Assembly: GCA_963741995.1 (NCBI GenBank)
Contig: CAVUKI010000003.1
Span: forward strand, 220,889 to 284,888
Source: an uncultured Acidimicrobiaceae bacterium
Lineage (GTDB): Bacteria > Actinomycetota > Acidimicrobiia > Acidimicrobiales > RAAP-2
Length of the DNA stretch: 64,000 bases
Direction of reading: 5' to 3'
Shown here: in pieces, positions 1 to 64,000 of the stretch
Position numbering within the stretch: position 1 is the stretch's first letter
How the letters are laid out: each line of letters begins with the position of its first letter
Made by a program: the position numbers and the translations under genes
Notes under the pieces: generated by a model
What the model was told of the DNA's origin: nothing
The model's database searches: none
Seen by the model: only the letters and a program-made list of their open reading frames with translations

Positions 1-15
1 CCGAACCTTTCTGAG

Positions 16-654
16 ATGCCGGCCCGGGGTCGCCTCGTCGCGCTCGAGGGCATTGACGGGTGCGGCAAGTCCACCCAGGCCGGCGCGCTGGCCGAAGCCC
101 TGGGCGCCGCGCTGACCTTCGAGCCCGGCGCCACGCCCCTTGGGGCCCGGTTGCGCGAGCTTCTCCTGGCCCCCGACGCGCCCCCGCCCTCGCCCCGGGC
201 GGAGGCGTTGCTGATGGCGGCCGACCGGGCCGAGCACGTCGCCCGGGTGCTCACGCCGGCGTTGAACGCCGGCGAGTGGGTGGTCAGTGACCGCTACGCC
301 GGCTCGACCATCGCCTACCAGGGCTATGGGCAGGGCCTCGACCCCGCCGCGCTGGAGGAGCTGGTCCGGTGGGCCACCGGCGGGCTGGCCGCGGACCTCT
401 CGATCCTCGTCGACGTCAGTGTGGAGGAGGCGGCGGCCCGCCTGGCCGCCGGCGGCGGGGGCAAGGCCGATCGGCTGGAGCGCCTCGGGGCGGACTTCGC
501 GCGGCGCGTCCGGGACGGGTTCGTGGCCCAGGCGGCAGCAGACCCCGCACACTGGATCGTGGTCGACGGGACGTTGGAGGCCGCCGAACTGACGGCACAT
601 ATTCTGGATTCCGTGCGCGAACGACTGGGTGACGCACCCGCTGGGCGCCGGTGA
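16..654 (+). CDS. tmk: dTMP (thymidylate) kinase
   Basis: 212-aa ORF. P-loop LEGIDGCGKSTQ and SDRY motif are typical of thymidylate kinases. The stop overlaps the next gene's start. Confidence 0.9.
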   Translation: MPARGRLVALEGIDGCGKSTQAGALAEALGAALTFEPGATPLGARLRELLLAPDAPPPSPRAEALLMAADRAEHVARVLTPALNAGEWVVSDRYAGSTIAYQGYGQGLDPAALEELVRWATGGLAADLSILVDVSVEEAAARLAAGGGGKADRLERLGADFARRVRDGFVAQAAADPAHWIVVDGTLEAAELTAHILDSVRERLGDAPAGRR

Positions 655-1742
655 CGGCAGACCGTCCGGTCCCCGAGCTCTTCGCCGGGGTGGTGTCGCA
701 GGACGAGGCGGTGGCGGCTCTGCGCGCCGCGGCGGTCAACCCCGTGCACGCCTACCTGTTCCGCGGGCCGCCCGGGAACGGCGGGCTCGCCGCCGCCCAC
801 GGGTTCGCGGCCGCCCTCCTCTGCCCCGAGGGCGGCTGCGGCGCGTGTGCCACCTGCCGGGCCGCCCTGGCCGGCACCGATCCGGACCTGCTTATCGTGC
901 GCCGCAGCGGCGCGTCGGTGTCGAAGGAGACCCTGCGCCAGGTCGTCACGCTGGCGCAGCGGCGCCCGCTGCACGCGGCCCGCCAGGTGATCGTCATCCT
1001 CGACGTGCACCTTGTGCTCAACCGTGCACCGGTCCTGCTCAAGACACTGGAGGAGCCACCGGGTGACACGGTCTTCGTGCTGCTTGCCGACGACGTCACT
1101 CCCGACCTGGTGACCATTGCGAGCCGTTGCGTCGAGGTGGACTTCCCTCCGGTGCCGCGCACCGAGCTGGTGCGGTGGCTGACCGACTCGGGCGTGCCGG
1201 CGGACATGGCGGCGGTGGTGGCGGACAGCGCGGGTGGCAATCCCGAACGGGCCCGGGTCATGGTCGACGATCCCGACGTGGCCGCCCGCGTGGCGCTGTG
1301 GACGTCGGTGCCGGACGAGTTGACGGCGGCGGGCATGACGGCCGCCGGGTTGACCCGGCGAGTGCTGGAGTCGGCGGACCGTGCGGTGGAGCCGCTCCGG
1401 GTGGTGCACGCCCGCGAGATCGAGGCGCTGACCGCGGCGGCCAAGGAGATGGGCGAGCGCGGGCTGCCGGGCCGCAAGGAGATCGTCGACCAGCACCAGC
1501 GGGAGGAGCGTCGCTTCCGGACCGACGCCTTACGGGCCGGCCTCGGCGTGCTGGCCCGGGCGTACCGCGGGCGCGTCGTCCGGGCGGCGAGCCGCGACGT
1601 TGTCGTGGGCGATCCGGATGTCCGCAGCGCCACCGAGGCGGTGGGGCTCATCACCGAGACGGCGGAGGCGCTGCCGCGGAATCCGAACGAGACCCTCTTG
1701 GTGCAGTCGCTCTTCGTGCGTTTGGCCGCGCTGGCCGGCTAG
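651..1742 (+). CDS. holB: DNA polymerase III delta-prime subunit
   Basis: 363-aa ORF. Degenerate AAA+ P-loop FRGPPGNGG followed by a Cys cluster CPEGGCGACATC. The tmk-holB pairing is conserved gene order. Confidence 0.85.
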   Translation: MTADRPVPELFAGVVSQDEAVAALRAAAVNPVHAYLFRGPPGNGGLAAAHGFAAALLCPEGGCGACATCRAALAGTDPDLLIVRRSGASVSKETLRQVVTLAQRRPLHAARQVIVILDVHLVLNRAPVLLKTLEEPPGDTVFVLLADDVTPDLVTIASRCVEVDFPPVPRTELVRWLTDSGVPADMAAVVADSAGGNPERARVMVDDPDVAARVALWTSVPDELTAAGMTAAGLTRRVLESADRAVEPLRVVHAREIEALTAAAKEMGERGLPGRKEIVDQHQREERRFRTDALRAGLGVLARAYRGRVVRAASRDVVVGDPDVRSATEAVGLITETAEALPRNPNETLLVQSLFVRLAALAG

Positions 1743-1861
1743 CCGTCAACACCCACAGGCCCGATGCCTGACGCGGTCGTCAGGTGGGATCAGGGCGCGT
1801 CCGGGGCTCGCAGCATTAGAGTTTCGCCGGATCTCCCGAGGTGGCGAGAGTGGGTGGATGA

Positions 1862-2915
1862 ATGCTGGCGGTCACGTTTGCCGACCTGTGGTTCCGGGCC
1901 CGGCAGTTCCTCATCGCCGTCGTCGGTGTCGGGCTCGTCCTCGCGCTGGCGCTCGGTCTGAGCGGGCTGGCCGACGGCTTCCACGCCGAAGTGGCCTCGA
2001 CGGTCGATTCAGTCGGTGCGACCTCGTGGGTCATGGCGCCTTCCGCACATGGGCGGCTGACTGCATTCGCGGCCTTCCCGGCCGCCGCCGCAGTCGCCGT
2101 GGGTCACGAGCCCGGCGTCCAGCGCGCGTCCCCGGTGCTGTTCGCGCCCGAGCAGGTCGTCCTTGTCAACAAATCGACGGCGCCCCAGACGGTCAATCTG
2201 ATGGGGGTGCAACCGGGTGGGCTGGGGAGTCCCGAAGTCGTCTCGGGCCGGGCGTTGTCCGGACCCGACCAGGCAGTCGTCGATTCCAAGCTGCAGGCGC
2301 CGGTCGGCAGCGTCTTGGAGCTGGGCGGGCATCCGTACGACGTCGTCGGAGTGGTCGACGGGCGCACCATGGACGGAGGGATCCCCATCGTCTACATGCC
2401 GCTGGTGACGGTGCAGCGGGCGGTCACCGGTGGAAGGGCGCTGATCACCGCCGTCGCGACCGCGGGCACGCCGGCCCACGTCCCGGCCGGGCTGGTGGTC
2501 CTCACTCCGTCGGGGGTGGTCACGGACACCGTGACGGCCCTGGGGAGCGCCGTGACCTCCATCAGACAACACGCGCTCGCTCATGTGGTTCATTGCCGCG
2601 GCCATCGTCGCGTCCATGCTCTACGTGGCGGCACTGGAGCGGAAACGTGACTTCGCGGTGCTGAAGGCGCTGGGATCCTCGTCCCGGTCGTTGTTCCTCA
2701 GCCTCCTCCTGGAGGCAGTGGTCGTCACCCTGTTCGCCGCCGTCCTCGCTGAGGTCCTGTCACTGTTCATGGGCCGGCTCTTCGCCCAGCCCATCGACAT
2801 CACATCCGCCGCCCGCCTGGTGTTGCCGCTGGTTGCCGTGACGGTCGGTGTGATCGCCAGCGTCTCGACGTTGCGCCGCGTCACCGGTGCCGACCCCGCG
2901 ACGGCTTTCGGATGA
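1862..2915 (+). pseudogene. FtsX/MacB-type ABC transporter permease, reading frame interrupted near 2556-2583
   Basis: ORF 1862..2650 has an N-terminal TM helix plus a periplasmic-type domain. ORF 2583..2915 in another frame carries the FtsX core (ALERKRDFAVLKALG plus 3 TM). The second frame is open from 2556. Confidence 0.6.
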
Positions 2916-3889
2916 GCGAAGATCTTCTGGTCGAGGACCTGACGGTCGCCTTCGACTCCGGCGGCTACGTCATCAAGCCGCTCGACGGGCTCAGCTTCAG
3001 GGCCAACGACGGTGAGCTGGTGGTGCTGCTCGGCCCGTCGGGTTGCGGCAAGACGACGCTGCTGTCGTGTCTCGCAGGGTTGCTGACCCCGACCCGAGGA
3101 CAGATCGAGTTCGGGTCCATCGTCGTCAACGAGCTGCACGGGCCCGCGTTGTCCGAGTACCGGCGCCACACGGTGGGTGTCGTCTTCCAGGCCTTCAATC
3201 TGATTGCCAGCCTGACGGCCCGCGGCAACGTCGTCGTACCGATGCGCCTGGCCGGCACGTCACGGCAGGCGGCCAAGGCGCGGGCCAACGAGCTGCTGGA
3301 CCGGGTCGGGCTGGACGAACGCACGCAGCACCGCCCCGCCCAATTGTCCGGCGGCCAGCAGCAGAGGGTGGCGATCGCCCGGGCACTCGTGCACGATCCC
3401 CCGCTGCTCCTGGCCGACGAGCCGACGGCCCACCTCGATCACATTCAGGTGGAAGGTATTCTCCGCCTGATGCGGGAATTGGCCAGCCCCGGCCGCATCG
3501 TGGTGATCTCGACGCACGACGATCGGGTGAGCCAGCTGGCCGACCGGGTGATCGAGTTGGCCCCCAACTTCTCGGATGCCGACCGGCTTCCCGCAGAGGT
3601 CGTTCTCGCCGCCGGAGAGATCCTGTTCCGTCAGGGTGAACGGGGCGAATTGATCTACCGAGTCGAGTCAGGCCAGCTCGAGGTGTACCGCGAGCTGTTC
3701 GATGGCGGTATTGAGCTGCTCGCGCACAGGGAGCCGGGTAACTATGTCGGCGAGCTCGGGCCGATCCTGAACCTGCCCCGGAGCGCCTCGGTCCGCGCGT
3801 CCCGGGACACGGTGGTGACGGGCTACACGGTGCGGTCGTTCCGCCGGCAGCATCCCCACCAGGTCACCGAGGAACCGGCCACTTCGTGA
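2912..3889 (+). CDS. ABC transporter ATP-binding protein fused to a C-terminal cyclic-nucleotide-binding domain
   Basis: Walker [10 protein letters not shown], signature LSGGQQQR and Walker B LLLADEP. The C-terminal ~110 aa has a CAP-type cassette ([28 protein letters not shown]). ATGA overlap with the permease stop. Confidence 0.85.
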
Positions 3890-3923
3890 ACGAGACCGCT
3901 GGGCCACGGCGTCGGAGCGCTGC

Positions 3924-6900
3924 GTGATGGTGGGCAGTGAGCCGGGGCGACTGGAGATCCGGGTGCTCGGTCCCGTCGAGGTGGCGTGGGACGGAAACCC
4001 CATCGACATCGGGGGGGTGAAGGCGCGGGCGACCATCGCCCGGCTGCTCATCGATCGCCAGATCATCGTCTCGGTGGACCGCCTCGTCGATTCCCTGTGG
4101 GGCGACCACGATGGACCGGGGGCCGAGATCGCGCTGCGCTCCACGATCTCGCGCCTGCGCAAGCGCCTGCGCGACGCCGGAGCGCCCGAGGACCTCATTG
4201 TGACGAGGGCACCGGGCTACGTCATGGAGGTCCCCGCCGAGGTGACCGACGCCGCCCGGCTCGAACGTCTGGTGGCGGAGGGGCGGAGGCAGCTGGCCCG
4301 ACAGCGCCCGAGCGAGTGCATCCGGCTGCTCGCCGAAGCGGAAGGACTCTGGCGCGGAACGGCCTACAGCGAGGTCCGCGACGAGCCGTTCGCCCGGGCG
4401 GAGGCGCGCCGCCTGGAGGAACTGTTGCTCTCGGCGAGCGAGATGAGGATCGACGCGGAGCTGACGCTCGGCCGACACGAGGCCATGACCGGCGAGTTGG
4501 AGTCGCTCACGAGCGCCAACCCGATGCGCGAGCGGCTGTGGTCACAGCGCATGTTGGCGCTCTACCGCTCGGGCCGCCAGGCGGAGGCGCTGCGGGTGTT
4601 CCAGGATCTGCGGTCCATCCTGGTGGCCGAGCTGGGGATCGAGCCAGGGCACGACGTGACCTGGATGGAGCGGGCCGTCCTGGCCCAGGAGCCCGCGCTC
4701 GATTTTGCGGTCCCGCCCGAAAGGGCCACCGTCCCCCTCACCGAGGAGCCGGCGCCGCCCGGCTACCAGGTCCGGGTGCCCCCGTCCCGGCGGGAAGGCC
4801 CGCTGGTCGGCCGGGCCCGGGAGTCGGCGCTCCTGGGCGACTGGTGGACGTCAGTGCGCCAGGGTGCAGGCCGGCTCATGTTGGTCGACGGCGATCCCGG
4901 TATCGGCAAGACGCGGCTCGTCGCCGGGCTGGCGCGCGCGGCGGAATCACGCGGCGCGCTGGTCCTGTGGGGCCGGTGCGACGAGGATCCGGTGGCGCCG
5001 TTCCAACCCTTCGCGGAGGCGCTCGGGCGCTACTTCCAGTCCCTCTCGGCGGACCGCATTTCGCGCATGCCCGACTGGCAACTCAGCGAGCTCTCCCGAC
5101 TGGTGCTGCGCCTGCGCGAGTACGCGCCGCTGCTCGAGGATGAGGGTGGCGATCCCGAGAGCGAGCGTTTTCGCTTCTTCGAGGCAGTGACGGCGACGCT
5201 CAACGAGCTGTCGTCGAGCGGTCCCATCCTGCTGGTGATCGACGACCTGCACGCCGCCGACCAGCCGACTTTGTTGCTGCTCCGCCACGTCTTGCGGGGC
5301 ACGGACGACGCCAAGCTCGGCGTCGTCGGGATGTTCATCGACACCGAGGTACCGCCTGAGCATCGGCTGCGCGCCATGCTGGCGGACTTTCGGGCGGTCC
5401 ACTCCGTGGCGACTGTGCACCTGCAGGGATTGCAGAGCGCGGCGGTGGAGGAGCTGGTGCAGGGCTGGCCGAACGCCCCAGGGGACCTCGTGCCCCAACT
5501 CTGCCGGCTCACCGACGGCAACCCGCTCTTCCTCGATGAGCTCTTGCGCCAGTTCGGCTACCGCGAGGCCGAGCAGAGCGAGGAGGGCGACGCGCCCGTC
5601 CCGCCCAGCTTGAGCCCGACCGAAGCCATCCGCGAGCTGGTGGCGCGGCGTGTCTCGCGTCTGCCCGAGGACGTGATCTACCTGTTGCAGGCGGCCGCGG
5701 TGGCAGGCGCCGAATTCGAGGCGGGCATTGTGGGCGAGGCGGCCGAGCTGACGGCGGAACAGCGGCTTGACGCCTTCGACCGGGCCGAAGAGTCGCGCCT
5801 GCTCCGCCGGGTCGGGCAGGACATCCGAGACCGCTACGTCTTCACCCACACGCTCGTCCGCGACGCCATTTACGGCGAGCTCTTGCGCGGGCGGAGGGTG
5901 CGCTACCACCACAAGATCGCCGTCGCCACGGAGCGGGCCCATGCCGGCGAGCTGGACACCCACGTCAACGAGCTGGCGCACCACTTCTATATGGGGGCGG
6001 CCCTGGCTGATGCCGACAAAGCCAGGCACTACTGCCGGGCCGCCGGCGAGCGCGCGCTGCGCCTCCTGGCGTTCGAGGAGGCCGCGGTCCAGTTCGCCCG
6101 CAGCCTCGAGGTGGCCGACCAGTTCGGGCTGGCGGACCCCCGGGCGCGCTGCGACGCACTGATCGCGCTGGCGGAGGCGCAGAACCGGGCCGGTGACACC
6201 ACACTGGCGGACGTCAACTTTGCGCGGGCGGCCGCGCTGGCGCGGGACCTCGGCGACGCCGAGCGCTTGGCCGCCGCGGCGCTCGGCGCCGGTCCGCTGA
6301 GCTACCTCGGGATTGTGCGGGCCAACGAGGAGCAGGTCCGGCTTCTGGAGGAGGCGCTGGCCCTGCTCCCAGACGACGAGGACACCCACCTCCGTGCCAT
6401 GGTCACGGCGCGGCTGGGTCTGGTCATCGTCTACCGGGCTGAAATCTCCCTTCCCAGGAGGCAGGCGCGCTCGCTCGCCCTGAGCACCGACGCGGTTGCC
6501 ATGGCCCGGCGCCTTGGGGACCGGGTGGCGCTCGGCTACTCGCTCAACGCGCGCATGCACGCGCTGTGGGGCTTTGCGCACGCGCCTGAACGGATGGCGA
6601 CGGGAACGGAACTGGGGGAGATCGCCGACGACATCGGCGACGAATTGTTGGCGCTGCACGGGCACATGTGGCGCATCCGTGAGTTCCTTGCCCAGGGCGA
6701 TGTCGATGCGGTCAACGATGAGATCACCCGGTTCGGAGCGCGGGAAACAGGACCGGTGCACCCGCTCGAGGCGTCCTACGCCTTCAACGTGACGGCCATG
6801 ATGGCGCTGCTGGCCGGAGACTTCGAGGCGGCTGAGCAACTCGGTCATCGGGCCTTGGAGGTGGCGGAGGGCCACAACGAACTGGCACTGAACTTTTACG

Positions 6901-7532
6901 GGGCCCTCATGATGTGGACCTGGTGGCAGCGCGGCGAACTGGCGGCCCGCGACGGGGAGTTCCGGGAGATCCTGGCCCAAGCCCCGGCTGGGTATCCCAC
7001 CGTGTCGGCGGTGCTGGCCCTGGTCCACGCCGAGGCGGGCGACACCGAGTTGTCGCTGACCCAGCTGCGCTCTCTGGCGGCACTCGGGTGGGAGAACGTG
7101 GCTGACGACCAGGCGGAAGACGTCTCACTGGCCATGGCGGCGGCGGCCTGCAGCGTGCTCGGAGCCCCGGCGAGCGACTTCGCGCCGCATCTCTACGAAG
7201 TCATGCGGCCCTACGCGGGCACTGCCGTCGTGGTCCGTGCGCCCGCCGCGGCATGCGTCGGGCCGGCTGACCACTTTCTCGGGCTTCTGGCGGGGCTCAT
7301 GGGAGACCTGGCATTGGCCGAGGTGCACCACGAGGCCGCGCTGCGCCTCGCGCACCGCATGGGCTCACCTCCCTTCGTGGCCGCGGCCGAGGTGGAGCTT
7401 GCCCGAACAGTGCGCCGCCGCCGCCCGACCGCTGACAAGGAGCGCGTCGCGTTGCTCCTGCGTCATGCAGAAGAGGCTGCCCTCTCCATGGGATTGCACA
7501 GGCTGGCAGAACAGGCCGCCGCGCCCGGCTGA
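3924..7532 (+). CDS. SARP/AfsR-family transcriptional regulator (wHTH-BTAD, P-loop NTPase, TPR-like C-terminus)
   Basis: 1202-aa ORF. N-terminus LEIRVLGPVEV..WGD is SARP-like and is followed by a BTAD-like helical region. Walker A GDPGIGKTRL. Long helical-repeat C-terminus. Confidence 0.85.
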   Translation: MMVGSEPGRLEIRVLGPVEVAWDGNPIDIGGVKARATIARLLIDRQIIVSVDRLVDSLWGDHDGPGAEIALRSTISRLRKRLRDAGAPEDLIVTRAPGYVMEVPAEVTDAARLERLVAEGRRQLARQRPSECIRLLAEAEGLWRGTAYSEVRDEPFARAEARRLEELLLSASEMRIDAELTLGRHEAMTGELESLTSANPMRERLWSQRMLALYRSGRQAEALRVFQDLRSILVAELGIEPGHDVTWMERAVLAQEPALDFAVPPERATVPLTEEPAPPGYQVRVPPSRREGPLVGRARESALLGDWWTSVRQGAGRLMLVDGDPGIGKTRLVAGLARAAESRGALVLWGRCDEDPVAPFQPFAEALGRYFQSLSADRISRMPDWQLSELSRLVLRLREYAPLLEDEGGDPESERFRFFEAVTATLNELSSSGPILLVIDDLHAADQPTLLLLRHVLRGTDDAKLGVVGMFIDTEVPPEHRLRAMLADFRAVHSVATVHLQGLQSAAVEELVQGWPNAPGDLVPQLCRLTDGNPLFLDELLRQFGYREAEQSEEGDAPVPPSLSPTEAIRELVARRVSRLPEDVIYLLQAAAVAGAEFEAGIVGEAAELTAEQRLDAFDRAEESRLLRRVGQDIRDRYVFTHTLVRDAIYGELLRGRRVRYHHKIAVATERAHAGELDTHVNELAHHFYMGAALADADKARHYCRAAGERALRLLAFEEAAVQFARSLEVADQFGLADPRARCDALIALAEAQNRAGDTTLADVNFARAAALARDLGDAERLAAAALGAGPLSYLGIVRANEEQVRLLEEALALLPDDEDTHLRAMVTARLGLVIVYRAEISLPRRQARSLALSTDAVAMARRLGDRVALGYSLNARMHALWGFAHAPERMATGTELGEIADDIGDELLALHGHMWRIREFLAQGDVDAVNDEITRFGARETGPVHPLEASYAFNVTAMMALLAGDFEAAEQLGHRALEVAEGHNELALNFYGALMMWTWWQRGELAARDGEFREILAQAPAGYPTVSAVLALVHAEAGDTELSLTQLRSLAALGWENVADDQAEDVSLAMAAAACSVLGAPASDFAPHLYEVMRPYAGTAVVVRAPAAACVGPADHFLGLLAGLMGDLALAEVHHEAALRLAHRMGSPPFVAAAEVELARTVRRRRPTADKERVALLLRHAEEAALSMGLHRLAEQAAAPG

Positions 7533-7540
7533 TCGGGCTG

Positions 7541-8026
7541 TCAGCGAGCTGCCGCGTCCCTGTCGGGCGTCGGATCTTGCCCTTCTTCGTAGGCGGCCAA
7601 CCTGTCGTCCGCCTCGCGGATGCGCCGGCTCATGCCGCTGAGGATCGCGTTGCGGAACCCGGGGATCTCCATCATGGTCTCGAACTCCCGCGGCCCGACG
7701 ATGAGGACGTCGAGATCCGTCGTGGCGTGCACCGTGGCACTGCGCGGCACGGCCTCGATGGCCGCCAGCTCGCCGAAGTAGTCGCCCGCGTAGAGAATGT
7801 TGACGACGCGCCCGGCGCGGGTGACTGTCGCCGTCCCGTCCAGAATGACAAAGAGCTCGCGGCCGAGGCGGCCTTCCCGCAGGATCACCTCGCCGGCCTG
7901 AATCCGGAGGCGCTCGGCGATGCGCGCCATCTCCAAGAGCTGCTCTTCCGTGCAGGCGGCAAACCAGGGCACGCCCTGGAGGTGCTCCGGTGCGGCTTGG
8001 CCGCTCCCTTCACCGTCGGCGCCCAT
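7541..8026 (-). CDS. stand-alone cyclic-nucleotide-binding domain protein
   Basis: 161 aa. cNMP cassette GDYFGELAAIEAVPRSATVHA, no DNA-binding domain. GAGGAG Shine-Dalgarno upstream of the ATG at 8026. Confidence 0.8.
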   Translation of the reverse strand: MGADGEGSGQAAPEHLQGVPWFAACTEEQLLEMARIAERLRIQAGEVILREGRLGRELFVILDGTATVTRAGRVVNILYAGDYFGELAAIEAVPRSATVHATTDLDVLIVGPREFETMMEIPGFRNAILSGMSRRIREADDRLAAYEEGQDPTPDRDAAAR

Positions 8027-8140
8027 CGGTCTCTCCTCATAGGTCGGTCGGCGGAGCGCTGTCCCGCGCTCGTCAGGGTACGCGCTGGGGAGGCACTCCC
8101 GGGGCGTGCGAGACTTCGGGCCGCCTCGAACGGCCCAGGG

Positions 8141-8626
8141 TCAGCGTTCGACGATGCGGCTCGACCTGGTGTGCTCTGGGTCCTGCGCATCGAGCACGGC
8201 GGCCAGACGGGCCTCCACCCTCCGCAACCGGCTGGCCATGCTCCGGAACAGGGCGCCGCGGAAGCCGGGGATGTCGGACATGGCAGAGAGCTCGCGGGGC
8301 CCGATGATCAGCACGTCGAGGTCGGTCAGCGCCGTGACCGTCGCGTTGCGCGGTCCCGGGTCCATGGCCGCCAGTTCGCCGAAGAAGTCACCCGAGCCCA
8401 GGGTGTTGACCCGCCGGCCCATCTGGGTCACCGCGACCGAGCCAGAGAGGATGAGGAAGAACTCCCGGCCGATCCGCCCTTCGCGGGCGATGACCTCGCC
8501 CTCCCCCACCTGGACCCGCTCAGCCAGGCGGGCCACCTCCTCGAGCTGGGCATGGGTGCAGTTCCGCAGCAGGTCGACGGCCTGCAGCCGGTCGACGGTC
8601 GCCTGTGTTCCCATGGTCGCCAGCAT
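8141..8626 (-). CDS. stand-alone cyclic-nucleotide-binding domain protein (tandem paralog of 7541..8026)
   Basis: Start set at ATG 8626, preceded by GAAGGAGG. cNMP cassette GDFFGELAAMDPGPRNATVTA. Collinear with the neighbouring paralog. Confidence 0.8.
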   Translation of the reverse strand: MLATMGTQATVDRLQAVDLLRNCTHAQLEEVARLAERVQVGEGEVIAREGRIGREFFLILSGSVAVTQMGRRVNTLGSGDFFGELAAMDPGPRNATVTALTDLDVLIIGPRELSAMSDIPGFRGALFRSMASRLRRVEARLAAVLDAQDPEHTRSSRIVER

Positions 8627-8921
8627 GCTTCGCCTCCTTCTCCCGATGCGATGCAGGTGCTCGGCGGCCGTATCGCCGAGGCGCCCGCAATTCTCCACCC
8701 CGCCGCTTGCAGCGCCGTTGCACGGTTGTTGCAGGCGGTGGCTCCGTTCCGGCCCCTTTCGGCTCGTCCTCGCCCCTGTGAACTGCCGGAACACCCTCGG
8801 AATGGTTGGTGCGCCACGCCGATCCCGCGTCGGCGGCGGCCCCGAGCCAGGCGTCTACCATGTTGGGCCGGTTCCGGATCAGGGGGTCTGCAGGGTTCCC
8901 GTCGCACCGGGATCGGCGTTT

Positions 8922-8997
8922 GCCTGGGTAGCTCAGTCGGTAGAGCAGCGCACTCGTAATGCGCAGGTCAGGAGTTCGAATCTCCTCTCAGGCTCCA
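8922..8997 (+). tRNA. tRNA-Thr (anticodon CGT), CCA encoded
   Basis: Cloverleaf folded by hand. Acceptor stem GCCTGGG/CTCAGGC, D-arm TAGCTCAGTCGGTAGAGC, anticodon stem GCGCA/TGCGC with loop CTCGTAA, T-arm GGAGTTCGAATCTCC, then T-CCA. Confidence 0.9.
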
Positions 8998-9115
8998 ATT
9001 TCGTGGCCTCATTGTGATCACCAGTGCCGGTCCGGTTGGTCAAGGGTCGCTCCGGGACACTGCCGTACTCCACTTGACGACTGGCGGCCGAGGGGGAGAG
9101 GTGGGTCCATAGTCA

Positions 9116-10615
9116 ATGTGGGTACGAAGACGCCATCGGCCCCGGCCGACGATGGCCGAGGGAGCCGTCTCGGGGCACGGGCCCACCAGAGTGTCGCTCG
9201 GGACGGCAAAAGCTCCCCCTCGGCGGTACATCTCCTGGACGGTGTTGGCGATGATGACGGTGGGATCCGTGGGCTATCTCGGGTCCACACCGGCCACGTC
9301 CGTCTTTGGTCTCGCCTCGGTATTCCTGTACGTCGTCCCTGCATTCGTGTTCTTGGTGCCCGTCTCCTTGGTCGCGGCGGAGTTGGCGTCGGGTTGGCAG
9401 GGTGGCGTCTACAACTGGGTGGCAGAAGGCGTGTCTGCCCCGATGGGACTCCTTGCCGTCTGGTGCGAGTTTGCCCAGACGATCTTCTATTACCCTGCCC
9501 TACTCGCCTACGTCGCCGGCACGCTCGCCTACGTCATCGATCCGAGCCTGGCCGCCAATGGCGTCTACAACGCGGTTGTCATCGTCGCTCTGTTCTGGGG
9601 TGGAGTGTTCATCTCCTCGCGCGGACTTGGAATCGTGGCAAAGCTCTCCTCGAGTGGCACGCTGATCGGGACGCTGCTCCCCGGCGCCCTCCTCGTCGCT
9701 CTCGGGATCGCCTACCTGCTGCAGGGACATCACTCGGCTGCCCCGATGAACTCTCACCATCTCCTGCCGGCATGGACGGGCGTCGCCAGCGTTGTCCTGG
9801 TCGTCAACAGCTTCTTTACCTATGCCGGTATCGAAGTGAATGCCGTGCACGTCGACGACTGCCGGAACCCGGCCCGCGAATTTCCGAGGTCCATCTTCCT
9901 CGCCATGGCACTCGTCCTCGCCATCTTCATCTTCCCAACGTTGGCGATCGCATGGGTGATCCCTGCAAACCAGATCAGTTTCACGGCCGGCGTCATGCAA
10001 GCCTTCGACAGTCTCTTTGGGCATTTCGGGATCAGGTTCGCCGTGCCACTGATAGCGGTCGCTCTGGCGGTCGGAGCCCTGGCAGGGATGATGGCCTGGC
10101 TCGATGGCCCCTCCGAAGGGTTGCTCAGGATCGGGCGCGAGCAGGGATTTCTCCCTCCCTTCTTTCAAAAGGTGAACCGGAATGGCATCGAGATGCGCAT
10201 CTTGACGGGGCAGGCAATTGTGATCACCGTCATAGCCCTGCTCTATGCATTGATACCGGACGTCTCCCATGCCTACTGGATATTTGCGGTGATGGCCACG
10301 CAGATCTATCTCATCATGTACGTGCTGATGTTCATCGCCGCGCTCCGGTTGCGCCGCAGGCAGCCGGAGCGGCCCCGCGGGTACCGTGCACCGGCTCTGC
10401 GACTCCTGTGTTTCGTCGGCGCCGTGTCGTCGCTCGCCGCTCTGGTCATCGGCTTCGTCGCTCCTTCACAGTTCGGCCACTTGAACCGGCTGCTCTACGG
10501 GCTCCTGATCCTCGCTGGAATACTGTTGATAGGGATCGTTCCGCCGGTGCTCATGGATCGGCTTCGTAAGCCGGGATGGAAACTCGCCGGGAGCGCGCCG
10601 AACCCGGAGGTCTAG
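9116..10615 (+). CDS. APC-superfamily amino-acid permease/antiporter
   Basis: 499-aa hydrophobic ORF with about 12 TM segments and an APC-like N-terminal region. Start is uncertain (GTG 9116 or ATG 9152). Confidence 0.75.
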   Translation: MWVRRRHRPRPTMAEGAVSGHGPTRVSLGTAKAPPRRYISWTVLAMMTVGSVGYLGSTPATSVFGLASVFLYVVPAFVFLVPVSLVAAELASGWQGGVYNWVAEGVSAPMGLLAVWCEFAQTIFYYPALLAYVAGTLAYVIDPSLAANGVYNAVVIVALFWGGVFISSRGLGIVAKLSSSGTLIGTLLPGALLVALGIAYLLQGHHSAAPMNSHHLLPAWTGVASVVLVVNSFFTYAGIEVNAVHVDDCRNPAREFPRSIFLAMALVLAIFIFPTLAIAWVIPANQISFTAGVMQAFDSLFGHFGIRFAVPLIAVALAVGALAGMMAWLDGPSEGLLRIGREQGFLPPFFQKVNRNGIEMRILTGQAIVITVIALLYALIPDVSHAYWIFAVMATQIYLIMYVLMFIAALRLRRRQPERPRGYRAPALRLLCFVGAVSSLAALVIGFVAPSQFGHLNRLLYGLLILAGILLIGIVPPVLMDRLRKPGWKLAGSAPNPEV

Positions 10616-10669
10616 CGCCGCCGGATCTTCGCGGGCCCGGGTGCATCTCGTCCTTTGGGCCCGGACGCG

Positions 10670-10700
10670 CAACACCGGCCCGCTTGGCGGGCCGGTGTTG
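10670..10700. terminator. bidirectional stem-loop between convergent genes
   Basis: Perfect 14-bp stem CAACACCGGCCCGC / GCGGGCCGGTGTTG with a 3-nt loop, lying between the permease stop and the membrane-protein stop. Confidence 0.6.
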
Positions 10701-10725
10701 GCTCCTCACTGGGAAGGGTTGCGGG

Positions 10726-11340
10726 TTAAGCGGTGACGAGCGTCCCCTTTGGGGTGTGGCTGGGGAGAAGCTCTTCGCTGTCGTCGGTCCGCCGGGCGTG
10801 GGCGAAGCCGAGGCCGACCAACACTGCCATGATGCCAGCGAGGCAGAAGGCTCCAATCGCACACCACAAGGCGATGTCGGCGATCAGGCTGTACCCGTAG
10901 GCCTCGAGAAGCAGACCTCGAAGCGTCGTGCCCTGGAAGACCGTCTGGACCTTGGCCTCTGCGGCCGTGTAGGCCGGCGAACCCTTGGGCAGGGCCATCG
11001 CCGCCGCGCTCAGCTCGGAGTAGGTCTTGCCGCCACCGATCTCACCGAGATGCACGTTGATGAAGTCGTTGGCGTAGACCTGGGCCTGCTGACCCGTGAC
11101 GAGCTGCTGCCCGGCGTACTGCGAGACCGAGGGGATCATCGACTTGGTGATCTCTTGTCCGTCAGGGTGGGCGAACGCCGCCGCCGAGGGAAACGTGATC
11201 TGCTGCTCAGCGAGCTGGGTGTGCACGTAGTTGTTGGCGAAGCTGTAGCCGAACATCAGCAAGGCGCCGGCCACAGCCAGCACGATCACCACGACCACTC
11301 CACCGACACTGGCCACCTTGTCGAAAACGTTGCGTCGCAT
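10726..11340 (-). CDS. hypothetical membrane protein (2 TM, ~130-aa external domain), repeat copy A
   Basis: Start at ATG 11340 with AAGGAGA 7 nt upstream. N-terminal TM VGGVVVVIVLAVAGALLMF and a C-terminal TM. No family recognised. Confidence 0.7.
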   Translation of the reverse strand: MRRNVFDKVASVGGVVVVIVLAVAGALLMFGYSFANNYVHTQLAEQQITFPSAAAFAHPDGQEITKSMIPSVSQYAGQQLVTGQQAQVYANDFINVHLGEIGGGKTYSELSAAAMALPKGSPAYTAAEAKVQTVFQGTTLRGLLLEAYGYSLIADIALWCAIGAFCLAGIMAVLVGLGFAHARRTDDSEELLPSHTPKGTLVTA

Positions 11341-11441
11341 CTGTCGGTCTCCTTGTTCGTGATCCCTCCCAGTGAGGAGATCTGTTCCCATCGTCGCTGC
11401 CCGCGGCCTCGCTGAGATGAGCGCAAAGGTCCTTTGGGCTA

Positions 11442-11455
11442 GGGAGGAAGGTCCC
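11442..11455. promoter_or_regulatory. DosR-like box GGGAGGAAGGTCCC (copy A)
   Basis: Lies in the divergent intergenic region between the membrane protein (-) and the 110-aa ORF (+). Matches the recurrent GGGAC-N4-GTCCC palindrome. Confidence 0.5.
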
Positions 11456-11539
11456 GTGCGTCACCTGCTCCAGGGATCCAGGCCTGAATGGGACGATCTT
11501 CCCTAGCTGGCGCCCTTCGACGACGTACAGACTGGAGAC

Positions 11540-11872
11540 GTGAGCATGTACGTCACGCTTCTCTCGGGCGCCTTGGACCTCTGGGACACAGACCTCGACG
11601 ACGACGCTCTGCTCGACTACGTCCGCGAGTGCCGGGCCTCGCTGCCCGCCCACGACCTCGGGGCAGGGGTCTGGTCGGAGACGGCCGTGGTGGCCGAGAT
11701 TTCCTACGACCGCTCGCTCGTCTGCCTGGCTGCTCGCCGCGGTATTGACGTGACGCCGGAGAACTTCGTCCATCCCAAGATCGAGCGGGAACGCCTGGAG
11801 TTCGAGCTCTTCCGTCTCGGTGTTCACCTCGCAGGCGCGACGAGCGCCCCGATCGACCCCGAAGACCCTTAG
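11540..11872 (+). CDS. hypothetical acidic 110-aa protein, repeat copy A
   Basis: ATG preceded by GGAGAC. Identical to 36343..36675. No family recognised. Confidence 0.55.
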   Translation: MSMYVTLLSGALDLWDTDLDDDALLDYVRECRASLPAHDLGAGVWSETAVVAEISYDRSLVCLAARRGIDVTPENFVHPKIERERLEFELFRLGVHLAGATSAPIDPEDP

Positions 11873-12338
11873 CCCTGCCCTTTCAGAGGAACATCGTCTC
11901 GTTAGCCCATTGCTTCGCTGTGCTCCTGCCGCGGGAGGACAGGTCACTCGCTTTGCACGTCCTCAAGGCGAGAAGCGAGCGCCCCGACACCGGCACAGTG
12001 CTCCGTCCAAGACTGTTGATCACCCCTGCTGATTTCGCGCCAAACCGAGTCTTCTGGTCACGCCTAAGTGCTCGAAGACGGGGGAGTTCTCCAGAACCGA
12101 CAGAGCGGGCTGAAAGCAGGCTGCTCTTAGGGTGAACACCTGGTTCTCCCTTGGAAGAAACCAGATTGCCGGCCACGACGTCCCCAAAGCGGCCGATCGG
12201 TGTCCTGAGCCTGGAAGGTGGTTTTTTCCTCTAGGACCACCGTGCAGTTGAAGATCATGCTCCCCGTACGTCGCGCCTTGTGACCGCGAATGGCGATTGG
12301 CATCGATCTCGTAGCGTCATAGAGGAGTGCAGGGAGGA

Positions 12339-13001
12339 CTAGCGCGCCGGGGCTTCCGGCGCACGCCTTTCCGCCTTCAGTTTGGTGGCATAAATCGCAG
12401 CCTCGGTACGACTTGACATCTCGAGCTTGCGCAACAGACCCGTGATGTAGTTCTTCACCGTGTGCTCGGCGAGGAACATGGATTCTGCAATCTGTCGGTT
12501 GGTCTGCCCTTCGGCAATGAGGTCGAGAATCCGTCGTTCCTGCGGCGTCAGGGCTTGGAGCTCGGGGTCTGGTTTTGGTGGGCTGGAGATACGTTCAACG
12601 ACTCGTGCCACGGTTTTGGGATCGAGCAGGCTCTCGCCGGCCGCGACCCGACGGACGTCGTTGATGAGATCGCGGGCTTTGATCTGTTTGAGAACGTAGC
12701 CGGCCGCTCCGGCCATCACACTGGCGAAGAGCGCTTCGTCGTCGGCGAAGCTTGTGAGCATCAAGCAGTTCAGCTCTGGCATCGACGATCGTGCGTCTCG
12801 GCAGACCTCGATACCGCTGCCATCTTCGAGGCGAACGTCGAGGATGGCAACGTCGGGTTGGGCCAGAGGGATCCGTTCCAGCGCCTCGGCCGCCGTGGCC
12901 GCCTGACCGACGACTTTGATGTCGTCGTCGGATTCGAGAAGGACGCGAATTCCTTCCCGGACCACCTCATGGTCGTCGAGGAGGAAGATGCGGATGGTCA
13001 T
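12339..13001 (-). CDS. DosR/DevR-like NarL-family response regulator (orphan copy)
   Basis: REC domain (LLDDHEVVREG..DVAILDVRLEDGSGIE) plus LuxR HTH (LTPQERRILDLIAEGQTNRQIAESMFLAEHTVKNYI). Collinear with M. tuberculosis DosR as I recall it. Confidence 0.85.
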   Translation of the reverse strand: MTIRIFLLDDHEVVREGIRVLLESDDDIKVVGQAATAAEALERIPLAQPDVAILDVRLEDGSGIEVCRDARSSMPELNCLMLTSFADDEALFASVMAGAAGYVLKQIKARDLINDVRRVAAGESLLDPKTVARVVERISSPPKPDPELQALTPQERRILDLIAEGQTNRQIAESMFLAEHTVKNYITGLLRKLEMSSRTEAAIYATKLKAERRAPEAPAR

Positions 13002-13093
13002 CCAACCATTGTGCCAGCGCCGGCCACCCCGAGCGTTTACTTCCGGTTTCGCCGCCGCTCTGCGTCCCCGTCGCCCCCGATACGATCGGGATC

Positions 13094-13170
13094 GTGCGCC
13101 ATCCCAGGATCGGCGTTCCTGAGAAGCTGGGACGTCTGATGGGCGCCGTGCTCATGATCGAGGCCTCTAC
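13094..13170 (+). pseudogene. vestigial 5' end of a DevS-like sensor kinase gene
   Basis: Translation VRHPRIGVPEKLGRLMGAVLMIEAS aligns with the N-terminus of kinase 37379..38506 (PYTRVNDPEKLRRLMAAVLMITAN). It sits in the same divergent position relative to its RR. The frame stops at 13235. Confidence 0.5.
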
Positions 13171-13369
13171 CGCGTTCGCGGTCTTGGGACAGTCGAGGTA
13201 TTCCACTCTCGAAGGGGAGTGTCGCCGATATGGATGAAATCCGAGGGTTCAGGACATGCCGGGGGCAGTGGTCCTCTGCAACGCTTGCTTGGCCGCGGTC
13301 GTGGCGGGTTTTCTCTTCTGGCACTGTCGCGAATTACGCACTGAGCGCCGCTGGCTGGAAGACCATCGT

Positions 13370-13615
13370 CTCCACCCAAACTCCGCCGCCCTAGCAGCTC
13401 GAAAGGCGTTTCCGTGGCGATGCGAGGTGTGGTTCCACCTGCCATGGCACCATCTCAACGAACTCGATGGTTTCTACGCGCCGGGGTGGCGGCAACTGAC
13501 CGCGATAGCCATGCCGAAACCTTCCTTCTCTGCGGCCCGTCGAGCTGTCGGGGCTGGCCTCGAGGCCATGACAACCCTGCAGCCGGAGGGGCAAGGTGTG
13601 GCCATCTGCCGAGGA
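13370..13615 (+). pseudogene. remnant of an HDAC/AcuC-family deacetylase gene
   Basis: HHLNELDGF..SFSAARRAVGAGLEAMTTLQPEGQGVA aligns with KYLDELDRF..SFSAARRAVGAGLEAIATLELKGEGVA of 28826..29845. The catalytic PPGHHA and DWDVHHGNG regions are missing. Confidence 0.6.
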
Positions 13616-13664
13616 TTGTCCGAAGGTCTGGCCGGAACCACCAGGTCCCTGGCCGGAACCTTGG

Positions 13665-14678
13665 TCATCTCTCCACAGGGCGGCCGATCACCGTGGCCAG
13701 GTCGACGAGGCGGCTCGAGTAGCCGGTCTCATTGTCGTACCAGCCGAGCACCTTCACCAGGTGGCCGTTCGCCATGGTCAGTTTCGAGTCGAAGATGCAC
13801 GAGGCCGAGGAGCCGACGATGTCGCTCGACACCAGGTCGTCTTCGGAGTACTCCAGCAGGCCCGTAAGCCGGCCCACCTCGGCAGCTTCCCGGTAGGCGC
13901 CGCAGATCTCGTCGACCGTCGGCGTCACCCGCAGCGTGGCGACAAGGTCGGTGATGGAACCGTCCGGGATCGGGACCCGGAGCGAGAGGCCGTCGAGCCG
14001 ACCCGCCACGTCGGGCAGCACCAGGCCGGTCGCCCGGGCGGCGCCCGTCGTCGTGGGCACGATGTTGATGGCGGCCCCCCGTGCGCGCCGCGGGTCCTTG
14101 TGCAGAGCGTCGACAAGGTGCTGGTCGTCGGTGTAGGCGTGCACCGTGGTCATGAAGCCCTGCTCCATTCCGAAGGCGTCATCGAGCACCTTGGCCAGCA
14201 CCGCCAGGCAGTTCGTGGTGCACGACGCGTTGGAGACGACGAAGTCGTGCGACGGATCGAAGGTGTCCTCGTTGACGCCAACGACGAAAGTGGCGTCGAC
14301 ATCCTTGGCCGGCGCGGAGATGATCACCCGGTGCGCCCCCGCCTCGATGTGGGCCGCTGCCTTGTCACGGGTGGTCAGCCGACCCGTGCTCTCGACCACG
14401 ACGTCAATGCCCAGCTCCCGCCAGGGCAACTGCTCGGGGTGGGGCTCCATCAACATCGTGACGGGCGAGGAGCCCACCATCATGGTGTCGTGCTCGACGG
14501 AGACCGGCAGGGGCAGGTGCCCATGGACCGAGTCCCGCGCCAGCAACCGGGCGAGTGCCTCGGGGTCGCCGAGGTCGTTCACCGCGGCCACCTCGACGTC
14601 ATGGGGCGACTTGAGCGCGGCCCGAAGGAAGGCCCGCCCGGTCCGGCCGAACCCGTTGATTGCGACTCTGACAGCCAT
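13665..14678 (-). CDS. gap: type I glyceraldehyde-3-phosphate dehydrogenase
   Basis: 337 aa. INGFGRTGR NAD-binding motif and catalytic SNASCTTNCLA. Confidence 0.9.
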   Translation of the reverse strand: MAVRVAINGFGRTGRAFLRAALKSPHDVEVAAVNDLGDPEALARLLARDSVHGHLPLPVSVEHDTMMVGSSPVTMLMEPHPEQLPWRELGIDVVVESTGRLTTRDKAAAHIEAGAHRVIISAPAKDVDATFVVGVNEDTFDPSHDFVVSNASCTTNCLAVLAKVLDDAFGMEQGFMTTVHAYTDDQHLVDALHKDPRRARGAAINIVPTTTGAARATGLVLPDVAGRLDGLSLRVPIPDGSITDLVATLRVTPTVDEICGAYREAAEVGRLTGLLEYSEDDLVSSDIVGSSASCIFDSKLTMANGHLVKVLGWYDNETGYSSRLVDLATVIGRPVER

Positions 14679-14754
14679 GGCGACATCTCCATTGCTCGGA
14701 GGGAACCACGTGGCCCCTCCTTGCGATGGTCACATCGGGACGGACCGTGCGGTA

Positions 14755-14768
14755 GGGACCAAAGTCCC
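14755..14768. promoter_or_regulatory. DosR-like box GGGACCAAAGTCCC
   Basis: Near-perfect palindrome 77-90 nt upstream of the gap start, in the gap/por divergent region. Confidence 0.6.
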
Positions 14769-14837
14769 CGATCAGCCCCCCGAGAAACGCGTTACCACAT
14801 GGAAAGGACTTACGTCACCCCGAACGGGGCAGCCGCA

Positions 14838-14851
14838 GGGACCTTTGTCTC
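14838..14851. promoter_or_regulatory. DosR-like box GGGACCTTTGTCTC
   Basis: One mismatch to the palindrome. Lies 36-49 nt upstream of the porG ATG at 14887. Confidence 0.5.
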
Positions 14852-14886
14852 TATTCCCCCGGAGAGGGGAGCGGCACGCTGGAACT

Positions 14887-15495
14887 ATGTTCGCAGTGCG
14901 CTTCCATGGCCGAGGTGGGCAGGGGGCCGTGACCGCCGCCGACCTGTTGGCCCTTGCCGCGTTCGAGGAGGACCGGCACGCGCAGTCGTTCCCGAGTTTC
15001 GGGTCCGAGCGCATGGGCGCACCGGTGGTCGCGTACTGCCGTCTCGACGAGCGCGAGATACGAACGCGTGAACCGGTGGTGGCACCGGACTGCCTGATCG
15101 TCATCGACCCGACCCTGGTCCACCAGGTCGACCTCTTCGCCGGACTCGGTCCCGACGGCTATGTGCTCGTCAACTCCACCCGGACGCCGGACGAGCTCGG
15201 GCTGGGGGCCTTGGCGGATCGCTTCCGGCCCGGCCGCCTCCTCACGGTCCCAGCCACCGAGGTGGCACAGCGCCAGATCGGCCGGCCCCTCCCCAATGCT
15301 GGGCTGCTCGGGAGCTTCGCCGCCCTGACGGCGGAGGTCACCATCGGCGCTGTCAGCTCAGCCATCCGGGAGCGGTTCAGCCGGAACCCGTCGGTGGCGG
15401 AGTGCAACGTCGCAGCCGCCGCCGAGCTGTTCCACCTGGCTCGCCAGCTCATGGCGGCCAACGGAAGGGCGGTGCTCAGTGCTCTGGCAACTTGA
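14887..15495 (+). CDS. porG: pyruvate/2-oxoacid:ferredoxin oxidoreductase gamma subunit
   Basis: N-terminus MFAVRFHGRGGQGAVTAADLLA is typical of POR gamma subunits. The ATG is in frame within the longer ORF 14146..15495. Confidence 0.85.
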   Translation: MFAVRFHGRGGQGAVTAADLLALAAFEEDRHAQSFPSFGSERMGAPVVAYCRLDEREIRTREPVVAPDCLIVIDPTLVHQVDLFAGLGPDGYVLVNSTRTPDELGLGALADRFRPGRLLTVPATEVAQRQIGRPLPNAGLLGSFAALTAEVTIGAVSSAIRERFSRNPSVAECNVAAAAELFHLARQLMAANGRAVLSALAT

Positions 15496-16732
15496 GGGCT
15501 CGCGGGCCGTCGCGGAGACGGTCGCGCTGTGCCGGCCCGAGGTGGTGTGCGCCTATCCCATTTCGCCGCAGACACACATCATTGAGGCGCTGGGCGAGCT
15601 GGTGAAGACGGGTGAGCTGGCGCCCTGTGAGTTCATCAACGTGGAGTCGGAGTTCGCCGCGATGTCGGTCGCCATCGGGGCCTCCGCCGCGGGGGCACGC
15701 GCCTTCACCGCCACAGCCAGCCAGGGCCTTCTGTTCATGATGGAGGCCGTCTACAACGCCAGCGGGCTCGGGTTCCCCATCGTCATGACGCTGGCCAACC
15801 GCGCTGTCGGCGCCCCCATCAACATCTGGAACGACCATAGCGATGCCATGGCGGCGCGCGACGCAGGCTGGGTCCAGCTGTTTGCTGAGACGGTCCAGGA
15901 GGCCGTCGACTTGCACATCCAGGCGTTCCGCCTGGCCGAGGAGGTGTCCGTCCCGGTCATGGTCTGCATGGACGGGTTCATCCTGACCCACGCCACCGAG
16001 CGGGTGGATCTGCCCAGCCAGGAGCAGGTAGACGGGTTCCTGCCGCCCTACGACCCGCGCCAGGTCCTCGACCCCGCTGACCCGTACTCCATCGGTGCCA
16101 TGGTGGGGCCCGAGGCGTTCGAGGAAGTGCGCTACCTGGCGCACGCCCGCCAGCTCACGGCGCTGGGCCGCATCGGCGAGCTGGGCGCGGAGTTCGCCGA
16201 AGCCTTCGGGCGCGACTCGGGTGGCCTGGTGCACCCCTATCGGAGTGCAGACGCCGACGTGGTGGTCGTGGCCATGGGTTCGGTCCTGGGGACGATCAAG
16301 GACGTCGTGGATGCGCAGCGGGCCGCCGGGCACCGGATCGGCGCGGTCGGCATCACCTCGTTCCGGCCCTTCCCGATCGATGCCGTCCGGAACGCTCTCC
16401 AGGGTGCCCGGCAGGTCGTCGTCGTCGAGAAGGCCATCAGCGTGGGCTTCGGCGGGGTGCTCTCGACGGACGTGGCCATGACGCTCACCGGGCTGCCGGT
16501 TCCGGTGGCCACCGTGGTGGCGGGACTGGGCGGCCGATCGATCACCAAATCCTCGCTCGGAAGGGTCTTCGAGGCGGCAGACCGCGGCGAGCTCGGGCGC
16601 CTCACGTTCCTCGACCTCAACATGGGCTTGGTCGAACGCGAGCTCGAGCGCATGGCTCTGCACCGGCGCTCCGGCCCCACAGCCGAGAACATGCTGCGTG
16701 ATCTCGGCACCGTCGCCTCGGGGATCGGCTGA
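15479..16732 (+). CDS. porA: pyruvate/2-oxoacid:ferredoxin oxidoreductase alpha subunit
   Basis: 417 aa. GSRAVAETVALCRPEVVCAYPISPQT is typical of the POR alpha N-terminus. Overlaps the porG stop. Confidence 0.9.
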   Translation: MLWQLEGSRAVAETVALCRPEVVCAYPISPQTHIIEALGELVKTGELAPCEFINVESEFAAMSVAIGASAAGARAFTATASQGLLFMMEAVYNASGLGFPIVMTLANRAVGAPINIWNDHSDAMAARDAGWVQLFAETVQEAVDLHIQAFRLAEEVSVPVMVCMDGFILTHATERVDLPSQEQVDGFLPPYDPRQVLDPADPYSIGAMVGPEAFEEVRYLAHARQLTALGRIGELGAEFAEAFGRDSGGLVHPYRSADADVVVVAMGSVLGTIKDVVDAQRAAGHRIGAVGITSFRPFPIDAVRNALQGARQVVVVEKAISVGFGGVLSTDVAMTLTGLPVPVATVVAGLGGRSITKSSLGRVFEAADRGELGRLTFLDLNMGLVERELERMALHRRSGPTAENMLRDLGTVASGIG

Positions 16733-16735
16733 ACG

Positions 16736-17746
16736 GTGGCCGTCCGCTTTTACCAGGTCGGGAGCTTCGCGGTCGGCAACCGGTTGGTGAGCCGCGCCGA
16801 CCGCACCGTGCAGTCCGGCCCCGAGCGCGCCAACTCGCTGACCTCGGGCCACCGGGCCTGCCAGGGCTGTGGCGAGGCGCTCGGCGCCCGCTACGCCATC
16901 GATGCGGCCATGCGCGCCACCGGCAGCCGCATGGTGGCCGTCAACGCCACCGGCTGCCTCGAGGTGTTCTCGACGCCCTACCCCGAGACGTCGTGGCAGA
17001 TCGCGTGGTTGCACTCCTTGTTCGGGAACGCGCCCGCGGTGGCGACCGGGGTCGCGGCGGCGCTGCGCGTCAAGGGTCTCGGCGACACGAGGGTGATCGC
17101 GCAAGCCGGCGACGGCGGCACGGTGGACATCGGCTTCGGCTGCCTCTCGGGCATGTTCGAGCGCAACGACGACGTCCTGTTCATCTGTTACGACAACGAG
17201 GCCTACATGAACACCGGCGTGCAGCGGTCGGGGGCGACGCCGCCGGCAGCGCGCACGGCCACGACCGAGGCGGTCGGCCCCAATCCCGGGAACCCCTTCG
17301 GTCAGGGCAAGAACCTCCCGGAGCTGGCGATGGCGCACGGGATCCCCTACGTGGCGACGGCCACGGTGGCCGACCTGCACGACCTCGAGGACAAGGTCAC
17401 CCGGGCCATGGAGATCCACGGAGCCCGTTACATCCACATCCTGGTGACCTGCCCGCTCGGCTGGGGCTCCGTCCCGTCCGACACCGTGAAGGTGGCGCGG
17501 CTCGCGAGCCAGACGGGCCTCTTCCCGGTCTTCGAGGCGGAGCACGGCGAGGTCGTGCGCACGTCGACCATCCGGCGGCCGGCCCCGGTCGAGGAGTATC
17601 TCCGCCTGCAGGGCCGCTTCGCGCACCTCTTCGACGCGGAAGGGAACCCGGCCCGGCCCGACATCATCGCCGCCCTACAGGCGATGGCCGACCGCAACAT
17701 CGCGCGCTACGGCCTCCTCGAGCCCGTGGAGATGCCGGCCCCATGA
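16736..17746 (+). CDS. porB: pyruvate/2-oxoacid:ferredoxin oxidoreductase beta subunit (TPP-binding)
   Basis: 336 aa. GHRACQGCGE Cys motif and GDGG TPP-binding region. Confidence 0.9.
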   Translation: MAVRFYQVGSFAVGNRLVSRADRTVQSGPERANSLTSGHRACQGCGEALGARYAIDAAMRATGSRMVAVNATGCLEVFSTPYPETSWQIAWLHSLFGNAPAVATGVAAALRVKGLGDTRVIAQAGDGGTVDIGFGCLSGMFERNDDVLFICYDNEAYMNTGVQRSGATPPAARTATTEAVGPNPGNPFGQGKNLPELAMAHGIPYVATATVADLHDLEDKVTRAMEIHGARYIHILVTCPLGWGSVPSDTVKVARLASQTGLFPVFEAEHGEVVRTSTIRRPAPVEEYLRLQGRFAHLFDAEGNPARPDIIAALQAMADRNIARYGLLEPVEMPAP

Positions 17747-19371
17747 CGGTCAAGCCCTTCGCCATCACCCTCGAGGTCGGATCCAGCCTGGCCAACAAGA
17801 CGGGCACCTGGCGAGCCGAGCGGCCGGTGTACGTCGACCGCCTCCCCCCGTGCAGCAACGCCTGTCCGGCCGGCGAAAACATCCAGCAGTGGCTCTACCT
17901 GGCCGAAGACGGCTCCTACGAGGCGGCCTGGCGCCAGATCATGCGCGACAACCCGCTCCCCGCGGTCACGGGGCGAGCGTGCTTCCACCCATGCCAGACG
18001 GCCTGCAACAGAGCCGAAGTGGATGAGACGGTTGGGATCAACGCCATGGAGCGTTTCCTGGGCGACCGCGCCTTGAGTGAGGGATGGTCGCCGGAACCGG
18101 CGGGAGAGGTTACGGGTAAGCGGGTGCTGGTGGTGGGCTCCGGGCCGGGCGGCCTCTCGGCCGCCTACCACCTACGGCTCCTCGGGCACGCCGTCGTGAT
18201 CTATGAGTCGTCGCCGCTGCCCGGGGGGATGATGCGCTACGGCATCCCGTCCTACCGGTTGCCCCGGGCGGTCGTTGCAGGCGAGATCGAGCGGATTGCA
18301 TCCATGGGCGTCGACATCGTCTGCGGGCGGACGGTCGACGGCCTCGCGGCAACCATGAGGGACGAGGGATTCGATGCCGCCTTCCTCGCGGTGGGAGCGC
18401 AGCGGGGCAAGCACGCCGATATCCCCGCCGGAGACTCGGCTCGCATCCTCAACGCCGTGACGCTGCTGCACGACACCGAAGAGAGCGAGCCGCCCGTTCT
18501 CGGGCGCCGCGTGGTCATTTACGGCGGCGGCGACACCGCCATTGACGCAGCCCGCACGGCTCGGCGGCTCGGCGCCGAAGACGCCGTCGTCGTCTACCGG
18601 CGGACACGGGAGCGCATGCCGGCCAACGTCGAGGAGGTGCAGGACGCCGTCGACGAGGGCGTGCACCTCAAGTGGCTGTCGACCATCGTCGGCACGGGTG
18701 GCGAGTCTCTCAGCATCGAGCGGATGGAGCTCGATGCCGACGGCTTCCCTCAGCCAACCGGCGAGTTCGAGGAGCTGCGGGCGGACTCGGTGATCCTGGC
18801 GCTCGGGCAGGAGGCGGACCTGTCACTGCTCGGAGGGAACCCGGAGATCGCGGTGGCTGACGGGGTCGTCTCAGTGGGGGCCGACATGATGACGGCCCGG
18901 CCGGGCGTCTTCGCCGGCGGCGACATGGTGGCGGGCGCCCGCACCCTGACGGACGCCATCGGGCACGGCAAGCGGGCGGCGCGGGCCATCGATGCCTGGC
19001 TAGGCGGCCACATCCTCGAACGCCTGTCACGGCACGAGCTGGCGACGCCCGAACACCTCAACACCTGGTACTACGCCGATGCACCCCACGCAGTCCGTCC
19101 CCGCCTCGACGCCGCCCGCCGCACGTCGACCTTCGACGAGGTCGTCGGCGGCCTTGACGAGTCGACCGCGCTCTTCGAGGCGCGGCGCTGCATGTCCTGC
19201 GGCAACTGCTTCCAGTGCGACAACTGCTTCGGCGTCTGCCCCGACAACGCCGTGATGAAAGTCGACGAGGGGCACGGGTACCGTTTCGACTACGACTTCT
19301 GCAAGGGGTGCGGACTGTGCGTGCAGGAATGCCCCTGTGGCGCGATCGAGATGGTGCTCGAAGAAACCTGA
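17743..19371 (+). CDS. GltD-like NAD(P)H-dependent FAD oxidoreductase fused to a 2x[4Fe-4S] ferredoxin (PorD-like) domain
   Basis: ATGA overlap with porB. N-terminal Cys clusters, two dinucleotide folds (VVGSGPGGLSAA, IYGGGDTAIDAA) and a C-terminal CMSCGNCFQCDNC..CKGCGLCVQECP. Confidence 0.8.
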   Translation: MTVKPFAITLEVGSSLANKTGTWRAERPVYVDRLPPCSNACPAGENIQQWLYLAEDGSYEAAWRQIMRDNPLPAVTGRACFHPCQTACNRAEVDETVGINAMERFLGDRALSEGWSPEPAGEVTGKRVLVVGSGPGGLSAAYHLRLLGHAVVIYESSPLPGGMMRYGIPSYRLPRAVVAGEIERIASMGVDIVCGRTVDGLAATMRDEGFDAAFLAVGAQRGKHADIPAGDSARILNAVTLLHDTEESEPPVLGRRVVIYGGGDTAIDAARTARRLGAEDAVVVYRRTRERMPANVEEVQDAVDEGVHLKWLSTIVGTGGESLSIERMELDADGFPQPTGEFEELRADSVILALGQEADLSLLGGNPEIAVADGVVSVGADMMTARPGVFAGGDMVAGARTLTDAIGHGKRAARAIDAWLGGHILERLSRHELATPEHLNTWYYADAPHAVRPRLDAARRTSTFDEVVGGLDESTALFEARRCMSCGNCFQCDNCFGVCPDNAVMKVDEGHGYRFDYDFCKGCGLCVQECPCGAIEMVLEET

Positions 19372-19378
19372 GGCCCCA

Positions 19379-19397
19379 GGTCCCCCTCGTGGGGACC
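19379..19397. terminator. stem-loop between convergent genes
   Basis: GGTCCCC-CTCGT-GGGGACC, a 7-bp perfect stem between the stop of 17743..19371 and the stop of ppsA. No U-tract. Confidence 0.4.
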
Positions 19398-19430
19398 GCC
19401 GAGGAGACATCCCCGGCGAGCCGTGCTCCT

Positions 19431-21755
19431 CTAGCGACGGTGCCGGAGGGGGTGCCGGGGCGCCACTTCGCCCACCGACTGGGGGCGGAGTGGCACGGCG
19501 GCCTGGAGCAGCAGTCGCCACTCGGCGGCCGCCACGGTCTGGCGCACGGCCGCGACCGCGTCGGGGTTCACCGAGATCGACGTGATGCCCTGACCGACGA
19601 GAAACTCGGCGAAGGCAGGCCGGTTGGAGGGAGCCTGACCGCACAGCGAGGAGGAGATGCGTGAGGACTGGCAGCCTCCGATGATGCGACCGATCGCATC
19701 GAGCACGGCGGGGTCCGCCTCGTCGAAGACGTCGGCACAGATCTGCGAGTCGCGGTCCACGCCGAGCAGCAGCTGAGTCAGATCGTTGCTGCCGATCGAC
19801 ACCCCCTCGATGCCCATCCCGGCGTAGGTCGGGATCCAGTAGGCCACGGACGGGACTTCGGCCATCACCCACACCGGGAGGGAACCCGCCACCGGGCTGG
19901 CGTCGACCACGTCGAGGCACGCCTCGAGCTCCCAGGCCGTGCGCACGAACGGAATCATCAACACGATGTTCGGCGTCTCCTGGAGCACGCGGTCCAGCAC
20001 GTCGAGCTCCAGCCGGAACAAGTCCGGCTGTCTGACGTAGCGGTAGCAGCCCCGGTACCCGATCATCGGGTTCTCCTCATGGGGCTCGAACTGGTCCCCG
20101 CCTTCGAGGTTGGCGAACTCATTGGAGCGGAAGTCCATGCTTCGGTACACCACGGGACGCGGTTCGAAGGCCCTCGTGATGCGCAGGAGCGACTTGGCCA
20201 TGTCGTCGACGAACGTCTTTTCGTCGCCGCGCTCGAGGAGCTTGCGCGGGTGGACCCCCTTCAGGGCGTCCGTCACCATGAACTCGGCTCGCAACAGGCC
20301 CACACCGTCGACCGGCAACGCCGCCACCTCCTCGGCGTGCTCGGCGAAGGCCAGGTTCACGTAGATCTTCGTCGCGAGCGCACCCGGGACACCGGAGCCG
20401 GTCTGCTGCGGTGTCGCAGCAGCGGTCGGTGCAACAACGGCTTGGGCCTCGGCCCCTTCGGTCACCGTTCCCTGGGCGCCGTCGACGGTCACGAGCTCGC
20501 CGTCGCGCAGCACGGTCGTCGCTGTGCGGGCACCCACGACGGCAGGGACGCCCAGTTCGCGCGAGACGATGGCGGCATGGCATGTCATCCCGCCGCCATC
20601 GGTCACGATGGCCGCGGCACGGCGCATGGTCGGGACCCAGTCGGGACTTGTCATGGGCGCCACGAGGACCTCGCCGGACTGCAGGCGATCGCCCTGGTCC
20701 GGCGACTGCAACACGCGCACTACTCCCGAAGCCCGGCCCGCCGAGGCCGCCAGGCCCTGCACCAGCAGCGTGCCCTGGCCGGGCGCCGCCGCGGCCTTGG
20801 CGGCACCGCCGACGGCAGTGACGGGACGCGATTGCACGAGGTAGGTACGACCGCCGGCGATGGCCCATTCCGTGTCCTGCGGTGACCCGTAGTGGGCCTC
20901 CGTGGCCAGGCCCATGCGTGCCACCGCGAGGACTTCCTCGTCACTGAGGACCCGGCTGCCGCCCTCGACGGGGCCGAGCTGCACCCGCTCGTCCTGGCCG
21001 TCGGCCCCACGCACGATCTTGAAGTGCTGGGTGCCGACCCGGGCGTGCAGGAGGCGGGGCCCGTCCTTCCCCACAACGTAGGTGTCGGGCTCGACCTGGC
21101 CGCTCACGACCACCTCGCCCTGGCCGAAGGCGGCCTCGATCACAATATGGTCCGTCTCCCCCGACGAGGGGTCGACGGTGAACATCACACCGGAGCGCTC
21201 CGAGGGCACCATCTCCTGGATCACCACGGCGATGGCCGGCTCTGCGGTCAGATCCTTGTCACCGCGGTAGAAGATGGAGCGCGCGCCCCACAGCGAGGCC
21301 CAGCAGTCAACGACCCGCGCCAGCAACTGCTCGGTGCCGGCGACGTTGGTGAACGTCTCGTTCATGCCGGCGAACGACGTGCCTTCGGCATCCTCGCCGA
21401 TGCCGGACGACCGCACCGCGACCCGAACGTCAGTTCCGAGGCGCCCATAGGCGTCGACGATGCCGGACGCCAGGTTGTCGGGGATGGGCACCGTGTGCAC
21501 GAGATGCCGGGCCTCGGACGCCAGGCGGTCGAGGTCGTCCTGCGTCGCCGTGCGGGCCTCGGCCAGGATCGCCACCAGCCGGTCCCGGACACCCGCCCGA
21601 CCGATGGCATCGAGATAGGCCTCACCCGTGATCACGAATCCAGGGGGCACCGGCAGACCTCCCGCCGTCAGCTCACCCAGGTTCGCACCCTTGCCTCCCA
21701 CCGAGCCCGTGTCCCGCAGCCTGACCTCTTCGAACCAGCGAATTTCCTTCACCAC
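19431..21755 (-). CDS. ppsA: phosphoenolpyruvate synthase (pyruvate, water dikinase)
   Basis: 774 aa. N-terminal ATP-grasp [11 protein letters not shown], swivel-His motif [21 protein letters not shown] and a C-terminal PEP-utiliser barrel. GTG start. Confidence 0.85.
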
Positions 21756-21787
21756 TCAATCGTCCCTGATCAAAGGCGGTGTCGATA

Positions 21788-21801
21788 GGGACCAATGTCC
21801 C
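21788..21801. promoter_or_regulatory. DosR-like box GGGACCAATGTCCC
   Basis: Palindrome centred between divergent ppsA (start 21755) and the CoA-transferase (start 21847). Confidence 0.6.
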
Positions 21802-21846
21802 TGTTTCGAGGAGGTCGGTCTCTGTGACACTGCATTGGTGCACACA

Positions 21847-23076
21847 ATGACCTTCGAGGAGGTCGTGGCGCGGATCGGCGCGCTGGAGGGGCGCGAACCG
21901 CGGCTCGTCATCTCGGGCAATTCTGCGACGCCGTTCACACTGGTCAAGGCCCTGACCGAAGCACTCGAGACGTGCCGCGTGTTCCAGCTCAACGCGCAGT
22001 ACGACTTTGCCGGTCACGAAGGGTTCATCTGCGAGACCCCCTTCGTCGGGCCCGGCATGCGCCACGACCCGATGCTCGACTACCTGCCGATGCGTCTCTC
22101 GCTGGTGCCGCGTCTCTTCGACACCGTGCGCCGACCCGACGCCGTGCTGCTCCACACATCCCTGCCGCGTGACGGCAAGGTGTCGCTCGGGATCGAGGTC
22201 AACGTCCTGCCGGCCGCGATCGATCAGACGCGGGCTCGCGGTGGGTTGGTCGTGGCGCAGGTGAATCCCCGCATGCCTTACACGTTCGGCGCCGGCGAGA
22301 TCCCCATGGAGGCGATCGACGGCCTGCTGGAGGTCGACGAGCCGCTGACCTCCCCCGCCGGAGAGGGGTCCGAGGAGGCGGCGACGGCGATCGGCGAGCG
22401 CGTCGCCGCCTTCGCGACCGACGGCACAACCCTGCAACTCGGCATCGGGCTGATTCCCACCGTGGCGGCCCGGATGATGGCCGCTCGTCGCGGTCTACGG
22501 GTGTGGTCGGAGATGATCAGCGACGGCATCATGGATCTCGATCGCGCCGGCGCGCTCGATCCGGAGGCGCCGGTTTCCACCTCCTTCCTGATCGGTTCGC
22601 CGGAGCTCTACCGCTGGGCCGACGGGAACGAGCAGCTCCGCATGCTGCGCACGGAGACCGTCAACAACCCGGCGCGCATCGCCGCGCACCCCTGCATGCT
22701 CTCGGTCAACGCCGCCATGCAGGTCGACCTGTTCGCCCAGGCCAACGCCAGCTTCGTGGACGAGCACATTCACTCAGGATTCGGCGGGCAACCCGATTTC
22801 GTCACCGGGGCCCTGCACTCGCCGGGGGGGCACGCGATCGTGGCACTGCACGCCTGGCACGACAAGACGGACTCGTCGACGGTCGTCCCCGTCCTGGCGA
22901 ACCCGGTGACGTCGTTCCAGCACTCGGCGGTGATCAGCGAACACGGGTGTGCCGACCTGTTCGGGCGCTCGCAACACGCGCAGGCCCAGCAGCTCATTGG
23001 GCAGGTGGCCGACCCCCGCGCCCGCGCCGGCCTCGCCGAAGCGAGCGGCCGACTCGGACTGTGCGAACTCGACTAA
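21847..23076 (+). CDS. acetyl-CoA hydrolase/transferase family protein (CoA-transferase)
   Basis: 409 aa from the in-frame ATG. The GFGGQPDFVTGA motif is typical of the 4-hydroxybutyrate/acetate CoA-transferase family. Confidence 0.75.
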   Translation: MTFEEVVARIGALEGREPRLVISGNSATPFTLVKALTEALETCRVFQLNAQYDFAGHEGFICETPFVGPGMRHDPMLDYLPMRLSLVPRLFDTVRRPDAVLLHTSLPRDGKVSLGIEVNVLPAAIDQTRARGGLVVAQVNPRMPYTFGAGEIPMEAIDGLLEVDEPLTSPAGEGSEEAATAIGERVAAFATDGTTLQLGIGLIPTVAARMMAARRGLRVWSEMISDGIMDLDRAGALDPEAPVSTSFLIGSPELYRWADGNEQLRMLRTETVNNPARIAAHPCMLSVNAAMQVDLFAQANASFVDEHIHSGFGGQPDFVTGALHSPGGHAIVALHAWHDKTDSSTVVPVLANPVTSFQHSAVISEHGCADLFGRSQHAQAQQLIGQVADPRARAGLAEASGRLGLCELD

Positions 23077-23269
23077 CCGGAAGTCGACTCGCCCTCCCGT
23101 TCGTCTTCCTCATCGGCGGCGAGCGGGGCGTCAAGGTCCCATCCCTCGTCGGCTTCGAGCCGCGTCACAAGGACTGTGACACCGAGCGGCTGGCCAACCC
23201 ACGCCGCCTGCCGAAGAAGGCAACGGACCGGAGGGAAGCGCCGGTATAAGGAAAGAAGTGCCGGCATAG

Positions 23270-23283
23270 GGGAAATTAGTCCC
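23270..23283. promoter_or_regulatory. DosR-like box GGGAAATTAGTCCC
   Basis: Lies 36-49 nt upstream of the pfkB-family start. The right half AGTCCC equals the mycobacterial consensus half-site. Confidence 0.55.
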
Positions 23284-23318
23284 TGTTACGCGACCCGGAT
23301 TTCTCGTCATATTGGTCT

Positions 23319-24317
23319 ATGGCGCAATTCGACGTGCTCAGCGTGGGCGACACCGCAACCGATGTCTTCATCCGGCTGTCGGACGGGCACGTCCGCATTC
23401 GGGAGGACGACAACGCCCAGTGGATGGACCTACCCTTTGGCGGCAAAGTCCCGTTCGACTATGCCGTGATGGTCGACGCGGGTGGGAACGCGGCAAATGC
23501 CGCCGTGGGTTTCGCACGGCTCGGACTCTCGACCTCCATCGCGGCACACGTCGGGAACGACGACATCGGCCGAATCATGCAGGCCGCCCTGGTGCACGAA
23601 CGTGTGGACACCCACCTCGTGCGGTTCGACCCCGATCAGCCGAGCAATCGCAACTTCGTGCTCTGGTTCGGACCGGATCGCACGATCTTGGTCCGCCACC
23701 AGCTCTACGATTACCACTGGGCCCACCTGAGCCCGCGGGAGGTCCCTGGCTGGTTGTATCTGAGTTCGGTCGGTTCCGACGCTCCTCAGTATTACGACCA
23801 GATCGTTGCGTGGCTCGATGCAGAACCCTCGGTGCACTTCGCGTTCCAACCCGGGACCTTTCAGATTGCTCAGGGCGTCGAAGCCATGCGGGGCCTCTAC
23901 CGCCGGGCCAGTGTGCTGATTTGCAACAGAGAGGAGGCGGTCGAGATCGGCGGCGGCGACCACGGCAAGGTGGGCGAGCTCCTCGACTCGCTGCACCGTC
24001 TCGGAGCCGAGATCGTCGTCATCACGGACGGTCCAGACGGGGCCTACGCGTCGGACGGGTCGCGGCGCTACTTCGTTCCCGCCTACCCCGATCCAGCCCC
24101 GCCCAGGGAGCGCACGGGCGCCGGCGACGCGTTTTCGTCTGCCCTCGTCGCCGCCATGGCGAAAGGGCTCCCGCTGCAGGAGGCGCTGTCCTGGGGCCCC
24201 GTCAACGCCATGAGCGTGGTTCAGGAGGTCGGCTCCCAATCAGGCCTGCTGAGTGAAAGCCAGCTGCACAAATACCTCGCGGACGCCCCGGAGGCGTACG
24301 CGGTCACGGCCTGGTGA
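23319..24317 (+). CDS. PfkB-family carbohydrate kinase
   Basis: 332 aa. DAGGNAANAA motif and C-terminal TGAGDAF anion-hole motif. Confidence 0.8.
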   Translation: MAQFDVLSVGDTATDVFIRLSDGHVRIREDDNAQWMDLPFGGKVPFDYAVMVDAGGNAANAAVGFARLGLSTSIAAHVGNDDIGRIMQAALVHERVDTHLVRFDPDQPSNRNFVLWFGPDRTILVRHQLYDYHWAHLSPREVPGWLYLSSVGSDAPQYYDQIVAWLDAEPSVHFAFQPGTFQIAQGVEAMRGLYRRASVLICNREEAVEIGGGDHGKVGELLDSLHRLGAEIVVITDGPDGAYASDGSRRYFVPAYPDPAPPRERTGAGDAFSSALVAAMAKGLPLQEALSWGPVNAMSVVQEVGSQSGLLSESQLHKYLADAPEAYAVTAW

Positions 24318-24401
24318 GCTGCACCGCCGGCGGCCGGTACGCCCGCGGGAACCGCGGCGTACCACTGCAGGCCATGAGGACCGGCATATGAGGGCGGGCA
24401 T

Positions 24402-25301
24402 GTGATGGCGCCGCTCGTCCTAGCCGCCGACGTCGGCGGCACGCGGATGCGTGTCGCCCTGGTGGATCAACGCGGCACCGTGCTACTCCGGCGATCGGTC
24501 GCGACGCCCAGCCATGCCGACGTGCCGGAGGCACTGATCGACCTCGTTTGCAACGTCGGCGCCGAACACCAGTTCGGCATCGTGTCTCACGCGGTCGTGG
24601 GCTTACCTGGCGTCGTGGACTACGAGGCCGGGCGGCTGCTCTGGGCACCGCATCTCCCGGAGAGCTGGCCCGACCTGCTGTCGCGTCGTGACCTATCGGC
24701 CGGCCTCGGCCTCCCGACCCATATCGCCAACGACGCTGACCTCGCAGCAGTAGGTGAGGCCGCCTTCGGTGCCGGTGTGGGGAGCACGGACGTCGCCTAC
24801 CTCACCATCTCGACTGGCATCGGGGCCGGAGTGATCCACGACGGTCGTCTGGTCCGCGGGAGACGCTCCCTCGCAGAAGTGGGTCACACCGTCATCGACT
24901 GGAGCGCGTGGCGGGAGGGATCGCCTTGCACGCTCGAGGAATTGGGGTCGGGCAGCGGTATGGCGCGCCTGGCACGCGAGACCGGCCTTGGGGCCCTCAA
25001 CGCCCTTGGAATCGAATCGGCGATGAAGAGCGGTGAAGCCGGCGCGCTGGCCATCTGGCGTGGCGCCATTGCCGCCTGCGCCGTCGGGATTTGCAACCTC
25101 GTGATGACCTTCTACCCGAGCACCGTTGTCGTCGGCGGGGGGCTGGGTTGCGACCCCGGGTTCTTCGAGCCGCTCCGTGACTTCGTGCTGAGCCGGCACG
25201 AACATCACCCGGCCGACCTCACCATCGTGCAGTCGGCCCTGGGCGACGACGCCGGCCTGGCCGGAGCGGCCGCTTGGGAAGCGGCGACGCAACCGGCCTG
25301 A
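24402..25301 (+). CDS. ROK-family sugar kinase (glucokinase-like)
   Basis: 299 aa. N-terminal LAADVGGTRMRVAL ATPase motif and a ROK-like core. The canonical CxCGxxGC zinc motif is not evident. Confidence 0.7.
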   Translation: MMAPLVLAADVGGTRMRVALVDQRGTVLLRRSVATPSHADVPEALIDLVCNVGAEHQFGIVSHAVVGLPGVVDYEAGRLLWAPHLPESWPDLLSRRDLSAGLGLPTHIANDADLAAVGEAAFGAGVGSTDVAYLTISTGIGAGVIHDGRLVRGRRSLAEVGHTVIDWSAWREGSPCTLEELGSGSGMARLARETGLGALNALGIESAMKSGEAGALAIWRGAIAACAVGICNLVMTFYPSTVVVGGGLGCDPGFFEPLRDFVLSRHEHHPADLTIVQSALGDDAGLAGAAAWEAATQPA

Positions 25302-25405
25302 GAGCTGAGCGGCCCGAACTGGACATTCACAGGGTATGCACAGCATGCGCCCAGGCACCGGATCTGGCACGCAGGGCTGAGCACAAGAGGGCGATCTTCT
25401 CGTAG

Positions 25406-25510
25406 TTCGGATCACGAGGGCATGGCGTCATTCGCGAGCTGTTGCTCGGTTCGGTCGGTACCTACTGCGCCCAACATGCTCACTGCCCCGTCGTGATCGC
25501 CAGCTTCCGA
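25406..25510 (+). pseudogene. C-terminal fragment of a universal stress protein gene
   Basis: Translation FGSRGHGVIRELLLGSVGTYCAQHAHCPVVIA is the USP ATP-binding G-x2-G-x9-GS motif plus the terminal strand. A stop lies immediately upstream (25403), so there is no N-terminal half. Confidence 0.55.
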
Positions 25511-25584
25511 CGGCGATCGGCATCCCGCCGAAACACTCCATCCTCCGTCGGGCGATGTACGGCGAACCAAGGTCATGGCCGCTC

Positions 25585-25598
25585 GGGACCTTTCTCTC
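25585..25598. promoter_or_regulatory. weak DosR-like box GGGACCTTTCTCTC
   Basis: The left half-site is perfect and the right half is degenerate. Lies 37-50 nt upstream of ATG 25635. Confidence 0.3.
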
Positions 25599-25634
25599 TA
25601 GCGATCGGTCCGCCCGGTCCCTCAAAATGGCCCT

Positions 25635-26339
25635 ATGACGCCAACCCCTCAAATTGAAGAGCCGCCCGGTTCCACCGCGGAAACGGGCGCCAGCGACCTG
25701 GCCCGGCGCGTCACTCACCGTCGAAAGGAACTCGGTCTTTCAGCCGAAGAGTTGGCGCAACGCGTCGGCATGGATCCCAATTATCTCAACTACTTCGAAC
25801 ACAATGCGAACGCTCGGTTGAGTGCTGGAACGTTCAACCTCATTGCGACTGTCCTGGACACGTCCCCGGTTGCTCTCGCGGGGGGCGGGCTGGACCGCGC
25901 ACCCGGGAGGGCCAGAGGGAGGCGTCACCCCTCACTCGAAGTTCTGACCAGGAAGCAGTGTGACGCCCATGTTTCTGCAGGAGGGGTGGGCCGAGTTGTC
26001 TTTTCCACAGAACGGGGCCCCGTTGCCCTACCCGTCAACTTTGAGTTCACGGCTGGGGAAGTCATTCTCAGTACGGACTCGGCGAAAGCCGATCTCCTCG
26101 CCGCTCAGCCGGTGGTCGGTTTCGAGATCGATCGTCTCGATGAGGCCTTCAGCGAAGGTTGGAGTGTGCTCATCAGCGGTCCTGCCCGTCATGTAGATGA
26201 TCCCGATGAAGTGCTGCGGCTCTCATCGCTCGACCTCGAGACATGGGCGGGCGGCGATCGCCACGAGTTGGTCAAGATCACTCCTGTGACGGTCACAGGT
26301 CGTGTCATCGTGCACAACCCCGTTCCGGATGAGGACTGA
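25635..26339 (+). CDS. XRE-type HTH fused to a pyridoxamine-5'-phosphate-oxidase-like (PPOX/FMN-binding split-barrel) domain
   Basis: 234 aa. HTH ELGLSAEELAQRVGMDPNYLNYFE. The C-terminal half is collinear with the PPOX-family ORF 42978..43394 and with 40139..40832. Confidence 0.7.
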   Translation: MTPTPQIEEPPGSTAETGASDLARRVTHRRKELGLSAEELAQRVGMDPNYLNYFEHNANARLSAGTFNLIATVLDTSPVALAGGGLDRAPGRARGRRHPSLEVLTRKQCDAHVSAGGVGRVVFSTERGPVALPVNFEFTAGEVILSTDSAKADLLAAQPVVGFEIDRLDEAFSEGWSVLISGPARHVDDPDEVLRLSSLDLETWAGGDRHELVKITPVTVTGRVIVHNPVPDED

Positions 26340-26447
26340 GCCGACGCCAAGCCCGGCCTCCAGGCTGAACGTCGTTGGCCACCATCGTCGGTCGAATCAG
26401 ATCGGTGGGTCGCCGGCGCCAATGGGTTTGTGGGTCAAGATAGGGAA

Positions 26448-27810
26448 ATGGCGGAACCTCGTGACATCGAGGTAACGGCGATTGCCCCCCAACGCCTCTC
26501 CTATCTCGTCGGAGAGTCGCGCCTGAACAGGCTCGTCCGCGCTGCAGAACAAACGCGGGCGGCACTGGGAGGCGCCCGAGTATGGAACATCGAGCGCGAC
26601 GTCGGCCGGTGGCGGCGTCGCGGAGATGCTGCACACCCTTGTCGGATACTCACTCGGGTGCGGGGTCGACACCCGATGGGTGGTGATCAATGGCGACGAA
26701 GCCTTCTTCAAGATCACCAAGCGCCTTCATAATCGGTTGCACGGCGTAGCTGGCGACACCGGCGAATTGGGCCAGTCCGAAGCCGACCACTACGCAGCAG
26801 TTCTGGACCAGAACGCAGCTGCACTGAGCAACCGAGTCAACGAGGGTGATGTTGTCGTTTTGCATGACCCGCAGACCGCCGGTCTCGCTGGGGCCCTCAC
26901 GGAGCGGGGGGCTCGGGTTGTTTGGCGGTGCCACATCGGCACAGAACGAATCAATGCGCACACCGAAGAGGGCTGGAACTTCCTGGAAAAGCATTTGAGG
27001 TTCTGTTGCACCTACGTCTTCTCGCACTTGGGCTTCGTCCCGCGATTTCTCGCGGGCGCCGACCTTGCCATCATTGCGCCCTCTATCGACCCACACACCG
27101 CGAAGAATCGGCGTCTGAACGGCGCTCAGGTACACAAGCTCTTGGTGAGGATCGGATTATTCGACGACGGCAGTGCGTCAGTGAGGTCGTTGGGGGCCGT
27201 TCTTGGCGGAGCAGGACCCATATCAATGGACGATCGGGTGGTTGTACAAGTGTCACGTTGGGATCACCTCAAAGACATGCAAGGTGTTCTTGAAGGGTTC
27301 GCCGGCAAGTCAACGCGACAAGGAGATGTGAGACTCGCCCTCGTGGGCCCGGCGGTAGATGCCGTCTCCGATGATCCCGAGGGGGCAAGAGTCTTGGACG
27401 AATGTCTGACCTATTGGGAGAATCTGCCCTCGAGACAGCGGAGCGCCGTGCGGCTGATCACGTTGCCCATGGACAACTTTGAACTGAACGCACTCATGGT
27501 TAACGCGATCCAACGTCATGCCACGGTGGTCGTCCAGAAGAGTTTGGAAGAGGGTTTCGGTCTCACGGTTGCGGAGGCCATGTGGAAGTCGCGCCCGGTC
27601 GTGGCGTCTGCGGTTGGTGGCATCGTCGACCAATTGTCGCCCGGAACGGGAGCCCTACTGAGCGACCCATCGGACCTGGCTACCTTCGCCAAGACACTCG
27701 ATGATCTGTTGGCGCGACCGGAGGAGATGGCGGCCATGGGACGCAGAGCGCGGGAACGGATTCGGTCCGATTTCCTCAGTGACCGCCATCTCGTCGACTA
27801 CCGCGACTGA
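26448..27810 (+). pseudogene. GT4 glycosyltransferase, TreT (trehalose synthase)-like, frameshift near 26585-26592
   Basis: ORF 26430..26732 gives the N-terminus up to GGARVWNI. The next frame, open from 26527, continues SSATSAGGGVAEMLHTLV..FFKITKRLHNRLHG and carries the GT-B C-terminal domain. Confidence 0.6.
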
Positions 27811-27920
27811 TCGAGCATGTCACGCGGCTCTAATCGGTCGCTCGGATGCCTCTGGGTTCCGGCGCATCGATTCCGGCCCTCGGAGGTCGTCACAAAAGAA
27901 GACCTACTGCCTCACAAGCC

Positions 27921-27934
27921 GGGACCAAAGTCCC
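27921..27934. promoter_or_regulatory. DosR-like box GGGACCAAAGTCCC
   Basis: Same 14-mer as at 14755. Lies 36-49 nt upstream of ATG 27970, at the head of the USP-fragment/GNAT/HDAC/USP cluster. Confidence 0.6.
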
Positions 27935-27969
27935 TACCTGACCTGAGTTCCGGCGAAGAGAATTGAAGC

Positions 27970-28152
27970 ATGACCAGAACGGCTCGTCCTACAATCATGG
28001 CCAAAGTGAAGCAGATCCTGGGATCGCCAGGAGCAGCATCCCTTCTCGTCATCGGCTCCCGCGGGCACAGCGAGATCGCCAGTCTCATCTTCGGATCAGT
28101 GTCCGAGCGCTGGGTGGATCATGCAGCCCGTGCTACCACGGTCGTTGGCTGA
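27970..28152 (+). pseudogene. truncated universal stress protein (C-terminal 60 aa only)
   Basis: ASLLVIGSRGHSEIASLIFGSVSERWVDHAARATTVV is the USP C-terminal ATP-binding segment. Only 160 nt separate it from the upstream gene, so there is no room for the N-terminal half. Confidence 0.5.
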
Positions 28153-28157
28153 GTGCC

Positions 28158-28832
28158 ATGGCGAGCGTCTCAGGTGCGGGCAGCAGTCTCGACTCAGATT
28201 CAACGAGAGCATCCTCCCCTCCTGCCTATCCACGTGATCTTGAGATCGCGGTTGTCTTCTCGGACGGCCCTCGCTATAGCCTGCGTCCGATCCGACCCGA
28301 TGACGCAGTGCCCCTGGTCGAGTTTCATGAGCATCTTTCGCATCGATCGACCTATCTCAGGTTCTTTACGGTTCATCCGGCCCTTTCGGCTGGCGAAGTC
28401 GAGCGTTTCACCACCGTGGACTACGTGGACCGCTTGGCTCTCGTGGTCGAGACTGAAGGAAAGCTGATTGCCGTGGGTCGGTTCGACCGACATGCTGGTA
28501 CCGCAGAAGCCGAGGTGGCTTTCGTCGTAGCCGACGACTACCAGCACCACGGGATCGGGTCGCTCTTGCTTGATGAGCTGGGCCGCGCCGCGAGGGCCCG
28601 AGGCATCACGACGTTCCTCGCCGATACGCTTTGCGAGAACAAACCCATGCTCGACGTGTTCCGTCACTCGGGGTTCGAGATGTCGACAGATATCGACTGC
28701 GGAACTGTCTCGCTACGATTCGAGATCCGCCTGACGGACTCGTACCGTGAGGCTCTGGCGATGCGAGACCAAGCGCGGCAAATAACTCGTCGCCCGATGA
28801 TCGGACCAGTTCAAAGAGGAATCGAATGCTGA
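28158..28832 (+). CDS. GNAT-family N-acetyltransferase (Pat-type GNAT domain-like)
   Basis: 224 aa from the in-frame ATG. STYLRFF..EVERFTTVDYVDRLALV and acetyl-CoA loop QHHGIGSLLLDEL. Resembles the GNAT module of protein lysine acetyltransferases. Confidence 0.75.
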   Translation: MASVSGAGSSLDSDSTRASSPPAYPRDLEIAVVFSDGPRYSLRPIRPDDAVPLVEFHEHLSHRSTYLRFFTVHPALSAGEVERFTTVDYVDRLALVVETEGKLIAVGRFDRHAGTAEAEVAFVVADDYQHHGIGSLLLDELGRAARARGITTFLADTLCENKPMLDVFRHSGFEMSTDIDCGTVSLRFEIRLTDSYREALAMRDQARQITRRPMIGPVQRGIEC

Positions 28833-29845
28833 TCGTGGCTGGTCCTTCAGGCGCCTGCTCGCATGACGGGGGCAAGTTACATCCTGAGCAACAGGGGCGG
28901 ATCTTCTCAGTGATGGATGGGGTGCGCGATCTCAACCTCGACGATGACATCAACTACGTAACCACGCCCAAGGCGGATCTCGACGACTTGGCACGGGTGC
29001 ACTCCACCAAGTACCTCGACGAACTCGATCGCTTCTGCCGTCAAGGCGGGGGCGACCTCGACCCTGATACGTACGCCCAAACGGATTCCTTCTCTGCGGC
29101 TCGCCGCGCTGTCGGTGCCGGCCTCGAGGCCATCGCGACTTTGGAGCTGAAGGGTGAAGGGGTGGCCTTTGTCCCTGTGAGGCCACCCGGGCATCACGCC
29201 GAGGCCGACCGCGCCATGGGGTTCTGCTTGCTCAATAACGTTGCGGTGAGCGCCGCAGCGTTGGCGGCGAGAGGCCAGCGAGTGCTCATCATCGACTGGG
29301 ACGTCCACCACGGCAATGGGACGCAATCAATCTTTTGGAATGACCCAAGGGTTCTCTACGTCTCGACCCATCAGTGGCCCCTTTTTCCGGGCACAGGCAA
29401 GGCTGAAGAAGTCGGGGGACCCAATGCGGTCGGCCTCACCGTCAACATTCCACTACCACCAGGTGCGACCGGCGACATTGTTCGCTGTGGCCTTGAGGAG
29501 ATCGCTCACCCTGTCATCGATCGATTCGCGCCCGACTGGGTCCTTGTCTCGTGTGGTTTGGATGCTCACCGAGCCGACCCTTTGGGTGAGCTTGCCCTCT
29601 CCACGGGAGACTTTGCGCAGCTCGCTCGACTTGTGAGTTCATTTGCCCCTCGTGCTGGTCGGATCGTGTTGTTCCTGGAGGGGGGATACAACTCCGGAGC
29701 ACTGCGTGCATCGGTGACAGCCATTCTGGGGACCCTGCTCGATATGGAGGTAGATTTCGAGGCGCCGTCTTTTGGCGGGCCCGGGCGTCAGGAAATCGCT
29801 ACCGCGGCGATCGCTCGAGACCGGGCATCAGCCGGACTGCGATAA
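28826..29845 (+). CDS. histone-deacetylase-family (AcuC/HDAC class) Zn-dependent deacetylase
   Basis: 339 aa. RPPGHHA and IIDWDVHHGNGTQ signatures. The start overlaps the GNAT stop (ATGCTGA). Confidence 0.85.
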   Translation: MLIVAGPSGACSHDGGKLHPEQQGRIFSVMDGVRDLNLDDDINYVTTPKADLDDLARVHSTKYLDELDRFCRQGGGDLDPDTYAQTDSFSAARRAVGAGLEAIATLELKGEGVAFVPVRPPGHHAEADRAMGFCLLNNVAVSAAALAARGQRVLIIDWDVHHGNGTQSIFWNDPRVLYVSTHQWPLFPGTGKAEEVGGPNAVGLTVNIPLPPGATGDIVRCGLEEIAHPVIDRFAPDWVLVSCGLDAHRADPLGELALSTGDFAQLARLVSSFAPRAGRIVLFLEGGYNSGALRASVTAILGTLLDMEVDFEAPSFGGPGRQEIATAAIARDRASAGLR

Positions 29846-29858
29846 GGGAGCGCTCGCG

Positions 29859-30329
29859 GTGAATGCAATCGACACGGTCGCAGTTGGTTTCGATGGCTCA
29901 AGCGATTCCAGATCCGCTCTCCGTTGGGCGGCCAACCTTGCAGCACAAATTCATGGACGGCTGAAAGTGGTACACGCAATCGGCTTGCTGGAGCACGCTG
30001 GGCTTCTCGGCCGCTCAACTCCACATCAAGCTGCCGCGCTTGAGATCGCTTTCGGAGCCGGAATGCACCCGAGCGCGGTCGAGTGGCTCGTCGTCGACGG
30101 TGACCCTTGCTCTGTCCTCCTTCGAATGATCGGCGAGCCAAATTCGGTTGACCTGATCGTTGTTGGATCTCGCGGGTCCGGGCAGCACTCTGCTTCCCTC
30201 TTGGGGAGTACAAGCCTTGAGCTCGCCGAGCACTCCAGCGTTCCGGTGGTGATCGTCCCCTCGGTGGAGCCGGAAAGGACACTGACCGACATCGCGCATG
30301 GGCGAGGCAAGCCAGCAAATTCTGAATGA
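29859..30329 (+). CDS. universal stress protein
   Basis: GTG start preceded by AAGGGAG. VAVGFDGS N-terminus and VVGSRGSGQHSASLLGSTS ATP-binding motif. Confidence 0.8.
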   Translation: MNAIDTVAVGFDGSSDSRSALRWAANLAAQIHGRLKVVHAIGLLEHAGLLGRSTPHQAAALEIAFGAGMHPSAVEWLVVDGDPCSVLLRMIGEPNSVDLIVVGSRGSGQHSASLLGSTSLELAEHSSVPVVIVPSVEPERTLTDIAHGRGKPANSE

Positions 30330-30472
30330 AGCTCTCGGCTCCAATGTCTCATCGCGGGGCGCTTCGTCTCGACCTACACGTGCGCCAATGTCTCCGGAGG
30401 CCGATCCAGTCCAGGGCCCGTGCCCCGATTCCCTGTGACCCCGCTCAACAGCAGACAAACATCCCATTGGTC

Positions 30473-30486
30473 GGGACCTTGGTCCC
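30473..30486. promoter_or_regulatory. DosR-like box GGGACCTTGGTCCC (perfect palindrome)
   Basis: Lies 122-135 nt upstream of the adh start at 30608, in a 278-nt intergenic region. Confidence 0.6.
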
Positions 30487-30607
30487 TAAGGAATCGGCGC
30501 TCAGATGACTCATACTCTCCTTATGGCGGTGACAAGAACGGAACCGGCATCTGAGATGGCTCCACACCGAGTTTTCACGCAGTAGACCTAGAGGATCGGG
30601 GAACACC

Positions 30608-31648
30608 ATGAAGGCACTTGTATACGACGGACCGGGGCGCAAGGTTTGGGATGACGTCCCGACAGCAACGATTCAGGACAGCACAGATGCCGTCGTGCGC
30701 GTGGACTGCACGACCATCTGCGGAACGGATCTTCACATCCTGAAGGGGGACGTTCCCGAGGTAACCAAGGGTCGCATCCTCGGACATGAAGCAGTCGGAA
30801 CGGTCGAGACCATCGGCTCAGCGGTCACCACAGTGGCGCCTGGCGATCGGGTCCTCGTTTCATGCATCAGCGCCTGTGGGAGATGCCGCTTCTGTCGTGA
30901 GGGTCGCTACGGCCAGTGCCTTGGCGGGGGCGGCTGGATCCTCGGCCACCTCATTGACGGGACTCAAGCTGAGTACGTTCGCGTTCCCTTTGCCGATACC
31001 TCGGTGTACAAAGTGCCGGCGGGAGCGAGCGATGAGGAGATCCTTATGCTCGCCGATATCCTGCCCACGTCGTACGAAGTCGGAGTCCTGAACGGTCGCG
31101 TGCAACCGGGTGACACGGTCGCCGTCGTTGGTGCCGGCCCGATCGGTCTCTCTGCCATTCTCGGAGCCCGGCTCTATTCCCCCAGTCACGTCATCGCTAT
31201 GGACCTTGCGGATACGAGGCTGGAGGCCGCCAAGATCTTCGGCGCGGACCTGATCGTCAACAACGGTCGTGAAGATCCCGTCGCCTTTGTCAAAGAACTT
31301 ACGGGCGGTCTGGGCGTTGATGTCGCAATCGAAGCGGTCGGCGTCCCAGCCAGTTTCGAACTCTGCACCGAACTCGTTCGACCCGGAGGTCACGTCGCCA
31401 ACATCGGCGTCCACGGCGCTTCCGCCACCCTGCACCTGGAGACGTTATGGATACGTGACGTGACTATCACGACGGGGTTGGTCGATACATATTCAACCCC
31501 GACTTTGCTCCGCCTGGTCGCCTCTCACCAGATCGACGCCGGTCGATTCGCCACTCATCACTTTGACCTTGACGACATGATGAGGGCGTACGACGTGTTC
31601 GAGAACGCAGCAGACACTGGAGCCGTCAAAGTTGTTCTGAGCCGGTAG
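30608..31648 (+). CDS. zinc-dependent alcohol dehydrogenase (MDR family)
   Basis: 346 aa. GHEAVG catalytic-zinc motif, structural-zinc Cys cluster CGRCRFCREGRYGQC and VVGAGPIGL. Confidence 0.85.
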   Translation: MKALVYDGPGRKVWDDVPTATIQDSTDAVVRVDCTTICGTDLHILKGDVPEVTKGRILGHEAVGTVETIGSAVTTVAPGDRVLVSCISACGRCRFCREGRYGQCLGGGGWILGHLIDGTQAEYVRVPFADTSVYKVPAGASDEEILMLADILPTSYEVGVLNGRVQPGDTVAVVGAGPIGLSAILGARLYSPSHVIAMDLADTRLEAAKIFGADLIVNNGREDPVAFVKELTGGLGVDVAIEAVGVPASFELCTELVRPGGHVANIGVHGASATLHLETLWIRDVTITTGLVDTYSTPTLLRLVASHQIDAGRFATHHFDLDDMMRAYDVFENAADTGAVKVVLSR

Positions 31649-31657
31649 AGCCGGCTC
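31639..31657. terminator. stem-loop overlapping the adh stop codon
   Basis: GAGCCGG-TAGAG-CCGGCTC, a 7-bp stem between convergent adh and ackA. No U-tract. Confidence 0.3.
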
Positions 31658-31760
31658 ATGATCCCCCTTATCCAGTAGTCGACCAAAGGCGTTGCCGCAG
31701 GACCTCCAAGCGGGAGGTGCGTTCGTCAGCAAGGTTGAGTATGGCGTTCGTCTCGGCGAA

Positions 31761-32864
31761 TCAGATCTGTGAGTTCAATGCTGCACGGCAGCCGGCCGCC
31801 ACGACAAGTTCCTCACGCGCGTGTAGTACAAGCGTCCTGGTCCTCGCACCATCTCGGCTGATGTCGACGTCATCGGGCCCCACGGCGGAGTTCGCAACGG
31901 CGTCGACAGAAATACCGATCCATTCGAGGTGTTGGCACACACTGGCCCGTATTTCACTCGCGTGCTCGCCAACGCCCGCCGTAAAGACCAAGGCGTCCGT
32001 CCCGTCCGTAGCGGCGGTCATTGCAGCGATCTTCGCTCGAAGGCGATGAACATAGACATCCACCGCCAAAATGGCTGCCCGGTCGCCTCGCGCCCGACGC
32101 TGAAGCAGCTCACGCATGTCGCCCGTCTGGCCACCTGAGAGGGCGAGGAGACCGCTACGCCGCTCGAGAGCATCGGCAAGTTCGTCTGGTGCAACGCCAT
32201 GGGTCGTAAGCCACGCAATCGCCCCCGGGTCTACGTCGCCGGGGCGCGTCGCCATCACAAGTCCCTCGGTCGGCGTGAACCCCATGGTGGTGTCAACAGA
32301 GCGACCACCTGCCGTAGCAGACACAGACGCACCGCCCCCTAAGTGGCAAATCACAAGTCTGAGCGAATCTGCGGGACGATCCAGTAGCGCTGCAGCGCGA
32401 CCAGCCGACCACTCGCAACTCAGCCCGTGGAAGCCGTAGCGACGCAAGCGCCATCTCTCGACCCATGCAGTAGGGAGAGCGTAGGTCGAGGCAGCGGGCG
32501 TGAGCGTGGCATGGAACGCAGTGTCGAAGCAAGCAATCTCCGGCAGGTCTGGCGAGAGACGACGCAAGGCGTCGATGGCGGCCAGTGCCGGAGGGTTGTG
32601 GAGCGGCGCCAACTCGTTCAGCTCGTCGAGCTCGGCTCGGATCGAGGTATCGATCACGGTGGGACGGGTGAACCGTGTTCCTCCGTGGACGACCCGGTGA
32701 CCAATGGCGTCGAGCGGTCCGACAGAGGCGAAGAAGCGACGCAAGTCATACTCCAGCGATCCGCCTGGCGGGTCGAGGTCGACGGACTGGGTCACGCGAT
32801 CGTCACCTTCGACGACACGGAGCTTGAGACTCGTCGATCCCGCGTTCACGACGAGTATCCGCAC
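31761..32864 (-). CDS. ackA: acetate kinase
   Basis: 367 aa. N-terminus MRILVVNAGSTSLK and a conserved acetate/propionate kinase core (HRVVHGG, GFHGLS). Confidence 0.9.
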   Translation of the reverse strand: MRILVVNAGSTSLKLRVVEGDDRVTQSVDLDPPGGSLEYDLRRFFASVGPLDAIGHRVVHGGTRFTRPTVIDTSIRAELDELNELAPLHNPPALAAIDALRRLSPDLPEIACFDTAFHATLTPAASTYALPTAWVERWRLRRYGFHGLSCEWSAGRAAALLDRPADSLRLVICHLGGGASVSATAGGRSVDTTMGFTPTEGLVMATRPGDVDPGAIAWLTTHGVAPDELADALERRSGLLALSGGQTGDMRELLQRRARGDRAAILAVDVYVHRLRAKIAAMTAATDGTDALVFTAGVGEHASEIRASVCQHLEWIGISVDAVANSAVGPDDVDISRDGARTRTLVLHAREELVVAAGCRAALNSQI

Positions 32865-32932
32865 TCCACGGTTCTAGCGGATCTTGAACGCGTAGGCTCC
32901 GTGCCGTCGTCCCCCGTACCAAAGGAGTTCGC

Positions 32933-35404
32933 ATGAACGTTCCTCTCACGACCTCCGAGGACACGTCACCAGACGATGATTCGAACGGCAACGGAATGAC
33001 CATTGCCCCGACCGGATACCACCTGGACGACGCCCAGGGACCCTTGGATTCCGAGGAGCTTCGCATGCTCGACGCCTGGTGGCGAGCCGCGAACTACCTC
33101 TCGGTCGGTCAGATCTATCTGATGGACAACCCCCTCCTTCGCCGGCCACTTGTGGCTGAGGACGTGAAGCCGAGGTTGCTCGGACATTGGGGCACGACCC
33201 CTGGTTTGAACCTTGTGTACGCGCACGCCAATCGGGTTATTCGTCGACGTGATCTGAATGCCTGCTACGTGATGGGTCCCGGCCACGGCGGTCCGGGACC
33301 CAATGCCTGTGCCTGGCTCGAGGGCACCTACACCGAGCGCTACCCATCGATCCCCCGGGATGCAGTGGGTATGCAGCGTCTGTTCCGGCAGTTTTCCTTC
33401 CCTGGCGGAGTTCCGTCGCACGTCGCGCCGAATACGCCGGGCTCGTTTCACGAGGGAGGCGAACTCGGATACTCACTGCTCCACGCCTACGGAGCGGCCC
33501 TTGACCACCCCGACCTCACGGTGTTTTGCGTCGTCGGTGACGGCGAAGCTGAGACCGGAGCGCTGGCGGCGAGCTGGCACGCGAACAAGTTCATCAACCC
33601 GGATCGTGATGGCACGGTCCTTCCAATCCTGCACCTCAATGGCTACAAGATCGCCAACCCGACGCTGCTGGCTCGTATCCCGCACGAGGATCTGCATCAG
33701 CTCCTGCGTGGCTACGGGTACGACCCGCGCGAAGTGACGATCGACCTCACCACCAACCCGGCCGATGCTCACCAGTCGCTGGCGAGCGTGCTCGACGGAT
33801 GCCTTGATGACATCGATCAGATACACGCGGCGGCCAAGACCGGTGGTGGAGGGCTCCCGAGATGGCCGGTGATCGTGCTTCGTTCTCCCAAAGGCTGGAC
33901 GGGACCGCCCCTGGTTGACGGTAAACGGGTTGAGGGCACCTTCCGAGCTCACCAGGTCCCGATTCCGTCCGCCCGGACCGACTCTGCTCACAGGGAAGCC
34001 GTGGAGAACTGGATGAGGTCCTACCGGCCGGAAGATCTCTTCAACGACGACGGGAGTCCGATCGAGGAGCTTCTCGCCTTTCCTCCGAAGGGCGAGCGAC
34101 GCATGAGCGACAATCCCGTCGCCAACGGAGGTCTGCTGACTGTCGACCTTGAGCTTCCCGACTTTCGCAACTATGCCGTCGATGTCGAGCGGCCTGGGAC
34201 CACCCAAAACGAAGCCACACGAGTTCTTGGCACCTGGCTGCGCGACGTCATCTCGGCCAATCCGCGAGATTTCCTCTTGTTCGGGCCCGACGAAGTGGTA
34301 TCGAACCGATTGAGCAGCGTGTTCGACGTCACCGATCGAAAGTGGATGGCCGAGACCGTCCCGGGCGATGATCACCTGAGTCAAGAGGGTCGAGTCATCG
34401 AGGTGCTGTCCGAGCATCTCTGCGAGGGTCTGCTCGAGGGCTATCTGTTAACGGGGCGCCACGGGCTCTTCACCTGCTACGAGGCGTTCATACACATCAT
34501 TGACTCCATGTTCAACCAGCACGCCAAGTGGCTCGAGACCGCATCGAGGATTCCGTGGCGACGATCCGTACCCTCGTTGAATTACTTGCTGAGCTCGCAT
34601 GTCTGGCGCCAAGACAACAACGGCTTGACGCACCAAGACCCCGGATTTCTCAGCGTCGTGATCAACAAGAAGCCGGATGTCGTGCGCATCTACCTACCGC
34701 CCGACGCGAACTGCCTCCTTTCTGTAGCGGATCACTGCCTCCGGAGCCGCCAGTACGTCAATGTCATCGTCTCGGGCAAACAGCCCGCACTCGATTACCT
34801 CACCATTGACCAGGCGGTGGCGCACTGCACCCGCGGGATCGGGGTGTGGGACTGGGCGTCCACCGAGGCGGAGGACGATGAACCCGATGTCGTGCTCGCG
34901 TGTGCTGGTGACGTACCGACGTTGGAATCGCTCGCCGCCGCCGACCTCATCCGCCAGCACCTACCCGAAATCAAGGTGCGCTTTGTGAACGTCGTCGACA
35001 TGATGCGGCTCCTACCTGACTCGATCCATCCCCATGGTCTTCCCGATCCCGAGTTCAACGCTCTCTTTACGGCGGATCGTCCGGTGATCTTTGCGTGGCA
35101 TGGCTACCCGGCAACGATTCACCGGTTGACCTATCGGCGTGACAACCACGCGAATTTCCATGTTCGGGGCTATAGGGAGGAGGGCACCACGACGACGCCG
35201 TTCGACATGGTGATGATGAACAACCTTGATCGCTACCATCTGGTAACTGACGTGATCGACCGAGTTCCCGGTCTTGCCGCCAGGGCCGCCAGCACGCGTC
35301 AGGTCATGATCGACAGTCGCAACGAAGCCAAGGGGTGGACGCGCACTCATGGTGACGATTCCCCCGAAGTGGCGGAATGGGTCTGGCCGCACGGGCGGGG
35401 ATGA
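32933..35404 (+). CDS. xfp: xylulose-5-phosphate/fructose-6-phosphate phosphoketolase
   Basis: 823 aa. Phosphoketolase signatures GPGHGGPG and [17 protein letters not shown] Shine-Dalgarno. Divergent from ackA. Confidence 0.9.
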
Positions 35405-35466
35405 CGGACGGTCCAGGCCCACCTCCACTACGGGGGACCTCCCTTCGTCCTTTGGGCCCGGACGCG

Positions 35467-35497
35467 CAACACCGGCCCGCTTGGCGGGCCGGTGTTG
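35467..35497. terminator. bidirectional stem-loop (copy B of 10670..10700)
   Basis: Same perfect 14-bp stem, lying between the xfp stop and the membrane-protein stop. Confidence 0.6.
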
Positions 35498-35522
35498 GCT
35501 CCTCACTGGGAAGGGTTGCGGG

Positions 35523-36143
35523 TTAAGCGGTGACGAGCGTCCCCTTTGGGGTGTGGCTGGGGAGAAGCTCTTCGCTGTCGTCGGTCCGCCGGGCGTGGGC
35601 GAAGCCGAGGCCGAGGCCGACCAACACTGCCATGATGCCAGCGAGGCAGAAGGCTCCAATCGCACACCACAAGGCGATGTCGGCGATCAGGCTGTACCCG
35701 TAGGCCTCGAGAAGCAGACCTCGAAGCGTCGTGCCCTGGAAGACCGTCTGGACCTTGGCCTCTGCGGCCGTGTAGGCCGGCGAACCCTTGGGCAGGGCCA
35801 TCGCCGCCGCGCTCAGCTCGGAGTAGGTCTTGCCGCCACCGATCTCACCGAGATGCACGTTGATGAAGTCGTTGGCGTAGACCTGGGCCTGCTGACCCGT
35901 GACGAGCTGCTGCCCGGCGTACTGCGAGACCGAGGGGATCATCGACTTGGTGATCTCTTGTCCGTCAGGGTGGGCGAACGCCGCCGCCGAGGGAAACGTG
36001 ATCTGCTGCTCAGCGAGCTGGGTGTGCACGTAGTTGTTGGCGAAGCTGTAGCCGAACATCAGCAAGGCGCCGGCCACAGCCAGCACGATCACCACGACCA
36101 CTCCACCGACACTGGCCACCTTGTCGAAAACGTTGCGTCGCAT
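35523..36143 (-). CDS. hypothetical membrane protein (2 TM), repeat copy B
   Basis: Identical to 10726..11340 except for a Gly-Leu insertion in the C-terminal TM. Confidence 0.7.
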   Translation of the reverse strand: MRRNVFDKVASVGGVVVVIVLAVAGALLMFGYSFANNYVHTQLAEQQITFPSAAAFAHPDGQEITKSMIPSVSQYAGQQLVTGQQAQVYANDFINVHLGEIGGGKTYSELSAAAMALPKGSPAYTAAEAKVQTVFQGTTLRGLLLEAYGYSLIADIALWCAIGAFCLAGIMAVLVGLGLGFAHARRTDDSEELLPSHTPKGTLVTA

Positions 36144-36244
36144 CTGTCGGTCTCCTTGTTCGTGATCCCTCCCAGTGAGGAGATCTGTTCCCATCGTCGC
36201 TGCCCGCGGCCTCGCTGAGATGAGCGCAAAGGTCCTTTGGGCTA

Positions 36245-36258
36245 GGGAGGAAGGTCCC
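36245..36258. promoter_or_regulatory. DosR-like box GGGAGGAAGGTCCC (copy B)
   Basis: Same position within the repeat as 11442..11455. Confidence 0.5.
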
Positions 36259-36342
36259 GTGCGTCACCTGCTCCAGGGATCCAGGCCTGAATGGGACGAT
36301 CTTCCCTAGCTGGCGCCCTTCGACGACGTACAGACTGGAGAC

Positions 36343-36675
36343 GTGAGCATGTACGTCACGCTTCTCTCGGGCGCCTTGGACCTCTGGGACACAGACCTCG
36401 ACGACGACGCTCTGCTCGACTACGTCCGCGAGTGCCGGGCCTCGCTGCCCGCCCACGACCTCGGGGCAGGGGTCTGGTCGGAGACGGCCGTGGTGGCCGA
36501 GATTTCCTACGACCGCTCGCTCGTCTGCCTGGCTGCTCGCCGCGGTATTGACGTGACGCCGGAGAACTTCGTCCATCCCAAGATCGAGCGGGAACGCCTG
36601 GAGTTCGAGCTCTTCCGTCTCGGTGTTCACCTCGCAGGCGCGACGAGCGCCCCGATCGACCCCGAAGACCCTTAG
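36343..36675 (+). CDS. hypothetical acidic 110-aa protein, repeat copy B
   Basis: Identical to 11540..11872. The stop overlaps the RR stop by 4 nt on the opposite strand. Confidence 0.55.
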   Translation: MSMYVTLLSGALDLWDTDLDDDALLDYVRECRASLPAHDLGAGVWSETAVVAEISYDRSLVCLAARRGIDVTPENFVHPKIERERLEFELFRLGVHLAGATSAPIDPEDP

Positions 36676-37310
36676 CCCTGCCCTTTCAGTTTGGTCGCGA
36701 AGATGGCCGCCTCGGTCCGACTCGTGAGCTTGAGCTTGCGCAACAAGCTCGTGATGTAGTTCTTCACCGTGTTCTCCGAGAGGAACATCGCCTCGGCGAT
36801 CTGTTTGTTGGTCTTGCCGTCCGAGATGAGCTCCAAGATGCGCGCTTCTTGGGGCGAGAGGGCCGACATGGACGGGTCGGCCGCTGGTGGATTGGCGATC
36901 CGCTCGACCACCCGTGCCACGGCCCTCGGATCCATCAGCGACACACCTGTCGCGACCTTCTTCACGTCCTCGATCAGATCGCGTGCCCTGATCTGCTTGA
37001 GGACGTAACCGGCCGCCCCGGCCATCACGCTGGCGTACATGGCCTCGTCGTCGGCGAAACTCGTGAGCATCAGGCACACCAGCCCGGGCATGGCCGAGCG
37101 CAGGTCACGGCACACCTCGATGCCGTTCCCGTCTTCGAGGCGGACGTCCAGAATGGCGACATCGGGCTTGGCCAAGGGCACCCGTACAAGCGCCTCGGCG
37201 CCGGTGGAGGCCTCCCCGACGACTTCGATCTCCTCGTCGCTCTCGAGGAGACCCCGGATACCTTCACGTACGAGTTCATGGTCATCCAGCAGGAAAACGC
37301 GCACTGTCAC
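36672..37310 (-). CDS. DosR/DevR-like NarL-family response regulator (kinase-linked copy)
   Basis: 212 aa, roughly three quarters identical by eye to 12339..13001. REC domain plus LuxR HTH. Divergent from the GAF kinase. Confidence 0.85.
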   Translation of the reverse strand: MTVRVFLLDDHELVREGIRGLLESDEEIEVVGEASTGAEALVRVPLAKPDVAILDVRLEDGNGIEVCRDLRSAMPGLVCLMLTSFADDEAMYASVMAGAAGYVLKQIRARDLIEDVKKVATGVSLMDPRAVARVVERIANPPAADPSMSALSPQEARILELISDGKTNKQIAEAMFLSENTVKNYITSLLRKLKLTSRTEAAIFATKLKGQG

Positions 37311-37378
37311 CCAGCCATTCTGCCAGCACCCCTTGCGGACGGGCGAAGCCCCTGCGCGCCGGGGATACGATCCACCTC

Positions 37379-38506
37379 GTGCCCTACACGCGGGTGAACG
37401 ACCCCGAGAAGCTCCGGCGTCTGATGGCGGCGGTCCTCATGATCACCGCAAACGTCGAGTTGGCCGATCTGCTCTCTCACCTGGTCGAGGAGGCCAGGTC
37501 CCTCGTCGGCGCCCGCTACGCCGCCCTCGGGGTACTCAACCCGACCCGCACCGGACTCGAGCGATTCATCACCGTCGGGCTCAGCGAAGCTGAAGAAGAG
37601 TTGATCGGGGATCGCCCGACTGGCCGGGGTGTGCTGGGGCTCCTGATCACGGAACCCGAGGCCCTGCGACTCGATCACCTCGAAGACCATCCTGGGCGCT
37701 ACGGGTTTCCTCCTGGCCACCCGCCGATGACCTCGTTCTTGGGGCTGCCGGTGCGCGTCCGAGACGACATCTACGGCAATCTGTACCTGACCGACAAGCA
37801 GGGTGCAACAGGGTTCAGCGACGAAGACGAGGCGCTGGCCGAGGCCCTCGCACTCGCGGCCGGCATCGCCATCGAGAACACCCGGCTCCATGACCGGGTC
37901 CGCGTCATGAGCGTGCTCGATGATCGGGACCGAATCGCTCGCGACTTTCACGACCGAGTCATCCAGCGCATCTATGCCGTGGGCATGAGCCTCCAAGGCG
38001 CCATGAGAATTCCTGAGCGGGATCTGGTCGTCGAGCGAGTCTCCCGATCGGTCGACGAGCTTGACGAGACCATCACCCAGATCCGTTCGACCATCTTTGA
38101 GCTCGGAGACGCCGCGCTGCCTGGTGGGCTGCGTCAGGCCGTCTTGCATCTCTCAGAGGAACTGGAGTCGACTCTCGGGTCCCGACCCGAAGTCCGCTTC
38201 GAGGGCGCCGTGGATAACGCGGTGCCGCAACACATCGGCGACCATGCACTTGCCGTTGTGCGAGAAGGCCTCACAAATGCCGGCAAGCATTCGGGTGCTA
38301 CGACCTACGTAGTGACGCTGGTGGTGAGCGATCGCTTGGTTCTCAACATCGAGGACAACGGAAGCGGCATCGAGCTCCCACTGGTGCGACCGGGACTCGG
38401 GTTGATCAACATCCGCGAGCGGGCGGAGAAGCTGGATGGGACGTTCGAGGTCCATCCGGGGGACGGAGGCGGAACCCGCCTGGTCTGGGCAGTTCCGCTC
38501 GGGTGA
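37379..38506 (+). CDS. GAF-domain sensor histidine kinase (HisKA_3/HATPase), DevS/DosT-like with a single GAF
   Basis: 375 aa. GAF segment GFPPGHPPMTSFLGLPVRVRDDIYGNLYLTDK, H-box RDRIARDFHDRVIQ and an ATPase domain (NAGKH..DNGSGI..GLGL). Confidence 0.8.
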   Translation: MPYTRVNDPEKLRRLMAAVLMITANVELADLLSHLVEEARSLVGARYAALGVLNPTRTGLERFITVGLSEAEEELIGDRPTGRGVLGLLITEPEALRLDHLEDHPGRYGFPPGHPPMTSFLGLPVRVRDDIYGNLYLTDKQGATGFSDEDEALAEALALAAGIAIENTRLHDRVRVMSVLDDRDRIARDFHDRVIQRIYAVGMSLQGAMRIPERDLVVERVSRSVDELDETITQIRSTIFELGDAALPGGLRQAVLHLSEELESTLGSRPEVRFEGAVDNAVPQHIGDHALAVVREGLTNAGKHSGATTYVVTLVVSDRLVLNIEDNGSGIELPLVRPGLGLINIRERAEKLDGTFEVHPGDGGGTRLVWAVPLG

Positions 38507-38556
38507 CGATGTCGAGTTGCTTTCGATCGTGCGACCGAGTCGTTCAAATCGGGTGG

Positions 38557-39966
38557 TCAACCACTTCCGTTTCCGCTCCGCGCCATGAGCCCATCGAAGG
38601 CTTCATCAATGCCATGACAGAAGGCGTCGACATCGGGGCAGACGGTGGGATCCGTGAGTACCCCGAAGTTGAGCTGGTCCAAATACGAGAGGACCGCGAC
38701 GCCGAGGCCCTGGTTTCCCACGAGCGGCACCAGGGGAAAGGCCTCGAGCATCCGTGCCCCGAGCGCGTAGAGCGGGACGTTTGGACCGGGCACGTTCGTG
38801 ACGATCAAGTTGAAGAATGGCTGGCGTTGGACCAGCCAGCCCAGAGCGGCCAGTGCCGTCTGCGGCAGAGGCTCGAGGATCCGCAGGGCAGCATCGGCCA
38901 CCAGCTCCTGATGCTGTTCCTTTTGCTCTCGGGTCTGTGAGGAGATGGCCGCAAAGGTTTGCTCGGCGTCGCCAGACCCGACCGGGAGTTTGACGAGCAG
39001 GCCCGAGACCCGGTTGGCCATGCCCCGGGTCGGCCCGGTGGACAGGCCGACGGGGACCAAGGCGTTGAACACCTCCTCCTGCGTCCCGGAGGCTCGACCC
39101 AGCATTTCGTGGAGGCCTTGTGCCACGAGGGTCAAAACGACGTCATTGACGGTGCCACCTCGGGCGTGCGCGATGGCACGGATGTCCTCGAGCGGCAACC
39201 GAACGAGACGGATCCGGCGCTCGGGACCGATCTGTTGATTCAGAGTCGACGCGGGAGCCAGTGGTCCGGCCCGGAGCATCCCTGCGGTCGCGTCCAGTTT
39301 CGTCGTCCATATCCGAGCGCGTCGGAGCGGGTGTATCGCTGTCCAGCCGGCCCATGCGACCAACCGGACGCCGATCCCGCCGAGGCGCCAGAGATCGCGG
39401 GAGGCATCGACGAGGAACGGCACCGACGCCTCGGGTCGCCAAGGGACGGCCGCCGTTTGTGCGGGGCACTCCGGGGAGAGATCGAGCAGGACCATGGCGA
39501 GCTCGGCCGCGGCAATGCCATCGGCCATCGAATGGTGCAGCTTCTCAATCAGGGCGACGTGGCCGCTGTCGAGTCCTTCGACGAAGATCAGCTCCCACAA
39601 GGGCCGGCCCGGCGTGAGCGGCGTGGAGACCACCGCGGCGCACAATTCGAGAAACTGCGCTTCAGTGCCCGGGGCTGACAACCGCCGCCGAGTGACGTGG
39701 TGTGCGATGTCAAAGGTAGGATCGTCGCACCACACGGGGGGCGCCTCGACCAAGGTGCCTGGTCGGGCGATCTGGCGCAGCTTGGGGACCAGCTCGAGTC
39801 GGGAGGAGATCAATTGGCGAAGGTCCTGTAAGCGGAGGACACCGTGCTCGTCGAGCAGCGGTTCCGCTTCGAAGAGCGCGATAGAGACCATGTGCATCGG
39901 TGTGCGATCGGACTCGACCCGAAGAAACATCGCGTCGAGCGGCGACAGTTCCGCGCCGGGTGTCAC
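38557..39966 (-). CDS. wax ester synthase/diacylglycerol acyltransferase (WS/DGAT, Tgs-like)
   Basis: 469 aa. Catalytic HHSMADG (HHxxxDG) motif and family-typical length. Confidence 0.85.
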   Translation of the reverse strand: MTPGAELSPLDAMFLRVESDRTPMHMVSIALFEAEPLLDEHGVLRLQDLRQLISSRLELVPKLRQIARPGTLVEAPPVWCDDPTFDIAHHVTRRRLSAPGTEAQFLELCAAVVSTPLTPGRPLWELIFVEGLDSGHVALIEKLHHSMADGIAAAELAMVLLDLSPECPAQTAAVPWRPEASVPFLVDASRDLWRLGGIGVRLVAWAGWTAIHPLRRARIWTTKLDATAGMLRAGPLAPASTLNQQIGPERRIRLVRLPLEDIRAIAHARGGTVNDVVLTLVAQGLHEMLGRASGTQEEVFNALVPVGLSTGPTRGMANRVSGLLVKLPVGSGDAEQTFAAISSQTREQKEQHQELVADAALRILEPLPQTALAALGWLVQRQPFFNLIVTNVPGPNVPLYALGARMLEAFPLVPLVGNQGLGVAVLSYLDQLNFGVLTDPTVCPDVDAFCHGIDEAFDGLMARSGNGSG

Positions 39967-40088
39967 GGCGACACCCTCCGGCGAGGGAGCCAGATGGGAG
40001 GCAGGCGCGGCATCACGAGGTCATCGCACATGATCAGATCCTGAGTCGTTTCGCTGTGGACCGCTACCGACCTAGCTCCTGTGCCGGA

Positions 40089-40102
40089 GGGACGTTCTTC
40101 CC
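40089..40102. promoter_or_regulatory. weak DosR-like box GGGACGTTCTTCCC
   Basis: Lies 37-50 nt upstream of ATG 40139 and about 125 nt upstream of the divergent WS/DGAT start. One mismatch in the right half. Confidence 0.4.
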
Positions 40103-40138
40103 TAGCCGTAACAGTGACCCGTCGTGCACACTCGCAGT

Positions 40139-40832
40139 ATGGAGACCGGCGCGGACGTGGAGTCCGGAGACCTTGCTCGACGGATCACCAATCGTTGCCA
40201 GGAGCTTGGTCTGACCGCGGAGGACCTGGCCCGACAAGCCGGTGTGGATCCCCGCTTCCTGGAGTATTTCGAGCGGCACGCTGAACAGCTGGGCACTGGG
40301 ACGCTCACCAGGATGGCTCACGTTCTTCAGGTCTCTCCGGCCAGCCTTCTCGGTGGTGACAGGAACGGAGCGTCGGGAAGCGCTAGCGCACTGCCAGGGG
40401 CCATTCTTGAACCACTGACACCGGCGCAGTGTCGGTCGCATCTCGAGGCCGGGGGTGTCGGGAGGGTCATCTTTTGCGCATCCCGCGGCCCCGTAGCCCT
40501 TCCGGTGAACTACTGGTTCGAAAGGCCAGGTGCTCTTCAATACGAGGCTGAACACGGCGAAGGTTCTCGAGTCCCAGGGCACTGTCGGTTTTGAGATCGA
40601 CCGCATCGATGACGTCTTTAGCGAGGGCTGGAGCGTCATCGTGACCGGGTCTGTTCGCCTACTGGACCATCCGGACAGTCTCCTCCAGCATGCGGCGCGG
40701 GGGATCAAGCCGTGGGCGGGGGGAGCTCGGGACGCCGTCGTTGCTATCACCGCCGAGGAAGTCACCGGACGGGCCATCATCCATGACGGCTCGTTACCGC
40801 GGGACGCCCTTCTTTCGGATGCTCAGGACTGA
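40139..40832 (+). pseudogene. XRE-HTH/PPOX-like fusion (paralog of 25635..26339), frameshift at the A-run 40521-40523
   Basis: ORF 40124..40594 reads through ..PVALPVNYWFE. ORF 40530..40832 in another frame continues VLFNTRLNTAKVLESQGTVGFEIDRIDDVFSEGWSV, collinear with the paralog. Confidence 0.6.
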
Positions 40833-40996
40833 CCTCTCGATCGGGCGGAAGTCGGACTGAAGACGAGGTGATGGACTCAAGGTCCCGCTGAGAGGGACTG
40901 GGTCCGCCGGGCAGGTATGGCTGCAGGAATCAGATGGGTAGCAATCCCTCGCATCGGGCAGACCAGAGGCGGGCAGTCCCCGCGTTCGCCAGTCTG

Positions 40997-41530
40997 TCAG
41001 ACACAGCGTGGGCCGATCTCCATCGTCAGCTCAACAACGTCGTAGCTGCGAGTCTGGGACACGGGGAAACCTGAACCGTGAAACAGGGCGAGCATTGTGG
41101 AGTTCTCAGCGAGAACGCTGGCTTTGAACTCACCGATCCCGGCCCGCCGGGCTGTTTCAACTAGTCGCTCGAAGAGCATGCTCCCCAATCGGTGGTGCTG
41201 GAACTCATCGGCAACGACGAAAGCCACTTCCGCACAGCAGTGATCGTCGAGCCGGTCATAGCGGCCGACCGCGACGATCTCACCATCGTGCTCGACCACA
41301 TAGGCCACCCGGTCGAACCCATCGACAGACGTGAGGTGGGCGACCTCTTCGGCTCGGAGCTCGAGGTGCGGGTAGAAGTAGCGCATGTGGATCGTCCGGC
41401 GGCTCAGACGAGCGTGGAATCGGACGAGCGCTGCCGCGTCGGTCGGCTCGATCGGCCGAATCGTGAAGCCGCAATCGCCACATTGACCCTCAGCGCTGGT
41501 TGGGATGGCCCCTGCCGTCATCACGGTCAT
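40997..41530 (-). CDS. GNAT-family N-acetyltransferase (paralog of 28158..28832)
   Basis: 177 aa. IHMRYFYP..EVAHLTSVDGFDRVAYV and QHHRLGSMLFERL are collinear with the other GNAT. Confidence 0.75.
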   Translation of the reverse strand: MTVMTAGAIPTSAEGQCGDCGFTIRPIEPTDAAALVRFHARLSRRTIHMRYFYPHLELRAEEVAHLTSVDGFDRVAYVVEHDGEIVAVGRYDRLDDHCCAEVAFVVADEFQHHRLGSMLFERLVETARRAGIGEFKASVLAENSTMLALFHGSGFPVSQTRSYDVVELTMEIGPRCV

Positions 41531-41565
41531 AGACGCAGGGTGACATCGAAATGATTCTCCCGATA

Positions 41566-41579
41566 GGGAGATTGGTCCC
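41566..41579. promoter_or_regulatory. DosR-like box GGGAGATTGGTCCC
   Basis: Lies 36-49 nt upstream of the GNAT start at 41530. Confidence 0.55.
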
Positions 41580-41614
41580 CTGTGCGGGGGAGGTTTCTCC
41601 AGCTCGCAGCCTCG

Positions 41615-41782
41615 TCAGGAGGCGGACACCGTCGTGCCGGCGCCGCCCACGAGCAAAGCCTCCGCATCGGCCAGCCGGCCGGTGACTGGCCGTCCACCGC
41701 TCGCCTCCACGAATTTGCAGGCAGCCTCGACCTTGGGGCCCATAGATCCCTGCGGGAAGTTCGTCGCTGCCAGCTCGGCCAC
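41615..41782 (-). pseudogene. C-terminal remnant of a carbamate kinase gene
   Basis: Translation VAELAATNFPQGSMGPKVEAACKFVEASGGRPVTGRLADAEALLVGGAGTTVS matches the conserved carbamate kinase C-terminus (GSMGPKV.AA..F...G...IG.L......G.AGT.V). No upstream kinase body. Confidence 0.5.
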
Positions 41783-41864
41783 GCTCGCATGGCGAAGCGG
41801 GCGGGCCGGAGTCCGTCCGCCCTGACCGCTCCAGCACGAGCAGTGACTCATCTCCCGGTTGCCC

Positions 41865-41878
41865 GGGACCTTTTGGCC
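41865..41878. promoter_or_regulatory. weak DosR-like half-site GGGACCTTTTGGCC
   Basis: Perfect left half and degenerate right half. Lies 65-78 nt upstream of the USP start at 41943. Confidence 0.25.
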
Positions 41879-41942
41879 TATTCGGTCCCCTTCCGGATCC
41901 TGGACGATGGCATGGTGAATCCGAAGTTCGAAGGAGACTGCA

Positions 41943-42380
41943 ATGACGACTGACGAGATCACACAGTCAACCGAGCGCAGGATCGTGGTCGGCGTGGACG
42001 GTTCGCCCTGTGCCATCCGGGCCCTCGAATTCGCCGCCCACGAGGCCGCCCGCTGCGGTGCCCTGTTGCACGTCGTCAGCGTCTATCACGAGCTCCCCGC
42101 CGCCGGCTGCGTCGTCTACCCGATGGGTCTGATCGAGACATCGGCAAACGCGATTGTCTCCATCGCGCTCCGGCGGGCCGAAGAGCTCGAGCCCACTCTT
42201 GTCGCGAAAGGAGAGGCAATGCTCGCCGGCCCGGGGCCGGGACTCACCCAGATCAGTGAGGGTGCCACTGCCCTCGTCGTCGGCACCCGGGGCCACAACC
42301 AGGTCGCCGGATTTTTCGTGGGGTCGGTGTCCGAGTACGTCCTTCACCACGCGACGTGCACGACCATCGTGGTGCGCTGA
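41943..42380 (+). CDS. universal stress protein
   Basis: 145 aa. RIVVGVDGSP N-terminus and VVGTRGHNQVAGFFVGSVS motif. Confidence 0.8.
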   Translation: MTTDEITQSTERRIVVGVDGSPCAIRALEFAAHEAARCGALLHVVSVYHELPAAGCVVYPMGLIETSANAIVSIALRRAEELEPTLVAKGEAMLAGPGPGLTQISEGATALVVGTRGHNQVAGFFVGSVSEYVLHHATCTTIVVR

Positions 42381-42381
42381 G

Positions 42382-42981
42382 ATGGTCGTTACTTCTCGCC
42401 TGCCCGAGGCGGAGCACTTCTTGGGTCCCCACCCGCGTCCGGTCGACTCCCCCCCGCTGGCGCACGATCTGGCGGCAGCCGCCGACGAGTTGGGCGCCGT
42501 CGATGCGCTGTTGGCGACCTACCGGGAGCAGGAATCGTCCCGCGAGTCGCTTCAGCGCGCGCGCGACGCGGAGCGCGAGCGCTTCGTCCGAGAGGCAGGC
42601 CACGCGCTCGAGTACATCGTCAAGCCGGCTTTCTCGGCCGTCGTCCACCGTCTCAATCACGACGGCGGGGGTGGACTGATCACCGAGCGGGCTGCCAACG
42701 GCCCACGCGGACAGCGCATCACTTTGTGGCTGTCTCCAGAGGGTCCGCTACCCGATGCGCCCCGTGTCGATCGCTTCCCCTACATTCAGATCGATGTCGA
42801 CGTGCCGGCCCGCGTGTTCGGGGTCTGGGAGGGCGATATGTGGAACCGCCGTGGTGCGAGCAGAACGACGAGGCCCTTCACGCTTGAGACTCTGACTACA
42901 GACGAGGTGACGAAACGCGCTATAGGCGTGTTGCGCCGAGTGGTAGCTCTCGATGCCCCTCCCGTGGAGCCCGAGCAGTGA
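42382..42981 (+). CDS. hypothetical protein
   Basis: 199 aa from the in-frame ATG, 2 nt after the USP stop. Overlaps the next gene by 4 nt. No family recognised. Confidence 0.5.
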   Translation: MVVTSRLPEAEHFLGPHPRPVDSPPLAHDLAAAADELGAVDALLATYREQESSRESLQRARDAERERFVREAGHALEYIVKPAFSAVVHRLNHDGGGGLITERAANGPRGQRITLWLSPEGPLPDAPRVDRFPYIQIDVDVPARVFGVWEGDMWNRRGASRTTRPFTLETLTTDEVTKRAIGVLRRVVALDAPPVEPEQ

Positions 42982-43394
42982 CCACCGACCAGCGCGGTTC
43001 ACGTGTGCTCGACCCCGGCGAGTGCTGGGCGCTTCTCGCCCAGGTCGCCCCGTCGAGCGTCGGGAGGATCGCCGTCAATGGTGAGCCCTCGCCCCATGTG
43101 ATCCCGGTCAATTTCTCAGTCACGGGCACCTCGATCTTGGTGCGCCTGGGTGCTGGCTGGACGGCCTTTCACCTCGACGGCGTCGATTGCACCTTCGAGG
43201 TCGACGACGCGCCACCCCATGGGCGGGCGGGCTGGAGTGTCGTGATCGAGGGCAATGCGCGCATCGTGCCCTACGACGAGGCGGGACGCCTCGGAAAGAA
43301 GCTCCCAAGGCCCCGTGTCCCTCGGCCTGGCGTTCGGGTCTTCGAGATCGTCGAGACCAACGTGACAGGTCGCTCCCTCGACAACGAGTTCTGA
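42978..43394 (+). CDS. pyridoxamine-5'-phosphate-oxidase-like (PPOX) family protein
   Basis: 138 aa. ECWALL..VGRIAV..PHVIPVNF..GWSVVIEG pattern is shared with the C-terminal halves of 25635..26339 and 40139..40832. Confidence 0.7.
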   Translation: MTTDQRGSRVLDPGECWALLAQVAPSSVGRIAVNGEPSPHVIPVNFSVTGTSILVRLGAGWTAFHLDGVDCTFEVDDAPPHGRAGWSVVIEGNARIVPYDEAGRLGKKLPRPRVPRPGVRVFEIVETNVTGRSLDNEF

Positions 43395-43419
43395 GGGTAA
43401 CTCCCCAGGTCAGCAGCCC

Positions 43420-43433
43420 GGGAAATTGGTCCC
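43420..43433. promoter_or_regulatory. DosR-like box GGGAAATTGGTCCC
   Basis: Lies 89-102 nt upstream of the adh start at 43522. Confidence 0.55.
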
Positions 43434-43521
43434 TACCGGTGGGGACGTTCCTCCGTAGAGCGACGGGCTTCGAAGGTCTTGGATGGAGGCCAGAGCGACA
43501 AAGTCAGCCGAGGAGGTAGCC

Positions 43522-44538
43522 ATGAAGGCCGCAGTCGTCACCAGTTTCGACCAGCCCCTTGAGATCCGAGACGTCCCAACTCCCACGCCCGGGCACGGTG
43601 AAGTCCTGGTGAAGGTGGAGACCTCGGGCCTGTGCCACACCGACATCCACGCGGCTCACGGCGACTGGCCGGTCAAGCCCAACCCGCCGTTCATTCCTGG
43701 CCACGAAGGCGTCGGCATCGTCGAACGTGTGGGGCGTGGAGTGAAGGGTCTCCGCGAGGGCGACCGCGTGGCTGTGCCGTGGCTCGGCTGGGCGTGTGGG
43801 GCCTGCGAGCTCTGTGCATCGGGCTGGGAGACGCTGTGTCCCAACGCTCGCTTCACCGGTTACAACGTCAATGGCGGGTTTGCCGATTACGTCCTTGCCG
43901 AGGCGGCCTTTGCCGGCAGGGTGCCTGACGGCATCGACCCCCTCGACGCTGCCCCGCTCACCTGCGCGGGTGTGACGACATACAAGGCCGTCAAGGTCTC
44001 AGGTGCTCGCTCCTCGGATCTCGTTGCCGTATTCGGCATCGGTGGTCTTGGTCACCTCGCGGTCCAGTACGCGCGGATCGCCGGGGCCACTGTCGCCGCC
44101 GTTGACGTGATCGACGCCAAGCTCGAGGTGGCCAAGATGCTTGGCGCGTCCTACACGCTGAACTCGTCCAACCAGGACCCGATTGCCGAGCTGCAGGCAC
44201 TGGGCGGGGCTGACGTGGCAATCGTCCTGGCGGCATCGCCGAGGGCCTACGAGCAAGCCTTCGCCAGTCTGCGTCCCAATGGCACCTTGGTCGGCGTCGG
44301 CCTCCCAGCCGACAACATAATGCAGCTGCCCATTTTCGAGATGGTGCTCCGCGGCATCAAAATCGTGGGCTCCCTGGTGGGGACTCGAGTCGACCTCAAG
44401 GAAACCTTCGAGCTGCACGCCGACCATCGGACCGAGATAGTGCGAGAGTCGCGGCGCCTCGACCAAGTGAACGAATCGATTGAACAGGTCGAACGCGGCG
44501 AGATCGAGGCTCGGATCGTCTTCGACTTCCGCAACTAG
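43522..44538 (+). CDS. zinc-dependent alcohol dehydrogenase (AdhP/AdhA-like)
   Basis: ATG preceded by GAGGAGG. CHTDIHA and GHEGVG zinc motifs, Cys cluster CGACELCASGWETLC and GIGGLGH. Confidence 0.85.
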   Translation: MKAAVVTSFDQPLEIRDVPTPTPGHGEVLVKVETSGLCHTDIHAAHGDWPVKPNPPFIPGHEGVGIVERVGRGVKGLREGDRVAVPWLGWACGACELCASGWETLCPNARFTGYNVNGGFADYVLAEAAFAGRVPDGIDPLDAAPLTCAGVTTYKAVKVSGARSSDLVAVFGIGGLGHLAVQYARIAGATVAAVDVIDAKLEVAKMLGASYTLNSSNQDPIAELQALGGADVAIVLAASPRAYEQAFASLRPNGTLVGVGLPADNIMQLPIFEMVLRGIKIVGSLVGTRVDLKETFELHADHRTEIVRESRRLDQVNESIEQVERGEIEARIVFDFRN

Positions 44539-44597
44539 GTTCGAGCAAGAGACCAGAGTGAGCGTTTCGGCTGACTGAGAAGTAAAGGAGCGCCATC

Positions 44598-44957
44598 GTG
44601 ATCACGGAGTTGAGTGAGTTACCTCCGAATGTCGTCGGGTTTGAGGTGACGGAAAAGGTTCTGGCACAGGACTTCCTCGACGTCGTGCTCCCTGCCTTCG
44701 AGAGAGCGGCGAAGGCCGGAGAGTTCCGAGCCGTCATCGTCATTCCTGATTTCGAAGGGATGTCCGGCGGTGCTCTCTGGGAGGACCTGAAGATCGGCGT
44801 ACCCCACCTGCGTGACTGGAAGCGCATTGCCTTGGTGACCGACATCGACTGGATGATCCATCTGACGCAGTTGTTCGGCTGGATGACACCAGGAGATGTG
44901 AAGGTCTTTCCCCTCCGCGAACGCGATGAGGCGATCGAGTGGGCAGCAAGCGCCTAG
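44598..44957 (+). CDS. SpoIIAA-like STAS/SEC14-type small protein
   Basis: 119 aa. The pattern NVVGFEV..G.V...D..WKRIALVTD..W resembles the DUF3478/STAS-like family from memory. Confidence 0.5.
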   Translation: MITELSELPPNVVGFEVTEKVLAQDFLDVVLPAFERAAKAGEFRAVIVIPDFEGMSGGALWEDLKIGVPHLRDWKRIALVTDIDWMIHLTQLFGWMTPGDVKVFPLRERDEAIEWAASA

Positions 44958-45042
44958 CAACGGCCCTTGGCACTTCGCACTTCCTCCTCCTCGCCAGCGA
45001 GCACCATTCTCTCTCTCAGCTCGAGATCGACCAGATCTCCGG

Positions 45043-45381
45043 TCATCCCTTCACGTACGAGAGCTTCTCCGCCACCTTGTCATTCCGCACCGGGAACAGG
45101 TCCACGCCCCTGACATGGCCTCCGTCCCAGGTGTAGCGCCACCGCTGGACCACTCGATCGCCGGTGCCAAAGGTCTCTTCGGCCTCGAAGCTGGCATTGA
45201 GATCGTCGAAGATCGGCTGCCACGCCTTGCGGATCTCGTCTCGTCCGACGGAACGGGTCCCATCGGGAGCAGGAGCTGTGCTGTCGAACACGCAGTCCTC
45301 GGTCACGAGATCCAAGGCCGCGTCGAGGTCGTGTTGCGCCCATGCGGTGCCGAATGTGTCGACGACCCGCAGTGGATCCAC
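45043..45381 (-). CDS. SnoaL-like / NTF2-fold protein
   Basis: About 112 aa from GTG 45381, with AGGA upstream and 5 nt after the cupin stop. An alternative start at 45417 would overlap the cupin gene. Has an NTF2-like D..A..L...D.VF pattern. Confidence 0.55.
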   Translation of the reverse strand: MDPLRVVDTFGTAWAQHDLDAALDLVTEDCVFDSTAPAPDGTRSVGRDEIRKAWQPIFDDLNASFEAEETFGTGDRVVQRWRYTWDGGHVRGVDLFPVRNDKVAEKLSYVKG

Positions 45382-45386
45382 GGGTC

Positions 45387-45740
45387 CTACTTCGCGTAAT
45401 TGCTGGCGCCGAACCAATCCACCGTCACGACGGGATCGTCACCCACCACCCAGGCGTCATGACCACTCGGCAAGGAGGTGACGTCGCCCGGCCCCGCCTC
45501 CATCTCGGTGCCGTCGTCCATGACGATAGCCAGGCGCCCGCTGACGTGGTATTGAAAATGGGGCGCTTCACAGCTCTCAGTCCCAGCGATGGCCTTGACG
45601 TCGTTCGACCAGCGCCATCCGGGCTCGAACACGAGCCGTCCGACCTCGCCGCCTCCGATCTTGATGATCTCCGCCCGACCGTGGGGAAACTCGCGGGTCT
45701 CGTCGGGAGTGGCGAAACAACGGTGCTCCGTCTGTTGCAT
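45387..45740 (-). CDS. cupin-domain protein
   Basis: 117 aa from ATG 45740. A small beta-barrel pattern (G..H.H...E..YV..G) is partly visible. Divergent from the TetR gene. Confidence 0.55.
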   Translation of the reverse strand: MQQTEHRCFATPDETREFPHGRAEIIKIGGGEVGRLVFEPGWRWSNDVKAIAGTESCEAPHFQYHVSGRLAIVMDDGTEMEAGPGDVTSLPSGHDAWVVGDDPVVTVDWFGASNYAK

Positions 45741-45790
45741 GGCGCCAAACCTGCCTTCGGCCGACCCCCGAGGTCGACTGACGCTATCCT

Positions 45791-45806
45791 GACCTACCAG
45801 TAAGTC
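45791..45806. promoter_or_regulatory. candidate TetR operator GACCTAC-CA-GTAAGTC
   Basis: A 16-bp imperfect palindrome (6/7 arm matches) in the 87-nt divergent cupin/TetR intergenic region. Confidence 0.35.
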
Positions 45807-45827
45807 AATGTCAACGGTGGAGGTGCG

Positions 45828-46454
45828 ATGGCGGTACGGCAACAGGGGGGCGGGCTTCATACCGCGGCGCAGATCCTCGACGTGGCCGAGCGGCTCGTTC
45901 AGAGTCGGGGCTTCAACGGCTTCAGCTACGCCGACGTGGCCGCCGAGTTGACCATCACGAAGCCGGCCTTGCACTACCACTTCGCCAGTAAGGCGGAGCT
46001 CGGCGAGGCGTTGATCATCCGCTACGCCGGGCGCTTTGCTGCTGCGCTCGATGACCTTGACGCCACAGCCCCAGACGGCCCGGCCAAGCTCGAGGGCTAT
46101 GTCAATCTGTACCTGGACGTGTTGCGAGACAAGCGGATGTGTCTCTGCGGGATGTTGGCCGCCGAGTACCAGACTCTTCCCGTAGCGATGCGAGATGCCG
46201 TGCTCGGCTTCTTCGATGACAACGAGAGGTGGCTGGAAAAGGTCCTCCGACAAGGGCGAACTCAAGGCACTTTGCACTTTGAGGGGAGCGCACGGGACGA
46301 GGCGCGCCTGATCGTTGCCGGGCTAGAGGGAGCCATGCTGATCGCTCGCCCTTTCGGCGATACCGCTCGCTTCGAAGTGGCGGCATCGCACATGGTGCAC
46401 GACATCATCACCCCAACGTCCAACAGCGCCAATGGTGGAAAGGCACGCCGATAA
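45828..46454 (+). CDS. TetR-family transcriptional regulator
   Basis: 208 aa. N-terminal [28 protein letters not shown]. Confidence 0.85.
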
Positions 46455-46506
46455 CCGGCGTCCGCGGAATTGTGGCCGTGGCGCCTTCGCGCCCTACGGC
46501 TACTAC

Positions 46507-46740
46507 ATGGTTGCCTCGGACGGCGGCCTCTTCACCTACGGCGACGCCAGCTTCCTCGGCTTGGCCGGTTCGCTTCCCCTCAACAAACCAGTCGTCGGCA
46601 TGGCGGCCACGCCGGACGGCGGTGGCTACTGGTTGGTCGCGACGGACGGAGGCATCTTCAATTACGGCGACGCCAACTTCTATGGCTCAACGGGCTCCAT
46701 TGTGCTCAACCAACCCGTCGTCGGGATGGCTGCCGGCTGA
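46507..46740 (+). other. short ORF consisting of two ~40-aa repeats (DGG-F-YGDA-F-GS..LN-PVVGMA); probable fragment of a beta-propeller-type repeat protein
   Basis: The internal repeat is visible in the translation ([29 protein letters not shown] / [30 protein letters not shown]). No signal peptide and only two units. Confidence 0.4.
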
Positions 46741-46759
46741 TTGCACCGCCTGCGTAACC

Positions 46760-48499
46760 TCAGTGCGCCGGCTCGGGGACCAGGTTCTCGACACGCACGG
46801 CACCTTCGGTCGTCACGGGCGCCCCCTTGCCGCCGCGTGTCCACGAGGCGGCGGCGCCCGCCAGGCACATCACGATGCCGAAAGCGAACGCGGTGTGCAG
46901 GCCGTCGCGGAACGAGTCGGCGATGAGGCTGGGGAAGAAGCGCTCGCCCGTCACAGTGCTGCGCTGGGCCGGTGTGAGCTGCGACAGCACGTGCGTGCCG
47001 ATCAGATGGCCGGCGGGGTTGTAGCCCAGGAAGGCGGCGAAGAGAGTCGAGACCGGCGGCAGGTGTGAGATCTGGACGGCCGTGGCCTCCGGGACCCCGT
47101 GGGCCGTCAGCCCGCTCACCAGCGCGCTGGGGAGATGGTCGGCCAGCCCGAGGATGATCAGGGTGAAGAAGATGCCGATGGAGAGCACCTGAGCCGAATT
47201 CTGGAACGTCGTGTTCATGCCCGACCCCGCGCCACGGTCGGCCGCCGGCAGGCTGTTCATGACGCCGGTGCGGTTCGACGAGCCGAACGACGACATGCAC
47301 AGGCCGGTGACGAACAGCAGCAACCCGAACTCGGGATACGCGAAATTGATCGGGAGCAACAGGAAGAACGAGAAGCAGACGGCCGTGCCGAGCATGCCGA
47401 AGGTAGCGAAGGGGCGCGGCCCGTAGCGGTCGGACAGAATCCCCGCCAGCGGCCCGGCGATGAGGAACCCAGACGTCAGGGGAATGAGGAAGATCCCGGC
47501 CCACAGCGGGGTCACGGCAAAGGTGTAGCCGTGCCGGGGCAGCCAGACGCCCTGCAGCCAGATGATGAGCATGAACATGAGGCCGCCCCGCCCGAGTGCA
47601 CCGAGGAAGCTGGCGAAGACGCCGGCCGAGAAGGCCCGGATCTTGAACAGTTGCAGCCGGAACATCGGCTCGTCGGTATGGACTTCAATGAAGCAGAACA
47701 GGATCAGGAAACCGACACCGACACTGAGTTCGAGCAGGACCACCGGGTTGGTCCAGCCCATCGGGTGACCCCCGTAGGGCTCGATCCCGTAGGTGATGCC
47801 GATCATGACGAGGATCAGCCCGACGGCAAAAGTGATGTTGCCGGCCCAGTCGATCTTGGCCCGCGAGCCGCTCTCGACCTCATGGAGCGAGAAGTAGCCC
47901 CACACGGTTGCGAAGAGGCCGATGGGGACCGAGACCAGGAAGATGAGGCGCCAGTTGATGGGAGCCAGCAGGCCCCCGAGGAGGAGCCCGATGAACGTCC
48001 CGCTGATGGCGGCAGCCTGGTTGATGCCGAGGGCGAAGCCGCGCCGGTCCGGTGGGAAGGCGTCGGTCAGGATGGCGGCGGAGTTCGCCATCAGCAACGC
48101 GGCACCGACCCCTTGGAAGATGCGCATCACGATCAGCCAGATGCCGGCGGCGGTCCCGGTCATCCAGGTGATGCTCAACAAGAGCGAGAAGAAGGTGAAG
48201 ACGGCGAAGCCGAGGTTGTACATGCGCACCCGGCCGTAGAGGTCGCCCAAACGGCCGAAGCTGACCACGAGCACGCTGGTGACGATGAGGAACCCCAGGA
48301 TCATCCAGAGCAAGAAGAAGGTGTTGGAGGGGAGGAGAGGATCGAGGTGGATGCCGCGGAAGATGTCCGGCAGGGCGATGAGGACGATGGAGGCGTCGAT
48401 CGTCGCCATCAACATGCCGAGGGTCGTGATGAACAGCGCAGTCCATTTGTGACGCTCGTTGACGTGGCTCAGTCCCGTGAACGCAGAAGTCGCGGTCAT
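46760..48499 (-). CDS. MFS transporter, DHA2 (14-TM, EmrB/QacA-like)
   Basis: 579-aa hydrophobic ORF with about 14 TM segments. MFS motif GRLGDLYGRVRMY between TM2 and TM3. Confidence 0.8.
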   Translation of the reverse strand: MTATSAFTGLSHVNERHKWTALFITTLGMLMATIDASIVLIALPDIFRGIHLDPLLPSNTFFLLWMILGFLIVTSVLVVSFGRLGDLYGRVRMYNLGFAVFTFFSLLLSITWMTGTAAGIWLIVMRIFQGVGAALLMANSAAILTDAFPPDRRGFALGINQAAAISGTFIGLLLGGLLAPINWRLIFLVSVPIGLFATVWGYFSLHEVESGSRAKIDWAGNITFAVGLILVMIGITYGIEPYGGHPMGWTNPVVLLELSVGVGFLILFCFIEVHTDEPMFRLQLFKIRAFSAGVFASFLGALGRGGLMFMLIIWLQGVWLPRHGYTFAVTPLWAGIFLIPLTSGFLIAGPLAGILSDRYGPRPFATFGMLGTAVCFSFFLLLPINFAYPEFGLLLFVTGLCMSSFGSSNRTGVMNSLPAADRGAGSGMNTTFQNSAQVLSIGIFFTLIILGLADHLPSALVSGLTAHGVPEATAVQISHLPPVSTLFAAFLGYNPAGHLIGTHVLSQLTPAQRSTVTGERFFPSLIADSFRDGLHTAFAFGIVMCLAGAAASWTRGGKGAPVTTEGAVRVENLVPEPAH

Positions 48500-48593
48500 G
48501 CCGGTCCCACTCGCCCGGCCCGTGGGCCCAAGTGTTCTCTGCTGTGTCGGATGCCGCCTCCTGGTGACGTTGCGGCGTGCCCGCCTGCGCTTC

Positions 48594-48643
48594 CGGAATA
48601 CTGCCTTCCGCTTATGTTAGCCTAACCGGAACACGGCATTCCG
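48594..48643. promoter_or_regulatory. two CGGAA-N7-TTCCG palindromes (48594-48610, 48627-48643), candidate operator pair
   Basis: Both lie in the 164-nt divergent region between the two MFS genes, with centres 33 bp apart. The downstream operon ends in a TetR gene. Confidence 0.35.
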
Positions 48644-48663
48644 TCTCGGGCGATCGGATCTGC

Positions 48664-50133
48664 ATGGAGAAACGACCCACCAACTACGCGCTCACGTTCG
48701 CCGTACTCGGCACGGCCGCACTTGCCTTTGCTCTCCTGCAGTCGCTGATCATCCCCGCCATCCCCCAGCTCGAGCAGACGTTGCACACGTCGGAGAGCGG
48801 GGCGAGCTGGCTGCTCACTGCGTACCTGCTGAGTGCCGCCATCGCCACACCGATCCTCGGGCGCGTGGGCGACATGCTCGGCAAGGAGAAGATCATCGTC
48901 GCCGTCCTGCTCGCCCTGACGGCGGGGTCGTTGCTCAGCGCGCTGGCGACCAGCCTGCCCGTGATGCTGGTCGGCCGGGTGATTCAAGGGACGGGTGGGG
49001 CCGTGTTCCCACTCGCCTTCGGCATCATCCGCGACGAGTTCCCCGCCGAGCGCGTGGCGGGCGCCATCGGAGTCATGTCGGCGATCCTGGGTGCGGGGGC
49101 CGGAGCCGGCATCGTGCTGGCGGGCCCGATCCTCGTGCATCTGAATTACCACTGGCTCTTCTGGATACCGATGATCATGTCGGCCATCGCGACGGTCGCC
49201 ACCTTTCTTTTCGTGTCCGAATCGCCCGTGCGGGCTCCGGGCCGCATCAACTGGCTCGGGGCGGGTTTGATGTCGGCCTGGTTGGTCACCGGTTTGCTCG
49301 CCATCTCGTACGCACCGATGTGGGGCTGGGGCAACTTGTCGGTCATCGGCCTGCTCGGGGCCACTGCGATCCTGCTCGTGGTCTGGGTGGTCGTGGAGAA
49401 CCGCTCCGCTTCGCCGCTGGTGGACATGAAGATGATGCGCATTCCCGCGGTGTGGAGCACGAACCTGGCGGCGCTGCTCTTCGGGTTCGGCATGTTCGCC
49501 ATGTTCGTCACGCTGCCCCAATTCACCGAGACGCCGACCCATGCCGGCTATGGATTCGGTGCGTCGGTCACCCAGTCGGGTCTCTACCTCGCGCCGTTTG
49601 CCGTCGCCATGGTGATCGTCGCGCCGATGACGGGGCGTCTCTCGAAGGCGGTTGGCTCCAGGCTGGTGCTGGTCGTGGGGTCGCTCATCACCGGCTCGAG
49701 CTATCTCCTTTTGCTGCTGGACCACACCCAACAGTGGTCCATCTACATCGCGACGGGACTCCTCGGCATCGGAATCGCTTTGGGCTTCGCCAGCATGGCG
49801 AATCTCATCATTGAGGCCGTGCCCGCAGAGCAGACCGGCGTGGCCACGGGGATGAATACCAACATTCGCAACATCGGTGCCGCCCTCGGGAGCGGGATCG
49901 CCACCAGCCTTGTCGTGAGCGGCTTGTCGCCCGGCGGATTTCCCAAGGAGCATGGCTACCTGCTGGCATTCGCGGTCAGCGGTTTGGCGCTGGTCGTCGC
50001 CGCGCTCGCCGCGCTCGCCATCCCGAAGCGGACCATGCCCTCCATCGTCGAGCGTGAGTCGCACCCCGCTCTCACGGCGGAGGCGGAGGTCGTCGTCGGC
50101 GCCATCGCCTTCGGTCCCGAGGACCTCGCGTGA
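48664..50133 (+). CDS. MFS transporter, DHA2 family
   Basis: 489 aa from the in-frame ATG. MFS motif GRVGDMLGKEK and about 14 TM segments. Confidence 0.8.
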   Translation: MEKRPTNYALTFAVLGTAALAFALLQSLIIPAIPQLEQTLHTSESGASWLLTAYLLSAAIATPILGRVGDMLGKEKIIVAVLLALTAGSLLSALATSLPVMLVGRVIQGTGGAVFPLAFGIIRDEFPAERVAGAIGVMSAILGAGAGAGIVLAGPILVHLNYHWLFWIPMIMSAIATVATFLFVSESPVRAPGRINWLGAGLMSAWLVTGLLAISYAPMWGWGNLSVIGLLGATAILLVVWVVVENRSASPLVDMKMMRIPAVWSTNLAALLFGFGMFAMFVTLPQFTETPTHAGYGFGASVTQSGLYLAPFAVAMVIVAPMTGRLSKAVGSRLVLVVGSLITGSSYLLLLLDHTQQWSIYIATGLLGIGIALGFASMANLIIEAVPAEQTGVATGMNTNIRNIGAALGSGIATSLVVSGLSPGGFPKEHGYLLAFAVSGLALVVAALAALAIPKRTMPSIVERESHPALTAEAEVVVGAIAFGPEDLA

Positions 50134-50168
50134 CAAGGAGCTCCGCATCTCATTCTGGTGAAGCGACG

Positions 50169-50780
50169 ATGGAGCAGCGGCCGCTGCGCCGGGACGCCGA
50201 GGTCAACCTGAGCCGCATTCTGGTCGCTGCCCGCGACGTCTTCGCCGAAGAGGGCTACGACGCCTCCATGGAGGGCATCGCCGCGCGGGCCGACGTCGGC
50301 GTCGGCACGCTCTACCGCCGGTTCCCGAACAAGGCCGACCTGCTCAACGCCGTGGTGGAGGCGGCGCATGTGCGCAAGCGGCAGATCGCCGAGGCGGTCC
50401 TCAGCGACGTGGCCCCCGAAGACGGGGTCTTCGAATTCGTGCGGCGATGCATCGCGGTCCCCAGCTGCTGGCGGGCCACCATTTCGGCCCCGCCCTGGCG
50501 GACGACCGGGACCGGACTCGGCCAGACGGCGCCTCTGCTCGAAGAGATCCTCCGGCGGAGCCAGCGTGCGGGGTCGGTCCGTCCCGACATCGAGGTGGCT
50601 GACATCGTCGTGGTCCTCATGGCGGTGCGCTCGATCACCGACGTGTGCGACACGAAATCCTCCAAGCCGTCACTGCGCTTCCTCGAGCTCTTGCTCGACG
50701 GCCTTCGCCCCGGGCACGAGTCGCCGGCGCACGACCCGCTCACCGTCGCCCAACTCGACCGCATTCTGCGCCGGCGCTGA
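50169..50780 (+). CDS. TetR-family transcriptional regulator
   Basis: HTH GYDASMEGIAARADVGVGTLYRRFPNK. Sits directly downstream of the MFS gene. An alternative GTG start at 50130 would overlap the MFS stop. Confidence 0.8.
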   Translation: MEQRPLRRDAEVNLSRILVAARDVFAEEGYDASMEGIAARADVGVGTLYRRFPNKADLLNAVVEAAHVRKRQIAEAVLSDVAPEDGVFEFVRRCIAVPSCWRATISAPPWRTTGTGLGQTAPLLEEILRRSQRAGSVRPDIEVADIVVVLMAVRSITDVCDTKSSKPSLRFLELLLDGLRPGHESPAHDPLTVAQLDRILRRR

Positions 50781-50814
50781 GGGTGTGACCCGGCACCGGG
50801 CTCTCGTGCCGCGC

Positions 50815-51279
50815 TCAGCCGAACGAATCGAGGGCGAGCAACACCTCGGTCAGCTCATGCCGGAGTCGTTCGGGTGGCGCGGACCGGTAGAGCGGTCCCG
50901 TCCCGTCGGCCAGGAGCGCGCGGAGTCTGGCCACCCCCTGCACGCCGACGGGTCCTGACGCGGTCAGGCGACCGGCCAGCGCCGCCAGCTCGGCTCGGGC
51001 CTGCTGCACGGAGGGACGGCAGACCGGCGTCTTGAGGCGACGCCCGACCGGCGCATCCGACACCGCCACGACCCTCGCCAGGCTGCGGGCCAGCCCGCGC
51101 CGCTCTGCCGGTCCGCACAGGCGCCCGGCGTGGATGGCCAGGGGGACGCTCGATTCGGGCGACGCCCCGGCGGCCAACTGGTGGTCCAGGGCGGATGCCC
51201 TGGCTCGGACCAGAAGCCGATCCGACCAGCGCACGCGCCGCAGGCCGAGACCGGCGCCCTCTTCGAGGACCACGATCAT
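50815..51279 (-). CDS. hypothetical protein
   Basis: 154-aa ORF with no recognisable motif. Its coding status is supported only by length and by the lack of a competing annotated gene. Confidence 0.35.
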   Translation of the reverse strand: MIVVLEEGAGLGLRRVRWSDRLLVRARASALDHQLAAGASPESSVPLAIHAGRLCGPAERRGLARSLARVVAVSDAPVGRRLKTPVCRPSVQQARAELAALAGRLTASGPVGVQGVARLRALLADGTGPLYRSAPPERLRHELTEVLLALDSFG

Positions 51280-51384
51280 CGACGGAACTCCGGATCTCTG
51301 TGCGTGACCATCAAACTCATTATGCTCGTCACTACAAGACCGGTCAAGTGAGTTTAGGGGTCACTTCGTTGCTAGGATCGAAGG

Positions 51385-51981
51385 GTGGTTGCGCCGAGCT
51401 GGGTCCCCGCGGACGAGACAAAACCTGCCCCCATGCCGCTCCTGGTCGTGCAGTCCTTCGTGAACACCTGGGAGGCCGATTCCGGGGTGGACCTGCTCGC
51501 CGATCCGGACACAGGGCAGCGTTGGCTCCGGGAGGCTGGGTTGCTCCGCGCGCCCGGCGTCGACCTGGCCCAGGTGCGCGACATCAGGGAGAGCATCCGT
51601 GCCCTGCTGGTCGCCAACAGTGGCGCAGGGGATCTGGACCCGCTGCGCCTGCGCCTGCTCCGCGCGCTCGCCCACCGCGCCCGCCTGCGGCTGGCCTTGC
51701 GTGACGACGGCCAGCTGGACCTGCAGCCCGACGAGGACGACGGGTTGTCCCGCATGGCCGCCACGCTCCTGCTCATCATTCGCGACGCGCAGCGTGACGG
51801 TTCCTGGGCGCGGTTGAAGGCGTGCCGGAATCCGGATTGCCACTGGGCGTACTACGACCGTTCGCATGCGGGCCGCGGGGCGTGGTGTGACATGGCGGTG
51901 TGTGGCAACCGGATCAAGAACCGCAATCTGCGTACGCGACGGTCGGGTGTCGGCGGCGCGGCATCGAGCACGGTGAGCTGA
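51385..51981 (+). CDS. CGNR zinc-finger (ABATE-domain) protein
   Basis: C-terminus CRNPDCHWAYYDRSHAGRGAWCDMAVCGNRIKNR carries the CGNR motif. Start is uncertain (GTG 51385 or ATG 51433). Confidence 0.75.
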   Translation: MVAPSWVPADETKPAPMPLLVVQSFVNTWEADSGVDLLADPDTGQRWLREAGLLRAPGVDLAQVRDIRESIRALLVANSGAGDLDPLRLRLLRALAHRARLRLALRDDGQLDLQPDEDDGLSRMAATLLLIIRDAQRDGSWARLKACRNPDCHWAYYDRSHAGRGAWCDMAVCGNRIKNRNLRTRRSGVGGAASSTVS

Positions 51982-51986
51982 GGAGC

Positions 51987-52762
51987 GTGCCCGCCACCGT
52001 CCGGACCGGCGTCGACGACAAGGTGGGCACGATCGCGCTCGACAACCTGGCGAAGCGGAACGCGCTGGGCGCCCCCACCGTGCGAGAGATGCTTGACGCA
52101 CTCCGCGCGTTCGAGGACGCTGGGGTGCGTGCTGTCGTGCTGAGGACCGCCGAGCCGAGGCGGTCTGGTCCGCCGGCCATGACATCGACGAGCTGCCCGT
52201 CCGCGGTGTCGATCCACTTCCGTTCAGCGACCCTCTCGAAGAGCTGGTGCGCGCCGTGCGCGGCTATCCCGGAGCGGTGATCGCCATGGTGCATGGGACG
52301 GTCTGGGGTGGTGCGTGTGACCTGGTGCTGAACTGCGACATGGTTGTGGCGGACGAGACCGCCGCCTTCGCGGTGACCCCCGCCCGGCTGGGCCTGCCCT
52401 ACTCAACGTCAGGGATCCAGTACTTCCTCGCCCGACTCCCGCTGAACGTGGTGAACGAGCTCATCATGACGGCGGATCTCATTGCGGCCGAGCGGGCCTA
52501 CGCGGTGGGGATCCTGAATCGTCTGGTGCCCGGCGAAGAGCTCGAGCAGTGCGCCGTGCAGTTGGCGCGCGACGTCCGGAGCCGCTCGGGCGAGGCCATC
52601 CGGGCCTACATGCTGCAAGCCACGACCTTCGTACGCGCCGTCGCCCTGTCGGCCCAGGACTCCCAATGGATCAACCAGCTGCGCCACGATGTGTACTCGG
52701 GTGAAGACTACGCGGAGGGCATCGCGGCCTTTCGGGAGAAGCGGCCGCCCAACTTCGCGTAG
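51987..52762 (+). pseudogene. enoyl-CoA hydratase/isomerase (crotonase) family protein, frameshift near 52155-52162
   Basis: Frame 1 reads VGTIALDNLAKRNAL..VRAVVLRTAEP. Frame 2 continues VWSAGHDIDEL..MVHGTVWGGACDLVL..AAFREKRPPNF, giving a full crotonase fold only if the two are joined. Confidence 0.6.
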
Positions 52763-52775
52763 GCGGCTGGCGCAA

Positions 52776-53153
52776 TTAGCGGACGAGCGCGGCAGCACCG
52801 AGACCGAGCGGAGCAAGGATCCAGCCCCAGCGGGCCGCGGCGATGACCACGTCGGAGCGATAGCCGTAAAGAACCGAGAGCTGAATGGGCTGAAAGGACG
52901 GCGCGCTCAGCGCGGTGAGGACGGCAACCACGGCGAGCGCCGTCGACCCGGCGAGCGAGGCCGCGGTGGCGAGGGGCCCGAGCAACTGGCCGACGGAGGT
53001 CAGCCGCCAGGCCGCCACCAGCGACAGCGTGGCCGACGTGGCCAGGATCTGGATGCGCAGGAAGACGGGCCACGCCCGCTGCACCACGGGGCTGCCGCGA
53101 GCCGAATTCCAGCCGACGAGCCCACCCACGATGAACAACACGAGGGTGAGCAC
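52776..53153 (-). CDS. hypothetical membrane protein (about 4 TM)
   Basis: 125-aa hydrophobic ORF. No family recognised. Confidence 0.4.
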   Translation of the reverse strand: MLTLVLFIVGGLVGWNSARGSPVVQRAWPVFLRIQILATSATLSLVAAWRLTSVGQLLGPLATAASLAGSTALAVVAVLTALSAPSFQPIQLSVLYGYRSDVVIAAARWGWILAPLGLGAAALVR

Positions 53154-53227
53154 ACCCTGATTGTGACCGCTGCCGGACCCCCGCCCGACCCAGTTGACGC
53201 GAGGCGGGGAACGGATAAGGTGCGTCG

Positions 53228-53887
53228 ATGCACACGCAACCGATGCACGAAGTGCTGGCGGAGGCGATTGTCGGGCGTCACTTGCTTACGCACCCTTTTT
53301 ACCGTCGCTGGGAAGCCGGCACCCTCATCGAGGGCGAGTTGGCCGCCTACGCGGAGCAGTACCGTCACATTGAGCGGGAACTCCCGGTGACATTGGCGGC
53401 CATCGCCGACGCCCTGCCGGCCGGGCGTGCCCGCGAGCTCGTGGAGGCGAACCTGGCCGACGAGCTCAGCTCGCCCGAGCCCCACGCGCAGCTCTTCGAG
53501 ACTTTTGCGCAAGCGAGCGGCGCGGCACCGGACGCGCCCGCCACGCCCACGACGGCAGCGTTGCTGGCCGTCGTGCGCACCACGGCCGCCAACGACCCCG
53601 TGGCCGCGTTGGCCATGATCGCCGCCTACGAGGTCCAGGCCGCCGACATCGCGGGGTCCAAGGGCGACGGGCTGCGTCGCCACTACGGCTTCGACGAGGA
53701 GGGCACCCGCTTCTGGGACGTGCATCGCACCCAGGAAGTGGATCACGCGGGCTGGTCGATGGAGGCCCTGACGGCGCTGGAGGCCGACCTCGACGTGGTG
53801 CAGGCGGCCGCGACGGTTTCGGCCGACTCGTGGTGGCTGTTCCTCAGCGAGCGTGAAGAGCTGGCGCCTGTCGGCGCACCCTGTTGA
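53228..53887 (+). CDS. TenA/PqqC/CADD-like haem-oxygenase-fold protein
   Basis: 219 aa. HPFYRRWEAGTL..YAEQY..E..H pattern is typical of this helical di-iron/TenA-like family. Confidence 0.55.
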   Translation: MHTQPMHEVLAEAIVGRHLLTHPFYRRWEAGTLIEGELAAYAEQYRHIERELPVTLAAIADALPAGRARELVEANLADELSSPEPHAQLFETFAQASGAAPDAPATPTTAALLAVVRTTAANDPVAALAMIAAYEVQAADIAGSKGDGLRRHYGFDEEGTRFWDVHRTQEVDHAGWSMEALTALEADLDVVQAAATVSADSWWLFLSEREELAPVGAPC

Positions 53888-53893
53888 CGCTGT

Positions 53894-55222
53894 TCAGCTG
53901 AGGGTCCCGCAGCGGGCCGCCGCCTCGGCAAAGGCCGCCGAGCGCTCCCGATAGTCGCCGAAGCGCCCGAAACTCGGTGCGGCCGGCGACAGGAGCACGA
54001 CGCCACCGGGCGGGGCCCATCCGAACGCGGCCTCGACCGCGGCATCCAGGTCGGCTGCGTCGCGCACCGCGACCTGCCCGTCGGTGGCGTCGCGGACCGC
54101 CTGCCCAATGCGCCGCCCGTTGTCCGGCATGGTGACGACGAGCGTGGGCGCGGTGCGCGCGGCAATCGTCCGCCCGAGCGGCGCGTAGTCGAGCCCGCGA
54201 TCGTGCCCGCCGACGAGCAGTGCAACAGGGCGCTCGGCGAAGGCCTGGAGCGCGGCCTGGGCCGGTAGCACGTTGGTCGACAGGCCGTCGTCCACGAACT
54301 CGACCGCTCCGACCGAGCCGAGGGAACGACAGCGACTGGGCAGTCCGTCGAAGCCGGCGGCGGCGGCGGCCAGCCGCTCCTCGTCGGACGCGGCGGGGAT
54401 GCCGAGGCCCTGGAGCACCGCGCGCGCCATGGAGGCGTTCCGCGCGTTGTGCGGCCCGGTCAGGCCGAGTGACGCGGACCAATGGAGGTCGCGCGCCACT
54501 TCGGCGTCACCCACCCAGCGGAGGTGCGGGCCGAGCAGCCCGGCGTTTGTGCGTAGCTGTTGGTCGGCACCGTCGGCCAGGGCCAGCTCGACCCCAGGCT
54601 TCGTGCTGAGCGACAACTTGTCGGCGTAGTAGCGCGCGACCGTCCCGTGCCAGTCGAGGTGGTCCGGCGACAACGAGGTGACGGCGATCACCGAGGGGCC
54701 GCACTCCAGGTCGGGCACCTGGAAGCTCGACGTCTCGATGATCCAGTAGTCCGGCGCGGGATCGCCGGAGGGATCCCAGGGCGGCAGCCCGATGTTCCCG
54801 CCCGCCCGGGCGGCGACGCCGAGCCCGCTGAGCAGGTGCACGGCCAACGCGGTCGTCGTGCTCTTCCCCTTCGTTCCCGTGATGCAGGCGACGCGGGTCG
54901 GATCGGCCTCGGCCATGAACAAGCCGAGGCCGCCGCAGATCGCCACACCCGCCTCTTCGAGTTTGGTCACGTCGGGTCGGTACCGGCTGATGCCCGGGCT
55001 CTTCACGACGACGTCGCAGCGACCGAGCGCGTCGAGGCCCCCGGTGTCCGTCGCCAGGACCTCGAGCCCGTCGAGCGCGGTCGCGGTGGGCGCATCGTCG
55101 ACCAGCACCGGGTCGCGGCCCATGGACCGGAGCCGTCGGATGCTGGCCTGTCCCTCGACGCCGAGTCCCCAGACGCCGACGGACGCGTCAGCGAGCGCGG
55201 ACCAGGAGATCGGGTGGCGCAT
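53894..55222 (-). CDS. Mur ligase, MurD-like (possible MurD2-type UDP-MurNAc-L-Ala:glutamate ligase)
   Basis: 442 aa. N-terminal GLGVEG Rossmann-type motif and ATP site GTKGKSTT. Located outside any dcw cluster and linked to 55188..56522. Confidence 0.75.
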   Translation of the reverse strand: MRHPISWSALADASVGVWGLGVEGQASIRRLRSMGRDPVLVDDAPTATALDGLEVLATDTGGLDALGRCDVVVKSPGISRYRPDVTKLEEAGVAICGGLGLFMAEADPTRVACITGTKGKSTTTALAVHLLSGLGVAARAGGNIGLPPWDPSGDPAPDYWIIETSSFQVPDLECGPSVIAVTSLSPDHLDWHGTVARYYADKLSLSTKPGVELALADGADQQLRTNAGLLGPHLRWVGDAEVARDLHWSASLGLTGPHNARNASMARAVLQGLGIPAASDEERLAAAAAGFDGLPSRCRSLGSVGAVEFVDDGLSTNVLPAQAALQAFAERPVALLVGGHDRGLDYAPLGRTIAARTAPTLVVTMPDNGRRIGQAVRDATDGQVAVRDAADLDAAVEAAFGWAPPGGVVLLSPAAPSFGRFGDYRERSAAFAEAAARCGTLS

Positions 55223-56522
55223 AGCGATCGGGAATGCGGTGGGTGCCGCGTGGCCGGAGGAGGGCAGAGGGGTCGGTGGGCGCCGCGTCGCCCAGCTCGG
55301 CGCGCAGGCGCGCCAAGGGCGTGGAGCCGGCGCGGTCCTCCCGCTGCGCCGTCAGCACCAGAGCGGCTCGGCATTCGTCCATGTCCCCGACACATTCGAA
55401 CGGCTTGACGCCGTGGCCCAGACCGAGCAGCGTCCGGAGCGGCTCCTCGTTGGCGGGATTCTGCAGGGGTTCGTCGCCGGCGAACACGGCTTCGAGGTCG
55501 CGGCGCGCCATGAACGGAGCGAGGACGAGGTCGACGAAGCAGCATTTGTCGCAGCGACCGCACCAGTGGTCGAGCCGCTGCGCGGGGTCCTGGTGGAAGG
55601 CGCGATTGCAGCTCCGAAAGGTGCGGTGGTAGTGCGTCAGCCCCGCGAACTGTTCTGCGACCCACAGCTCGGTGCGCGGGCGGAGGTAGGAGAACACCGA
55701 CAGGCGCGGCCCGAATGTCGACAGGACGAGGTCGCCGAACGCCCGCTCGAACGTCTCGCTCTTCGACCACTGGTGGTTCACGGCGACCCCGTCCGTCACC
55801 AGGGTCGGGACCGAGGCCGACCACTCGTTGGACAGCACGACGGCGTCGCGGCGTTCGAGGACGGCCGCCACGAGGGCAGCGGCGCCGATGACGGCCGTGA
55901 CGGGCACGTGCCCGTTGAGGAACCCGAGCTCGGCCGAGCGGCGCACGAGGGGGTCGATGGTGCGCTCGATGCGCGTCACAGGCAGCCCGGTGACGGCGGC
56001 GGCGTCCTCAATGGCGGCGAAGCGGCTGCCGGGTGGTTCGACGACGCACAGCGCCGCGTCGGGATGGTCCGCGGCCAGCGCGGCCACCGTCACGATGGAA
56101 TCGATGCCGCCGCCGAACGGGATCAGCGGCCGGCCGGGTTCGGGCGCGAACGCGACCGGCTGGACGCCGCGCGCGTCGGGACCCTCCACGCGTAGCTCGC
56201 GCAGATCAATGTCGTTGCGGTAGGCGAACTCACCCAGGCCGTTGCGGTAGAAGCTGTGGAGAAAGTCCCGCTCCGTCGCCGTCGTCAGCAGCTCGCCCAG
56301 ATCGATCAGGGGTGCGGCCGAGGTCTTGTAGTACGAGACGCCCGCCAGCAGGTAGAGGATGCGCACGGCAGCCAGGGTCGCCGGGTCGTCCCACTCGCCG
56401 CCGCTCCCGAAGGCGAAGCGCTCTGTGAAGGCGTGGTCACGCGTGGTGTAACGGCAGACGACGACTGAGTCCGCCCTGTCGATGGCGAAACCGTCGTAGC
56501 GGAACCGGTCAGGTGGTGGCAT
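55188..56522 (-). CDS. PP-loop-like ATP-utilising protein, candidate MurL-type UDP-MurNAc-L-Ala-L-Glu epimerase
   Basis: About 444 aa from ATG 56522. PFGGGIDS (SGGxDS-like) motif and Cys cluster CGRCDKCC. Overlaps the MurD-like gene start. Confidence 0.5.
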   Translation of the reverse strand: MPPPDRFRYDGFAIDRADSVVVCRYTTRDHAFTERFAFGSGGEWDDPATLAAVRILYLLAGVSYYKTSAAPLIDLGELLTTATERDFLHSFYRNGLGEFAYRNDIDLRELRVEGPDARGVQPVAFAPEPGRPLIPFGGGIDSIVTVAALAADHPDAALCVVEPPGSRFAAIEDAAAVTGLPVTRIERTIDPLVRRSAELGFLNGHVPVTAVIGAAALVAAVLERRDAVVLSNEWSASVPTLVTDGVAVNHQWSKSETFERAFGDLVLSTFGPRLSVFSYLRPRTELWVAEQFAGLTHYHRTFRSCNRAFHQDPAQRLDHWCGRCDKCCFVDLVLAPFMARRDLEAVFAGDEPLQNPANEEPLRTLLGLGHGVKPFECVGDMDECRAALVLTAQREDRAGSTPLARLRAELGDAAPTDPSALLRPRGTHRIPDRYAPPDLLVRAR

Positions 56523-56588
56523 GCAGGTGGGGTGGCCCGGCGATCCGAGCCACCCCAATGCTACGGCGCAGCCGCCCCCCGACCTGCC

Positions 56589-57434
56589 TCAGCCCGCGAG
56601 CCGGGCCAGCAGGGCAAACCGCCCGCACGGCCGCTGCGAGCGGTCGCTGAAGAACGCGTCATCGGACGTGGTGGCGGCGCTGTCGACGATGTGGCCGCTC
56701 GGGACTCCGCATTCGAGGAGCTGTTGGCGGTTGGCGGCGATCAGGTCGACGAGCCAATGACCGGGGCCATCGGCCCGCGCCGCGGTGGGGTGGAGGGCGG
56801 TGGGGCGCACCGCGTCGGACAGTCCCCGGTGCACCTCGTCGGAGACCTGATAGTGGTCCCGATGCACAGCTGGGCCCAGGAACGCGTGCATCCGGCCGAC
56901 GTCTGCGCCGCAGTGCATCATGGTGTGGACGGCCTGTCCGACGGCACCGGCTGCCGTGCCGCGCCAGCCGGCGTGGACGGCGGCCAGGACACCGGCATCG
57001 GGATCGACCAACGCCAGCGGGACACAGTCCGCTACCAGGATGGCGAGCGTGACCTCGGGTGACACGGTGACGAGGATGTCGGTATCGGGAACGGCGTCGT
57101 CTTCCGAGCGGGTGCCGCGGCCCTGATCATCGGGCCCGACGAGCGCGGCGGATGCGCCGTGGACCTGGCGGGCGAAGACCACTCGGTCGAGCGGAACGCC
57201 GAAAGCCGTCGCGGCGCGCACCCGGTTACGCACGACGGTCTCGGGGTCGTCGCCCACATGAAGGCCGAGGTTGAGGGTGTCGTACGGGACAGCGGACCCG
57301 CCGCCGTGCCGGGTTGTCACGGCCACCACGGCGCCAATCTCCTGCGCCTCATTCCAGCGCAGTAACGGGACGGGGGGAGGTGTCGTCACGCTGCGCGACC
57401 CTACCGAGGGCACCGCGCCGGAGGACCCGGCCAC
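56589..57434 (-). CDS. pgeF: YfiH/PgeF-family (DUF152) peptidoglycan editing factor / purine nucleoside phosphorylase-like
   Basis: 281 aa. Conserved VADCVPL and HAGWRGT motifs. Confidence 0.8.
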   Translation of the reverse strand: MAGSSGAVPSVGSRSVTTPPPVPLLRWNEAQEIGAVVAVTTRHGGGSAVPYDTLNLGLHVGDDPETVVRNRVRAATAFGVPLDRVVFARQVHGASAALVGPDDQGRGTRSEDDAVPDTDILVTVSPEVTLAILVADCVPLALVDPDAGVLAAVHAGWRGTAAGAVGQAVHTMMHCGADVGRMHAFLGPAVHRDHYQVSDEVHRGLSDAVRPTALHPTAARADGPGHWLVDLIAANRQQLLECGVPSGHIVDSAATTSDDAFFSDRSQRPCGRFALLARLAG

Positions 57435-57447
57435 GTGCCGGCTCGGG

Positions 57448-57876
57448 CTAGGAGGCCTCGCTTTCGTCCCACAGGGTGGTTGGGACCACCGACAGGAGCG
57501 CCTGACTTCTCGGGGTCACGTAGTTGGCGGGCTGGAGCTCGGCGAAACCGTAGAGCTCGGCCGAGTCGGTCTCGCTCTCCTCGCTGTCGGCCGCCACCGC
57601 GGGCTCCGTGAGCCCGAGCACGGCGGCGAGAGATCGCCCTGCCGTGAGGGCGTCGAACAGCAGATTGAGTGACTCGAGCGAGAACCCCTGCTCCTGCAGG
57701 CGCAGAATGGCCACGAGGCGGGCCCGATGCCCTGCCCCGTAGAGGCCGGTGCGGCCCTGCAGGGTGGGATGGGGGAGCAGCCCGAGGGTCTGCAGCGAGC
57801 GGATGCGCCGGGTGGTGGTGCCGGTGGCCGCGGCCAGGCCGTCGATGGTCAGCAGCTCGGTGGCGGATGGTTCCAC
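57448..57876 (-). CDS. MerR-family transcriptional regulator
   Basis: 142 aa. N-terminal HTH LTIDGLAAATGTTTRRIRSLQTLGLL. GTG start. Confidence 0.8.
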   Translation of the reverse strand: MEPSATELLTIDGLAAATGTTTRRIRSLQTLGLLPHPTLQGRTGLYGAGHRARLVAILRLQEQGFSLESLNLLFDALTAGRSLAAVLGLTEPAVAADSEESETDSAELYGFAELQPANYVTPRSQALLSVVPTTLWDESEAS

Positions 57877-57907
57877 TTGACAAGGATAACACGTATGGAT
57901 GTAACAT
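57877..57907 (+). promoter_or_regulatory. MerR-type promoter: TTGACA, 19-nt spacer, TAACAT
   Basis: A consensus -35 element abuts the merR start codon. The over-long 19-nt spacer is typical of MerR-activated promoters. It faces the MaoC-like gene. Confidence 0.45.
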
Positions 57908-57950
57908 CAAATGTCGTCAGTAACTACGCAACGAACGGATCAGAAGGGGA

Positions 57951-58842
57951 GTGACGATGGGACTGAACCTCAATGCGGTGGGGGCTATCTCAGAGGGTTT
58001 CGAGCGGTCGTGGGATTCCAAGGACGCCCTGCTCTACGCCCTTGGTGTCGGTGCCGGCGCGCTGGACCCAACCGGCTTCGAGCTCGAGTTCACGACGGAG
58101 AATTCCCACGGGGTGACCCAGCGCGTCCTGCCCACGTTCAGCGCCATCGTCGGCCAGGGCGGGGGCCGGGCGGAGATCGGCGACTACGACCCCGCCATGC
58201 TGGTCCACGGGGAGCAGTCCATCCGTCTCTACGGTGAGATCCCGGTGGCGGGGACGGTGTCGGTCACCACGAAGGTCGCGGGCATGTACGACAAGGGCTC
58301 AGCCGCCCTGGTCGTTCTCGAGAGCGAATCGAGGCACACCGGTAACGGTGCACTGGCCTTCACGACTCGGACGGCGCTCTTCATTCGCGGGAATGGCGGT
58401 TTCGGCGGGCCGCGCAATCCGGAGGGCGATGCCGAGAGCGCGCTGGTGGCTGAGCCGTTACCGACGCGCGAACCGGACGATGTGGTGTCCTACGCGGACG
58501 CGCACCGATCAGGCGCTCCTCTACCGATTGAACGGGGACCGCAACCCGCTGCACTCGGACCCCACCTTTGCCAAGCGGGCCGGATTCGACCGCCCGATCC
58601 TCCACGGGCTCTGCACGTATGGCTTCACCGGGCGCGCCTTGCTGCACGCCGTGTGCGGCTCGGACCCGGCGCGCTTCAGCGCCATGCGAGCCCGCTTCTC
58701 CAAGCCGACGTTGCCCGGCGACACGTTGACCGTCTCCCTGTGGGACGTGACGGATCGCATACCGGGGGCGTACCGGTTCCGCACCGAGACGCAACGGGGC
58801 GAGACCGTCATCGACGCCGGCCTGTTGTCGACCGCAGGCTGA
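57951..58842 (+). pseudogene. double hot-dog MaoC-like (R)-specific enoyl-CoA hydratase, frameshift near 58470-58500
   Basis: Frame 1 gives the N-terminal hot-dog domain up to ..REPDDVVSY. Frame 2 continues TRTDQALLYRLNGDRNPLHSDPTFAKRAGFDRPILHGLCTYG (hydratase-2 motif) through to the stop at 58842. Confidence 0.6.
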
Positions 58843-58857
58843 ACGGCTCGAGGTGCC

Positions 58858-59271
58858 TCAGCCTCGACAGTCGGCGCAGACGCCGAAGATCTCGACCGTG
58901 TGCGTCACATCGCTGTAGCCGAGGTCGGAAGCTGTTGTCTCGGCCCACTGCTCGAGGTCCGGGAGCTCCACCTCGGTGCCACGTCCACACTGCCGGCACA
59001 CGACGTGGTGGTGATGGCTGGCGCTGTGGCAGCGGCGGTAGACGAGCTCTCCATCGGCCGTCTGCAGGGCATCGAGCTGGCCCTCGTCCGTGAGCAGGGC
59101 CAGGTGCCGGTAGACCGTGGTCAATCCGACGGTGTCTCCCGAGGCCCGCAGCGCGGCGTGGATGTCCTGGGCGCTGCGGAAAGTGTCCGTGCTCAGCACG
59201 ACGTTGAGCACGGCGTCCCCCTGTCGGGTCCGTCGCGAGGTGCGCGCCGGGTGCTCTGCGTGCTCAACCAC
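58858..59271 (-). CDS. zur: Fur-family metalloregulator, Zur-like
   Basis: 137 aa. wHTH SAQDIHAAL..GLTTVYRHL, HHHHVVCRQCG and CADC zinc sites. Last gene of the znu operon. Confidence 0.75.
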   Translation of the reverse strand: MVEHAEHPARTSRRTRQGDAVLNVVLSTDTFRSAQDIHAALRASGDTVGLTTVYRHLALLTDEGQLDALQTADGELVYRRCHSASHHHHVVCRQCGRGTEVELPDLEQWAETTASDLGYSDVTHTVEIFGVCADCRG

Positions 59272-60127
59272 GGGTCAACTCTGCCAGGTCCGGTGCGGCG
59301 AACCGGTCTCTCCGTCGGGAGGCGATGGCCGGACCGGTGAGCCGGGCCACGACGTAGAACGCAAAGCTGATCGCCACAATCAGCACGCTCGGCTTGACCG
59401 TCGGAAACTGAAAGCTGAGCAGGAGTCCGCCGTCGGCCGCGAGCACGGCGATGACGACGGAGAGCACTGTGACCACGAACGGGTTCGCACTCAAGCGTTG
59501 CGCCGCCGCGGCCGGGGTGATGGCCAGGCTGAGCACCAGCAACGTGCCCACGATCTGCGCCGCCTCGGTCACGGTGACGGCGAGGATGAAAAGAAACACG
59601 ATCCCCAACACGCCGGTGGGCACACCGCTGGCCCGGGCGACATCGGGGTCGACCGAAGCGAACAGCAGGGGCCGCCGGATGACGGTGAGGGTGACGGCCA
59701 CCACCACGGCGATGACGCCGAGGAGGAGGATCTGGCCCGAGCTGATGCCGAAGATGTTGCCGAAGAGGATGTTCAGCGCCTCGCTGGCGTAGCCGTGGTA
59801 GTAGCCGAGCAGGAACACGCCGAGGCCGAGTCCCGCCGCCAGGATGACGCCGATGGTGGAGTCGCGCTCAGCGGCTCGCTGCCCCAGCAGGCCGATGAGC
59901 GCGGCCACGACGAGCGCGCCGACGAGCGCGCCGGCGAGCGGGTTGTCGGCGACGAGCAACCCGCCGACCGCTCCGGTGAAGGCGAGCTCGCTGGTGCCGT
60001 GGACGGCGAAGGACATGGTGCGGGTGATGACGAACGGGCCGATGAGCCCGCAGCTGACGGCGACCAGGAAGGCCGCCTCGAGCGCGTGCTGGGCGAAGCC
60101 GAACTGAAGGTAGAACCCGATGCTCAT
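59264..60127 (-). CDS. znuB: metal (zinc/manganese) ABC transporter permease
   Basis: 287 aa from ATG 60127, hydrophobic and of the ABC-3 type. The start shares one nucleotide with the znuC stop (TAATG). Confidence 0.8.
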   Translation of the reverse strand: MSIGFYLQFGFAQHALEAAFLVAVSCGLIGPFVITRTMSFAVHGTSELAFTGAVGGLLVADNPLAGALVGALVVAALIGLLGQRAAERDSTIGVILAAGLGLGVFLLGYYHGYASEALNILFGNIFGISSGQILLLGVIAVVVAVTLTVIRRPLLFASVDPDVARASGVPTGVLGIVFLFILAVTVTEAAQIVGTLLVLSLAITPAAAAQRLSANPFVVTVLSVVIAVLAADGGLLLSFQFPTVKPSVLIVAISFAFYVVARLTGPAIASRRRDRFAAPDLAELTRG

Positions 60128-60948
60128 TAGTGCGCGTGCCCATGATCGTGGTGCGCGTGGGCGCCTGGTTCGGTGGGAAGTTCGTCCTCGGCGCTGACGA
60201 CGAGGTAGCGGTCGCGCACCCGGATGACCTCGACGTCGATGCCGTAGAGATCGCTGAGCTTCTCGCTCGTGAGGATCTCGGCGGGCGCGCCGATGGCCCA
60301 TTTGCCGCGCACGAGGTAGAGGATGCGGTCGACATAGGGCAGCACGGGGTTGACCTCGTGCGTGACGAAGATGACGGGCGTCCCGGCCTGGCGGCGGCGC
60401 TCGTCGATGAGTCGGGTCACCGCGCGCTGGCTGGCCAGGTCGAGGGCGAGCAGCGGCTCGTCGCACAGCAGGACCTTGGGATCGCCCAGGAGCGCCTGGG
60501 CGATGCGCAGGCGTTGCTGCTCCCCGCCCGAGAGCAGCCCGACGGGAGCATCGGCGTAGGCGCCGGCGCCGACCGCCTCGAGGGCCTCCTCGACTCTTTC
60601 CCTGATGGCCCGGGCGCGACGCGGCAGTCCCCAGTGGTGGCCGTCGATGCCGAAGCGGACGAGGTCGCGGCCGCGGATGGGCAGGGAGCGGTCGAAGGCC
60701 TGCTGCTGGGGCACGTACCCGAGCTCGTGGTTGCCCAGCCGCGGCGCCGCGCCGTTCACGCGCACCGTGCCGGCCGACAGCGGGACGAGGCCGAGCAGAA
60801 CCTTGAGGAGTGTGGTCTTGCCGACACCGTTGGGGCCCAGCACCGCCAGGAACTCACCCTCGGCGACACTGAGCTCGAGCTCCGACCACAGTTCGCGCGA
60901 CCCCATGCGGACGGCGGCGTGCCGCAGCTCGACGAGCGGCTCGGTCAC
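60127..60948 (-). CDS. znuC: metal ABC transporter ATP-binding protein with a His-rich C-terminal tail
   Basis: GTG 60948 overlaps the znuA stop. Walker A GPNGVGKTT, signature LSGGEQQR and tail GAHAHHDHGHAH. Confidence 0.8.
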   Translation of the reverse strand: MTEPLVELRHAAVRMGSRELWSELELSVAEGEFLAVLGPNGVGKTTLLKVLLGLVPLSAGTVRVNGAAPRLGNHELGYVPQQQAFDRSLPIRGRDLVRFGIDGHHWGLPRRARAIRERVEEALEAVGAGAYADAPVGLLSGGEQQRLRIAQALLGDPKVLLCDEPLLALDLASQRAVTRLIDERRRQAGTPVIFVTHEVNPVLPYVDRILYLVRGKWAIGAPAEILTSEKLSDLYGIDVEVIRVRDRYLVVSAEDELPTEPGAHAHHDHGHAH

Positions 60949-61874
60949 GGGTTGCGGCTCGACTCGAGCGCGCGGAGCAGCTTGGTCAGCTGGGACTGCT
61001 GCCACTGCTGGTAGGTGGCGGCGCCGGCGGGCATCGTCTCGGACACGCCGACGATGGGGATGCCGTGTTGGCGGGCCAAGGCACGGATCTGCGCGGTGAC
61101 CGGTGTGACGGTTTGCACGTTGTAGAGCAGCACGTTGATGTCGTGGTTGTCGAGCAGTCGCTGCATGGCCAGCGTGTCCGCCGGGCTCGGATCGACGCCG
61201 TCCTCGACGGCCCGGGCGAAGCCGGGTGGCGTCACGACGTCGAGACCGGCCACCGCCAGCGCGTAGCCGGGAACCCGCTCGGTGTAGGCGACCGGCACGT
61301 TGTGGAAGTGCTCCTTGATGGTGGCCAGCGTCGCGTTCAGCGGGGCCAACGATGCGTCGAACGTCGCGAGGTTGGTCCTGAAGGTCGCGGTGTCCCGAGG
61401 TGCCGCCTTTTCGAGTGCGGCAGTGATGGCAGCGGCCACCGTCGGCACGCGGGGGATGTCGTACCAGAGGTGGGGGTTGGGGTCGCTCCCGGTGATGTGC
61501 AGCACGGTGGCTGCGTTGACGACCCGCGGGCTCCCGCCGTCCGCCCCCAGGAGCGAGCTCATCCAGGTGTCGTACCCGGCGCCGTTTTCGATCACGACCT
61601 GCGCCTCGGCCAGTGTGGCGGCGTCGGCCGCGTCGGTCTCGAAGAGGTGGGGGTCGGCGTTGGGGTTCGTGATGAGCGACGTCACCTTGACGTCCCGCCC
61701 GCCCAGCTGGCTGGTGATGTTGCCCCAGAAGTTCTCGGCCGCCACGACGTGCACGACGCTGGGAGCACCGCTGCCGGTCGAGGCGCCCGCGCCCGCCTCG
61801 GCTCCGACCACGAGGCCGAGGGCGGTCGCAGTGACGGCGACGAGCAAAACGGGACGGGCAAAATGCGATCTCAT
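60945..61874 (-). CDS. znuA: metal ABC transporter substrate-binding protein (ZnuA/TroA-like)
   Basis: Signal-peptide-like MRSHFARPVLLVAVTATALGL. NPNADPHLFE motif is typical of cluster A-I SBPs. Alternative starts at 61892 (ATG) and 61910 (TTG). Confidence 0.75.
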   Translation of the reverse strand: MRSHFARPVLLVAVTATALGLVVGAEAGAGASTGSGAPSVVHVVAAENFWGNITSQLGGRDVKVTSLITNPNADPHLFETDAADAATLAEAQVVIENGAGYDTWMSSLLGADGGSPRVVNAATVLHITGSDPNPHLWYDIPRVPTVAAAITAALEKAAPRDTATFRTNLATFDASLAPLNATLATIKEHFHNVPVAYTERVPGYALAVAGLDVVTPPGFARAVEDGVDPSPADTLAMQRLLDNHDINVLLYNVQTVTPVTAQIRALARQHGIPIVGVSETMPAGAATYQQWQQSQLTKLLRALESSRNP

Positions 61875-61882
61875 AACGGTAA

Positions 61883-61897
61883 CGGTAATCATTTCGG
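61883..61897. promoter_or_regulatory. possible Zur box CGGTAATCATTTCGG
   Basis: AT-rich imperfect palindrome (core AAT-C-ATT) just upstream of znuA. It resembles the actinobacterial Zur consensus TGAAAATCATTTTCA as I recall it. Confidence 0.25.
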
Positions 61898-62058
61898 ATA
61901 ACGCAAGCAAGGGGCTGTCGTCCGGAGGGTCGTTTCCGCCCTCTGCCTCTCAGAACTCTCAACGGATTCGTTTACAGTCCAAAAAAGACCCACCCGCCGG
62001 GAGACCTGCGACCCGGCACACCAGTTCCCAAGGAACACCAGCCAGGGACGAAGCCGTG

Positions 62059-62879
62059 CTAGCCGCCGAAGAGCAGCGAGTAGTCGGCGCCTCGGCGTAG
62101 GTGATGGCCACCGTCGACGCCGAGGGTCTCCCCGGTGACGAATGACGATTCGGGGCCAATGAGATAGCGCACGGCAGCCGCGACGTCCTCCACGGTGCCG
62201 ACCCGTCCGAGGGGCATCTGTTCGAGGTAGTCGTCGAGGAGCGGCCCGCCCGCGGTGATGAAGGCCATCAGCTCGTCGGCGATGATCCCGGGCGCCACGG
62301 CGTTGACGCGGATGCCGAGCGGGCCGAGCTCCTCGGCCGCGGTCTCGGCCAGGAAGCAGATCCCGGCCTTGGACACCCCGTAGGCCCAGAGGTGCGGATG
62401 GGGGAAGCGGCCGGCGCCCGACGACATCAACACGATCGAACCGGGGCCGCCCTGCGCCTGCATGGCGAGCGCGCCCTGCTTCACGCAGATCACCGAGCCC
62501 GTCAGGTTGAGGTCGATGGTGGCGCGCACCGCGTCGACGTCTGCGGTCAGTACGGAGCCCAAGTGCAGGGAGCCGCCGGCGCAGGCGAACAGGGCGTCGA
62601 TGCGACCGGTGAGAGCGGCGGTGGCGGCCACGGCGGCGGCGACCTGCTCCTCGACGGTCACGTCCGCCACCATGCAGCGGACGGTGGCGCCCGCGGTCGC
62701 CGCTGCGGCGATGCGCTCGCGGCATCCAAAAGCTTCTGCTCGGTACGCCCGCAGATCGTGACGTGGGCGCCGTCAGCGGCGAACCGCTCCGCCGTGGCGA
62801 GCCCGATGCCGCTCCCGCCGCCGGTGACGAGGACCGACCAGCCGGCGATCCCGGTGGAAGAGCTCGGGGCCGCCATCAC
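62059..62879 (-). pseudogene. short-chain dehydrogenase/reductase (SDR), frameshift near 62716-62722
   Basis: ORF 62658..62879 gives VLVTGGGSGIGLATAERFAADGAHVTICGR. ORF 62059..62673 in another frame gives the rest, including the catalytic YGVSK. Confidence 0.6.
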
Positions 62880-64000
62880 ACGGGCCCGACGCCGACCGGC
62901 GCGCTGGGCGTGAAGGCCACGGGCATCTCTTCGATCCCCGAGATGAAGTTGGCCTCCCGTCGGGCCAGGGCGCCGCGCTCGGCCGTCAGGTGCAGATCGG
63001 GGAGCCGGGCCAGCACACGCTCGACCATGACGCGGAGCTCCAGGCGCGCCAGCTGATTGCCCAGGCAGAAGTGGGCACCGAAGCCGAACGCCACGTGCGG
63101 GTTCGGGCTGCGCGTGATGGCGAAGGTGTCCGCATCGTCGAAGACGGCCTCGTCGCGATTGGCCGACGGATACAGGAGGAGCAGCTCCTGTCCGGCCTTG
63201 ATCTGGGCCCCGGCCAGCTCGACGTCACGGGTCGCCACGCGGGCCATGTTCTTGATCGGAGTGACCCAGCGCAGCATCTCCTCGACCGCCCCCGGCAGCA
63301 GGCCGGGATCGGCCGTCAGCATCGCCACCTGGTCCGGGTGGTCGAGGAGCTCCTCGACACCGCCGCTGATGACGTGCCGGGTCGTCTCGTCGCCGCCGAT
63401 CAGGATGAGGAGCGTCTCGTGGACGAGCGAGGCGTGGTCGAGGGAGTCCCCGTCGATCTCGGCGTGGCAGAGCACGCCGACCAGGTCCTCGCTGTTGCCG
63501 GTGGCGCGGCGGTCCTCGAAGACGGGGTGGATGTACTCGGAGTACTCAATGAACGCCTGCATCGCGTTGGTCATGGCATCGGGGTCGGGGGAGCCCTGGC
63601 CCTTGAGCATGTCGTCGGACCAGCGCAACAGGTCGTCGCGGTCGTCGGGGGCCACGCCGAGCATGTCGCCGATCATGATGATGGGCAGCGGCGCCGCGAT
63701 GTCCCGCACGAAGTCGCAACTGCCTTCCTCGCAGACGGTGTCGATGAGGGCGTCGCACACCAGGCGCAGCCGGTCCTCCATGGCCCGCACCCGCTTGGGC
63801 GTGAAGCCCTCCGAGACGAGGCGTCGGCGGCGCACGTGCTCGGGCGCGTCGAAGTCGATCATCATCGGCAGGGGTGGGAACTTGGGCCGGATGCCCCCGG
63901 CATTGGAGAACGACTCGGTGTCGACGGATGCCTGCTTCACGGCGGCGTAGCTGGCCGCGGCCCACAGGTCATTGGGCTGGTCGTAGTAGACGGGGGCGTT
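62876..64000 (-). CDS. cytochrome P450 (5' end beyond the window edge)
   Basis: Haem loop FGFGAHFCLG, ExxR VEEMLRW and I-helix GGDETT. The frame stays open to position 64000. The stop overlaps the SDR start. Confidence 0.85.
   Translation of the reverse strand, partial: NAPVYYDQPNDLWAAASYAAVKQASVDTESFSNAGGIRPKFPPLPMMIDFDAPEHVRRRRLVSEGFTPKRVRAMEDRLRLVCDALIDTVCEEGSCDFVRDIAAPLPIIMIGDMLGVAPDDRDDLLRWSDDMLKGQGSPDPDAMTNAMQAFIEYSEYIHPVFEDRRATGNSEDLVGVLCHAEIDGDSLDHASLVHETLLILIGGDETTRHVISGGVEELLDHPDQVAMLTADPGLLPGAVEEMLRWVTPIKNMARVATRDVELAGAQIKAGQELLLLYPSANRDEAVFDDADTFAITRSPNPHVAFGFGAHFCLGNQLARLELRVMVERVLARLPDLHLTAERGALARREANFISGIEEMPVAFTPSAPVGVGPV

Follow-up and report, generated by a model that had tools for sequence, protein, structure and literature searches.

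Genes, regulators and boxes of the island

We analysed a 64,000-nucleotide (64 kb) window of a soil or bog bacterium, an uncultured member of the Acidimicrobiaceae (Actinomycetota, class Acidimicrobiia). Between 11.4 and 44.9 kb lie about 14 transcription units, comprising roughly 30 genes, that are associated with copies of a short palindrome, hereafter the box. Genes preceded by a box include those for stress and storage (USPs, WS/DGAT, PPOX-family proteins), for carbon and redox metabolism (GAPDH, pyruvate:ferredoxin oxidoreductase with a GltD-like NAD(P)-binding partner, PEP synthase, acetyl-CoA hydrolase/transferase, PfkB and ROK kinases, two Zn-ADHs), and for a Pat-like GNAT with an HDAC-type deacetylase, HTH-PPOX regulators and a conserved membrane/110-aa protein pair. 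A preliminary description of this DNA had also assigned phosphoketolase/acetate kinase and TreT to the island. The phosphoketolase/acetate kinase intergenic regions contain no box and TreT has none either; we therefore treat these genes as neighbours rather than demonstrated members of the regulon. TreT would be controlled only if it were co-transcribed with HTH-PPOX1.

The window encodes two DosR-like response regulators, RR1 and RR2, which are 75% identical. For both, the best match over the full length is Mycobacterium tuberculosis (Mtb) DevR (3c3w; E 1e-68 for RR1 and 1e-67 for RR2), with VraR as the next family at 1e-41. In the alignment to DosR, which the preliminary description had suggested together with a comparison of DNA-contacting residues, the phospho-acceptor Asp, Thr82, Lys104, Lys182 and Asn183 are conserved in both proteins. 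Lys179, one of three base-contacting residues of Mtb DosR (PMC4082495, PMC5861037), is replaced by His in RR1 and Asn in RR2.

RR1 is an orphan, its adjoining kinase gene being cut down to a 29-codon remnant (13100-13186). RR2 is divergently oriented to a sensor kinase gene. The GAF domain of this kinase matches the haem-binding GAF-A of DosT (2vzw, 3e-41) and DevS (2w3d, 3e-39) and retains the haem His (GHPPM, His149) and the distal Tyr (NLYLTDK, Tyr171). The kinase thus has a GAF-A of DosS/DosT type, but lacks GAF-B. No box precedes the RR1, RR2 or kinase gene in the intergenic DNA of the window, so Mtb-style autoregulation is not evident there.

One module, consisting of mem221 and u110 (a four-helix protein of unknown function), is present twice as a direct repeat of 1,239/1,245 nt with no mismatches and one 6-nt indel. 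The start of mem221 in copy A is likely at 11340. Because they lie within this exact repeat, the boxes at 11442/11490 and 36245/36293 were counted once.

Table 1. Boxes, regulators and duplicated module in the window (scores from the 20-nt matrix; distances from box centre)
Feature	Position	Strand	Bits	Remarks
Module copy A	10648..11886			mem221 (membrane protein), two-box intergenic region, u110
Box GGGAGGAAGGTCCC	11442..11455		16.9	faces mem221a (minus strand); exact duplicate at 36245
Weaker box GGGACGATCTTCCC-TA	11490..11503		12.4	43.5 nt before u110a start (GTG 11540), -10-like CAGACT in between; exact duplicate at 36293
RR1, DosR-like response regulator (REC + GerE)	12339..13001	minus		His at DosR position 179
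Box GGGACCAAAGTCCC	14755..14768		22.4	83.5 nt before gap start (14678, minus strand)
Box GGGACCTTTGTCTC-TA	14838..14851		23.6	42.5 nt before porG start (ATG 14887); heads operon porG-porA-porB + NAD(P)-binding Fe-S flavoprotein (14887-19371)
Best box ATAGGGACCAATGTCCCTGT	21788..21801		27.2	single palindrome between divergent ppsA (minus) and acetyl-CoA hydrolase/transferase gene (plus); -10-like hexamer 32-37 nt from centre on both sides
Box GGGAAATTAGTCCC	23270..23283		19.9	42.5 nt before pfkB start (23319); pfkB-ROK operon
Box GGGACCTTTCTCTC-TA	25585..25598		18.4	43.5 nt before HTH-PPOX1 start (25635)
Box GGGACCAAAGTCCC-TA	27921..27934		22.9	~43 nt before ATG 27970; heads operon Pat-like GNAT, HDAC-type deacetylase, USP (27970-30329)
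Perfect palindrome GGGACCTTGGTCCC-TA	30473..30486		24.9	128.5 nt before ADH1 (30608); predicted start near 30523
Module copy B	35445..36689			adjoins RR2
Second copy of two-box mem221/u110 intergenic region	36245..36306			boxes at 36245 and 36293
RR2, DosR-like response regulator	36672..37310	minus		Asn at DosR position 179
Sensor kinase, 375 aa	37379..38506	plus		one GAF, HisKA_3, HATPase; divergent from RR2
Moderate box GGGACGTTCTTCCC-TA	40089..40102		13.6	between WS/DGAT (minus, start 39966) and HTH-PPOX2 (plus); -10-like CACACT, then ATG 40139
Box GGGAGATTGGTCCC	41566..41579		20.6	42.5 nt before GNAT2 start (41530, minus strand)
Degenerate weak box GGGACCTTTTGGCC-TA	41865..41878		9.4	71.5 nt before USP2 (41943); -10-like GACGAT at canonical offset
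Tandem pair GGGAAATTGGTCCC-TA and GGGACGTTCCTCCG-TA	43420..43455		21.2; 10.0	22 nt apart; before ADH2, whose true start is likely ATG 43522, with Shine-Dalgarno sequence

Enrichment and placement of the palindrome

The strict motif GGGANNWWDGTCCC occurs at nine distinct places in the window, compared with 0.07 expected from dinucleotide-preserving shuffles, and GGGACCWWDGTCCC, when up to one mismatch is allowed, is found 11 times over the two strands where 0.25 would be expected. The loose form GGGACCNNNGTCCC, with two mismatches, is not enriched in the window (65 versus 62); the A/T centre thus belongs to the signal. From the window sites we built a 20-nt matrix; at a cut-off of at least 14 bits it yields 11 window matches versus 0.18 in 200 shuffles. 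This matrix was trained on the window, but controls in related loci are independent of it. Across 68 related Acidimicrobiales loci (1.285 Mb), we found 156 matches of at least 14 bits, against a shuffle mean of 3.9 (maximum 7); because many of these loci are mutually related, their counts are not independent events.

On a Pfam-based gene map, every one of the 16 boxes, whether strong or weak, is intergenic, and they span 11.4-43.5 kb; the preliminary description had placed the sites it listed in non-coding DNA. Intergenic DNA makes up 13.8% of 10.6-45.0 kb, and 12 independent boxes would all fall there by chance with P ~5e-11. The flanks (1-11 kb and 44-64 kb) contain a single match of at least 10 bits, at 46776 within an MFS gene; with 64 kb of DNA visible, the concentration of boxes in the island holds against this 31 kb flank only.

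Every core listed in the preliminary description was found at its coordinates, except that 11442 and 36245 amount to one observation. Among its weaker sites, 25585 is in fact good (18.4 bits), 40089 is moderate and 41865 falls below 10 bits. Weak boxes at 11490/36293 and at 43442 (10.0 bits, 22 nt from 43420) were missing from it. Two of its readings of the motif did not hold up. The TA flank is mostly one-sided, towards the gene, and does not extend the dyad symmetrically. Nor is a half-site difference between GGGACC and mycobacterial GGGACT meaningful, as most window sites combine one GGGACC half with a GGGACT, GGGACA, GGGAAA or GGGAGG half.

Promoter geometry and conservation

We measured offsets from the box centre on the TA-flanked side of matrix-found sites. 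An A-N3-T pair stands at offsets 33/37 in 55% of sites, with a further 15% at 32/36, versus ~3% elsewhere, and offsets 44-46 show an excess of A, T and G. Transcription is predicted to start ~43.5 nt after the box centre, and no recognisable -35 hexamer is found at box promoters. Class-II activators classically have such an arrangement, with the centre at -43.5 and further boxes in phase upstream. In the window, u110, porG, pfkB, HTH-PPOX1 and GNAT2 have box-to-start distances of 42.5-43.5 nt. The predicted transcription start often coincides with the start codon, so that many island mRNAs are probably leaderless.

The 156 primary boxes of the related loci are accompanied by 51 secondary-box matches at a distance of 21-22 nt. 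Mtb Dev boxes are tandem, at -42.5/-63.5 (PMC3177182), and their layout is matched here in both spacing (21-22 nt) and position (about -43.5); scored with the window-derived matrix, the published Mtb consensus box reaches 21.3 bits. Whereas Mtb DevR promoters always have at least two boxes (PMC3177182), most window promoters have a single recognisable one, although cryptic secondary sites would evade a matrix.

Of the 156 related-loci boxes, not one falls within a region that tblastn matches to a window protein, and most are upstream of orthologues of u110, mem221, HTH-PPOX, GNAT2, USP2, ADH and WS/DGAT. The box before mem221 is kept in 36 related loci, and boxes precede HTH-PPOX in 32 cases and ADH orthologues in 16; in L012, L028 and L058, one box is common to WS/DGAT and HTH-PPOX. 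Distances are conserved as well: 42.5-44.5 nt for the u110-proximal box, 42.5-43.5 nt for GNAT2 orthologues (10 loci), and ~80 nt for the strong boxes of USP2 orthologues. In metagenome contigs, the gap box is kept at ~85 nt (L094, L102), the porG box at 42.5-43.5 nt (L084, L094, L102), and the ppsA/CoA-transferase box in L081-L087 and L102; the orthologous pfkB box is weaker (10-12 bits; L081, L082, L084, L102). A 374-aa counterpart of the window kinase adjoins the regulator in ~55 related loci, where the kinase-regulator-u110-mem221 cassette is kept. In the distant Acidimicrobiales L062, L063, L066 and L067, the regulator gene has a box immediately before it, as it does in Mtb.

A probable DosR/DevR-type regulon and its alternatives

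Judged from sequence, DosR-like response regulators, which are a known type of oxygen-stress switch, almost certainly bind this palindrome. The island is very probably a DosR/DevR-type two-component regulon run by the haem-GAF kinase and a DosR-like regulator. The sequence shows that the motif is enriched, intergenic, conserved and regular in its geometry, and that the proteins are homologous; the identity of the binding regulator, its activating role and the signal are what we infer. Homology, the Mtb consensus score, conservation and geometry all agree with the preliminary proposal of DosR/DevR-type boxes marking a hypoxia-style regulon. Its view that local DosR-like regulators control the island is sustained in its core by homology and motif, but overreaches in naming both, as RR1 has no kinase.

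In the mechanism we propose, the kinase would respond to O2, NO or CO, like DosS/DosT, and phosphorylate a DosR-like regulator, with RR2 as the obvious partner and RR1 perhaps reached via cross-talk. A phosphorylated dimer would bind the 14-20 bp palindromes, (TA)GGGAC(C/T)-WW-(G/A)GTCCC(TA). The promoter-proximal box would act ~43.5 nt upstream of the transcription start, in place of a -35 element and with constant spacing to a weak -10 (cAnAnT, offsets 32-37), as a class-II activator site. At many promoters the predicted start would be the ATG or GTG itself, giving leaderless mRNA; at some, an additional weaker box, lying upstream of the first at a spacing of 21-22 nt, may allow cooperative binding. 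The palindrome at 21788 would serve two divergent genes.

It is possible, though rather unlikely, that the island is split into two sub-regulons, with RR1 (His179) acting on near-perfect GGGACC-WW-GGTCCC palindromes of metabolic genes (14.7-30.5 kb) and RR2 (Asn179) on asymmetric GGGAC-N5-(C/T)TCCC-TA boxes (36-43.5 kb). Just before the proximal TCCC, the base in 6 of 7 left-hand window boxes is G and in 5 of 6 right-hand ones C/T, small numbers that give roughly P = 0.03 by a rough estimate. Across loci, this base is G in 84% with Lys179 regulators, C in 81% with Asn179 and G in 60% with His179, and unlike paralogues do share one genome (His and Asn in the window, Asn and Lys in L011). However, the orthologous u110 box reads CTCCC in one His179 clade and GTCCC in another, so the base pattern tracks phylogeny, not residue 179. 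Duplicated C/T-type boxes also adjoin RR1, which lacks a kinase.

We think it improbable that DosR-type sites are used for repression, the box over the -35 region blocking RNA polymerase until a signal arrives. The box occupies -50 to -37, right next to the -35 region, where an operator could sit, but the missing -35 hexamer, a weak -10 without the usual T at -12, typical of activator-dependent promoters, and the class-II layout all argue for activation. DevR and OsdR, moreover, activate from the position seen here (PMC3177182, PMC5069765).

Still less probable is that the palindrome is the operator of another local regulator, likeliest the XRE-type HTH-PPOX (25635-26339, 40124-40832), with the DosR-like regulators acting elsewhere. 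XRE-family dimers likewise bind short palindromes, few genes in related loci have a box in front of them as often as HTH-PPOX, and the window regulators and kinase have none. Yet the motif agrees with the experimentally defined Mtb Dev box, its spacing and position agree with those of DevR promoters (PMC3177182), and DevR is the closest solved relative of RR1 and RR2, with Lys182 and Asn183 kept. The box also precedes the regulator gene itself in distant Acidimicrobiales, and one of the two window HTH-PPOX genes is frameshifted while its neighbours are still boxed.

That the palindromes are non-regulatory repeats (REP/MITE-like, or terminator hairpins) or an artefact of AT-rich intergenic composition deserves almost no credence: they are short inverted repeats restricted to intergenic DNA, whose composition whole-window shuffling does not model, but no T runs follow them, a hairpin made of a 6-bp stem and a 2-nt loop is not stable, no extended repeat surrounds them except the one 1.24-kb duplication, and they precede genes, with constant spacing to start codons and -10 elements, and are kept at orthologous promoters where the flanking sequence has diverged.

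Boxes in the window and the genes behind them

Every 14-nt core listed in the preliminary description, which had read a DosR/DevR-type palindrome as the mark of a hypoxia/dormancy-style regulon island of about 35 kb, was recovered at its position in the window. The strict pattern GGGANNWWDGTCCC occurred at nine distinct places, against 0.07 expected from dinucleotide-preserving shuffles of the window, and GGGACCWWDGTCCC with at most one mismatch gave 11 strand matches (0.25 expected). The loose motif GGGACCNNNGTCCC, with a free centre and 2 mismatches, was not enriched in the window (65 matches, 62 expected), so the A/T centre must contribute to the information. We trained a 20-nt matrix on nine non-duplicate window sites. 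At a threshold of at least 10 bits it matched the window 15 times, with 14 of these matches between 11.4 and 43.5 kb, and at a threshold of at least 14 bits it matched 11 times, compared with 0.18 in 200 shuffles. A matrix scan from the strong sites had been proposed earlier, and its yield was strongly above shuffles both in the window and in the related loci described below; with 64 kb of the genome visible, "island" thus means clustering relative to 31 kb of flank.

On a gene map of the window built from codon-position G+C and Pfam, all 16 of 16 boxes were intergenic. Because intergenic DNA makes up 13.8% of the region, the chance that 12 independent boxes would all be intergenic is about 5e-11, and the claim that every site lies in non-coding DNA holds. 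The inventory of sites, each named by its start coordinate, changed somewhat: the weaker site 41865 was present but scored below 10 bits, boxes 11490/36293 and 43442 had been overlooked, and sites 11442 and 36245, although both present, lie with their companions 11490 and 36293 inside an exact direct repeat and were therefore counted once. Two details of the motif did not stand. Flanking TA dinucleotides, said to extend the dyad on both sides, occur mainly on the gene-proximal side, and the GGGACC half-site, held to set these boxes apart from the mycobacterial GGGACT, is in most window sites paired with another variant. The gene-proximal half-site is generally more degenerate and ends in (G/C/T)TCCC-TA.

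G+C content is 0.61–0.65 at 26–46 kb, compared with about 0.70 in the flanks and at 14–22 kb. We considered a tRNA-integrated island and rejected it: the 3' end of the tRNA-Thr gene is not repeated in the window, and the ORFs that were scanned included no integrase.

Features of the box-bearing region, with window coordinates
Feature	Coordinates	Strand	Assignment
tRNA-Thr (CGT), immediately left of the box-bearing region	8922-8997		
u110, first copy	11540-11872		
GAPDH (gap)	13665-14678	-	Pfam
PFOR gamma, alpha, beta, then GltD-like NAD(P)-binding Fe-S flavoprotein, PorD-like ferredoxin tail	14887-19371	+	Pfam
PEP synthase (ppsA)	19431-21755	-	Pfam
Acetyl-CoA hydrolase/transferase	21838-23076	+	Pfam
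PfkB and ROK kinases	23319-25301	+	Pfam
HTH-PPOX, first	25635-26339	+	Pfam
TreT-like glycosyltransferase	26626-27810	+	Pfam
GNAT1, HDAC-type deacetylase, USP	27970-30329	+	Pfam
Zn-ADH (ADH1)	30608-31648	+	Pfam
Acetate kinase	31761-32864	-	Pfam
Phosphoketolase	32933-35404	+	Pfam
u110, second copy	36343-36675		
WS/DGAT	38557-39966	-	Pfam
HTH-PPOX, second, frameshifted	40124-40832	+	Pfam
GNAT2	40997-41530	-	Pfam
USP2, hypothetical protein, PPOX	41943-43394	+	Pfam
ADH2 and SpoIIAA-like protein	43522-44957	+	Pfam

USP1, USP2, WS/DGAT, PfkB, PPOX3, and HTH-PPOX are all encoded behind boxes. The matrix scan of the window found no box before the ROK kinase gene, either DosR-like response regulator (RR1 and RR2), or the sensor kinase. 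Nor did it place one before the phosphoketolase/acetate kinase (xfp/ackA) or TreT genes, which had been counted in the island's programme. In related genomes, phosphoketolase and acetate kinase often adjoin the regulator cassette, with one box only near an xfp orthologue; these two would belong to the regulon by association only. The second HTH-PPOX gene runs over two reading frames, one with the HTH and the start of PPOX (40124-40594) and the other with the remainder (40530-40832), and reflects either a pseudogene or a sequencing error.

Just left of the boxes, three proteins with cNMP-binding domains are encoded (2912-3889, 7541-8026, and 8141-8794), including one with a fused ABC ATPase. 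In M. tuberculosis (Mtb), the DosR regulon overlaps that of the cAMP-responsive regulator Cmr, and cAMP stimulates the acetyltransferase Pat. Also upstream of the region is a gene for a large SARP/LAL-type regulator of 1202 aa (3924-7532; Trans_reg_C, BTAD, AAA_16), which has no connection with the boxes.

The direct repeat (10648-11886 and 35445-36689) spans 1.24 kb with 0 mismatches and one 6-nt indel, and contains the membrane protein gene mem221, an intergenic region with two boxes, and u110, which encodes a 110-aa protein. Both mem221 copies lie on a single NCBI/ENA contig of 355,398 nt, so the duplication is present in the deposited assembly. At the DNA level, the regulator genes beside the repeat copies share only 74% identity, and a mismatch-free repeat next to such diverged genes indicates recent duplication or gene conversion, with an assembly effect as a further possibility. 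Neither mem221 nor u110 had a Pfam or NCBIfam match, and u110 had no sequence match in the PDB. AlphaFold predicted u110 as a four-helix protein (pLDDT 76.6), a model for which Foldseek returned no match better than E 0.8. The u110 family is small, with about 169 clusters that are all annotated as hypothetical. From one genome to another the u110 reading frame opens with either GTG or ATG, and the codons that come next, AGC ATG TAC, are conserved.

Conservation of the boxes and promoter geometry

Scanning species-representative genomes with RR2 yielded 80 loci, none of those fetched being from the window's own genome. The best 60 or so of the 80 were from uncultured Acidimicrobiaceae/Acidimicrobiales MAGs, mostly Danish soil and bog assemblies, at 74–92% identity. 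In 68 Acidimicrobiales loci (1.285 Mb), the window-derived matrix gave 156 matches of at least 14 bits, compared with 3.9 on average and at most 7 across 20 shuffles, and none of the 156 fell inside a tblastn match to a window protein. The boxes lay upstream of orthologues of u110 (41), mem221 (36), HTH-PPOX (32), GNAT2 (24), USP2 (17), ADH (16), and WS/DGAT (4). Because these 68 loci do not extend over the metabolic left half of the window, we also took 80 metagenome loci around ppsA orthologues. Metagenome contigs with 74–90% identical orthologues have the same gene arrangement, and they keep the box between ppsA and the CoA-transferase gene (for example, ACAGGGACATTGGACCCTAT), the porG box at 42.5–43.5 nt, the gap box near 85 nt, and the weaker pfkB box. 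Thus, the same boxes are conserved at orthologous genes while the neighbouring intergenic sequence diverges.

Two groups of loci carry variant elements. In one clade of related loci (L001, L003-L008, L033, and others), the u110-proximal box, some 43 nt before the gene, reads GGGAGGATCCTCCC. This perfect palindrome is built of two GGGAG halves, each with G in place of the C that is reported to be essential for binding by Mtb DevR. In metagenome loci L090-L108, an element of the type GTGACCTTGGCCCCTAC, with GTGAC for GGGAC, sits at a fixed distance of about 72–75 nt upstream of ppsA orthologues of 64–76% identity, and may be a diverged form of the box in other lineages.

To count offsets, we oriented the boxes of the related loci by their TA-flanked side. 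In 55% of sites, an A-N3-T pair, matching -11A and -7T of a -10 element, occupied offsets 33/37 relative to the box centre; a further 15% had it one position earlier, and other offsets showed about 3%. The -10 consensus downstream of these boxes is cAnA(a/c)T; the standard TANNNT showed no positional peak there. A, T, and G were enriched at offsets 44–46. A fixed -10 element (offsets 32–37) and start codons at offset 44 together place the box centre about 43.5 nt before the predicted transcription start, which would often coincide with the start codon, so that many mRNAs are probably leaderless.

Window boxes show the same spacing. From box centre to start codon, the distance is 42.5–43.5 nt for u110, porG, pfkB, HTH-PPOX1, and GNAT2, and about 43–44 nt to revised in-frame starts of GNAT1 (ATG 27970), HTH-PPOX2 (ATG 40139), the CoA-transferase (GTG 21838), and ppsA (second GTG). 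The gap, ADH1, USP2, and ADH2 genes have leaders with Shine-Dalgarno sequences. On either side of palindrome 21788, a -10-like hexamer lies at the canonical offset, which allows this single palindrome to serve both divergent genes. Secondary boxes of at least 4 bits were found 21–22 nt from the 156 primary boxes of the related loci 51 times; the window has one clear tandem arrangement, 43420/43442. The lack of a -35 hexamer and the weakness of the -10 element favour activation over repression. Overall, the boxes are very probably sites for a DosR-type activator.

At the ADH1 box, the predicted start falls on the ATG that opens a 20-codon ORF ahead of ADH1 (30523-30585), which could be a leaderless upstream ORF or simply part of the leader.

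Regulators, sensor kinase, and half-site variants

The two regulators, RR1 (12339-13001, minus strand) and RR2 (36672-37310, minus strand), had been called DosR-like, and among solved structures both are indeed closest to DevR. Both contain Response_reg and GerE domains (Pfam) and match DevR (3c3w) over their full length (RR1, 1.9e-68; RR2, 1.8e-67), with VraR next at 1e-41 to 1e-43. They are 75% identical to each other. In alignments to 3c3w, both keep the receiver residues Asp8/Asp9, Asp54 (the phospho-acceptor), Thr82, and Lys104, within the motifs DDHE, LDVRL, LTS, and YVLK. The base-contacting residues of DosR are Lys179, Lys182, and Asn183 (PMC4082495, PMC5861037). The DNA-contacting helix agreed with DevR in part: Lys182 and Asn183 are kept in both regulators, in the motif TVKNY, but Lys179 is replaced, by His in RR1 (LAEHTVKNY) and by Asn in RR2 (LSENTVKNY). 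TVKNY was present in 58 of 58 Acidimicrobiales recognition helices, found by a pattern search that required the Lys, and position 179 in related loci is Lys (23), Asn (17), His (17), or Ser (1). A literature search did not turn up the base that Lys179 of DosR contacts.

We saw no box for autoregulation in the window: the matrix peaked at -2.2 before RR1 and at -10.4 between RR2 and the kinase. Four loci from distant Acidimicrobiales (L062, L063, L066, and L067) have a box upstream of the regulator gene itself. The RR2/kinase intergenic region (37311-37378) contains GATACGATC, followed after 7 nt by the GTG of the kinase; this element looks like a box-independent TANNNT promoter that would give a leaderless kinase mRNA. 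The same element survives beside RR1 (13060-13095). The interval between RR1 and gap (13002-13664) holds a remnant of a GAF-kinase N-terminus at 13100-13186 (29 codons, residues 3–31, 55% identity), followed by an HDAC fragment at 13451-13609 with 52% identity to 28826-29845. Judged from these sequences, the neighbourhood of RR1 is rearranged and RR1 is without a kinase of its own.

The kinase next to RR2 (37379-38506, plus strand) has 375 aa, with a GAF domain at 27–173, HisKA_3 from 183, and an ATPase domain. Minus-strand ORFs at 37307-38560 were set aside as spurious, the GAF, HisKA_3, and HATPase domains there belonging to the plus-strand gene. The best matches of its GAF domain are the haem-binding GAF-A domains of DosT (2vzw, 3e-41) and DevS (2w3d, 3.4e-39). 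GHPPM and NLYLTDK of the kinase align with YHPPM and TLYLTDK, keeping the equivalents of His149 and Tyr171 at a spacing of 22 residues, and the domain is thus a putative haem-binding GAF-A. There is no GAF-B between GAF-A and the kinase core, and the ORF cannot extend upstream. About 55 related loci have a single-GAF kinase of 374–375 aa, again divergent from the regulator, and they share the cassette of kinase, regulator, u110, and mem221.

Box types are split between left and right in the window. Among related loci, the base before the proximal TCCC is G in 84% of cases beside Lys179 regulators, C in 81% beside Asn179, and G in 60% beside His179. We rejected covariation of residue 179 with the half-site, which fails when gene family and regulator phylogeny are controlled; at the orthologous u110 box, both variants occur among His179 clades, and the pattern is therefore one of phylogeny. 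The paralogues could read two box subclasses, symmetric GGGACC..GGTCCC and asymmetric GGGAC..(C/T)TCCC-TA. If so, one ancestral DosR regulon would have split into a metabolic arm and a stress arm.

The GNATs are among the most conserved targets preceded by boxes, and GNAT1 shares its operon with an HDAC-type deacetylase and a USP. The best match of the two GNATs is the catalytic domain of mycobacterial Pat, at 105 bits for GNAT1 and 83 bits for GNAT2, against a family cutoff of 460 bits. In M. tuberculosis, Pat acetylates Lys182 of DosR and blocks DNA binding (PMC5861037). Since Lys182 is kept in RR1 and RR2 and a GNAT-HDAC-USP operon lies behind a box, a feedback layer of lysine acetylation is possible. 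That the regulon has both its own acetylation feedback and a split of its paralogues, by residue 179, into metabolic and stress arms seems to us improbable.

Comparison with known DosR systems

DosR of M. tuberculosis controls a dormancy regulon of about 48 genes, whose targets lie behind palindromic Dev boxes, GGGAC(T/C)-WW-(A/G)GTCCC, and which hypoxia, NO, or CO induces by way of regulator phosphorylation. The window regulators share the architecture of DevR/DosR, their best solved match (about 1e-67), and the kinase has in common with DosS/DosT a GAF-A with the haem His and Tyr, HisKA_3, and an ATPase domain. Mtb DevR promoters have tandem boxes about 21 bp apart in helical phase, as at tgs1 (-42.5 and -63.5), and one site serves the divergent genes tgs1-Rv3131 (PMC3177182); the proximal box near -43, the tandem spacing of about 21 nt, and the use of a single site for divergent genes all agree with the window. 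Target classes in common are USPs, WS/DGAT (tgs1), pfkB, and PPOX-family proteins. Unlike Mtb, the window lineage belongs to the class Acidimicrobiia rather than to Mycobacteriales, its kinase (375 aa) has one GAF and is encoded divergently from the regulator instead of behind it, Lys179 is His or Asn, no box precedes the regulator, most promoters have one recognisable box, and many predicted mRNAs are leaderless. Window targets add PFOR, PEP synthase, GAPDH, CoA-transferase, ADHs, a GNAT/HDAC pair, and HTH-PPOX, whereas hspX, nitroreductase, and nitrate (nar) genes were not seen among the window ORFs scanned.

In Streptomyces coelicolor, sites for OsdR/OsdK (SCO0204/SCO0203) lie in a region of about 50 kb around the regulator (SCO0167-SCO0219), with USPs, an alcohol dehydrogenase, and a PEP/pyruvate dikinase among the targets; targets of Mtb DevR are bound by OsdR as well (PMC5069765). 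Both this system and ours are DosR orthologues of environmental actinomycetes with sites clustered near the regulator. However, OsdR autoregulates from a site at -81, which is not evident in the window, its nitrate reductase genes were not seen among the window ORFs scanned, and its consensus, AGGGCCGATCGGCCCT (PMC5069765), has a G+C-rich centre, whereas the boxes of the window are built of GGGAC halves around an A/T centre. Scored with the window matrix, the Mtb consensus box reaches 21.3 bits and the OsdR consensus 4.1 bits, and the window boxes are therefore of the mycobacterial type.

Comparative DosR reconstructions (Gerasimova et al. 2011, cited in PMC11876180) and the M. avium and M. 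abscessus regulons offer a further comparison. As far as that citing account describes them, they resemble the window: a conserved box precedes genes that differ from species to species apart from a small common core (USPs and others), and both the size and the content of the regulon vary strongly. NarL, VraR, and DesR share the REC and GerE fold and dimeric binding to inverted repeats, and are the next-best PDB matches (about 1e-41 to 1e-27), but their recognition sequences and partner kinases differ and none is paired with a haem GAF. Many mycobacteria and other actinomycetes are already known to possess DosR/DosS homologues and regulons particular to each species (PMC11876180, PMC5069765); our literature search found no paper linking Acidimicrobiia and DosR. 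Features that appear specific to this lineage are the single-GAF kinase, paralogues with a variable residue 179, the lack of evident autoregulation, probably leaderless promoters, a target set in which enzymes of central carbon metabolism and fermentation are prominent, and the mem221/u110 core cassette.

Soils and bogs harbour abundant Acidimicrobiaceae, nearly all of them uncultured. To our knowledge, little has been established about how these presumed aerobes survive waterlogging or anoxic microsites. A complete DosR-type switch before PFOR, PEP synthase, GAPDH, sugar kinases, ADHs, a wax-ester/TAG synthase, and USPs provides a concrete hypothesis: if true, oxygen limitation would shift these organisms to a fermentative and storage mode. 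No new mechanism is involved, and for specialists in mycobacterial and Streptomyces DosR the finding is expected rather than surprising. An A/T-centred box of the Mtb type, its position at -43.5, and the spacing of 21–22 nt in a deep-branching class suggest that this layout is ancestral and that the G+C-centred Streptomyces motif is derived.
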